Below are positions 1 through 64,000 of a stretch of 64,000 bases of DNA, in pieces. The stretch is from positions 11,057-75,056 of the forward strand of contig CAXHJY010000359.1 in the NCBI GenBank assembly GCA_964016885.1, read 5' to 3'. Origin of the DNA: Eledone cirrhosa. Taxonomy: Eukaryota. The translations under genes were made by a program, and so were the position numbers. Under the pieces are notes generated by a model. It did no database searches, had not been told where the DNA came from, and saw only the letters and a program-made list of their open reading frames with translations. How positions within the stretch are numbered: position 1 is the stretch's first letter; the number at the start of each line of letters is the position of its first letter.

Positions 1-1090
1 ATTATTATATATTATATATATATTATAATATTATATATTATATATATATATTATATTATATATTATATATATGATTATATTATATATTATATATATGTAT
101 TATATTATATATTATATATATGTATTATATTATATATTATATATATGTATTATATTATATATTATATATATGTATTATATTATATATTATATATATATAT
201 TATATATTATATATATATATTATATTATTATTATATTATTATATATTATATATATATATTATTATATATTATTATATATTATTATATATATATTATTATA
301 TATTATTATATATTATTATATTATTATATATTATATATATATATTATTATATATTATTATATTATTATATATTATATATATATATTATTATATATTATTA
401 TATTATTATATATTATATATATATATTATTATATATTATTATATTATTATATATTATATATATATATTATTATATATTATTATATTATTATATATTATAT
501 ATATATATTATTATATATTATTATATTATTATATATTATATATATATATTATTATATATTATTATATTATTATATTATATATATATATATTATTATATAT
601 TATTATATTATTATATATTATATATATATATTATTATATATTATTATATTATTATATATTATATATATATTATTATATATTATTATATTATTATATTATA
701 TATATATATTATTATATATTATTATATTATTATATATTATATATATATATTATTATATATTATTATATTATTATATATTATATATATATATTATTATATA
801 TTATTATATTATTATATATTATATATATATATTATTATATATTATTATATTATTATATATTATATATATATATTATTATATATTATTATATTATTATATA
901 TTATATATATATATTATTATATATTATTATATTATTATATATTATATATATATATTATTATATATTATTATATTATTATATATTATATATATATATTATT
1001 ATATATTATTATATTATTATATATTATATATATATATTATTATATATTATTATATTATTATATATTATATATATATTATATTATTATAGA
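1..1090. repeat. AT-only minisatellite, ~41-bp unit built from TATTAT/TATA motifs
   Basis: The unit ATATTATTATATATTATTATATTATTATATATTATATATAT recurs. The spurious ORF translations repeat every 41 aa (3 x 41 nt). Confidence 0.9.
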
Positions 1091-1899
1091 GATTATATAT
1101 ATCGGGTTGCTGACCAATAACTTCTCAATGTAAAGGCGCTAACATTTTCGAACAGAGGCAACTCACAAGATATTATTGATACAATTTAGATATTTTGTAC
1201 TAAAAATAAAATATGATCAATTAGAGCAATGAAACGTTACTTGTGTGTGTATGTATGCACACGCACGCACGTGTGTGTCCCATTGTCATGGCTAAATTGA
1301 CTGGTAGTAATTCGTTACTTTGACCTGCACCAATATATTTCATAGCTGTATGAGTTTTCTAGTATTTTTGCAAGCTTAATTCTATTCGGGTTAAAAATAT
1401 CAATCTACCGAGGTTAGTTAAAAATTCAACAGAACCTCCTAGCTCCTTTACGGCTTCCCTTGCTTCACATTTATCTTATGCTTAGTTTGCCAATTTCATT
1501 AAAAAAAAAATGTATTATATTCACTTCTGTTTTGTTTTTCTCGACTGTAAGAAGTCTTAGATACTCCTCTAGCTAGCTCTATAAGGACGTTTGAATGGAT
1601 TAAATACTAGAAATTTAAAGATCTTCTTCGGCTAATTTCAAAGTGTGTACAATCCCTCAACCAACTCTTTATGATAAATGCATGCTCTCTTCTCACCAAA
1701 TTTTAAATTATCTAGAAATCATTTTTCTATTTGTAGCAATCCAAGGAAATGGTTAATTTGACTGAAATCCCGCAGCACAAGTTGGCCAGATAAAAAAGAA
1801 GAAAAAAAATGGAAGCTCATGAAACGTGGAATCATAATTTTCGAAATAGAATGGAATATAGAATTGACTTGAAACACTGCTTCAAAGGGCGTCTGGACT

Positions 1900-2700
1900 G
1901 GAGATATGGCACATTAATTTTACCTGTATCTAGGCTAACTGCTCTGGGCTGACTGAAGCTGATGACTGATATCCAGCCTGAAACGTGCTCTATTTATACT
2001 TTGCCAAAGCCTACCGTACCTCACCAGAGACTTTTATTCCAATTGAAACGAGTATACGTGGCAAAGTTCTAAGTTGGATCAAGTCATTCATTTACTACCG
2101 GCAGCAGATTGTGCTTCAAGATGAAATATCTTGGAAGAATCATCAGAGAGATCCCCAAGGTTCAGTCTTGGGGGCCCATTCTGTTTTTGATACACGTAAA
2201 TGACATCCCTGATCTAATATCCACAGCCAAATTGTTCGCTGACGATATCTAGTTATATCCTCCTATTAGCAGGAATGATTGCACATTATAACAGGAAGAT
2301 CTGAATTTACTCTAGGCCTGGAGTTTTTTGGCGTTTGAAGTTTAATGCTGAGAAAAGCATTGTGGTGAAGATTAAAGAAGCATGACTACACGCATATTCT
2401 AGATTGAGTTTACCCTGAGCAAGTAAACAAATCTAAGAATGCTCGTTTCACAAGATTTATTACCAAGAAGACTACATACTAATGGAATTGTTGAGAAGGT
2501 TAACTAATCAAAGAACATGTATGATTGACAGCTGGTTTGAGATTTTTCCTCCTAAAACTATAGAAACTTTTTACCACACTCTTATTCCACCAGTACTTAA
2601 CTATGGGGCTGTTATATGGACCTTACACTTATAAAAAGAATGTCGAACTACTTCAGTTAGCCCAGGACTGGTGCCTCAACCTAGCTACGTAGGAGGCCAG
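1900..2700 (+). mobile_element. Degenerate CR1/L2-group LINE reverse transcriptase fragment
   Basis: Motifs LYLYFAKAY (cf. YLDFAKAFD), IRGKVLSWIKSF, PQGSVLG and AKLFADD, with stops and frameshifts. Confidence 0.8.
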
Positions 2701-3494
2701 TTAACCTTCACTTAGCGTTCCTTTTCATATGATTAGGATCCTATCATTAATGCACCCATGGAACCTGATATACAACCTCATTGGAAGCCAGTTAGTCTAC
2801 ATAAGTATGAGCTATAAATTCCATTTAAATTTTTTTATTATTTATTTGAAATAGCTTAGTCAAGAATTCCAAAAGTTTTACTTTTTCTCAGTTCTTGAAA
2901 TTCGCAAATGTTCAAATATTTAATGCATTTTGTTTTTAAATTTGAAATCTTAAACAGATTCCAACAAATGATCTTTCACATTAATTTAGACCCCAAAATT
3001 AATGGAAAACTTTGAAATATCGTAGAAATTGTTTTTCTTTTAATCTTTCTTTTTTTTTTTCTTAAATTTATTTTTCTCTAAAAAGACATGTTGCCAAAAG
3101 GCAACACGTCTTTCGACAAGTGTCCCTCCCCACTCAAGAGAAATGGTATACAATGACGTTAATACATCTCAATAATATTAATGGTTTAAGTGAAGGGAAC
3201 TAGCTTCAAACAAGGTTTGAAAAACATCGGTCACTTACCAGTCTTTTCCATATTTTTCGGGTAAGAATAGCCTGGACACATGACCAAATGGTTAAACTTG
3301 TTCGACAATACCTTTGCTATTTTATTCGCGGAACGCAGCTGAAACACTGCTCAGACTGGGGTGTAGAATCGGTCTCTTTCCCGCCCATTCTTACGTTGCT
3401 ATTTCCTCCTCACCTTTTCATCGTTCCCTTATTGCCATAAATATCTTTACTTTTTTTACTTTTACTATATATTTATTGCAATAAGAACCGAGGT

Positions 3495-3590
3495 TCAATG
3501 TCACTGCCATGTTACCTCGAGCAAGTGCCTTTTACTATAGCCTCGGTTTGACTTATGCCCTGAGTAAAATTAGGCTGACGGAAACGAGAG
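3495..3590 (+). mobile_element. CORE-type SINE fragment (octopus OR2-like)
   Basis: CTCGAGCAAGTGCCTTTTACTATAGCCTCGG...GACGGAAAC, similar to the copies at 17.2 and 33.4 kb. Family assignment is from recall. Confidence 0.55.
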
Positions 3591-3711
3591 CCTTATCGAG
3601 TAGACTGGACCTGTAATTCAAACTATTAATCTTGTCGTATTGAATCTCAGAATTATCTTAAGGATACACATCTTTAGAATTTATTGCCACATTAAATTTT
3701 CGATTCAGCCC

Positions 3712-4031
3712 CAGGGGTTCCCAACCTTTTTCTTTGTTTGCGTCATCACCCACTTTCACATGGAAAACTATTCCACCGCCCTCTTGTATAGTAAATACTC
3801 CAAAGTATACCAGAACTATTTCGTAAAAGTTAATGGTTCGATATTTCCATTTCGCATCCTTTGAATATTTTTTTTCCTGATAGCATATGCTGCAATACCT
3901 TAATACTCAAAATCCTATATCGTCTACCCAAATTTCCGATTGCCCACAATTTTCTGTTCAGTTGCTCATCGTCTATTCAGCTGTTGAAATGGCTCACTGG
4001 TGGGCAATATCACCCAGGTTGGGAAACCCTG
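3712..4031. mobile_element. Non-autonomous hAT (Charlie-like) MITE
   Basis: 15-bp TIRs CAGGGGTTCCCAACC and GGTTGGGAAACCCTG (1 mismatch). The 8-bp TSD is not preserved. Confidence 0.65.
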
Positions 4032-4620
4032 GTGTAAGCGGTTCTGTTGCTCGAATAATTGAAATATTTCGTCGAAACGACAGAGGTCCATTCAAAGAAA
4101 TAACCCCTATTTCTAATGAAATTCAACTATTTCATTTTCTTTAGCAGTTTTTTTTCTTCGTCTGGTTTTGTAGAGCATTCTTTACCTAAGTTTTTTTTTA
4201 GTCTGGTTCTGTATATTTTTTACCTAAAAGTATTGTTTTAAAACAATTGATTCGTAAATAACATTTTAGATTAACTGAGGTTTTCATGTTTTTTACTTTA
4301 AAATATTTCCACTTTCTAAATGTAATTCTTTTATCTCGAATTTTGATACGTCAACCTCGTAGACTTTCTAGAAACGAGTCTCAAACATTTCTATCTTGAA
4401 TTAGTTTTTGGTCGGATGAATTCAATTTGATGTTAAATATTTTCTTTAACATAGTTTATGAAGCTGGACAGGAATGTGAAAAAAGTTCCATATTTTTGTG
4501 TAAATCATCGCCAAGATCTGACAGCGAAAATTTATTTCTGTAGTTTCTTAGTTTATTATTCGAAAACATGCTTAATATGGCGAATTAGCAGTTGCTAATC
4601 GGATTAAATGCCTTCGTTAA

Positions 4621-4860
4621 TGGAGGCGAGTGGCTTACGGTCATAATGTCGTGGTTACGATTCCTGGACTGGGCTGTTGCGTTCTTGAGCAAAATTTCAT
4701 TTCACGCTGTTCCAGTACACTCTGCTGAAAATGAGCTCCAGAAATAGCTGGAGGATGGACTGGTGTCTTCTTTAGGTGGAAGTCTTGTGCCCCGAGCCGC
4801 TTAACGCCATGAAAATCGGGATAAGCATCAGTCTGATGAACCTCCTGGCTCGAGACACTT
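4621..4860 (+). mobile_element. tRNA-derived SINE (head, CORE-like centre, tail)
   Basis: A-box-like GTGGCTTACGG, B-box-like GGTTACGATTCC, central TTCTTGAGCAA...TTTCAC and tail GGGATAAGC...CTGATGA...GGCTCG. Confidence 0.6.
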
Positions 4861-5273
4861 AAGATCTTTTTATTCCGGTTTTCTGAACTGAGTTAAAAGC
4901 TAATTGAAGTCAACTTCCTTTGTAGTCGATACATACCAGTTTATGGGCGACGGATTGGCGAATATGTTAGTGGGACAGGCTGCTCTGTGGTATCTAAATG
5001 GATTTGTTCACTGATTTGCGAGCGGCATATAGTATTGGTAATAGAAAGACCAGTGGAAACATTGTTTAATTGGTCCGATCTAACGATCAGCTCTTTTCAT
5101 TCTTTATATTTAAACTCTGAAAGTCTTGTTTCATAATTTACCTTTGTCTTTAACGATCTTTACTTTAGTGTAATATCTTGATTGTTTTCTTTAATCCGAC
5201 AGAATGAATAATTTTATAAATGTTGCATTAAATATAACTGGTTTCGATTGGTATAACAATCTTATCAAATATA

Positions 5274-6181
5274 CGAGGTGTCAAAAGTTCCAGGACTGAT
5301 GTCACAAAAGATTTATTTCAAACCTAAACTTCACACTAAGAGGTTTTTCCTTCAAAGTAATCCCCCTGGATCTGGAGTCTAATGCACTTTTCCATCCTTT
5401 TCTGCCACGTTTGCATGCACTCCTGGAAGGATTCTTCCGGGATCCTCCGCAGTTCCGTCGTCACGGCCTTTTTGATGTCGTCTGCATCTTCAAAACGGGT
5501 CCCCTCCGGGTCGTACTCGAAGATCCATGACTCATCACCGGTGATGACTGTCCCTAGCAAGTCTGGTTCGGTTTCAAGACGCTCGAGGATGTCCTGGCAC
5601 ACTTGCATGCGTCGACCCTTCTGGTCATCGTTCAGCAGTTCTGGCACCATCTTCGCGCAGACTTTTCGCATGTCCAAATCTTCAGTGAGAATCTTCCAGA
5701 CGCTGTCTCGATTCATGCCCAGCTCATTTACCATCAGTCGAACAGTCAGCCGACGATCGCTACGCACCATCTGCCTGACGCGCTCAACGTTGACCTCAGT
5801 GCTGGTTGTTGAGGACCTTCCGCTCCAGGGGTCATCTTCCACGTCCTCGCGTCCTTCTTTAAACCTCTTGTACCACTCAAAAACACGTGAGCGTGACATC
5901 GTCTCATCTCCAGACACTTGCTGCAGCGGAGTTTTCCCCAACCGTACCAGAAACTTCAAGTTTGTTCGTTGCTCTGTGCTCATTGCTTGACGACCTGAAA
6001 CAGATGTATATAAAATTATGAAGAAAAAAGTTTGATCGCTGCAGAGAGCTAAGATAAGTTACATGTTACATACTCCAGGGGGGGGGGGGGGTACTTTGAA
6101 GGAGAAAACTCTTAGTGTGAAGTTTGGGTTTGAAATAAATCTTTTGTGACATCAGTCCTGGAACTTTTCTGACACACCTCG
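5274..6181 (-). mobile_element. Internally deleted Tc1/mariner (mariner) DNA transposon with ~97-bp TIRs and a TA TSD
   Basis: TA|CGAGGTG..TCAAAAGTTCCAGGACTGATGTCACAAAAG at the left end and its reverse complement at the right end, finishing CCTCG|TA. Confidence 0.95.
5336..5983 (-). CDS. Truncated mariner transposase (DNA-binding domain kept, most of the DD34D core deleted in frame)
   Basis: 215-aa ORF with SRSRVFEWYKRFKEGRE, DRRLTVR, CAKMVPELL and ITGDESWIFEYDPE, joined directly to GTRFED...QGDYFEG. The HDNA and YSPDLAP motifs are missing. Confidence 0.85.
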   Translation of the reverse strand: MSTEQRTNLKFLVRLGKTPLQQVSGDETMSRSRVFEWYKRFKEGREDVEDDPWSGRSSTTSTEVNVERVRQMVRSDRRLTVRLMVNELGMNRDSVWKILTEDLDMRKVCAKMVPELLNDDQKGRRMQVCQDILERLETEPDLLGTVITGDESWIFEYDPEGTRFEDADDIKKAVTTELRRIPEESFQECMQTWQKRMEKCIRLQIQGDYFEGKTS

Positions 6182-6499
6182 TATATTAAATATTAAAATG
6201 CTTTTTCATGTATTTTGTGAGTAGTTAGAATATATGAATTTTTAGTCAAAATGTATGTTCCTTATGGTGTGGAGGTGGGGTTCAACAGGTCGAGCATTCA
6301 ATATACCATGTTTCTTTTACATATCTCGAATCTTTAGTTTACGTTCAATTTATTATAACAGGAACATTTAACAAAATGAGTAACTACATGAATGACTATA
6401 AAATTAGAAAAACACTAAATATTTAAAAATGGAAAAGGAAGGTGCAAGGGCTTTAGGACCACATAAGAATGGGGGTGAGGGTGATAAGCTCTGGGCTTA

Positions 6500-7190
6500 G
6501 GGTGCGGTGGTGTTGGGGCTGTGCCTCGCGAACAGTGGCCAGCGATACACGCTGCAACAGCCACTCCACTTCGCGGGGCTCCTTCTTCAGACGGGCAGCT
6601 GTCGTTCCGATCTTGCGGAGGAGCTCTGTAATACGGGGTCTGAGTACGCCTGAGATCTTGACGGCGACCGGTACGAAGAGAAAGCGACTGGTATGTTTGT
6701 CGTCCTTTCCTCTACATTGCGGGCCGCAGTACCGGGGCTTGTGGTCGAAACGATTAAGCTGGCGACGGAGAACGTGTCACATGTGGCGTCTCAGATGAGA
6801 GTTCTACCTTCCTTCGAGTGGGAAGGAAATTCCATCGGGGCGCTTGCCACCTCCGCGGGCGAGGCCTGCTGGCTCCAGTTGTGATGGGAAGCTAGCTGCA
6901 TCCAGGCTCCTCAATATGTTGTTTCAATATGTTGTTCAAAGCGGAATGTCGGAAGCGGCCTGCGCTCTGGGGGCAAGACAGTGGATGCAGGCCGAACTTA
7001 TCAACGACCACCCGGCAACGGCATTTATGTGGCTCACACATGCGGAGGCCGAAATATTGGGCCACTCCAATGTGAGTGCACTCGTCATCAAGAAAGGTAC
7101 CTGTTGTTCAGGGGAGCACCGAATTGAGCCGCTGTAAAGCTGAGCAGAAACAGGCGAGGTAGTTTTGGTCCAAGCCAGACGTCAATCCGC
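6500..7190 (-). mobile_element. CRE-clade non-LTR retrotransposon 3' fragment (REL endonuclease)
   Basis: Minus-strand GKRPDGISF, LI*DATCDTF and KEPREVEWLLQRVSLATVR match the CRE motifs RPDG, WDATC and QRLSxAxQRGN. Confidence 0.75.
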
Positions 7191-7831
7191 TTGAAAAACC
7201 TTCATTTGATGTCATCCCAGTTGCCTGAAATCTTTTTTCCGATGTGTAATCGAATGAATATGATGTTTGTCATTTGTCTAAAGTGAGTTGCATTATTTAT
7301 TGCAGATGTGATACACGTAAAATCAATCTAAAACTTTTATTCAGCTGGCAATGGTAGTCAACAATTTTGTAGCAGGTTGTAGTAAAGCTAAGGAAAGTGG
7401 TATCGTCCATAACAGCACGAGCAAGTCATTTAACAATTCGTTCTCCTATATACACGGCATTAAGATATTATGTTCCTATTAATTGACATTTCACCACAAG
7501 ATATGTCAATAGCAACAGCAGCAGGTGTCGAAATTGTGGTATTCATATATCGTTGTCAGTGCTTTGCCCGGAGTATGAAATACGTGTATGGGGAAAGGAA
7601 ACGGATTGGCCACTTTGAACAGGCCTCACATTGAAATCAATACATTATATTGACAATGAATTTAAACGCCTAAACCTAAGAAAACAGATAATATAGTATA
7701 GAAAATGCACTAAGAAAATGCACGTTCAAATAAGAAGTTTTAAATAAACTAGAATTATGAATATATCTATGCTGACTCGTAATAGCTGTGAATTTGATTC
7801 CAAAGAGAATGTGAGGCCTAAACGCCTCTGA

Positions 7832-7960
7832 AGGCGTCTGGCTTAGCGGTCAGAAAATTGGATTCGGAATCGTGAGGTTGCTAGTTAGTTTCCCGGACCG
7901 GGCGATGCATTATGTCCTTGAGCAAAACACTAAGATACTTTATTTCACGTTGCTCTTTCT
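7832..7960 (+). mobile_element. tRNA-derived SINE head, same family as 4621
   Basis: GGCGTCTGGCTTAGCGG...TGTCCTTGAGCAAAACAC...TTTATTTCACGTTGCT. Confidence 0.6.
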
Positions 7961-8649
7961 GATTTTAGCACGGTTGCAGAATGTTTTATAGTCAGATTTT
8001 AGTGGAAAGTGTAACCACTTTGAACGAAGCGCCAGTGGTTTCACGGCTGCGGCTTTTCTTTTTTGCTTTGCGTCTTCCGGAACATAGGTGTTCTCGTTTG
8101 ATATTGGCCTTCATATTTTTCTGCCACTATGTGGTGTTGCCATTTGTCTGCCACACAATTTCATATTAGCATGTATGTATTGTTTTGTCTTTAGTGTAAA
8201 TCTAGGCGTCTCTCAAGTCGAACCATAGCTACATGCTACTTTTTATCATAGGAACCATAAATTAGCAACCCAGTTTGAAGATTTTCTTAGTAGTAGGTGT
8301 TGCAAATGGCTCTACCAACATGCTAGCCACAATCTGTTGTGGTTGGCTGTGCGAGATATATAAAATTATTTTTTATAGCTCTTTAGGCTAGTTATATTTA
8401 TGATGTGCGGGTACTAACAATTTTCTGAAGCATCACTTCCGACTACAAAACGTGTATATATTGTATTATATACTACAATATATATATATATCTATACAGG
8501 GTTCACGCCGACTATTCATAAATCCAACTTTACACCCACTGTAAAGTTCCCATTCTACCGACCAGCCGTGCATAATTGATCATGTCTATCCATTCTCAGC
8601 CATTTCAGTTTCGGGCACTGGCAACTCAGTTGCGAAATGGTTTCCGACG

Positions 8650-10230
8650 CTGCACCACAACGCCTGTCGAACTTGGATCCGCGTCCTCCTCGCGTCAGGC
8701 ATTCGTGAGTCGGAAAGGTGCTCGATCGCAGTTTAAAGCAGCTTTAAAAGCTACTCTCGGGTATCCTGCCCGACCGAAGCAACCGAGCGTTCCCAGGCTT
8801 ATTGCCCTAGAAAGAACACGCACACATGCTCTGAAGGGGTTGGTATTGACGTAGGCCCGAGTTGTAGGCGGCAACTGCTGATAAGGGTGGCGACGGGAGG
8901 CCATTGCGGGCCACGATATTAATATTGTTTTTGGCAAGTTCTGCAGTCTCGACCAGAATAAGTACGGTATCGTAAGGAGGCGGTGGTTACGGCGGATAAA
9001 ACTAGCTGGAATCAATTTGGGCAGTTGGAAAACTCCAAGACCACCCATTCGAGCTGTATAGGAAGTGCACAGAGGTCTCTCGTAGAGGTGGACAATCTTA
9101 CGAGTCGTGGAGCGACGATCGAGTCTAATGCTTCCAAGGCGCTGCGGGCTAGCACATTGTGACACTGTTGACTAAAATATTTACTTAAATTCTTAATTGA
9201 GAAGGTGGCGCATTTGGAGACATTGACCACCGGGTCAACCTCGCTGAAGAAATCAATGTTTTTATTGACTAAGCGCTGAAGTCTCACGGTAGTCAGCCAA
9301 GAGTACTGTTATTAGCGTCCATCGTATACTTCGCGGATAGAGGACAAAGCCTCAACGACGAGATCCGTGGCGATGTTAGAGTAGAAGCAATAGTACGTCC
9401 CCTTGTTTGACAACCCGCAAGATCGGAATGAGTTCAGTCAATTACGGAAGCATATTGACCGCTAATTGGTCGCACAGAAAATGAAGATTAAATGAAATAA
9501 CGTTTCGTTGGAAATTGAACTGGTGGTTCTAAATGACAGGAACTGTGTGTTGAATTGGAACATATGTCACTAATGTTCAATTGATTTCTAGAATGTACTG
9601 GTTTGATTTTCCACACGTGGTCACGGAAGACATTTATCTACGAGCACGAAACATGAACTGACTTTTAGCCTTAGGGAGCAGCATTTCGCTGACGGATTAA
9701 TCCCTGAAAGCTGGATATCATCGATTTTTAGATACACTAATATTGATCGTGTTTCCCCCATGATTTCACTGAAAATTTACCGCGCGTTTGACCTCAATAG
9801 AATAATGTATATCCATTGACCAGACGCTGCAGTCTCGCCGGAGAATCAGCCACCAGGGCATTGTCGTTCACGTACACCAAGTTAGATATACGTACTCCTG
9901 TCAACCTCTAAGTCACAGTTGATTTACAGGAGTGAGAGAACGACGTCCTGTTCGACTCCTTGGCTGATTTCGGTAAATCTGCTCGTTTCCGCTCATTCCG
10001 AGAATTTTTGTGGCCCAGCCGTCAGATCTTTCGTGCATCGATCGTATATGCTCGTGAAAGTCACGTCATCTCGTGCATGCAAAAAAGCAAGTGCTACGTC
10101 GTACCGATGTCCATCACCAGGTCGATGAAAACCACATCCAACATGTGTTACATTTTCAGATATGGGGAACAATTGCTAGAGAGCTGTCCAGACATCCAAG
10201 GAGATGCCGAGTTCTGCTTCGTTTAGTGTA
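8650..10230 (-). mobile_element. Highly degraded R2-like retrotransposon fragments
   Basis: VVFIDL, ISQGVEQD (cf. GVKQGD), LLSNIATD, VNVSKC, RKIVHL...MGGLG and a C-terminal RVLSRAISLG. Confidence 0.6.
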
Positions 10231-10289
10231 GAGCGAAGCAAAGTCCTGGGTTGCCTGTGTTCGGGTGTGTATTTACAATTTTTACTATT

Positions 10290-10830
10290 TCCTCATCTGC
10301 AGTTTCACCACTTGCTCACCCCCTCAGCGGTCTGGTGTCATGAGAATGAGTTGATAGATTTTATTAGAAATAATGACTTATGAATGACTTGAAGTGAGGT
10401 AGAGGGATACAACGCGTCAGCCCCAGTCTCTCGTCACTGCCTATCTATATCCAATGGCAAGACAATCGAAATGACTGGAAATGCAATGGATGGCTAGCAA
10501 TGGCATATACCTCACTGTTCCCTAATTGCTCTCCACAGCTCTGTACTATGTTACACATTCTACTCGTTGGACCATTATGGGTTAGTTTCCATGTAGTCCA
10601 CTGTATCAGTCTTTACAGGTATAAAGTTTTAGCCACTATTGTCGGTTAACCCTTGAGTTCCTCCGCCCTTTCATAGGTTTTGCTTTTCACTCCCATAGGG
10701 TGTCCCGAAATTACCCTGCAGGCTTGGTGAGGTTGCCGGTTTAGTCGATGAACTAACCATGTAATAGGTTGTACTGAGTTACATGTTACCAGTAGCGCTC
10801 GAGAGCGACCTAAGTGGACCTACTTACACT
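10290..10830 (-). mobile_element. RTE-clade LINE 5' region fragment
   Basis: 10295-10412 is homologous to 20790-20900, which leads into an RTE-type APE start. The rest of the interval is tentative. Confidence 0.4.
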
Positions 10831-11269
10831 ACAAACCTCAGATATGTACGAGTAGACGGGTCAGAGAAGTGCCACTAACCTACGGACAGAACATAAAACC
10901 AAATTTAGGTTTCGCCAGGCAAGACGTGATGACCGATCTTTTGATGCTAATGCGCTGGAAAAGCTAAGCTTCCTTTCGAGCATCACTTGATAATTCTATT
11001 TGAAGAGCCGCCAAAAATGACAAAAAGCTCGTTGTCAGCGGTTTAGCAGTGACCCCCGTCCTGACATTCGTATCAGCATCTATGGTATGAAGAGTATCTA
11101 ATATATTTAAGAAACCTGTATTACCAACACCTCCACCAAACTGTCAATTAAATTATATTTGTTTTGATGTGACTATTATTTCCAATATAGTTTCTCTACA
11201 CTCATCAACGAAACTCTTGAGGCTAGTGGTCTGGTCTGTAGTCTCTCTACACGAACAAGATAGCGTAGT

Positions 11270-13500
11270 GCGGCATAACTAGAGACCAGCAGACGAAGAT
11301 TCTTGCGAATCGCGATGGAAGGAATCTTTTTCGTCAATTGACAGTCAGCCCAATATCTCGTCTGCTACAATAGAGGAAAGAAACATAGGTCGTTTCATGC
11401 AGATACAGTATCTTATGGGTCCCTGCACGATTAGCCGTGTCCAGCGCTTCAAGATTACTCTGGGCAGGCGACACATGCGACAAGGTGTAGAACAGCCTCG
11501 GAAAGTAATATTGCTGCAAAAGATGTAACCTTTGTCTGGGTCCCAGTGGAGCTCTGCATATTTTATCGATACAGTGACACCTTCTCCACTGAAACACCGA
11601 TCTTGGAGTCCGGCCATGGGCCAATATTGACCCCTAAGTAAGAGCATTTATCTGCAGGTTCGATTCTCGAGAGCTGAGTTCCATCGATCTCTGGACATCG
11701 ATCTCTGGAGGAGGATCCGTGTTGACCAAGAAAGGTTTCTCCCACGATTGTACCGAAAACTAGGCGCATTTAGATATTCATCGCTGGCCACACTTCACGG
11801 CAGAACGACACGTATCTGTCAACGAGATGTTGCAGCTCCATTGGAGAGCCGACAACTAGCGCATTATCGTCCCCATACACCAAGGTCGACAACCCCACAT
11901 CTTTAACCAGTCAGCCACAGTTGGACAGAACGTCCATCAGCGAGTCCGTGGCTATGTTAAAAAGAAGAGGCGAGAGTGTATCTCTCTGCCGGACTCTACG
12001 CTTGATATCAATGAGTCTGCTCGTTTCCGCTCCGACCGAGAATTTTGTACCGCATCCTTCATAAAGACCTTTCACGACACCGATCATATGTTCGTGAAAG
12101 TCTTCTCATGGCTGCAAGCTCGAGTGATAGCAGAACCGATTGGAAGACCTTGGCCAGGTCGATGAAGGCAACGTCCAACCACCGGATCCTCAATCACGCT
12201 TCCATGCTGCGTTTGAGAAGCTGTTGCAGCAAGAACACGGTCTCGCTGCAACCGTCAGCACTTACGAATCCCCTTTCGGAAGAATTCAGAGGGGTTACCT
12301 GAAACATCCTATTGGAGAGTAACTTGGTGTATAGGCGATAAAGGATAGAGCATATCGTCAGGGGTCTCCAATTAGATAGGTCATGCGGATCATCCATCTT
12401 CTTAGGATTCAGGACAGACCTGCCGAGTTTCAAGCCATCGGATAGCTTCCAAATCCCGCAACATGCAGTTAAAGGTTCGCAAGAATTGCAGGGTCGTTGG
12501 CGCGAACCTGTCGGTGTGATTTCGTCGGTCCCCGGGGCAGAGGTTGATCTCTTACACCTCCGTACCACAACAACCTCAAACGAGGCGAATGGTTGCAAAA
12601 GCGGTGCGTTATCCGCCAGTTTCGTTCCAGGATAAGCACCGAGATCGACCTCCAGTCCCGGGTGGGAAAACTTGCCCGAATAAAAACCGACTCGATGTCG
12701 GCAACTGGGAAAGGACACCCCCATTGGTTTTCGTCCACTAAAATCACAAGGAGCTTCTTCCTATTACGATCGTACAAATTCTGGTAGCGAGCATAAAGCG
12801 CCCTACTTCCTTTACTTTTACTACCAGAATTCCTGTAGGGCCGTTTCGGTCTTCTCCTTACGGTCTTAATACGTCTCCTACGTGAGCGTGCCTGCTCCAA
12901 CCATCCTCTAACACACTGCGCAACCGCGCTCCGGCCCTCGTCCGTGACCTCATCACATAATGTGGTGAGGCACTCGTCAAAAGCAGCGCACCATCGAGAG
13001 CGACTCGCCTCCACTGCAGCGCCGAGCGAATTCCTCTAGGCGGCATCGTAAGATGCCGGAGAACCAGTTCCACTCACCTGGCTAGGCCGCCGCTCGCCAG
13101 CCGACTTACTTACGCGGGTAGGGGACTAATTCCTGCACTTCTTTTTATTCAAATCGCTCCTTTTCGAAATAATTTGCTGAACGGATTTTCCAGGCAGAAA
13201 CGGAGCGATACCTGCGTGGATGTGACCCACCGCAAGGAGTTCTTTCTTCACTTCACGCATCGCCACCTCCTCTTCAGGCCAACACGAGTATCGGGTAGCG
13301 CAGCCGTCTCCCAAGGGGCGGCTGCCGCACGAGTTGCACACTAACGCTCGACTTCCGTAGCGTGCCTTGCGATCCTCCGCCGATTGGAAATCTATTCGGA
13401 ACGCACATACGAATGGTAATTGTCGGTAGAGCTACATCAATACTTTGCGGCTGGCCAGGATACCCCATCTTATTCGTTCTAGTCAATGGTTTAACGGCCC
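11270..13500 (-). mobile_element. R2-clade non-LTR retrotransposon, degenerate 5' two-thirds (zinc finger, Myb, RT)
   Basis: Myb-like WPEEE...LPGKSVQQIISKR. RT motifs APGTD, NWRPLTICSILYRL, ERGF, DGCSE, VAFIDLAK and LFNIATD, then YGDDN and LHLLQQYYFPRL. Confidence 0.85.
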
Positions 13501-15089
13501 CCCCAACTGTCGTATGTATTCGTCATATCGATATACTTTCCATTTTTGGTATATGCTCTTAGTTCGTCGTTACGTGGAAGACAACTCGAGAATGGTTGCA
13601 CCTGTGAAGACAGCGACCGTCACCGTAAGCACTCTTCTCGTGACAAGGTGGTGTAGTTAAGAGAAAGCTGTTATAGCTAATGTATCTCACTACGTGTCGT
13701 ATCTCGTGGTTTAAATGTCTACATTTGCCAAACACCAGATATAGCCGTCATTCAACCACTCTTTAACGACATCCAGTCAATTGTTGGCACCTTCCTCGTT
13801 CTGTCCTAACAGTTTCTCCATCAATACTATTGCCAGCAGTCCATTAGCCCACATGTACCTAAACTATTCCAACTCTTTCCTTTTGACTATACCTTGAGCT
13901 TAAGTAATAGTCCTTTCGTTACAATGTTTCTAATGAGATTGTTTATGATACACAAATTCTTCAGACAACGCAGAATCTGTTGATTTAGTAATATAACTTT
14001 ATTTCTCATTAAGTTGGTGTTTGGAACATTAAGGTTCTTACATAAGATTATGACGGAAGGTTTTTTTTTTTTTTTTTTTTTGCTTTGATAATTATAAATA
14101 CTTTAAAATAAACGGCTTACATATGATCAGTGGCGGTTTCAGGTTTGTAATTGAGGGTTATTTTCTGAAGACATCCTGAAATTGATTGGCACCGCACCAG
14201 GAATATATCCTGTTAGTATCCACATTCTCAGGAACATTCTTAGTGGGGAAAAACACACAAAACGAGTAACTCCGAATGTAGGATGGCTTAAGGCTTGTTC
14301 AAGGCGAAGTATCTGAATGGTGACATTTTTCACCATTCAGATACTTTCCATTTGGCTCCTACCCATAATACATGTAATAGCAGGAAAAGGTGAAATCTCT
14401 TTAAAAAAAGACATCCTCGTGCGCGCCCCGTGGGGTCCATTGAAAAATCCGCCAAAAAGTTTCGCGCTAAGATTCGGACAAATGTTCGAAACATTCTGGT
14501 GGAGCTGAGCCATGCAGTATGGTGCTACCAGTTTATTAGGGAGCAATCATTAATGATACCAAAAAAGCTACAGCACCGAGCTGCATGCCCTATCGAAACC
14601 GATTGGACATGCAGAATAGACCATTGACCCAATCAGCTGCGGACGCAATAGGGAGGGCCTCACGCAGCTGCCAGCTGGATGGAGTCTGAGATGGTCTTAC
14701 GTCCGGGTATAAATGGGGTCCTTTATTAGCACCTAAAGCATATGGGGGATCGAGATCAGACAGCACAGCTGCCTAACCCGAGATATGAAACGCCTAATAT
14801 CAGGCTAGCCGGCATGACTAGTAAATTTGTGGGTGTGACCCGACGCCATTAACGAACGAACGTCCACCTTTAGAAACGATTGATATCCCACTGAACCATA
14901 AACAGTTGGGTTGTTTGTCACACCAACTCCCACTCGTTATGCCGGACATACATTGCTGTCTAAACAGCACTTCAGAACCGCTAAAGTATGCCTCTCCATC
15001 ACCTCCACAGCAGGTTGGGCCCCTTCAGTTACTGAAGCATAGCTTACGTTTCTGGCACCACAGGACGACACAACGTCTGAAACGACTCA

Positions 15090-16520
15090 TCTGTGCTCCC
15101 TAGCACCGATATGGCCTCGTCGGCGACCTTGGACGAAGCTCTATATGCACCAACGGGCAGCTGTGAACCACGTCTCGCCCATCCAATTCTTCCTGAAGTA
15201 GAGCAATCGGTGGCTGATATTTACGCACCTTCTCCGCTGCCTCGTCATTCAAGCCTGTGCATTGCTCGTACCGAACTGTTATACCCACCTCCGCAGTGAA
15301 TCCCACCTTTCTCGAGGCCAAATCTGGGATAAGTCTTCTTTTTCCACATAAGATGGCCCACAGCCAACCATCCAACCGTGGCGTATGCTTTCGCCTGCAA
15401 AGATGGTTTTTCTTGGTCATGTGGATGACCAAGAAAAACTATCGTTGGCTATGTTCTCTGGCATTTAACTTAATTTTCAATTCAGAAAATATAAGAGACG
15501 CCTTTCCCTCCTGGTTTAGTGTGGGAGGTTCCACGGCCTACGCCAAAAGCGACATCTGCATAACGCCGTGTCCCAGTCAGTCCGGTAGTAAAGTCCAATC
15601 CTTTTCTAAAATGTCCTAAACTAAAGTAAGGTGGTCGTGCACCGCTCGACCACCCGTTTGTAACGCGCTTCGGGTCCTATTTTTCCTTCTCTCTTCCTAT
15701 AAACATTAGTAAACTTATTAGTTAAAAACAAACATTATAACGTAACGCGTAACCCTGCAATGGGGTGGGGGGTGAGGGCGTGCTATCGTGCACCCAGTAC
15801 GAACGCCCAGACTAGCGGAACCGGCGGAGGCGTCTTACATCTCCATCACTCGGATATCTATTCGACCGCTTGCTCAAGTTAGTCGAAATTCTTTTTTCTA
15901 AAGAAAATAAAAAAGAAAAGAGGAAGAGATTCTAGACCCTAACGCCCCCCTCCCCCCCAAAAAACCCCTGAGGCAATCATCCCCCGGACCCGGCAAGGGT
16001 TCATAAAGGAGAAAAGGGGATTAGACGACAGGCAGCCACAGTGGAGGGGACTCGGAAGCGTCCAGAGACCCCCATATGTGGGTGATTGTCTCTGCAGATG
16101 CATGGCAGCGTCCGCATGCCTTCGATCCGTGTCCTCCTCTCAAGACATTCGCGAGAGGGGAATGTATAGGTTTGCATCTTAAGCCAATTCAAAAAGCACC
16201 ACCCCGAAATACCACTCGGCTGGAATAATCGATGTCGATTGTGTTATCCCGGACAAGCTGAGATGGCCACGTTTCGGCATGTTTGCTGTAGAATCCAGGC
16301 GTGTACCTCATTGAACCTGACGGAACCTGGCAAAATGTAACATAACGATAAATTGCCATTCCGTGTGATGAAGTCTGCAGCCTTCGACAAAGGTGTGCGG
16401 TCGGTCAGCGAGTACGTGTGTTGTCTTGCAGAGACTAATTTGATAAAATGTCTTCTCGGCTTAGCATAATGGTCTACGTAGTCGTTTGGTCTACTGAAGA
16501 TGCGAGGCTTTTTCATTCCC
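15090..16520 (-). mobile_element. R2-like 3' fragments (linker, zinc-knuckle region, REL endonuclease)
   Basis: LIPDL...ITVRYE...AAEKVRKY (REL PD..D/E..K) and LKMQTYTFPSRE (cf. R2 KxRxNxxPxR). Confidence 0.75.
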
Positions 16521-16569
16521 GCTGACGGTTCCGTCCTATTTTTTCATCTCTGGGCTATAAATTTGTGAA

Positions 16570-16960
16570 GTACACTATATCTACTATTGATTTGTATTAA
16601 AGATTTTTGTTGAACATATTTCATTTGGAATTGATGCTCTATGGTCATTTTCTGTGGATTGGTATTTTTGGTATTGCCACCTCTCTCTATCTTCAGATTC
16701 GTTCCAACCGTATTTATGTATATCGAGGAATGTTTGTCATTTAATTTATTTAGACGGTAGGGTGTTATTTGAGGGAGATTAGATTCCTTTTTCTAGTAGA
16801 AATTGGATTTCTACTGTGAGAAAGTTGAAGACTACATAATAATAATGGCCTTGTAACATTTCTAGAATGTTGTCCCTCAACTTTATATTTTTCATAACTT
16901 ATAAAAAAGTATGTTTCTAGTTTGAGCTGGTAGATTACAAATAAACTTGTCACCTTTTCC
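16570..16960 (-). mobile_element. RTE LINE fragment (paralogous to 30960-31430)
   Basis: Nucleotide similarity to the RTE fragment at 30.3-31.4 kb. Confidence 0.55.
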
Positions 16961-17212
16961 TGAAATGTCGCTCCCCGCTTTTTTCACGCATGCTTTAAAT
17001 ACGAAAGTATGTATACACAATATATTTGTACGTTGAGCAGAAAGATGGAAAACTGTTTCCCCTCCTTATTATTTAGATGTAAGTAAAAGTATGTTTATAT
17101 TTAACATATGAGTGTGTAGCATTGTTGATAATAGAAACGGAAACCGTTATTGTAGTTTCACTCCAACCTATCAGTTCGTTCTACACGAATACATCTCTAG
17201 TAATAGACAGGT

Positions 17213-17365
17213 AGACGTAGCATGGTTGACTGGTTAAGAAATTTGTTTGACTATCATTAAGTCGTCCCAGGTGAGGTCTCACTGTGTAGCATCTAGGACA
17301 AGTGTCATTTATCAAAGCCTCCGTCTGACTCGGGCCTTGTGAGTGAAATTGGGTAGACGGGAATT
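17213..17365 (+). mobile_element. CORE-type tRNA SINE
   Basis: GCATGGTTGACTGGTTAAG...GGACAAGTGTC...GGCCTTGTGAGTGAAATTGGGTAGACGG. Confidence 0.6.
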
Positions 17366-17649
17366 TTTTTTTATAGTACCGTCATATGGACTGTACCTGT
17401 TATTTAAAAGGAAGTTATCGCTTTGAATCTCCCTGCGAACTACAATAACAATGTCTGTGAAAAGCTCAACAATTTGTACGTTAATTTCACATTCATCCTG
17501 TTCTTTTTGACCGAACTGGAACAATCATCGTTAAAATTGACGGAGATCCCTTCCATTCCAGCAATAGTTAGCTGAAATTGAGTGCAAACAATACGTGATT
17601 TATTTTTGTCAATTTAAAGATCGTAAAAGAGAGGTCATGTCTTAATCTG

Positions 17650-18400
17650 TATGGTGAGCAAATGGGTCCCACGTGCTGGCCTCCCAACAGACCCGGCGGA
17701 CAGAATGGAGAAGGCGTTTCCCCGGAGGATGGTAAGGGAGATGCGCTGGAAGAGCCATTCCAACTCGCGAGGCTCACACCTGCAGCTGGCCAGCTCAGCG
17801 CTTATAGTGGGTAATAGGAGGTGGGCCAAGGACACCAGAAGTTGCCACTGCCAAGGGCCAATCAGCTCGAGTTGGGAGGGAAAGCCTGCAGTGTCCAAGC
17901 CATGCTTTATGACCTCGTTGAGGGCAGCATGGCGTAAAAGGCGACCGGCACTGTGGCGAAAGGAAAGCAGGTGGAGGCCGAAAGAGTCCACGGTGAGGGA
18001 CATTTACACGGTGGATCCACAGGGACATTTATGTGGCTCGCAGATCCGGAATCCAAGCCTTAAGGAAACGCCGATGCGCAGGCTATCGTTATTCAGCTGC
18101 GTGCCAGTGGAGAAAGGGGGTAAGGCAAGGAGCCAGGCACCACTGTGGGGTTTGGAGGCCGCGTGAAAGCAGGGAAGACACCCCTATCTCACTCACCAGG
18201 GGTGTTCAGACCCGCCTGGCTAAACTCAAGCTGGTTCGGCCCGCCAGCCAAGGCAGTTTACCGGGGTGTGGCCGCTGTCGCACGTTACAGCTTCTTGGGG
18301 CCACAGGTGAGAGCTGAGTATCGGGTGGGACCCAATGCACGACGAGCTATCCTGAAAAGGGCATGGCTAGCCCCCCCCCTACAGAGGTACATGCCCCCTC
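17650..18400 (-). mobile_element. CRE-clade non-LTR retrotransposon 3' fragment
   Basis: RICEPHKCPCGSTV...GLHLLS...[15 protein letters not shown] (zinc knuckle plus RH) and [25 protein letters not shown]. Confidence 0.85.
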
Positions 18401-18779
18401 TCTCGTGTACCCACCTCATTAAAAATATATTTGTTGAACTAATTCTAGTCTCCATCGCTGGCCTCTTCGGAGAACAAACGGGCAGACGAACATGACAACC
18501 TTTGGTTGGTTGATTCATGCTGTTACTACACACACCAACATATATGTATGCACACTAATTCTTTTTGTAATGATTCTACTATAGATATAAAATTACGCGG
18601 TTAAGATTAAGATATTTGTATTTTTTCTTTTGACGTAAAATATTGGGCAGTTTCGTTGGAAAGTTCAACGAAGAGGCTCATGGTAATTCGGTTCGTTTGG
18701 AGTTGAAATTTCTCAAAGGTTAACCTTTGTCTTTTGTCTGGTGTCGAAGATTGAATGATTGTTGCTTAGTCAACCTTTA

Positions 18780-19700
18780 TCTTTGTGGCGGAAAGACGCG
18801 AACTACTTCAAATAATGACGGCGTGAACGAACGCGAGAAGGACTGTCCCACGTACTTGGGTTGGTCCGCTTCGAGGTAAGGGGTGCCGGCTACACTGGCC
18901 GCCGGCCGATGCGTTGAAAAACGTCCGGAGTGATCCGCTATTCCCTTGGAAGTTTTGCTCGGCGATTAGTTTAGGTTCGTCAAGCAGACTGCTGGGTCCG
19001 GAGCCATACAACCGCTCGAGTTTGTCTTACGAGGCCATTGCCAACGACGGACTGCATGGGTCTGGAAGTTGGCCTTCGCTTAGTGTCCCCTTTCGAGGCT
19101 GTTGGTTACGACGGGCTGCAGTCAGTTGGGTGTGGGTGGGCGGTTCGGTACCGCGAGGACGAGTTCGGGAGGGTTAAAGTCAGTGTATCCAGGCCGGGTG
19201 GGCTGGGTGTTAGTATATGGATACATAGGAAGATGATCCTCAGGAGTCACGTTAACGAAACGGGCGCTGACCCTCTTCTCGGTGCGTACTGACTTCTTCT
19301 TTAGATCAGCAGCCTCGGTCCTTTCGACGGGCCAGGTGGCGGAGTTGTTTTCCTCGTAAGATCAAGGTGTATAATAATCAAGCAAACATTTTTAGTTTGA
19401 ACTACGATCAAAAATGATCATTGGTATCCGGTCCAAGTCGTTAACCAATGGGTCGACGGGCTTACTAAGGTGTTGGCCCGATTTGATGGCCACACCTCGA
19501 GGTAATTGCTTGGCGCCATTTCGGGCCACAAATAACCGGAGTAACTGGTTGAAGGACCTTAATCCAGTACCCTCGACCGCAGGCTTAACGAGTCCCTGCC
19601 CTCGGATAATACGAGATTTGAAGCGCCGACCTATTTGCTACTCAAGTACTGAAGCCTATTTAATCGATTTCATCCTCCTTCCCTACCAAGTCGCTGACTT
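18780..19700 (-). mobile_element. R2-like N-terminal fragment (second subfamily)
   Basis: 19275-19330 is homologous to 27140-27200, which encodes the Myb-like RGYWSKEEI...GKTRKQISD. Confidence 0.5.
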
Positions 19701-19735
19701 TGTCTCTAAATTCTAATCCATAATTTCCTCATAGT

Positions 19736-19930
19736 AGGCCGGTGGATTAGCAGTGTCGGTAGTATCGGACAACATACTTCGGCCCTTTATGTTCTGAATT
19801 CAAATCCCGCCGAGTTTAGCTTTGCCTTTCATCATTACGGGGATCGATAAAATAAAGTACCACGGTAGCACTGGGGTTGATTTTAATCGAATTTTCCCCT
19901 CCCCCAAATTGTTGGCCTTGTGCCTAAACT
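19736..19930 (+). mobile_element. tRNA SINE with Meta-type central domain
   Basis: TTCAAATCCCGCCGAG...TTTGCCTTTCATC...GATCGATAAAATAAAGTACC...CACTGGGGTTGAT. Confidence 0.7.
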
Positions 19931-20558
19931 ATTGGGTCGTTAAGTATGAAATTTGTAGAAACTGTTTTTTTTTTTCTTTTTTTTTTTTTTTTTTCTACAC
20001 ATTTCATACTTGACACAATATAACCCATTATTTCCCCATAGTTGATTTTCGGTGACCAAAAAACAGCTTTGGGAAACTGGTCAATAGTCACAGAAAATGT
20101 AGATTAAATGAAATAGTTTTATTGGAAATTGAACTGGTGGTTCAATATGACAGGAATTGTTGAATTGGAACAGGTCACAAATGTTCAATTGATTTCTAGA
20201 AATAAATATCTGTAATGTACTGGTTTAATTTGTCACTCGTGTTCCTCGCAAAACATTTATCTAGGGGTTTGAAACATGGACAAACTTTTAAGTTACATTA
20301 GGAGCATTTATCTGACGGATCGATCCTCGAGATCTGAAAGCCGAATCCCATCGAGTTTAGTAACACTAGTGTTGATCGGACACCCCCGCCCCACGATTTC
20401 ACTGAAAACGAGACACTTGGAGAGAGATACCGCGCGACCAACCTCACGATAGAACGACACATTTTTATCAACCTGGCTGGATTTATACTGCCTAATTGCA
20501 ACACCGGACATTCTGAATCTTTTCTTTCATGTTGTCCGAGTGCATATACCCAACAAAG

Positions 20559-20603
20559 ACCAAGATGCGTTTCCAAATGAGAACTGGAGCATCATCAGAT
20601 GAT
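20559..20603 (-). ncRNA. Possible degenerate minimal type I hammerhead ribozyme
   Basis: Minus strand ATCAT-CTGATGA-TGCTCCAGTTCTCATTTG-GAAA-CGCA-TC-TTGGT. Stems I and II are imperfect. Confidence 0.35.
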
Positions 20604-20619
20604 TGAGGCCATCTGGAAG

Positions 20620-20900
20620 CTTAGGGAATTTGCGAAAAAGCCACCGCTCCAAAACGTGTATCAACCACCAAATTCTGTGAGCTGGCACTTTGATGTGCTC
20701 GGCTAGTCTTTGTTGACCAGTGCTGTTCTTTGTTGTTGTCCAACAGATTTCGCAATTTCCACGTGCAAAGTTTGAGTTCTTTCCGCACCTGCAGTTTCAC
20801 CACTTGCTCACCCCTCAGCGGCATGGTGTCATGAGAATGAGTTTATAGATTTTATTAGAAATGACTTATGAATGACTTGAATTGAGGTAGAGGAATACAA
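20620..20900 (-). mobile_element. RTE (BovB-like) 5' region and APE start
   Basis: LKLCTWKLRNLLDN...AVAFSQ resembles RTE IGTWNVRTLLD...AALSET. Confidence 0.6.
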
Positions 20901-20904
20901 CTCA

Positions 20905-23100
20905 GCAAAAATATTGCTGCAAAACATGTAATCTTTACCGGGGTTTCAGTGGAGCCCTGCATATTTTATCAATACTGTGACACCTGCTCCACCTAAACAC
21001 TCATCTTGGAGTTCGACCATGGGCTGACTTTGACCCTTAAGAGCATTTTTCTGCAGGTTCGATTCTCGAGAGCTGAATCCCATCGATCTCTGGAGGAGGA
21101 TCCGTGTTGACCAAGAAAGATTTACCCCACGATTTTACCGAAAACTAGGCGCATTTAGAGATATTCACCGCTAGCCACACTTCACGGTAGAACGACACGT
21201 ATCTGTCAACGAGATGTTGCAGCTGCATTGTCGTCCCCATACGCCAAGCTCGACAACCCCACATCTTTAACCAGTAAGCCACAGTTGGACAGAACGTCCA
21301 TCAACGGGTCCGTGGCTAAGTTAAAGAGAAGGGGTTAGTGTATCTCCCTGCCGGACTCCACGCTTCATATCAATGAGTCTGCTCGTTTCCGCTCCGACCG
21401 AGAATTTTGTACCACATCCTTCATAAAGACCTTTCACGACATCGATCATATGCTCGTGAAAGTCTTCTCATGGCTGCAAACTCGAGTGATAGCAGAACCG
21501 ATTGGAACGCCTTGGCCAGGTCGATGAAGGCAACCGCCGAATCCTCAATCACGCTTCCATGCTACGTTTGAGAAGCTGTCGCAGCAAGAACATGGTCTCG
21601 CTGTAACCGTCAACACTTACTAATCCCCTTTGGGAAGAATTCAGAGGGGTTACCTGAAACATCCTATTGGAGAGTAACCTGGTGTATAGGCGATAAAGGA
21701 TAGAGCATATCGTCAGGGGTCTCCAATTAGATAGGTCACCGGATCATCCATCTTCTTAGGATTCAGGACAGACCTGCCGAGTTTCAAGACATCAGGTAAC
21801 TTCCAACCACGCAACATGCAGTTAAAGGTTCACAAGAATTGCAGGGTCGAGGGCGCGGACCTATGGGGCTGTGATTCCGTCGGTCCCTGGGGCAGAAGTT
21901 GAGTTCATACACCTTCGTGTCACATTCGAGGTGAATGGACGCAAAGGCGGTGCGTTATCCACCACTTCCATTGCAGGATAAGCACCTCCGGTCCCGGGTG
22001 GGAAAACCTGCCCGAATAAAAACCGACTCGATGTCGGAAATAGGTAAAGGACACCCCCCATTGGTTTTCATCCACTAAAATCACTAAAAGGAGCTTCTTC
22101 CTATTACGATCATACACATTCTGGTAGCGAGCATAAAGCGGCCTACTTCCTTTACTTTTACTACCAGAAATCCCGTAGGGCCGTTTCGGTCTTCTCCTCA
22201 CGGTTTTAATACGTTTCCTACGTGAGCGTGCGTGCTCCAACCATCCTCTTACACACTTCGTGATCGCTCTCCAACCCTCGTCCGTGATCGCTCTCCAACC
22301 CTCGTCCGTGATCTCATCTCCTACTGTGGTGAGACACTCGTCAAAAGCAGCGGATCATCGAGAGCGACCCGCCTCCACTGCAGCGCCGAACGAATTTCTC
22401 CAGGTGGCATTGGAGGATGCCGGAGAACCAGTTCCACGCACCTGGCTATGCGGCCGCTCGCCAGCCGACTTACTTACGCGGGTAGGGTACTGGTTACTGC
22501 ATTTCTTTTTATTGAAATCGCTCCTTTTCCAACTAATTTGCTGAACGGATTTTCCAGGCAGAAACGGAGTTGTGGATGCGACGGCACCCCGCCACAAGGA
22601 TCTCCCTCCTTTTCAAGAAGTATCACCGCAATTCCCACACTTATAGTTGAGGCTTGAGGCAGCGGAATTGTCGTCCTATCTTCTGCCTGTACATCGGCCA
22701 GAGTGGACTCTGAGCGAATGAAGGTGTTCACACTCCCTACCACATTTGGAACATTTAAAAATCAGCCTTCGCCAGACAAGTTGTGCGGACACCATAAACA
22801 AAACATTACGTTGTTGCACGGAATCTCCAGGCAATCCTCCTCCACTAGGGGCCTGTAGACCTCTTCAACACGACCCACGGTGTCGCGAGCCCATTGCGAG
22901 GGAAGCTGTTTGCCCTTCAAAACCAAGACGTGTGTACCGTAGTCAAAGGTAGATCTATCCGGAACGAACTTACGAATGGTAATTGTTGGTAGTCAGTCCT
23001 CGGAGATGATTACCGCTCGCCACGAGCGGCCATTACAGTAAGTCGCGGCTGGCCAGGAGACTCCCATCTCATTCCTCCTAGTCAATGGTTTAACGGCCCC
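20905..23100 (-). mobile_element. R2-clade retrotransposon, degenerate (paralog of 11270-13500)
   Basis: CCHC finger FKCSKCGRECEHLHSLRVHSGRC at ~22690-22760, then YKCGNCG, a Myb remnant FLPGKSVQQISWKR and RT motifs. Confidence 0.85.
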
Positions 23101-23911
23101 AAAATGTCGTATATATTCGTCATTCGATATACTTTCCATTTTTGGTATACGCTCTTAGTTCGTCCTTACGTGGAAGACAACTCGAGAATGGTTGCACCTG
23201 CCAAGACAGCAACAATCACCGGGGAAAATATTAGGAACTTAATAAAGACGATGCTGCCTCTCTCGTACAGCTTTTTCCCAGATGTAAGTACTCTTCCCGT
23301 GACAAGGGGGTGTAGTTAAGAGAGAGGTCTGTTATAGCCAATATCTCTCTACACGTATCATATCTCGTGGTTTCAGTGTCTGCATTTACCAACCAAGCAT
23401 CAGATATAGCCGTCATTCAACCACTCTTTAACTACATCCAGTCAATCTTTGGCACCTTCCTCGTTCTCTGTCCTAGCAGTAGTTTCTCCATCAATACTGT
23501 TGAAGCATATTAAGTAATAGTCCTTTCGTTACAATGTTTCTAATGAGATTGTTTATGATACACACATTCTTCAGACAACGAAGAATCTGTTGATTTAGTA
23601 ATATAACTTTATTTTTCATTAAGTTGGTGTTTGGAACATTAAGGTTCTTACATAAGATTATGACGGAAGGTTTCTTTTTCTTTGATAATTATAAATACTT
23701 TAAAATAAAGGGCTTACTATATGATCAGTGGCGGTTTCAGGTTTATCAAGGGTTATTTTCTCAAGACATCCCGAAATTGATTGGCACCACACCAGGAATA
23801 CAATCTCTTTGCGACACAGCACAAGAAGATAGGTAAGCATTTTCTGTCTGAAATTAATAGTAACATTTTCTGACAAAGATTTCAAAACTGCATTTTATAT
23901 ACAAAAACAGA

Positions 23912-23985
23912 AACGTGGTTTAGTGGTTGAAGTGTTCTGCACACGATCGTAATGTCAGGAGTTGAAATTCCGACAGCGCGTTTCT
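23912..23985 (+). mobile_element. tRNA SINE head
   Basis: CGTGGTTTAGTGGTTG...CACGATCGTAA...GAGTTGAAATTCC. Confidence 0.5.
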
Positions 23986-24689
23986 TTTTGTCACATGTGC
24001 TTACTTTTTCTATTTGGTTCTAGTAAACCTCCTCCATCGTTCGCGAGTAGGACCTGGAAAAAGAATATTGTTAGTATCGACAGGAACGTTCTTAGTGGAG
24101 GAAAAACATGTGAAACTAGTAACTCCGAATGTAGGATGGCGAACGCCTAGACAAACGGAGGTATGGTGACATTTTTTACCATTCAGAAACTTCCAGCCGG
24201 CCCCTACCAATAATACATGTAATAGAAGGAAAACAAAGTGAAATCTTTTTAAAAAGACGTCCTTGTGAGCGCCCCCGCGGGATCCATAGAAGACGCCCCC
24301 CCCCCCCAAAAGAAAAATATCTTCAGCCTAAGTTTCCGTCAAATGTTCAAAGAATTCTGGAGCTGAGCCACGCAGTATGGTGCCACCAGTTTATTAGGGA
24401 GCAATCACTAATGGTATCAAGAAACCCACAGCACAGCACAGCACGATCGAAACTGATAGGACATGCAGAGTAGACTTTTGACCCAATCAACTGCGGACGC
24501 AATAGGGAGGCCCTCACGCAGCTGCCAGCTGGATGGAGTCTGAGATGGTCTTACGTCCGGTATAAATGGGGGCCTTTCTTAGTTCTTAAAGTTTGTAGGG
24601 GTTCGAGATGAGAGCACAGCTGCCTAACCCTAAACATGAAACGCCTAATATTAGGCTAGCCGGCAAGAGCACCAAATTTATTGTGGATG

Positions 24690-24995
24690 TAACGTCGGCG
24701 ACCTTGGACGAAGCTCCACATGCACCAACGGGCAGCTGTGAACCACGTCTCGCCCATCCAATTCTTCCTGAAGGAGAGCAATCTGTGGCTGATATTTACG
24801 CACCTTCTCCGTTGCTTCGTCATTCAAGCCTGTGCATTGCTCGTACCGAACTGTTACGCCCACCACCGCAGTGAATCCCACCTTTCTCGAGGCCAAATCT
24901 GGGATAAGCCTTTTTTGTTCCACATAAGTTGGCAAAATGTAACATAACGATAAATTGCCATTCAGTGTGATGGTCTGCAGCCTTCGACAAAGCGC
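24690..24995 (-). mobile_element. R2-like REL fragment (paralog of 15115-15350)
   Basis: LIPDLAS...VTVRYE...TEKVRKY. Confidence 0.75.
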
Positions 24996-25724
24996 GTACT
25001 GAGGCTTGGCTTGAGACGAGCATGCGGATTTAAGACTGAAGGTCTGTTATTTTGAAAGTCAGTCGTAATAGACTGATCAATTAATCTCTGGAGTCTGGAG
25101 GTTTGTTATTTTTCATATACTCGCACTACTTATCAACAAAATTCTCGAGGTTGGATGTCCGTTATTTTTATTCATTCATATATTCAATCAATCTTTGTCC
25201 CCTTTCTTGTCCTCTGTCCGAGAAGTAGCCTCTCCATCAGCCCACATGTGCTCAAACTATTCTAACTTCCTCCCTTTCACTATGCCTATAACTTATTTGA
25301 TTGTTTTGCCGATTTTACGCACCTTATGTATGTAACCGTTTCGTTACCACCTCTTTGAGATTTTTATGCACAATTCTTTCTAACAAGGAATAATCTAGTG
25401 TGATTTACTAATATAATTTCTAAAATTTAATATTTGGAACATTAAGATCCTTATATAGAATTATGATGGAAGTTTTGTAAAAATAATTATAAAAACTTTG
25501 AAATAAACAGCTTGGTATGATATAATCGGGGCGGTTTCAGTTGGGTTGCTATCAAGGGTTCTTTTCTCTTCAAGACATCCCGAAATTCATTGGCACACCA
25601 GGAATACAATCTCATTGCGACACAGCACAAAAGGATAAGTGGGCCTTTTCTGCCTTTATTGTTGTCTTGTTGAAAATAATAGTAACAGTTTGTGACAAAG
25701 ATGTCAAAACTGCATTTTATATAT

Positions 25725-25925
25725 ATTACCTTGACCGGCCAGACAGTCGGATCGCACTTTGAATCTTCTGTCCACAGCATATCATCCATTCCCTTTTTGA
25801 TCTCGCCATCCTTCTCCATTTCGGTCCCATCATTCCCTTTGTGATCAATCGGAGTGGAGGCCTTCCGAGGGGTCGTTTTGGCTCGCCTCGGTACCACTCG
25901 ATGGAGACATGGGTTCGGCCGTGTG
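25725..25925 (-). mobile_element. RTE LINE 3' end
   Basis: EWYRGEPKRPLGRPPLRL matches the RTE C-terminal WxPxxxKRxxGRPxxRW motif. Confidence 0.65.
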
Positions 25926-25929
25926 ATCG

Positions 25930-27245
25930 CACCAGGGATGCTGTCGTGAGCGTTTAAGGCGGAGAAAGCGACTCGGTCTCTAAGCATATTGAGCGTGCTC
26001 AATATCTTCCGGCGACAGGTAAATATCTGGAAGGCCTCGTCACCGATACCTAGCACCTCGAGTGCCTCATCTGCTGCCCCGGACAGGGACCCGCACGAAC
26101 CCATCGGGCACCCATGAATCAGCACAGTCGGTCACTGCTCAGATCTAAGATGCTTTACAAGCTCGCGATATTTGCGGACCTTCTCATCGGCCGCGCATCT
26201 TGAAGCGGGCGGTAATATCGAGCACAACGATAGTGTCCCCCCCATTCTCAGAACCAGGTCCGGAATTAGGTGCATCTGGTTGACACGGAAATCGGCTCCG
26301 ACCAGCCGCGCAACCAGTGACATTTCAGCTTGAGGCATTGACCACTGAGGTGGGAAATGGAGTCACACAGCTCCACAACGGCTACATGCCTTGGAGCCAC
26401 AGCTACCTCGAGTTAAACATTCTTAGGCTGGAAAAGTGTTGGAGTGCAGCTTCAGGCAGTTCAGAAAGCTACTCTTAACAACTCGGCTGAAGCAATTAAG
26501 CATTCCTACCTCAATCTTTCCCGGTATGCACACTCGATTTCTTGCAATCTAATGGGACATTCGCCCGGCAGATCCAAGTATCAAAGTTAAGAGCAGTTTC
26601 TTATTGTGATCGAAGATGTGCTGGTAGCCGGTAGTGTCCGCCGCTAGCACCGCCTCCGCACGAGGGAGACCGATCAGTACTTGGCCCGCGCTTATTTTTA
26701 ATATTCATACGGATACTTGTACGGGGTTTAGTCGTACGGAATTCCTACAGCCAACCGTAAAGGCGGTCAGAAAAGGTTCGCTAGGAGAGTCGTGCCTTCT
26801 TCACACACTGATTGGGCACTCAACGGAGGTCGCCGAAAGCTGATCGTCACGGGACTGCTGCATTGACGAAGCAGTCCCACCAGGATGTACCCCCCGGGGT
26901 ACAGTGTTCAGGACCGGCTCATGTGTGACACTGACTCGGTGTCATTTGCTGGCGAGCTCTTTATTACCATGGGTACGCTGCTGCTCGGCCTTGTAGCCAC
27001 GGCTGGACACTGCACAGTCACTGGCTTAGTTGATCTGCTCTTCGCTAGTCACTAATCTGTTTCCTGGTCTTGCCGCGAAGATGTTCCTCAGGAGTTGCGT
27101 TGACGAAGGGGGCGCGGATCCTCAGAAGTTCATCACTTTACTCGGTGTGTAATGATTTCTTCTTTAGACCAGTAGCCTCGGCTCTTTCAGTGGGTCTCGA
27201 GCTCAACCAATCTCCTCACAGCGCGCGCCTCACTTCTTATGAGCG
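25930..27245 (-). mobile_element. R2-like fragments (Myb at ~27.1 kb, REL and C-terminus at ~26 kb)
   Basis: HLIPDLV...ADEKVRKY...HGCPMGSCG...LEVLGI...RRKILSTL, and RGYWSKEEI...GKTRKQISD. Confidence 0.75.
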
Positions 27246-27545
27246 TTTCGAATCTTCTGTCCACAGCACATAATCCGTTTTATCTCGCAATCCTTTTCCA
27301 TTTCGGTCTCTTCATTCTCTTTATGTGATCAATCCAGCTGAGTGTAGGCCTTCCGAATAGCCGTTTCCGTTCGCACTAGTACCACTCAGCAACTTCACGG
27401 GTCCATCGATTATCAGTGGCCTGTGTGACATGTCCAGCCCATCTAAGTTTGTTTGGACAGTACTCGGCGATAACGTCCCTTAGTACTGTTCTTTCCCTGA
27501 TCTGCTCATTTTGGATATCTCTGAAGTCGATTCCCACTGCGTTGG
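27245..27545 (-). mobile_element. RTE LINE 3' end
   Basis: KLRWAGHV and EWY...RKRLFGRP motifs. Homologous to 25725 and 28285. Confidence 0.65.
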
Positions 27546-28284
27546 TGAAAGAGTTCCTCCTGGCGGAGTCGGTAGCTGCCGGGTTGCCAGTTAGTCATCT
27601 GGCTAGACGGCTGTTCGTCAGTTCAAATATTCTAAAAGGTAGGGGACCGTATTTTGCATGTTTTTATTGATGTTCTTTTTCGAACTGATCTGCGTTAGTC
27701 TTTCCCGGCTGTAAAGGAGAGGCATCAACGTTAATGCGACGGATTCTCGCCAATGGGACAGTGGTCATGAGGTTGAAGGACTATTATTTCTGATGTCGTT
27801 ATCAATATACTTATAAACTAAACCCTTGATGCCTGTTATTTTTAATGTCATACGTAATACATTATAAATGAAACTCTTGAAACTGAAGGTGTAGTATATC
27901 TGATGTAGTTTCTCTCTACACTTATGAACGAAACTCTTGTGGCTGGTTGTCTGGTATTACGAATTTAGTCGCATTTAGAACACCTCGAGCTTGTTCAGGT
28001 CTTGCTTGAGAATGTTCCAGGTCTAAATGCTGTAAAGGACATGTAGGACCAGCGTGCGTAAAAGACAGATCCTGGTCCTTTGGGAGATATGAGGCTTCTT
28101 CCAGACACACCATCGAAGGGACCCAAACGCAGAAGTCGCAGACCCGATTTGGCAGATGGTCTTTGCTGTTGTCGCCATTTTGTTTTTTCTGCAGGTAAAA
28201 ACTGCGCCTTTTCTGCCTTTATTGTCGTCTTGGAACTAATAGTAAGTTTGTGACAAAGATGTCAAAACTGCATTTTATATATAC

Positions 28285-28620
28285 CAAATTGACCGGCCAG
28301 ATAGTCGGATGGCGTTTTGAATCTGCTGCCCACAGCCTATCCATTCCCTTCTTGATCTCTCCTTCCTTCTCCATTTCGGTCTCATCATTCTCTTTATATA
28401 GTCAATTCATGAGTGGAGGCCTTCCGAATGGCCGTTTCCGCTCGCACGGATACCACTCGATAACTGCACGTGTCCATCGATTATCAGTGACCCATGCGAC
28501 ATGTCCGGCCCATCTGTTTGTTCAAACGGAACTCGGCGATAACGTCCTTTATTCCGGTTCTTTCCCTTTTGGATATGATCTCTAAATGAATTCCCGGCAT
28601 TGACCTTTATATGGCTCTTT
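28285..28620 (-). mobile_element. RTE LINE 3' end
   Basis: RWAGHVA and EWYP..RKRPFGRPP motifs. Confidence 0.65.
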
Positions 28621-28659
28621 GCGCTAACGTTTCTTGCATCGCAGGACGGCACAAAAAAC

Positions 28660-30140
28660 TCTTAAATGATTAATTTATGCTCCCCACCACCAACATAACA
28701 ACGTCGGCGGCTTTGGACCAAGCTCCACATGCACCAATGGACAGCCGTGAACCCCGGCTTTCCCACCAATTCTTCCTGCAGCAGAGCAATCTGTGGCTGG
28801 GATTTTGCACCTTCTTCGTTGCAAGCAAGGTAGAGCCTTGAATGAGGAGGCACCGGGCTGTTAATCCCAACACCACGCGGGTTCCCGCAATTCACGTAAT
28901 CAAATCTGAGATAAGACTTGTTTGTTCAACACTGTAAACTCAACCCTTGCCTATCCTTCAGCCATGGCGCGCACTCTCACCTGCAATCAACTGGCAAAGA
29001 TGGCTGGTTATGCCTGACCACCCTTTGCCTTTTCAGCAAAGGATATTGGCCACAGATGTATGCAATTGTCTCTGCTGCAACATAACACCAACATAACCAC
29101 ATCGGCGGCTTTGGACCAAGCTCCACCACAAGCACAAATGGCTTTCCCACCCAAATCTTCTTGCAAGAGGGCAATATGTGGCTGAGTTTTTGCACTTTCT
29201 TCGGGGCCTCGTCATTCAAGGCCCTACCCTGTCGGCAACGGACTGTTATGGCCAATACCACGCGGATTCCGGCCATTCACGTCATCAAATATGGGATAAG
29301 ACTAGTTTGTTCAACACTGTAAGATCAACTCTTGCCTACCCTTCAACCATGGTACACACTCTCACGTGCAATCAACTGGCAAATATGGCTGGTTTTTCCT
29401 GACCATCCTCTGCCTTTTCAGCAAAGGATATTGGCCACAGATGGGGGCAATTGTCTCTGCTGCAGCATGGCAGCGTTTGCAGGCCTTTGAACGGGATTCA
29501 TATTAATTCGCATCTTGACACAATTCAAAAAGCTCCCCTCGGAGATCCCACTCGGCTGGAGCAACCAATCGTTACCGTTTGGGTCATCCCTGACGGCTTG
29601 CGATGCCCACTTCTCGGCGTGTTCCCGGTGAAATCCAGGCGTGTACCTCGGTGGCATACCGTAACTTCGCCACTCCGTGTGGTGAGGTCTGCAGACGTTG
29701 ACAAAGCGCGTATAGCGGTGTGGCTAGAGGCGTACAAGATGAGGTTCCGTGGATCCTTACTAGAGGGTATTGTCTCCGGCGGCTGACAGTGACTCGGGTA
29801 ACAATCAACCCTGCCACTGTACAAGAATGAAACCATGGTAGACTCATGCGGATGAAACATCCTGTGTGTCCGCAAGCGAATAACCGTATCTAGCAAAGAT
29901 TGTAATTATTCCGAGCAGGTAGGAGCTGTGACATGTAGAACCGGGGCAGGTAATACTGATTCAGGAGATGGAATTTCTGCTGGAGTTTCAGTGGAGACCT
30001 GCATATTTTGTAGATACAAACACACCGGCTCCACCGAAGCATTCATCTTGGAGCTTTGACCCTACGTACGAACACTTTTCTGACACTTCGATCCTCGAGA
30101 GCTGAATCCCGTCAAAGTTTGGCGGAGGATTCGTGTTGAG
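28660..30140 (-). mobile_element. R2-like 3' half with a ~385-bp tandem duplication of the zinc-knuckle/REL region
   Basis: LQQKFHLLNQYYLPRFY and KWASQAVRDDPNGNDWL...FLNCVKMR. The blocks 28895-29085 and 29280-29465 are near-copies. Confidence 0.75.
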
Positions 30141-30339
30141 AAATAATTGGTGACGGTGTGGTGGAATGATGGTAGTGGTGGTAGCATTGGAGGGTGGTAT
30201 AAAATGTCAATGTTGACACAATTATGAGTTAATCAGTAGTTTGAGTCAGCTAAAATTGAGCAGATCTATGATGAAGTGCGTTCCAACCGAAACCATCTTG
30301 TCTTGTTTTCAATGTATCTATAACTACTTTGTGTTTTAT

Positions 30340-31430
30340 TATTATAGGGCGTAAAGGTTCAACATATCACATGATCCACATGACAGGTGCAATGTGTCTG
30401 AACACGGAAGATCCGAACTGCCACTGTCATCCCTCGCCATCTCTCTGTATTGTGAGCAGTGGAGGAGGAAGATTGTTGTTTTGAGAGGTAATTCGCCATA
30501 CTTGGTCACTTTCAGGGGAATGATATCGAGCCTCGGGGCTCTAAAAGATTGGATGGACTTGAGTGCAGCTTCAAAATCATGATAGGTAGGGTTGGCAGAC
30601 ATTGTCGCACAGGGTGCTTTGGGGTGCGTTTGAGAAAGTTTTGTACTACAGTGCAGTTAGAACTGAAACAATATTTTGGTGATGTCAGCCGCTTCGAGGA
30701 TAGATATAGACATCCTGACGGGCCCGAAAACCTTGTTTCTTTAGAAGAATTCTCATATTTTGGCGGTCAGCGTATTGTATTTCTTCGGCCTTATCTCTCC
30801 ACCAGTGCTTTCAGGATTCTGCGGAGCTCCCTTTGGTAGCAGGCCTTGGGATGGAGGAATTTGGCTTTCAGTCGTTGAGATGATGGGTGGGATCCATACT
30901 GAAATTTGGCTTTCCGTTTCGCTTATTGTTTTTAATCTCTCAGCTACAAAATTATGAAGTACACTATTTCTAACATTGAATTGTGTTAAATATTTTTTTA
31001 GAAAATATTTCATTTGGAATTGTTGCTCTATGGTCAGTTTCCTTGGATTGGTATTTCTGGTGTTGCTACCCCGCCTATCTTTAGATGCGTTCCAACCGTA
31101 TTTATGCATGTCGAGGAATGTTTGTGTCCTTTTATTCTTTTTAAACGGTAGGGTGTTATTTGATTGCTATTTCTAGTAGGCTCTCGTCAGGTTTATTGGG
31201 GAATAGGTAGAACGGACAGCTAGAGGGGTCCACTAACCGACACTACGTTTTAGCTTAAGCGACATTTCGGGAGACATTTGGTTTCTACTGTGAGCCTGTT
31301 GAAGACTACATATCAAAGGCCTTGTAACATTTCTAAAATGTTGTCCCCCCCCACCCCAAGTTTATATTTTTATAACTGATACAAAAGTGTTTCTAGTTTG
31401 AGCTGGTAGATTACAAATAAACTTGTCACC
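30340..31430 (-). mobile_element. RTE (BovB-like) LINE internal fragment
   Basis: NPTYHDFEAALKSIQSFRAPRLDIIP...KYG resembles RTE PTxxEVxxAI...KAxGxDxIP. Confidence 0.6.
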
Positions 31431-31479
31431 TTTTTCTAAAATGCCACTCCCACCTTTTTCTTTTCATATATACATTACA

Positions 31480-33035
31480 TTTCATAACACAGAGAGAAAC
31501 CAGGGCCATAGAAAGGCAAAGGAGACTGCCTCGGTACACTGCAAGATTGGGCTCAGTTTTTTCTATAAAAAAGGCTCGTTGACCGAGGATCCTGAAGAGA
31601 TAAGTGAGATTCTGAATGAACAGTACAAGTGTTTTCACACACCCAAATAAGCACATTCAAATAAAAAAGCCAGGGGAATTCTTTGATGCCACAGCACTAC
31701 ACAGAGAAATGGCGCCCATCAACCACGTAGATATAACGGAGGAAGATGTTATATCAGCCATAGAATGAGAGCAAGCTCAGCTGCTGGACCTGAACATACA
31801 AGCGTGCCTTAGCAAGATCACTGAAGATCCTCTTCAGAAGTTCTCTGGCTAGCGGTAAACTACCCAGAGAACTAAAAAGGCATAATATGCCCTATCCATA
31901 AAGGAAGAAGCAGAACAGAGGTAACAAATACTCTCGCCTAACTATAGGTGACTTAAAAGACAGAGGCCAGACTGTTGCAGCCGACAGGCCCTCTCAAAGG
32001 AAACATCAATAACGAGTGGGGTTCCCCCAGCATACTGTCTTCGGACCACTACTGTTTTTGGTGTCTTTCAGACATGCATACTGTAGTAGAACATCCCTCA
32101 CTAGCTATGTTGATGACACAAAAGTAGCACAGGCAATCAAGAACCCAGCTGATGCTACTCATTTACAAGATCTGGATGCCATATACAAAAGAACTGAGGA
32201 CAACAAAATGCAATTTAATGCTGGAAAATTTCAAGCACTACGATATCAACCTGCTAACACGACAGTACAACAAAGCTACATCGGACCAGGAGGGATCGAA
32301 ATCCCCATATCGAAATTGATACAGATATAGACATGAGCGACGATGTATCGTTTCATTCACACATGAAAATTGCGACAATGTGCAGACGACTCGCTTGTTG
32401 AATCTTACAGGCTTTCAAGACAAGAGACCAAGAAACCATGTTGGTACTATGGAGGACAATTGTCCTAAGCCGACTGGACTATTGCTCCCAACTGTGGTCA
32501 CCCCATAGTGTCAAACTAACCAGAGCTTGAAGCAATCCAACGAAGCTACACCAAGAGGATTTTCATTATGAAGGAGTGGGAGAGGCTAAAATAACTAAAA
32601 TTCTACTCCTTGGAATGAAGACGGCAGAGGTATGCAGTGATACACATATGGAAGATCCTTGAGGGACTAGCACCGAATTTTGGCATTCAGAGATTGACCA
32701 ACCCTCGAACAGGACGTCACTGTGTGGTGTCAAAGGTTCCGTCTTTCACATTTAGAGTAAGGAGCAATATCACAATAGTCTGGGGTTCAAAGGCCCTCAA
32801 CTCTTTAATAAGCTGCGAATAAAATTGAGACAGCTGCATACTGTTGAAGTGAGTTTTCAAGAAACATATTGATACTTTGCTATCCAGGATCCCAGATGAA
32901 CCCACAGCACGGAATGAAGGTAACGTAAAAGCAGCAGAAGCGAAATCCCTCCCACATCAATTCCCAGCCAACGCAAGCTGGATATAGAAAGTGAAGCAAC
33001 AAGGATGGTGCCCCAGCATTGCTGGAACAGGTAAA
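31480..33035 (+). mobile_element. Degenerate CR1/L2-group (Proto2-like) LINE 3' portion
   Basis: GFPQHTVFGPLLF, SYVDDTKV, FNAGKFQ, DYCSQLWSP, YSLE*RRQRY and LLSRIPDEP. Same family type as the 55-58.8 kb element. Confidence 0.85.
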
Positions 33036-33131
33036 ATAGTAAGAGTATACGCAGTATATTTGTATGTTGAGCAGAAAGATGGAAAATTGTCTTAGTCTAT
33101 TTTGACTTCTACTCCCTTGACCCTTTCTGGA

Positions 33132-33315
33132 AGGGTGTGGATTGGCAGTATCGGTAGAGGGTCGGACGCCATGCTTTGACGTATAGTTACGGCCCTTGCC
33201 ATTCTGGGTTCAAATCCCGCCAAGGTTAACTTTGCCTTTCATCCTTACGGGGTCGATAAAATAAAGTACCAGTAATGCACTGGGTAATTGCTGGCCTTGT
33301 GCCTAACGTAGAAAC
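33132..33315 (+). mobile_element. tRNA SINE with Meta-type domain
   Basis: GGGTTCAAATCCCGCC...TTTGCCTTTCATCCTTACGGGGTCGATAAAATAAAGTACCAG. Confidence 0.75.
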
Positions 33316-33444
33316 AATTATTTAGATGTGGTATGTTTATATTTAGCATATTAGCATTGTTGATAGTGGAAACGGGAACCGTTATTGTAGTGTCACTCCA
33401 ACCTATCAGTTCGTTCTACACGAATACATCTCTAGTAATAGACA

Positions 33445-33585
33445 GGTAGACGTAGCATGGTTGAATGGTTAAGAAATTTGTTTGACTATCATGAGGTCTC
33501 ACTGTGTAGCATCTAGGGCAAGTGTCATTTATCAAAGCCTCTGCCTGACTCGGGCCTTTTGAGTGAAATTGGGTAGTCGGGAATT
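33445..33585 (+). mobile_element. CORE-type SINE (paralog of 17213)
   Basis: Near-identical to 17213-17365. Confidence 0.6.
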
Positions 33586-35159
33586 TTTTATAGTACCATC
33601 ATATGGACTCTACCTGTTATTTAAAAGGAAGTTATCAATTTGAATCTCTCTGCGAACTAAAATAACAATGACTGTGAAAAGCTCAACCATTTGTACGTTA
33701 ATTTCACGTACTTGCTGTTCCGCTGACAGAATAACTGGAACAATCACCGTTAAAATTGACGGAGATCCATTCCATTCCAGCAATAGTTAGCTGAACAATA
33801 CACATTTGATCGACATATTTTATGTTGATTAAAATATTTCTTCTAGCTACGTCTAATTCATATTTGCTGTAAGGTATTTATAATTTAAAATATATGTATC
33901 CACCTCATTTAACAATATATATGTTTAACTGACTCTAGCATGTCTCCCTCGCTATCCTCCTCCCGGCACCACGAAGCTATGTCTACCTGAGGTTCTGCAC
34001 TTCAGAAACAGATCATACAGACGGAAGTGACAACCTTTTGGTTGGTTGATTCATCTCATTACTACACACGCATACGTAAATATAATATTACGCAGTTAAG
34101 ATTTTTTTTTTTTTTTTTTTTTTTTTGGCGTTAAATATTGGGCAGTGTTTTTTTTTTTTTAAAAGGCACTTCAGCGTGGAGGCTCTGTGTAAGGTGTAGT
34201 TTGTTGCGCAACTTGGTGTCTACCTCAAGCAGGTAGATTAATACTGACAGCCTCATTGTAACCTCCTTTCAGAAACGTTATCATAAAAATATATTTAGCA
34301 AGAAGCCTTTATTTGTGAAATTTTCGAGACTTCCGTCATTTAGAAGTTTGCTTTTTAATCAAATGTGTAAAAAGAGATAAAATAAAAGTAAAAAATCAAA
34401 GAATGTTGTAAAATTTTTCACTTTTCTCTCGTGTTTTGATAAAAAAAATGTTAGTAGTTGAAGCATTTCCTTTTTAAAAAGCCAATCAGATTGCAGAAAA
34501 AAGGTCTTTCATGTTTTACCGAGTAAATTTGATAAAATTTATTTATAAATATGCCATTTTCAAAACATTAACCGTTAGGCAGAAGAAAAGTTCCTCATAC
34601 TTGATATTCTTTAAAATGAAATCTGTTATTTATTCTCCTTTCAAATCTAAGTGATGACACGTCTTTTTAGATAAAATTCTTTTGACTAAAGCAGACGAAC
34701 GTGCTTAGAAAGTCGTCTGGCATATTTGATTCAAGTGTTTTTTTTTTTCTTTGTATTTTCCCCCAGTTGAATAGCATTTAAAAATCACTTCCACCCCTAA
34801 TGCATTTATATCGGTGAAATAGATTTAAAAATCTTGTTGGTAAGGCGAACCTTCGATATTGTAACCTGGCTTCGATTCTCGTTCAAACCATCTCATTTCA
34901 CTCATATAAATGATGAAACCTATTACAAAATTTTGTTTGAGAATCATTTGAATAAAATTTTCACTTGTGATTCTATGGATCCTATCTACAGTAAAAGAAA
35001 AGCGTGGAAAGATTGTGGAACTGAAACAACTCAAAATAAAACTTTGTCATCATTTGCCCTTCGTATTTTTCTATCGTTTTGAAAATTATCGGTCTTCTAT
35101 TACATATTTCACAATGCTTCGTATTTACACTTTATTCTCAACAATAATTGTTTCTACTT

Positions 35160-35255
35160 TTGGTACAAGGCCAACAATATCCCAGTGCTTTATTTTATCG
35201 ACCCCGTAAGGATTAATGGCAAAGTTAACCTTGGCGGGATTTGAACTCAGACCGT
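35160..35255 (-). mobile_element. Meta-type SINE, reverse orientation
   Basis: TTTTATCGACCCCGTAAGGAT...GGCAAAG...GGCGGGATTTGAACTC. Confidence 0.65.
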
Positions 35256-36964
35256 AAAGGGCCATAATTCTATGTTTGATTTGACGTCTATTAAGAAATT
35301 TAACAGTAAATTTTGTGTACAACTATTTTAAGTAAAAATTCTTGAATCGTATAGCTACTATAATCCTTTCCATTTCCGCTTATTTGAAATTACGACATTG
35401 AAACGATGAATCGATAAATGTAAAATTAAACCTTTGCTTAAATTTTACGTAGAACTATTTTATTGTTAGTTCTGTTTATCTTGTTGCTGTCTATCCCCCA
35501 AGTCATTTCTGATCTGACAGACGGAGGATTAAAGATTTATCCGGTCATTTTTTTTTCAGAAATTGTATCTAAAAGTACATCCGTATTTTTCTTATAAGAT
35601 AAGCTTATTTCTCACAACTCGCAACTTGCCATTATCACTAGCAGGTTCAGCTCCTTCGAATAAGTTCTTTTGTCTACTCATTAAGTTCTCCATTAAACAA
35701 TGTCTAATTTTCACTTTTATATAATTTAACTACAGTTCAATAATCAAAACACGCACGATCGAATTGTACAGCTGAAAGATCGTTAGATCGAACCAAGGAA
35801 AGTTTCCCCTTTTCTTTTTTTCTCGCTATTGTTTCTAGCTCAATAACAACGCACCGCCCGGCCCAAGAATGAAACCCACTATATTATGATAGTGAACCCA
35901 ACATTCCTAACCAATAGGACACTTTTTTCAAAGTATGACATCTGTTTGCAATGAGTATCATTTTCCTTTTAGACTTAATATGGATATAAAATTTAATATG
36001 GATATAAAATTTAAAGTTAAAATGCAGTTACATCCTGGAAGAGTCATTTTAGTTACGAGTTTTAACTCGCATCGTGAGATGCTACGGTATGTATGGAATA
36101 CCATGTTTGCGTTTGTCGTTGCATGGCGGTGTATGAGTTCCACTCTAATCAGTCTTTTAATGACTGAAATAACTCTTCCACAATGTAATTTCTTTAGTTT
36201 TAAGTCTCAGATACTCATTTGCCAAAAAAGTGCACCTAAAGTTAAATGAAACGGCGTAAAAAAAAAATAGTGAAGTAAGGATCAACAGTGCAGAAAAAAT
36301 TAAAAGATCCCAAAATAAAGGGTAGATTTTCATTTTAAAATGAAAATTGTCCCTTTATTTTGGACCCTTTTTTTTATCGTTTTTTTTTTCGATTTTTCGT
36401 TTTTTTTTCGGTAAAACATTACCAGTAACGCACTCCCCACCCCTCAAAAAAAATTGTTGGCCTTCTGTCTAAATCAGAAACCATATATCTTGTTTATTGT
36501 TGTAGAACTATATCCTTATTTCATGTTTTATCAAATTTTATAACCTCCTTGCTCCCAAATCTTCGTTTTATGTAACTTTGTTTTTCCAACGTCATATCTA
36601 TTGTAACCCTTGTTTATTTACAGTATTCTATGTACAATCATTTGAGGTTAATAAAGAAATCATTAATTCATTATTTATATTATTGCTGATTCCCCACTTC
36701 AACCCTTAACATTTTTTTTTACTTGTTATAACCATCCTCTAACATTATTTATTTGTTTTCACTGTACCAGGGTCGGCTGAAAAGCATGCATTAATTTCAA
36801 ATCTTAATTGCTTCTTTCCAGGGACTGTTGAAAAATAAACCTCATTTGGTCATTCTCTGAGAGTATCATGCAAGATTTCACAGCTCTAGCATCACTCCTT
36901 CATAGTCAGCCTGTGAACTTTTCAGTCGACTCGCCTATAATAATTGGGACTATTCCGGTCAATA

Positions 36965-37110
36965 GGCGGTGAATTGGAAGTCGTTAGAACGTCGGATAGA
37001 ATGCTTTATGGCATTCGTTCCGGCTTTCTACTGAGTTCAAATCAGTGCTCAACTTTGCCTTTCATCCTTTTGAAGTCGATAAAAAAGTACCAGTCTAATA
37101 CTGGGGTGGA
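36965..37110 (+). mobile_element. Meta-type tRNA SINE
   Basis: GGCGGTGAATTGG...GAGTTCAAAT...CTTTGCCTTTCATCCTTTTGAAGTCGATAAA. Confidence 0.7.
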
Positions 37111-37474
37111 TTCTTCATTTCTCTTTCTCCATTTCCTATCTCTCAATTTCTTTCTCAGGAAGAAATCTGCTGTACTCAGGCCTGGAGAGAGATGGGCTCT
37201 GCCAGGCTTAAAATGCCCAAGAAACGCCATATGTCAATACGGCGACTCTACAACTCCCTCAGGAGTTACAGGACAATACATACATACATTCTGGTCAATA
37301 CTCTATCTTAACCCTGTTATTTTCCAAGTCTTTATTTGGATATTTTTTTCGACCTTCTTTATCGAAACGTTCTAATTATTTAACCAACCAAATTACATGA
37401 ATTAGTGTACAAAAGCTGCCTTTTCTGATGGTGCACTGTAGGTATGCAGTTCTTTCTGTGTAGAGCTGCACACT

Positions 37475-37590
37475 AGGCAGCGTTAGAACGTCGAATAGCT
37501 TTGCAGCAGGCGTTCCATATCTCCAAGTTCAGATCCTGTCGAGGTTAACGTTTATCCTTTTGAGGTCGATAAATAAAATACTAGTCCTGT
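37475..37590 (+). mobile_element. Meta-type SINE, degenerate
   Basis: GTTAGAACGTCG...GTTCAGATCC...ATCCTTTTGAGGTCGATAAA. Confidence 0.55.
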
Positions 37591-37614
37591 ACAGTTGAAT
37601 TTCCTTTCTTCCCT

Positions 37615-37888
37615 TTTTCGCTCTCGCTCGCTCGCTCGCTCTCTCGCTCTCTCGCTCTCTCGCTCTCTCGCTCTCTCGCTCTCTCTCTCCTCTCTCTCCT
37701 CTCTCCTCTCTCTCTCCTCTCTCCTCTCTCCTCTCTCTCTCCTCTTTCTCTTCTCTTCTCTCTTCTCTTCTCTCTTCTCTTCTCTCTTCTCTTCTCTCTT
37801 CTCTTCTCTCTTCTCTTCTCTCTTCTCTTCTCTCTCTCCCCTCTCTTCTCTTCTCTCTCTCCTCTCTCTTCTCTTCTCTCTCTCTCCC
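37615..37888. repeat. CT-rich compound microsatellite (CTCG, CT, CTCTT units)
   Basis: Visible directly in the sequence. Confidence 0.95.
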
Positions 37889-38849
37889 TGGAAATTATTT
37901 AGTATTTATTGAATGGTTACTTTTCCATCATGTTCTAAATCTTAAGTATTTAGACCATCTTCGTCCGTACATAAACTTACATAAAATATATCCCATGTAT
38001 ATACGCACATTCTTTATACCACCCCACACACGTACGTATACAAATATATATATATTTCCATCCATCATTTAAAGTATAATAAAGTAAGAAGCGCGGGACT
38101 GCGTACGGTTTATAATTTTTTTTTTATTCCTTTAGTAAAATAAGTTGGATTACTTTGAATAAATAATGAATATTACATAATTTATCTAGTAAATTTCGTG
38201 GCTGTTCATTAAATATATTTTATTACTTATTTAAAGATTCACTTTAACATTTTCAAATGTCAACACTTCCGGTTAGCGTTCGTTTAAATAAATATTCATA
38301 TATTTCTGTCACTAATTTTCTTCTAATGCAGTTTATATATATCGTTTTTTTAATTTTTTTTATTTTTTTTTATTTTTTAATGTATCATGGATTACGTTAC
38401 TGATTACATAAAACAGTGTAACGCAGTCTTTGTTCAATTTCTGTGTATTTGTCAATTACGATTTTATTTGTATCATATCTACATGCATATATACTTGTGT
38501 ATAATATCAATATACACACTATACATGCTAGTAGAAAACCACCCGAAGGGTGGTTTTTCTGCTAGTATACATAATAGATACATTTTCGGTGTAAAACCAT
38601 TCAAACAGACACGTATATATATATCTATTGATATATCTAGATATTTAGATATATTTATAGATCAATAAATATGTACATGCCATATTTATATGTATTAGGT
38701 ATATTTAGATGAGCATGTAGTCGCGTCTTTTGGTTTTATAAGTTTACAGTATATTTATCGAATCGTATATTTTTGTATGTTATGATTGCTAAGATTTGCC
38801 TACTTAAATACATATGTATGTAAATATGAACATACATATCTCTCTACAC

Positions 38850-38905
<56 letters not shown>

Positions 38906-39087
38906 TATATAAACACGTAAGTTCATATATTTTTCATTCACATGTATGTGTAGGAACGAACGTATAATTCAACTTAATGTGATATTCGAGACATTCGTTT
39001 TTATTTGTGATTTAGTCTCGCATTAAGACACGCAATGCTATCATTTTACGCATGCATGCATGTATACTTGTGCGTGCGTGTGTGTGC

Positions 39088-39119
<32 letters not shown>

Positions 39120-39129
<10 letters not shown>

Positions 39130-39165
39130 CATACATTTGTGTGTGTGTGCACAAAATCATACATT

Positions 39166-39209
<44 letters not shown>

Positions 39210-39481
39210 AAATCATACATTTGTGTATATATATATATATATATAATATATATATATACACAAAATCATACATTTGTGTATATATATATAATATATATAT
39301 ATACACAATCATACATTTGTATATATATATATAATATATATATATATACACAAAATCATACATTTGTATATATATAATATATATATACACAAAATCATAC
39401 ATTTGTATATATATAATATATATATATACACAAAATCATACATTTGTATATATAATATATATATACACAAAATCATACATT

Positions 39482-39529
<48 letters not shown>

Positions 39530-39671
39530 AAATCATACATTTGTGTGTGTGTATATATATATATATATACAAAATCATACATTTGTATATATATATATAT
39601 ATATATATATATACAAAATCATACATTTGTGTGTGTGTGTATATATATATATATATACAAAATCATACATT

Positions 39672-39711
<40 letters not shown>

Positions 39712-39725
39712 AAATCATACATTTG

Positions 39726-39763
<38 letters not shown>

Positions 39764-39807
39764 CATACATTTGTATATATATATATATATATAAAATCAT
39801 ACATTTG

Positions 39808-39845
<38 letters not shown>

Positions 39846-39859
39846 AAATCATACATTTG

Positions 39860-39897
<38 letters not shown>

Positions 39898-39911
39898 AAA
39901 TCATACATTTG

Positions 39912-39949
<38 letters not shown>

Positions 39950-39965
39950 TAAAATCATACATTTG

Positions 39966-40003
<38 letters not shown>

Positions 40004-40017
40004 AAATCATACATTTG

Positions 40018-40055
<38 letters not shown>

Positions 40056-40069
40056 TAAAATCATACATT

Positions 40070-40111
<42 letters not shown>

Positions 40112-40121
40112 CATACATTTG

Positions 40122-40157
<36 letters not shown>

Positions 40158-40171
40158 AAATCATACATTTG

Positions 40172-40205
<34 letters not shown>

Positions 40206-40218
40206 AAATCATACATTT

Positions 40219-40263
<45 letters not shown>

Positions 40264-40322
40264 AAATCATACATTTGTATGTATATATATTATATATATA
40301 TATATAAAAAATCATACATTTG

Positions 40323-40360
<38 letters not shown>

Positions 40361-40368
40361 CATACATT

Positions 40369-40410
<42 letters not shown>

Positions 40411-40418
40411 CATACATT

Positions 40419-40458
<40 letters not shown>

Positions 40459-40490
40459 CATACATATATATATATATAAAATCATACATT

Positions 40491-40524
<34 letters not shown>

Positions 40525-40538
40525 AAATCATACATTTG

Positions 40539-40576
<38 letters not shown>

Positions 40577-40614
40577 CATACATTTGTGTATATATATATA
40601 CAAAATCATACATT

Positions 40615-40658
<44 letters not shown>

Positions 40659-40672
40659 CAAAATCATACATT

Positions 40673-40704
<32 letters not shown>

Positions 40705-40824
40705 CAAAATCATACATTTGTGTATATATATATATATATTTAATATATATATACAAAATCATACATTTGTGTGTATATATATATATATTTAATATATATA
40801 CAAAATCATACATTTGTATGTATG

Positions 40825-40862
<38 letters not shown>

Positions 40863-40870
40863 AATGTATG
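39120..40870. repeat. Minisatellite: constant AAAATCATACATTTG anchor separated by variable (TG)n(TA)n
   Basis: Several dozen copies of the anchor, visible directly. Confidence 0.95.
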
Positions 40871-41454
40871 TGTGTGAACATATATTTATGTATATATGGA
40901 TAATATATAATACATATATCTTTCTATGTACGTATACATATCTATATATAAATGTAAGTATATTTATGTGTTATAGAGATAGATATTCTTATATCGATAG
41001 ATATGTGTTTATATACTTACTGCCATATATTTATATATGCAGTTAATTCTTTATACACACATATATATATATATACTTACAGCCATATATATTTGCAGAT
41101 ATGCATATATATATACATATATGCGCACGCATGTACATACATATTCACACGTACATGTAGACACAGATACATACATACATATACATACAGATGTGTATAT
41201 GTATGCTTGCATCCATAATCTATGTATATAGATGTGTGTATATCATAGACATAAACACTTGCAACCATATGTAAACATTATCTGAATTTAATTTCTCTAA
41301 CCGTCCCTCTCCTGTTTATATTTTAAGTTTGAGCTTCAAAGTCTTTATGAATATTTTTCGATATTTAGTGTTAATCTATATATTTAAAAAAATATCTTTT
41401 CATATACATGTGTGTGTGTGCATGCATGTATAAACGATAATAGTGTCCGTTGTT

Positions 41455-42620
41455 GTCAGTCCGATGATAGGGCGTATGTCTTCGACAGGATGAGAATGTC
41501 AGATATGATCGACCCCATAAATGAAAGAACCAGAACTGAATACATCAGAGTAAAGAAAATATGGTCACAAGAAAGAACTATCGGCGTATAACAAATACAT
41601 TGCCCACAATACTTATGCTGTGCCAATCCTAACGCCAACATTTGGTCTGCTGAACGGGTCATTGCAAGAACTGAGATGGATGTAAGAACTCGCAAGCTTC
41701 TCACTGTTACTGGAAACTTTAACATCAATGGCGATGTTGATAGGCTATACTTCTCATGCAAGGAAGGTGGCCGGGGTCTAACATCCATATTAACATCATA
41801 CGAGACCCGGACCGTAACATTGAAGCAACATCTTCAACAGAAGAAAAAGGTCAGCAACCATTAAAGCACAACTGGCCCGATATTGTACAGGCCAGTTGTG
41901 CTTTAATTTGGTTGCAGTTTTTATTTTCAGATTCCACCAATATTCCTTAGTGTCATCTATCTCAACATATTCCTCCTCGTTTGTTTTTAATTGGGTTTTC
42001 CTAAGTGCGTTCCAGATGGTTCTCGCTATCACATCGAGTCTCATAGGAATGAGACGACATTCTTTCGCAATTGGTAACAATATAACGATTGGTAACGATC
42101 TTTATTTTACATGGCCATCAGTCGACAATAAATGTAGGCTATCCTCTTTTGGGTAGCAGATATTTGGTAGGGATTTCTTATTCCTGTATTGCATAGATAT
42201 CCTTGAAGGTGGGATATCATAAACTGGTCAGAACTCTCTGCCAGGCTTTTTGAATGATTTATGGTATGTTTTTCGTCTCAGATACCCATGCACAACTTTC
42301 TCTGTAAATTGTTCCATTTTAGTGTTTGGGATCACACAATGAAAACGTGATCTTTTGTAGAGATCAGCTGCCCATTTGATGTCAATATTGCAAGAAAAAG
42401 TACAAGAGATCTGCGGACCATTAATGAAGAGTTTGCAGATCTAGTATCTAAGGTGCACCTTCAGCTTCATACCCATCATTATTGGAGATACAGGTTATAT
42501 ACAAACCCATTTGGACCAACGTATAACTGAACTAGGATTTGTGGATAAAGAGCGCAGTTCCCTAATTCATAGACTACAAATGACTGCGATAGCTGGCACC
42601 TTCAAAATTTGTCATCCCTT
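41455..42620 (+). mobile_element. R4/Dong-clade non-LTR retrotransposon 3' part with an internal inversion
   Basis: Plus strand DVRTRKLL...DVDRLY...EGGRGL. Minus strand MRLDVIARTIW...YWWNLKIKT...HNWP. Plus strand again from ~42340 with ISCPFDVN and IPIIIG. Confidence 0.75.
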
Positions 42621-42805
42621 GAATGGCGAATGTTTTGCAATTTCTTTTCTTTTACAACCTTGCCACCAGGAAGATGGCTCGTCAAAAGTGTGTGTGTGTG
42701 TGTGTGTGTGTGTCGATTCTAATCAATTTTTATGCTCTTTAAACTCAGACGAAATTTTGTCAAACATTAATAGGAAAAGTCGTGTGTGTATATGATGTAC
42801 TTGTT

Positions 42806-42836
<31 letters not shown>

Positions 42837-43311
42837 TAACCCTCTAAAAAGGGAAATCATATCAAATCCCAGACTACCATTTGCCTCCATTATGGCCCAA
42901 CCAAGCGCTCTTGCCATAACACCTTTTAAACTGCTTATCCTCAAGAACTATGCCTGTAGATAATATTCTTTCTTTCCCATTACCTTATGTTCCACATCAC
43001 CCCCCCTTTTTTTTTCTTTTTTTCTTTCTACTTCAAAAACCTTGTTTGTAAATGATATATTTTTACTTTCCCATTTCCTTAACATGTTCAACATCACATT
43101 ATTTTCTCTCCAGCATTTTATACCAATACAAATTCCCCCCTTTGATAATGCATAAAATGCTAAGACAATTATTAAATAAATAAATAAATAAACTAATACC
43201 TTAACACTTCACAAAGTAAAAATATTTTGTTTTAAACATTTTCTAACCCAGAAAAAAAAGGATTAAGGGGGAGGAAAAAAAAATGTTCTTCCTAATAATC
43301 GTCTTTTTCTC

Positions 43312-43356
<45 letters not shown>

Positions 43357-44047
43357 TATATATATATATATTATACTTGGGGAGGGTCATATTTGTGCAA
43401 TAATATTGCCAGAATTAATAACGGAACACACTCACTGTTTGGTTGGTTTTCGCTTCTGTGTCTTTTTATATCGGTTAATTGTAATAATATTGCCAGAATT
43501 ATATATAAAGGAAAAGAAATCGTAAATGCAACTGGAGTCTTTAAGAATATTTGTTTCCTTTACCAGTTTCACAGTTCTTATGCTTTTCAAAAGTACAATT
43601 GAGATGGAGGGTTTGTGGTTAAAAACCACACTCTCTTTTTTCTTTTCTTTTCTTTTTTCTTTTCTTTTCTATTTGCTTTTTCTATTTGCTTTTTCTATTT
43701 TCTTTTTCTCTAAATATAGAGATAAGGTAGATATAATTTCTTGTAAACAAGAGACAGATGAGAACATTCAATACTATTTCCTCATAGTTCATTTATCCAA
43801 ACAAAGGTAGTTAACAATATTTAACAATTATATATGTAAATCATTACATTCTATGTAGATTGTTCAGTAGATAACCAGATACCGAGATTTGACCGGCCGG
43901 TTGCCGTCGAGATACCCGGTTCCGGTGTCCTCGAAATCTGCTACGGACTGGCGTTTTCTTACCACAAATCATGAGGGCCTCCCGCTTCAAGAAGGAACCT
44001 TGCGAGCTGGAATGACTTGTGCAGTATGTTTGTGTGTCTCTATATGC

Positions 44048-44089
<42 letters not shown>

Positions 44090-44183
44090 GTGAGTGTGTA
44101 TATATACATGCATGTATGCATATATATTTGTAGTAAGGTTGCTTGGATGCGTCCATGGGCGGTATGCCTGATTATTTGTTTTA

Positions 44184-44229
<46 letters not shown>

Positions 44230-44240
44230 AATATAGAAGA

Positions 44241-44289
44241 GATTCTACAGGACTAGAACTGTTTCATTCGTGAGAAATCATCAGTAATC
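44241..44289 (-). ncRNA. Type I hammerhead ribozyme (copy 1)
   Basis: Minus strand GATTA-CTGATGA-TTTCTCACGAAT-GAAA-CAG(TTCTAGTC)CTG-TA-GAATC. Stem I extends ~19 bp (44226-44244 with 44286-44304). Confidence 0.7.
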
Positions 44290-44484
44290 TCTTCTATATT
44301 AAAACTTTTATACTCTATGTATTGAGTATTGGAATAACATACTATATATATATATATTATATATATATAATATATATATATATATAGTAAGTTATTTATT
44401 ATATATATATAGTAAGTTGAATCGGAGGTAACCACAGTAAGTAAGGTACTCAATACATAGAGTATAAGTTTTAAATATAGATGA

Positions 44485-44533
44485 GATTCTACAGGACTAG
44501 AACTATTTCATTCTTGAGAAATCATCAGGAATC
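44485..44533 (-). ncRNA. Type I hammerhead ribozyme (copy 2)
   Basis: Minus strand GATTC-CTGATGA-TTTCTCAAGAAT-GAAA-TAG(TTCTAGTC)CTG-TA-GAATC, with a perfect 5-bp stem I. Confidence 0.7.
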
Positions 44534-44694
44534 TGACTGTCCAAATAAATGTGGTGGTATTTATATCTTTTCTTTCAATCAATGACCTTCACTCATCCCA
44601 CTCCACACCCTCTCCTACCACCAGAAAAGATATACCACCAGATATAATACCAGCATCTATATTAAAACTTATATATAGGAGAGAGAGTGACAAT

Positions 44695-44915
44695 AAGTCA
44701 GATTTGCAGCTTTTTATGAAACTTTATTGCATCTTACAATTGTTTTGATATCGATTAGCTTGGGTTTGATCAGGCGACCGGATCCCGTCTCTTAATCTAC
44801 ACTTCTTCGTGTAGATTAAGAGTCGGGATCCGACCACCTGATCAACCCAAGCTGATCGATATCAAAACAATTGTAATATACAATAAAGTTTCATAAAAAG
44901 CTGCAAATTTAACTT
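44695..44915. repeat. Long imperfect inverted repeat (~105-bp arms, TTCTTC loop)
   Basis: TTTGCAGCTTTTTATGAAACTTTATTG...CTCTTAATCTACAC pairs with GTGTAGATTAAGAG...CAATAAAGTTTCATAAAAAGCTGCAAA. Confidence 0.9.
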
Positions 44916-44996
44916 CTCATTGTAACTCTATATATTGACTCTGCAAACTACAGCCGCCTTAAATTTGGAGCACAATTCTACGAGAGACGGACCCCG

Positions 44997-45035
<39 letters not shown>

Positions 45036-45180
45036 TTTATATATATATATATAAAATGTATGTATGTATGTATGTATGTAATATATATATGTATTTGCAT
45101 GCATATTTGATATGCAATTGGAGTTGTAGACGCATGGAAAAGATGGCAGAGAAAGCGTAGACTCTATTTTATTCTAGTGA

Positions 45181-45300
45181 TCTATATATATAAAACTGAA
45201 GTTGTCTGTGTCCTCATTTTTGCAAAGTCTATATAAATCCACATTTCTACTCCGATTGACTTCAAACTTCCATTTATATATTCCTTGTGGTCTAAAGATA
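45181..45300 (+). mobile_element. Possible non-autonomous Helitron 5' end
   Basis: A|TCTATATATATAAAACTGAAGTTGTCTGTG followed by CCGATTGACTTCAAACTT. No matching 3' CTAG end was found. Confidence 0.35.
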
Positions 45301-45578
45301 TTAACTGCCGCATTTATTTTTTTCAATTTCTGTTGTTAAAGGGTGTTAGGCGCCGGTTATCCATCTCCGTCGCGCTCTTATATCTGTCTGAATGCCTGAC
45401 TGTCTGCATAACGTCATTGCTGACATTATCTTCGCTACATTCGCGCCACGCACGCGCACATATATATATATATATATACATATATACTTATATATACATA
45501 TACACACATATATACAAACACATATACACATATATAGATACAGTCTTTCTCTGTATATATATATGTGTGTGTGTGTAT

Positions 45579-46071
45579 GTACGTCCTTATCAGATAAAAT
45601 AAGATGATGCATGACATACCCTGACATAGTCGATGGTTAAGATCCAGTCCTGGTAGTAAGATGACACCAGTCCTGGTAGTGAGTAAGATATGACAACTCA
45701 ATATTTATATACCTTAAGATTGATACATGAAAAAACCTACATATAATACAGAGGGTGCGTGTAAGAAAGCTTAAAAATACATAACAGTAATTTACATAAC
45801 TGTTAAAGATTCAAATAATTATTGAAGAAAAAGGAAAGTCTTTTTTCTTTCCTTTTTCTTCAATAATTATTTGAATCTTTAACAGTTATGTAAATTACTG
45901 TTATGTATTTTTAAGCTTTCTTACACGCACCCTCTGTATTATATGTAGGTTTTTTCATGTATCAATCTTAAGGTATATAAATATTGAGTTGTCATATCTT
46001 ACTCACTACCAGGACTGGATCTTAACCATCGACTGTCGTGCATCATCTTATTTTATCTGATGAGGACGTAC
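45579..46071. repeat. ~490-bp near-perfect palindrome (inverted pseudo-LTR-like structure)
   Basis: Arms 45579-45838 and 45847-46071 with an 8-nt spacer. The left arm carries two small insertions. Confidence 0.9.
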
Positions 46072-46115
46072 TGTTGATGTTAGCTCAGTACCTCTGAAAT
46101 ATGTATAATAAAATA
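46049..46115 (+). ncRNA. Minimal type I hammerhead ribozyme of Penelope type
   Basis: TATTTTAT-CTGATGA-GGACGTACTG...CAGTACCTCT-GAAA-TATGTA-TA-ATAAAATA: 8-bp stem I and a self-complementary stem III. Confidence 0.7.
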
Positions 46116-46402
46116 TACTTGATCACAATGAAGTACTATTTTGTTAATATTTTGAATGAATGTTAATAACTCCGGAAACCAAATCTGTTGAGTGCTGCCA
46201 ATCTATTGTAAAACTAATTCTTTGATTTATTCATTAACCTTGTTTAACCTTTGTGTGTGTGAATAAGGGTTGACGGACCCAGCATATTTATCAATGCCAG
46301 TACCGGTTGTATCTCGGCGCACTCAATGGGCAATGTAAGATACATTACCAGAGTATACAGTTATTTTCCTCAACACAACACACGTAAAACGGGTGCCTAT
46401 AA

Positions 46403-46516
46403 GGTTCCCGGACTCGAGTTTCTGCAGCACTAATGCAGCAGTAAGGTGCACTGCACCATCTGTCTGCATATATTATGCAACAATGCACAATCGGCTTATG
46501 CGGCTTCATCAGCGGT
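46403..46516 (-). ncRNA. Possible hammerhead with an enlarged stem II
   Basis: Minus strand CCG-CTGATGA-(~80 nt)-GAAA-CTCGAG-TC-CGG. Stem III is palindromic, stem I has 3 bp, and stem II closure is weak. Confidence 0.4.
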
Positions 46517-46892
46517 ATCACCTAATCAATAACCAATCGATCGACAGAACCCAAACACCGGCCCATGCCGGTCATGAGTGCTTGTGATAACCGACACGGT
46601 AAAGCGATGAGCAACTGGCAACCGATAGGACTCTCTCTCTCTCTCTCTCAACTAGCCACTGATTTACACATTTTACGTGGGGACGGGAAGCTAAAAAGAA
46701 TCAATCTTTTAGTTCCTGTCAGAAGCTCTCAGCCAACGTCTCACACACAAATTATCAAGGGGTGAAAAGATGGCTATTAGAAATAGCAGTTCACATTGAT
46801 ATAAAATAGAATGGTAGCATTCGGTTCATGTCTCCAAGCCCCAGGGCTAGAGGAAAGCGATGGTAACAATGGTGGTGCCAAGAACCTTTAAC

Positions 46893-55026
<8,134 letters not shown>

Positions 55027-55040
55027 AGGCCATGTCTAAC

Positions 55041-57956
55041 TTAATAGCACCACCTGGCGAAGTCTTTCAATTGAGGATTGGGCACCATGGCCCATTCGAG
55101 AAGAGAATTACTGTTTGCGGAGACATATCCGGGTGTGGGTGGTTTGTCCGGGATTACTTGGAGGAATTTGTCCAAAGACTTCTTGAATTTTGTGTGGTCA
55201 GTTTCTGTTTTGACGTGTCCTGGTGTGATGTTGAAGAGAGCAGGGCCGATTGACGTGAAATAATTGTGCAGTATTGTTGTTATGAGTTGCGATTTAGATT
55301 TCTGAATGGGACGGATAGCACGGGGCCCAAGCCTTGGGTGTATCTTGAAGGCGATGCCAACATCATTTGGGCAGTGATGATGGAACATTTTCCACATCAT
55401 GCAGATAATATAACGCTCACGGCGACGTTGGAGTGAGTAAAGTTTCAGGTTTTCTAATCGACCCCAGTAGTCAAGGTCTGACATGCCATCTATCTTTTTC
55501 GTGATTGCCCTTTGAGGAGCTTCAAGTTTCATGATATTTTGTTTCGTGTGGGGAGACCACAGTGGACAACAGTATTCAAGGTGTGGTCGGGCGAAAGTAG
55601 AGAAGAGAAGGATAATGGTGCGGGAATCTCTCGACTGGAAGGTTCTGAGGATCCAGGAACACATTCTGCGGGCCATGTCAACTTTGCTGCTTATATGCGT
55701 GCTCCAGCTTATGTTGCTGTCCACGGTTACTCCCAAGTCTCTGATGTTGTTAGATGCCACGAGAGTTTCCTCGGAGGGAAGGGAGTACGGGAGTTTCAGA
55801 GCATCCTCTTTTCCAAAGTGGATCAGTTCGAATTTGTCTTCGTTCAGTAACATGTTGTTCTTTTCTGCCCATTGGGTAACAGCCAGTAGGTCTGACTGAA
55901 GGCTTATCCGGTCATCCACGCCATTGATGACCTTTTGGAGCTTGGAATCATCAGCGAAAATTTTAATGTTGCTGTGTTTGATGATGTCAGTGATGTCATT
56001 AATATAGATGATGAAGAGAAGTGGGCCCAACACAGTGCCTTGTGGGACCCCCACTACTGACTTTGGCTGGGCTTGATTTGACTCCCTCAACTACAACATG
56101 TTGGGTTCTGTTTGACAGGAAGCTCTTGATCCACTGCAGCAGCTTTCCAGTGACACCAATATTGGACAGCTTTCTCAGTAGAATGTTATGATCAACCCTG
56201 TCAAAGGCCTTGCTGAAATCAAGGTAGATAACATCAGTGTTGGAACCCTCTCCCAAGGCTCTCAAAATGTCATCAAAGTGATGCAGTAGCTGCGTCAGGC
56301 AATCCCTTCCATTACGGAATCCATGCTGGTTGGAGTTCAGCATATTGTTACTCTCAAGGAAGTGGGTCATTCGCGATCTCACCACTCGCTCAAATACCTT
56401 AATGATATGAGAGGTGAGTGAGATTGGACGGTAATTCACGGCAAGGGATTTGTTTCCCTTTTTGAAAACTGGGACAACAGACTGGGATAGAAGGTTTTCT
56501 GGCACATATCCAGCATCCAGTGAGTTCCGCCACAGATTGGCAAGAGGAGATGCAAGTTGGTGTTGACACGCCTTCAAGACACAAGCAGGGAACCTATCGG
56601 GACCTACTGCTGAATTATGCTTGATTTCCTTTATTGCCGCTAAGACATCAGGGGCGCCAAACGTTATGTCCGATAAACAGAGCAGTATTGTTTCTGCAGT
56701 ATCTCACCCATGGTTTTAGCATTGTCTTGAAGAGTGCCATTTTCATCAATTAGAGGGCCAACAATAGAGCCAGTGATTTTGTGTTTTTTTGCAAATGAAA
56801 AGAACACTTTGGGATTGAGTTTGATCTTCTCAATGGCCCAGGCCTCTTCAGCTCTTCTCTGATTGTTGATGAGGGACATTATGTTGTTTTGGAGGTTATG
56901 TTTTTTAATCTCTAGTGATGAAATGGCAGTCAAGTTGATGTGTTGCTGCTGACAGTATTTCAGCTTGTTGATTTTTTTGTTCGTTCTCTTAATTTTTCTG
57001 ATGAGCGTTTTTCTATTTCTAGGGATTCTGCTCTTAGATTTGTTTATAGTTCTTAATGGGGTGTGTTTAGCACATATGTTTGTAACAGTGTCCACAAATG
57101 TCTGCCAGGACTTTTTGATGTTAGTGGGTGTATGAGTGTGCGTGAAGGACCAGTCGACATGTGCAAGATCATGACTGATCGCTTCCCAGTTTGCATTGTG
57201 GAAATCCATAGCGTCAAACGGATGGACAGGAGAGATGACATTGGGTTTGTATATTGGCCGGTGGAATCTCAGATCACAGAGAACCATGTCATGATCAGAG
57301 AGTAGAGTTTTCTCCACTGCAATATTGTGGATATTGTCAGTGTGATTGCTGAAAATTAAGTCTAGGACGTTTTTGTGGCACCTCGTTGGTTCGAGCACCA
57401 GTTGGGATAGGAAGAAATCATCCATGAAGTCAAGAAGCGATTCCACAGCTTCCCTGTCAGAGGTTGAGGCAGAAGAACCTGGTGGCAGGCTGTTTGTGGA
57501 CCAGTCAACTCCGGGGAGGTTGAAGTCCCCCATCATTAAGATGTTGTCAGGGTGACACTCTTGGATGAAACACTTTATGCTGTTGAGGCATTCCTTGAAG
57601 CATGGTACAGGCGTTTGGGGTGGCCTATAGAGCCCAACTACTAATAGGTTGTTGGTTTGACTGAATACAGTGACTGCTTCACAGTATCCATTAGTGAATA
57701 TGTTCATAGCCTCTGTTGAGAAAGAATTATGGACATAAATGGCAGTTCCGCCCTTTCTTCTGCCAGCGCGATCAGCACGGATGGCTTTGAAATTTTTCAC
57801 TTTCACCTCGGCTTCCAAGTGGAGGTTACTGAGATGGGTTTCAGTGAGGACGAAGAAAGGGATGTGGTTTGGATGGACATCAATCCAGTCCTCCAGGAAT
57901 TTGATCTTCCATTTTTGAGTATTGGTGGAAGGGCTGATGCCTTGGGCGTTAAGCAA
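55041..57956 (-). pseudogene. LINE ORF2 (APE endonuclease plus reverse transcriptase), split into three ORFs
   Basis: APE motifs LTETHL, LYRPP, MGDFNLP, LDLIF and SDH. RT motifs YRPISLTS, QHGFR, YLDFSKAFD, VPQGTVLGP and FADD. C-terminal YSLQRRRERY and IPDKP. Breaks at ~56670 and ~56050. Confidence 0.92.
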
Positions 57957-58002
57957 AAATGTAGAGGCGAGAGTGGATGGTTTTCATTGTTTTGGTGTGT
58001 TG

Positions 58003-58762
58003 TTAATTTGTTTGTTTGTTAATGGCAGCAATGGGAGTTTGTGCAGTGGGGTGATAGTGGAGGGTGGTGCTGGGTGATAGCTCGAATGTTTTTTCCAGTT
58101 CTTTTGCCAGATTCATTATGGCTAAAAAAGAGGAAGAAGTTTCCTGTTTAGAAGACTGTTGGTGACTGTGGTAGTGGTTATTTTTATGTAGGTTATGGTT
58201 TTTGTTTTTGCTTTTATTTTTAATTTTATTTTCATTTGTCCGACGGGTCCCCGGGAGATGGGTAAAGGGACAATCCCGGTCTAAACACAATCTGTCTCGC
58301 AGGGAAAAAACGGCAGATTTGTGGATTCCTTGTTTGAGTTATTGGTGGTTGTGTTGGTGTTAAATTAGAGTATGTATTATGGTGGTGGCTGTTTGTGGGG
58401 ATAGATCGTTTTGTCCTAGGTAAATGGGTGAATTTGCAGCCACTATCCGTACATATTCTATAGCGTAGAGAGTAGCGGCAAATGATGGGGTTTCGAGTGG
58501 GTGGGTATGTGGGTGTGTGTGTTGTGAGAGGTGTAGATGATGGTTTGGGTAGGATTTGACGACCTTTGTGGACTGTGGGAGGGAGAGTTCTTGTTCTGGT
58601 ATTAGAAGGTAAATTCCTTGACATAGCAGTAGACAAAAATGTTGTAGTAGTAGTAGTAGGCAGAGATGTTGGCAGTGGTGATGATTGGACTGCTGGGCCA
58701 GAGAAAGGATGTGGCGTTTCATGCTGTGAGACAGAGGCTACTGGGGGGGTCAATAGTTTCAT
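58003..58762 (-). pseudogene. LINE ORF1 with two C-x8-C-x4-C-x3-H fingers and one +1 frameshift
   Basis: CRYSLRYRICTDSGCKFTH. Removing one T at ~58305 gives a second finger, CRFSLRDRLCLDRDCPFTH. Confidence 0.75.
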
Positions 58763-58800
58763 TTAGTAGATCGGCCATTGTTGATGAATCAAGGAGTGGT

Positions 58801-60400
<1,600 letters not shown>

Positions 60401-60556
60401 TTGTTATACTTTGGGAGGGTCATGTTGCCAATAAGAAACACACGCACCAGTTGCTTTCACTTCAATTTAATTTATTATATATTTATAAATTTACAAATTT
60501 ATAAAATTCTGGTTGGTTGGTTGGTTCCACAACCAGATAGTTGTTTATATATATAT

Positions 60557-60601
60557 AGTCATAGTTCTTTCGTCACACACTCTGTGACCTCTTCAGTGAC
60601 T
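60557..60601 (-). ncRNA. Minimal type I hammerhead ribozyme in the Penelope pseudo-LTR
   Basis: Minus strand AGTCA-CTGAAGA-G-GTCACA(GAGTG)TGTGAC-GAAA-GAAC-TA-TGACT. Stems I and II are perfect. Confidence 0.8.
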
Positions 60602-60837
60602 GGGGATTTCTTTCTTCGTTTCTGTGCCTTTCTTTTCTTCTATCCTACGCCATTTTGTTTGTGTGTGGGTTGCGTGCTCCGTTTGCGCATGCGCCACATC
60701 CGGGTGTCTGTGTGTGTTTGTGTTCATTTTTCTATTTTTCTATTTATATTTTTCTATTTGTTTGTTTATTTATTTATTTATTGTTGGTTGGTTGTTTGGT
60801 TGTTTATTCTATGTGTGTGTGTGTTTTCATTTTGTCC

Positions 60838-63546
60838 TTAATTGTAAGTTGTGATGTTGCTGTTCCACTCATATTTTCTATTTAATTTTGGTTTTAATTC
60901 TTTTATGCTTACTGCCTCTGTAATTTGCCTAAACATTGCGTCTTTCTTGTGTGTGGATTCTATTTTTATTTCTATGCTCTCTAATTTACCCCTGTGTTCT
61001 ATCTTAGCATGTTGGTAGAGCACAGATGCTTCTTTATTATCTTGGAGGTCTCGCCAGTGTTCATTTATTCGTTCCCCTATACTACGAGCTGTCTCACCTA
61101 TGTACACTATATTTTTGTTTCTACATTGTCCTTCAGTACATCTTATGCTATATACTACATTTCTAGTTTTACAGTTAATATGGGGGCTTATTTTACAGGT
61201 TATACATTTCTTATCTATACATGAGGGTCTTTGGAACGGGTATGTCTTGCTAATAAGTGTTTTTACGGAGGTACCAGGTCTTTCTACTATCTTAATATTG
61301 AGATTATGTTTCTTTAGGGCCCTTCTAAATTTGTAGGCTAGTTCGCCTCTAGGGGTTGTATTGATGAACATTACACTCTGGTATTTATTGCTATCATACC
61401 ATGAGTTTATTCTATTGGCCTTGTTCTTAGTTCTTTCTATTCTCTTCCAAAATTTGCTCCTATACAAGGGGCAGGTCCCATTTATGTCATTATTTACCAT
61501 TTTTTCCCATTTGGTTCTGGCTCCTTTATACACTCTGATTCTATCTCTCTGATTGTAGCCAGAGAACTGCATACGGTGGATGAAGTGTTGTATGTGTCTC
61601 TCTAGTTCTTCGGGCTTGCACATGCGGGACACATTTCTCATCACCCGTACCAAATCCGCAATCAGTATGTTGATTTTGGTATGGTCCGAAATGGCCGAGT
61701 TTCGGTGGATCAGATGTTTGGAAGTCATGGGTTTGGCATAATGGGAATGGAGGATTTGTTTTTGGTTGTTAATTGTATCTAACCAGAGCTCTGTGTCTAG
61801 TACAGGTAATCGATGGTTGGGGTGTCTACTTGGGTAGTCTATAGTAACTCTAATGCTCTGGTGGATGGAGTTTGCTATTTGCTGGATGCTTTCCATTGTG
61901 TTTTTCTCTAGTTCCTGACTGTTCTTTAGTGGGGGTGTCTTAACTACGATGTTTATATCATCTACGTAGCGGGAGTACATTATCAGGGTTAAGCTGTCTT
62001 CTAATTGTTCATTAAGTTTTTGTTTAAGTCTACTGTCCCACCATACCATGAATAAGTTAGCTATGTCGCCTGCAATGCTAACACCAATGGCTGCTCCTTC
62101 CTCTTGGGCATATGTTTTACCATTAAATTTGAACATATGTTCCTTAAGGGTTAATTTTATGCTGGCCCCTACCGCATGTGCAATCATTTTCTTCAGTTCA
62201 TCGTGGTTTTCGGGTGTCCGTATGGCTCTGGTCCACCCGTTCCATCTATCTGTGTGGGTTTTCTTGGCCATTGAGGTAATGGTAGGTGGTCTGCCTCTTG
62301 CTGGTCTTGTAGGGCACAGGTTGCTAAGGTCATAAGTGTCTAGGTAACTATTACTATGGGTAAGCTTAAGTAGAAGTCCCAGCTCACTGGTATCAATCCC
62401 ACGGAACTCAACCTTGCTCTCGCTGATCATTTCGATGCATTTCTCCACAGCAAAATCCACGTCAATAGATGGATATAGGGACACAACATCCATACTGCCT
62501 ATTATGCAGTTTGTTAGGTCCCCAGATCGGTTACCCGCGCCGATTCTGCTGAGGAGGTCCTCCGTGCTGTCACACACATCTGGGGACATCTCAATGATGG
62601 GGCGTATGATCAGGGAGAGGAAGTAGGACAGTCTGTAGTTACTAGCAATGTTAGCCCCACAGACTGGCCGTGTTGGTGGTCCCGCGACAGGGTCCCAGCC
62701 CGTTTTATGGTCTTTTCGAAGCCCATACAACGCCGGCACGTCATTGTTCCAGGCCAGGAAGTTGTTGGCAGTCCTTTTGTTGGGCTGCATTATATTTGTC
62801 CACATCACCATATGTGCATTGAGGGTTTTTTCTCTATCCTCATGCTCCTGTGGTGTTACCTCTCTTGTGTTAGTGATGTGGGGTTGCATTGCCTGGATGT
62901 AGTTTGGCAGGCTGTCAACCGACATTCTGCCAGACTTGTCTGTTGGAAAGCATGCTATCTCTCCATTACGCGAGCGCTGCATGAGCTTACGCAAGCCATT
63001 TGCAGATTCTTCTCCCAGTTGCTGGGCCTCTATTCTATTATGCTTCTTGCTATACTGTTCTATAATATTTCTAAGTTCGGATTTAGCTATACTAAATTGT
63101 GCTTCTGTTTGTTCATCGACCTGCGACGGCAACTGCGTGCGTTTGTTAAATGGCAAAGTCGTGGCGTGGACTCGTCGTAGGTCGAATGATTTATCGGAGG
63201 GGTTATAAAACGGAGAGTTCCAGGCTGCTGCTTTATGTGTACTAGTGCTATTGTTATTGTTAGTTGTGTTGTTTCTATTTCCACCAACAGCAGCAGCCTC
63301 AGCTTCATGGTTGTTTCTATGTCTCTCATAATTACTCCTGTCTCTTTCCACTGGCTCAATGTTGTTATCTACCCTATTTTGTGTGTCTGTGTGTTCGTCT
63401 TGGTTATTCTCTTTGTCCTTAGTCTCCCATCTCCTTCTCCTTTTAATCCTATTACTTTCTCTTATTTCTCTGATTTCTGTGCTACTGTCATTACTTGTTT
63501 TCTGAGTCTGTGTGTTTGTTAAGATTGTGGTGGTGGTGAGAGGCAT
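60838..63546 (-). CDS. Penelope-like reverse transcriptase plus GIY-YIG endonuclease
   Basis: 902 aa. RT motifs [41 protein letters not shown] and LPVLD. Cys linker CIDKKCITC. Endonuclease motifs VVY...YIGET.R...RINEH, H...H and EAVSI...P.LN. Confidence 0.93.
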
Positions 63547-63971
63547 TGAATGCGTGTGTGTTGTTGTTGATGTGTGTTGTTGTTGTCTCCGTGTGTGTTA
63601 TCGTTGTTGTGTGTGTTGTTGTTGTTGTTTGTGTTTGTGTGTCTGTTGTTGTTGTATCTAGGTATGTTGCTATTGTTGTTGTTGTTGATGTGTGTGTTGT
63701 TATTGTTGTCTCCGTGTGTGTTGTTATTGTTGTTTGTGTCTGCGTGTCTGTTGTATCTGGGTATGTTGCTATTGTTGTTGTTATTGTTGTTTGTGTCTGT
63801 GTGTCTGTTGTTGTTGGGATGTGTGTTGTATATGTGTGTGCGTATATTGTTGTTTTTGTTTTTGATGCTCCAGCGTAGTTTCGTAAATGATTTTTCTATT
63901 TCTGACAGACAACTAATCATATTTACCTTCTTGAATGTCGCAAATTTGGGTGGCAGACGTAACACAGACAT
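63519..63971 (-). CDS. Out-of-frame N-terminal part of the Penelope ORF with an Asn-rich repeat insert
   Basis: SVLRLPPKFA (PLE N-terminal motif)...KLRW, followed by (AAC)n/NTH repeats. Confidence 0.6.
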   Translation of the reverse strand: MSVLRLPPKFATFKKVNMISCLSEIEKSFTKLRWSIKNKNNNIRTHIYNTHPNNNRHTDTNNNNNNNSNIPRYNRHADTNNNNNTHGDNNNNTHINNNNNSNIPRYNNNRHTNTNNNNNTHNNDNTHGDNNNTHQQQHTRIQCLSPPPQS

Positions 63972-64000
63972 TTCATTATTATCTATTTCCGTGTTTCCAT

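Follow-up and report, generated by a model that had tools for sequence, protein, structure and literature searches.

A 26-kb block of transposon fragments

The window, a 64,000-nucleotide stretch of the unplaced 75-kb contig C386 of Eledone cirrhosa, contains a 26-kb block of co-oriented transposon fragments at positions 5274–31430, an interval that was picked post hoc. The left end of the contig is mostly microsatellite, and the left flank of the block (1.1–5.2 kb) carries a plus-strand CR1 element at 2.0 kb. The right edge falls just before a plus-strand CR1 (matches at 31969–33041) that lies inside the second copy of an internal duplication. All 30 bins of 8–28 kb were covered in three DNA runs from one sample, possibly the source of the assembly itself, with low and even depth outside the high-copy repeats; the assembly of this part therefore looks sound. 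The features are listed below.

5274–6181, minus: mariner transposon, bearing terminal inverted repeats and flanked by TA; 240-codon frame with HTH_48, catalytic part mostly deleted
6417–7194, minus: C-terminal fragment of an old non-LTR element, which we take to be CRE-type from its motifs
7815–7965, plus: tRNA-type SINE, its head oriented by what are presumably A/B-box motifs
8570–9400, minus: R2 piece i, late reverse transcriptase (RT) to endonuclease region; DNA identity about 64% to extant lineage 2
9473–18651, no strand: old direct segmental duplication, copy 1
9660–10142, minus: R2 piece ii, RT region; about 71%
10650–10815, no strand: high-copy non-coding repeat, first piece
10943–11044, minus: short CRE-type piece (38.5 bits); DNA depth very high in its bin
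11230–13670, minus: R2 piece iii, 5' two-thirds of an element, including the 5' end and a decayed leader derived from 28S; 72–75% to lineage 2
15032–16392, minus: R2 piece iv, C-terminal region, split by piece v
15445–16076, minus: R2 piece v, young 3' end, 89–94% to a C14 copy, then 7 28S target bases (15445–15451)
16540–16983, minus: duplicate (82–84%) of 30929–31459, from which alone its RTE identity and strand are taken; no protein match of its own
17213–17352, plus: tRNA-type SINE, duplicated at 33448–33572
17642–18174, minus: young high-copy CRE-type 3' part, copy 1 only
18172–18400, no strand: high-copy non-coding repeat, second piece
18732–18852, minus: R2 piece viii, 3'-terminal UTR of lineage 1 (z 10.5 against 40 shuffles)
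19735–19935, plus: tRNA-type SINE
20089–34146, no strand: duplication copy 2, longer, with extra material at about 25–31 kb and 31.5–33.3 kb
20251–20472, minus: R2 piece from the RT region, probably duplicating piece ii
20908–23335, minus: second copy of R2 piece iii (86%), likewise with a 5' end and a decayed leader derived from 28S
23905–23990, plus: short tRNA-type SINE head, self-match only, read from the sequence
24693–24992, minus: duplicate of R2 piece iv, lacking piece v
25716–25914, minus: RTE 3' end, family a; flank common to the 28.3-kb copy
25976–27134, minus: R2 piece vi, C-terminus and weak upstream remnants, internal deletion
27243–27567, minus: RTE 3' part, family a
27534–27742, minus: R2 piece x, N-terminal coding region, lineage 2
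27969–28193, minus: RTE piece, family b
28274–28624, minus: RTE 3' part, family a
28622–30179, minus: R2 piece vii, C-terminal half, internal 400-bp tandem repeat
30361–30458, minus: extreme 3' end of a young CRE-type element, 92% to a dispersed copy
30463–31459, minus: RTE piece, family c; 30463–30909 oriented through two genomic relatives, the remainder by inference
31969–33041, plus: CR1/L2-type LINE, copy 2 only, opposite to the other pieces and outside the block
33137–33284, plus: tRNA-type SINE, copy 2 only

The span 9.5–18.65 kb is directly duplicated at 20.1–34.15 kb with 73–95% identity, an old tandem duplication that inflates the number of pieces, as the sequence-only reading of this DNA had cautioned. 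Protein matches cover only 40% of the block. No feature was annotated at 7.2–7.8, 8.0–8.5, 10.15–10.65, 14.2–15.0, 20.5–20.9 and 25.0–25.36 kb, and an atlas search with one frame of no assigned family gave no match. A comparison of 25 copies of the high-copy non-coding repeat gave no orientation. The mariner match was the self-match of a library member, and its sense was set by the Pfam HTH_48 domain.

All tblastn matches in the block are on the minus strand (34/34 at the standard and 38/38 at the sensitive threshold), and reversed and complemented decoys of window positions 1–47 kb gave no match of at least 28 bits. The sequence-only reading had likewise placed every orientable coding fragment on one strand and the SINEs on the other, where we find all four tRNA-type SINEs of the block. 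Its tally stands for the mariner (one) and RTE (seven pieces) and needs correction for R2 (about 13 rather than about ten) and CRE-type elements (four rather than two). Once duplicates are collapsed, 8/8 independent non-R2 insertions agree with the R2 strand (p 0.004); agreement is 8/9 (p 0.02) with the plus-strand CR1 inside the duplication counted and 8/10 (p 0.055) with both flanking CR1s. Random controls carry no regional bias, 162 of their 323 block pairs being concordant. The agreement of at least four unrelated families, an argument of the same reading, is weak on its own, since two of 19 informative controls are fully concordant (6:0 and 4:0, three families) and one is 6:1 over four families. 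Of the insertions confined to a single duplicate, the CR1 and one SINE are plus and the CRE-type element and R2 piece v are minus. The independent SINEs at 7.8–33.3 kb are all sense to the predicted precursor (5/5, p 0.06). A general tendency of LINEs and SINEs to lie in opposite orientations was rejected: the controls did not have it (rho −0.16, p 0.54, 17 regions), and neither did the R2 loci described below, where SINEs, unlike those of the window, have the same orientation as R2 in 11 cases and the opposite in 6.

Simple repeats make up 0.2% of the block. In 20 random control stretches of 30 kb, the median is 7.0% and the lowest value 1.4%. The block is nearly free of microsatellites, as had been claimed, but the supposed dominance of microsatellites in the flanks does not extend to the left flank at 1.1–5.2 kb, which also lacks simple repeats. 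Three other identities for the region were rejected: a haplotig of a chromosomal locus (five sub-regions had no long near-identical match), a telomeric array (no telomere repeats are present) and an array of rRNA, tRNA or snRNA targets (none was found in the window).

Identity, age and junctions of the R2 pieces

The block consists mainly of R2, in six or more pieces that were acquired separately and differ in age. Their DNA identity to extant copies ranges from about 64% to 94%, and overlapping pieces that are not duplicates mostly share 35–62% of their amino acids in the best segments (at most 68% in one short segment). Seven or more such pieces would meet by chance within 26 kb with a probability under 1e-13, even if the genome had 5,000 R2 copies. 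The closest long relatives (L040, L041 and L054) carry LSU rRNA at their junctions and are inserted at the 28S R2 site; on sequence grounds, the window pieces are true 28S-targeting R2. They share with 28S rDNA-specific R2 the RT and zinc-finger domains, the 28S-site insertion and the 28S-derived 5' leader, and the coexistence of two R2 lineages in one genome is common to this genome and to 28S-specific R2 elsewhere, as far as the available text of the sources goes (PMC5035012, PMC3774820, PMC13188248). Unlike those elements, the window copies are broken, lie outside rDNA and are mixed with other transposons. No rRNA match was found at 1–47 kb of the window. What remains of 28S junctions are the 7 target bases after piece v and, at each copy of piece iii, a decayed leader; in a fuzzy scan alone, 28S junction sequences did not rise above background. 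Most of the pieces are only 62–75% identical to extant copies and are too diverged to guide silencing of present-day R2 well.

Folding of the R2 5' ends for an HDV-like ribozyme gave none that folded better than shuffles, a comparison made by plain folding, which cannot model the pseudoknot. A protein database search with one R2 frame, restricted to longer lengths, gave no match at E 1e-10. Template-jumping by R2 was rejected as the source of the whole mosaic on two grounds: the SINEs are reversed, and the mariner is bounded by inverted repeats and TA flanks of its own. The true 28S type of the R2 pieces, their junction remnants and the head-to-tail stacking of R2 had all escaped the sequence-only reading.

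R2 loci elsewhere in the genome

We surveyed the orientation of non-R2 blocks (transposons and parvovirus-like inserts) at 26 other R2 loci. This count excludes the window, two loci without any block other than R2 (C7 and C4:236) and C23, where R2 had no protein match. At the 12 microsatellite-poor loci, 46 of 61 blocks side with R2, compared to 19 of 46 at the 14 ordinary loci (46:15 versus 19:27, Fisher p 0.0006), under a microsatellite cut-off first set after inspection of the data. Without the two discovery loci the microsatellite-poor ratio is 34:14 (p 0.006), and all 26 loci pooled give 65:42 (p 0.03). A pre-specified test of flanks gave 17:3 for new microsatellite-poor flanks and 12:13 for the others; with a strict recount of the former at 11:3 (p 0.057), the flank test is supportive but borderline. 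Counted by locus, the sign test stands at 8 versus 3 with one tie (p 0.23).

All piggyBac blocks (5/5) and all parvovirus-like NS1 matches (4/4) at the surveyed loci are co-oriented with R2, and both families were absent from 60 control pieces; the query library was hand-picked, and its rare families came from C18, so that loci resembling C18 were more likely to yield them. Co-oriented neighbours also occur at loci with a single R2 (7:0 at C6 and 4:0 at C25). Microsatellite-poor loci with larger rDNA remnants have no bias (1:1, 3:4 and 0:1), and R2 loci embedded in rDNA are microsatellite-poor as well. At C18, a short 28S leader joins 3' ends of lineage 1 to 5' ends of lineage 2, in an array that lies after a 391-bp 28S remnant. 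Such alternating head-to-tail stacks are not described in the available text of three R2 studies (PMC5035012, PMC3774820, PMC13188248). The candidate sister loci are as follows:

C18: 15.03–15.09 Mb
C3: 332.08–332.11 Mb
C6: 10.30 Mb
C12: 8.97–9.01 Mb
C25: 0.69–0.73 Mb

A candidate uni-strand piRNA source and its alternatives

We consider the chances about even that the block, an old and duplicated R2-rich pile outside rDNA, is or was a uni-strand piRNA source, possibly now decayed. The predicted transcript, from the plus strand, would be processed into guides antisense to R2, CRE, RTE and mariner elements. R2 cDNAs may now and then have landed off-target here or next to earlier R2 junctions; insertions antisense to the predicted long transcript would be retained, and duplication would multiply the templates. 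The CR1 and SINE insertions on the plus strand came later and suggest a loose or lapsed constraint on orientation. Poly(A) signals on the predicted precursor strand are depleted (13 versus 28), a depletion that was not consistent over the sister loci (5/8).

The idea of a uni-strand piRNA source gains support from the repetition of the pattern at sister loci, the R2 enrichment of oyster piRNA clusters and the improbable pile-up of R2 outside rDNA. In the Pacific oyster, R2 is enriched 149-fold in piRNA clusters (PMC6128900). The class 1 (germline) clusters of this mollusc are R2-rich, like the block, and are also enriched in Gypsy and DNA transposons; they differ in being defined by small-RNA data and rich in young elements, whereas the pieces in the block are mostly old (PMC6128900). 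The available text does not report R2 orientation or stacks in them (PMC6128900).

The label "flamenco-like", which the sequence-only reading had proposed, fails on content. According to the accessible part of the study that describes them, flam-like clusters are defined by antisense Gypsy, and in somatic follicle cells env-bearing Gypsy drives their bias, as it does that of flamenco (PMC10643416). Three Gypsy frames taken from this genome had no match in the window, although Gypsy is present at sister loci; holding no Gypsy, the block is not a member of the flamenco family. It resembles flamenco and flam-like clusters in its dense one-strand transposon remnants, its internal duplication and its being findable from the genome alone; candidates from genome-only strand bias gave piRNAs from one strand in each of the two Drosophila species for which data existed (PMC10643416). 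It differs in its core of about 26–29 kb, known here from DNA sequence, which is dominated by non-LTR elements and by R2 in particular. Drosophila R2 is itself listed among the elements controlled by dual-strand clusters (PMC10643416).

Part of the bias is explained without piRNAs by R2 self-stacking and duplication, since head-to-tail stacking gives R2 copies one orientation with no need for selection. As a full account, in which R2 repeatedly inserted at earlier R2 junctions in a stray rDNA fragment and the resulting stack was duplicated and decayed while other elements agree by chance, we find this rather unlikely. The leader-joined lineages and 28S remnant of C18, the target bases and decayed leaders of the window, the demonstrated duplication, the microsatellite poverty of rDNA-embedded R2 loci and the upstream 28S duplications documented at R2 5' junctions, in the accessible text of PMC3774820, are all consistent with it. 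However, self-stacking predicts neither the co-orientation of mariner, piggyBac, Gypsy, Helitron, L1 and parvovirus-like inserts nor the one-sided neighbours of the single-R2 loci, and the loci with larger rDNA remnants are unbiased.

Another account places the contig in a host gene on the plus strand, within a long intron or lncRNA from which sense LINEs were purged for disturbing elongation or ending transcripts early. It would fit the plus-strand excess of T over A, which is seen in the core and in each flank (T/A 1.09–1.17). It would also fit the extension of the minus bias across the window (19/22 fragments), where a young CR1 (55–58 kb) and a Penelope element (60.8–63.6 kb) are minus too. 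Yet no convincing exon was found: a low-sensitivity Pfam search with the 148 longest of 164 non-transposon frames gave two marginal matches, both below the cut-off. Random regions, many of them expected to be intronic, are without pair concordance, and a host intron leaves the R2 pile-up and the microsatellite gap unexplained; we regard it as improbable. Still more improbable is an insertion-side bias in a special chromatin domain, through a fixed replication direction or strand accessibility and without selection or small RNAs. LINE-1 insertion is known to have a replication-linked bias, and the strand bias is tied to a distinct microsatellite-poor and SINE-poor compartment (0.6 versus 2.4 SINEs per 10 kb). 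But the same action would be needed on cut-and-paste transposons, LTR elements and viral inserts, the SINEs and CR1 of the window are oppositely oriented, and telomere repeats are absent.

R2 is transcribed within pre-rRNA, and antisense RNA from rDNA would also hit rRNA; a source of anti-R2 guides is therefore awkward for the host. R2-bearing loci without rRNA flanks would offer a way to make R2 guides that spare rRNA. From the genome sequence we propose, tentatively and as a possibility we doubt somewhat, that this genome has a family of microsatellite-free, one-strand candidate piRNA loci in which successive R2 subfamilies are archived one after another. Re-insertion of R2 at R2/28S junctions would build head-to-tail antisense stacks inside them, the rDNA-resident parasite would be silenced from outside rDNA without guides against 28S rRNA, and stray R2 would mark such clusters from sequence alone. 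A search of open main texts found no publication on cephalopod piRNA cluster architecture or one-strand R2 archives. The oyster enrichment, as given in the available text of PMC6128900, hints that the solution extends more widely in molluscs. The outcome is a short list of testable loci: C386, C18, C3, C6, C12 and C25.

Strand and duplication in the transposon pile

The sequence-only reading had described positions 5274–31430 as a transposon graveyard with every orientable coding fragment on the minus strand, and a protein-level search with our own library placed all 34 transposon matches there on that strand. The library comprised unchanged long frames of the same genome, their sense set by Pfam where possible and otherwise by similarity to Pfam-fixed frames; the labels CRE, RTE, RTEX, L1/Tx1, CR1/L2 and R4 are presumptive, assigned from motifs. 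At a sensitive threshold, 38 of the 41 matches within 1–47 kb were minus; the three plus matches fall at 2.0, 32.0 and 41.7 kb. Decoys gave none. Simple repeats occupy 0.2% of the interval versus a median of 7.0% in controls (20 seeded random 30-kb regions), and all four tRNA-type SINEs are plus, so both its reported scarcity of microsatellites and the plus orientation of its SINEs hold. The one-strand pile is a real feature of the window, which spans bases 11057–75056 of contig C386, unplaced and 75,056 bases long. The animal genome, 3.0 Gb in 1,796 contigs, resembles those of cephalopods in its size, AT microsatellite load and types of SINE. Reads from three DNA runs, all made on one sample, are present throughout 8–28 kb with scattered allelic differences, and searches with five sub-regions found no second near-identical copy.

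Local duplication was rightly suspected of inflating the fragment count. Self-comparison revealed a direct repeat, with 9.5–18.65 kb recurring at 20.1–34.15 kb (73–95% identity), and smaller repeats; collapsing duplicates reduced the RTE pieces from seven to three or four insertions and the R2 pieces from about 13 to nine, with at least six separate acquisitions. The second duplicate carries two plus-strand elements absent from the first, a CR1 and a SINE, just past 31430. Eight independent non-R2 coding-family insertions remain, namely one mariner, four of CRE type and three RTE, and all of them have the orientation of R2 (p 0.004). Counting the inner CR1 gives 8 of 9 (p 0.02), and counting both CR1s 8 of 10 (p 0.055). 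Controls had no general strand bias, with 162 of their 323 block pairs in agreement, yet two of 19 were fully concordant and one was 6:1. Therefore, the strand bias of the window taken alone is suggestive rather than decisive.

R2 content of the window

The R2 fragments discussed below are as follows.

11230–13670, minus: R2 piece iii (duplicate at 20908–23335)
15032–16392, minus: R2 piece iv
15445–16076, minus: R2 piece v
18732–18852: 3′ UTR end of a lineage-1 R2 (z 10.5)
28622–30179, minus: R2 piece vii

Long relatives occupy the R2 site of 28S rRNA, which identifies the window pieces as true R2. No rRNA match was found in the window. Junction traces do remain: piece v terminates in 7 bases of the downstream 28S target, and each of the two copies of piece iii opens with the decayed remains of a 28S leader, after which comes the lineage-2 5′ end (lineages 1 and 2 are working labels, not published clades). 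Such leaders fit the ribozyme cleavage 9–36 nt upstream in 28S described in PMC3774820. PMC5035012 describes R2 families that lack 28S specificity, along with a copy outside rDNA in oyster, and co-existing R2 lineages are known from PMC13188248. Most overlapping non-duplicate pieces have 35–62% of amino acids in common and identity to extant copies spreads over about 64–94%; R2 thus entered on several occasions spread across a long period. One older duplicate may account for pieces iv and vii (75–77% DNA identity). The chance of seven arrivals within 26 kb is P < 1e-13 even at 5,000 copies. A short perfect inverted repeat (15408–15440) adjoins the 3′ junction of the young piece v, as if it arose in repair of the insertion.

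Orientation at other R2 loci and candidate explanations

Beyond the window, we looked at 29 R2 loci, of which 26 entered the count. Over all 26, non-R2 blocks on the strand of R2 outnumbered the others 65:42 (p 0.03). The ratio was 46:15 at the 12 microsatellite-poor loci versus 19:27 at the 14 others (Fisher p 0.0006; rho −0.49, p 0.012). Without the C18 and C3 loci described below, the poor class gave 34:14 (p 0.006); counted per locus, the 12 poor loci split 8 to 3, one being tied (p 0.23). Because the microsatellite cut-off was chosen after seeing these data, a prediction was written before scoring 20 new flanking stretches. These gave 17:3 in nine poor pieces versus 12:13 in 11 others, or 11:3 (p 0.057) versus 9:11 once blocks continuing from the centre were left out. 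SINE density was 0.6 per 10 kb in poor pieces versus 2.4, and opposite SINE orientation was not seen in the poor pieces (11:6).

The C18 locus (15.034–15.089 Mb, stretches L043–L048) is a one-strand block of about 55 kb in which lineage-1 and lineage-2 R2 alternate, joined via short 28S leaders; this stack (C18:15.03–15.09 Mb) stands behind a 391-bp 28S remnant. Gypsy, piggyBac, L1, R4, Tc1 and two parvovirus-like NS1 matches share its strand. The block is younger and cleaner than the window and is the best candidate for RNA tests. At C3:332.08–332.11 Mb, 15 of 15 fragments are co-oriented.

The likeliest reading, to which we give roughly even chances, is that the microsatellite-poor R2 compartments are uni-strand piRNA sources; the pile in the window has the layout of such a cluster. 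Off-target R2 cDNAs and other elements that landed antisense to a long transcript would be retained and be amplified by duplication; in the window, the predicted precursor would be plus-strand. The pieces are old and plus-strand insertions came later, which suggests a decaying locus. The earlier likening to Drosophila flamenco does not stand, because the locus falls outside flam-like clusters by their Gypsy criterion. Germline piRNA clusters of the oyster show a 149-fold enrichment for R2 (PMC6128900), piRNAs have been studied in an octopus (PMC12479628), and cluster candidates picked from the genome alone turned out to be real in both of the Drosophila species examined in PMC10643416. Among the papers listed by our literature search, none described one-strand R2 archives or the architecture of cephalopod clusters.

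R2 self-stacking and duplication surely contribute to the R2 part of the pattern; that they explain all of it, with the other families agreeing by chance, is a possibility to which we give about a quarter of our credence. Placement in a host intron could also impose one orientation, but no convincing exon emerged from the 148 of 164 frames checked and we regard this origin as unlikely. A bias in the side of insertion seems improbable.

Additional features of the window and R2 loci

Several further features of the window were recorded.

10650–10815 and 18172–18400: two portions of a high-copy non-coding repeat about 1 kb long (also in stretch L150); 25 copies showed no linked coding frame
13900–14205, 23510–23901, 25356–25723 and 28200–28274: a repeated AT-rich module, its common flank followed in one copy by a SINE and in other copies by an RTE 3′ end
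44684–44929 (250 bp) and 45579–46071 (about 500 bp): long imperfect palindromes, probably MITE-like
55044–58147, minus: young and almost complete CR1-type LINE, matching a dispersed copy at 97%
60841–63597, minus: Penelope-type frame of 919 codons

The last two stand between long microsatellite arrays. Elsewhere, R2-bearing rDNA units or fragments lie on several chromosomes (C2:166.88, C2:251.16, C10:26.69, C4:236.74, C7:29.28, C14:23.17 and C3:72.17 Mb), and the R2 of stretch L040 has an unbroken 1,214-codon frame. Parvovirus-like NS1 inserts at L043:7014–8540, L187 (about 8.1 kb) and L216 (about 6.6 kb) are all co-oriented with adjoining transposons, and none occurred in 60 control pieces; the C18 insert has a 509-codon frame with Pfam Parvo_NS1, and the C12 matches are weaker. 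Next to the C18 block is a VRR-NUC domain frame (L049:1354–1953, minus), and the C3:72.17 Mb R2 has a C2H2 zinc-finger array frame (L072:4786–5571, minus) nearby.
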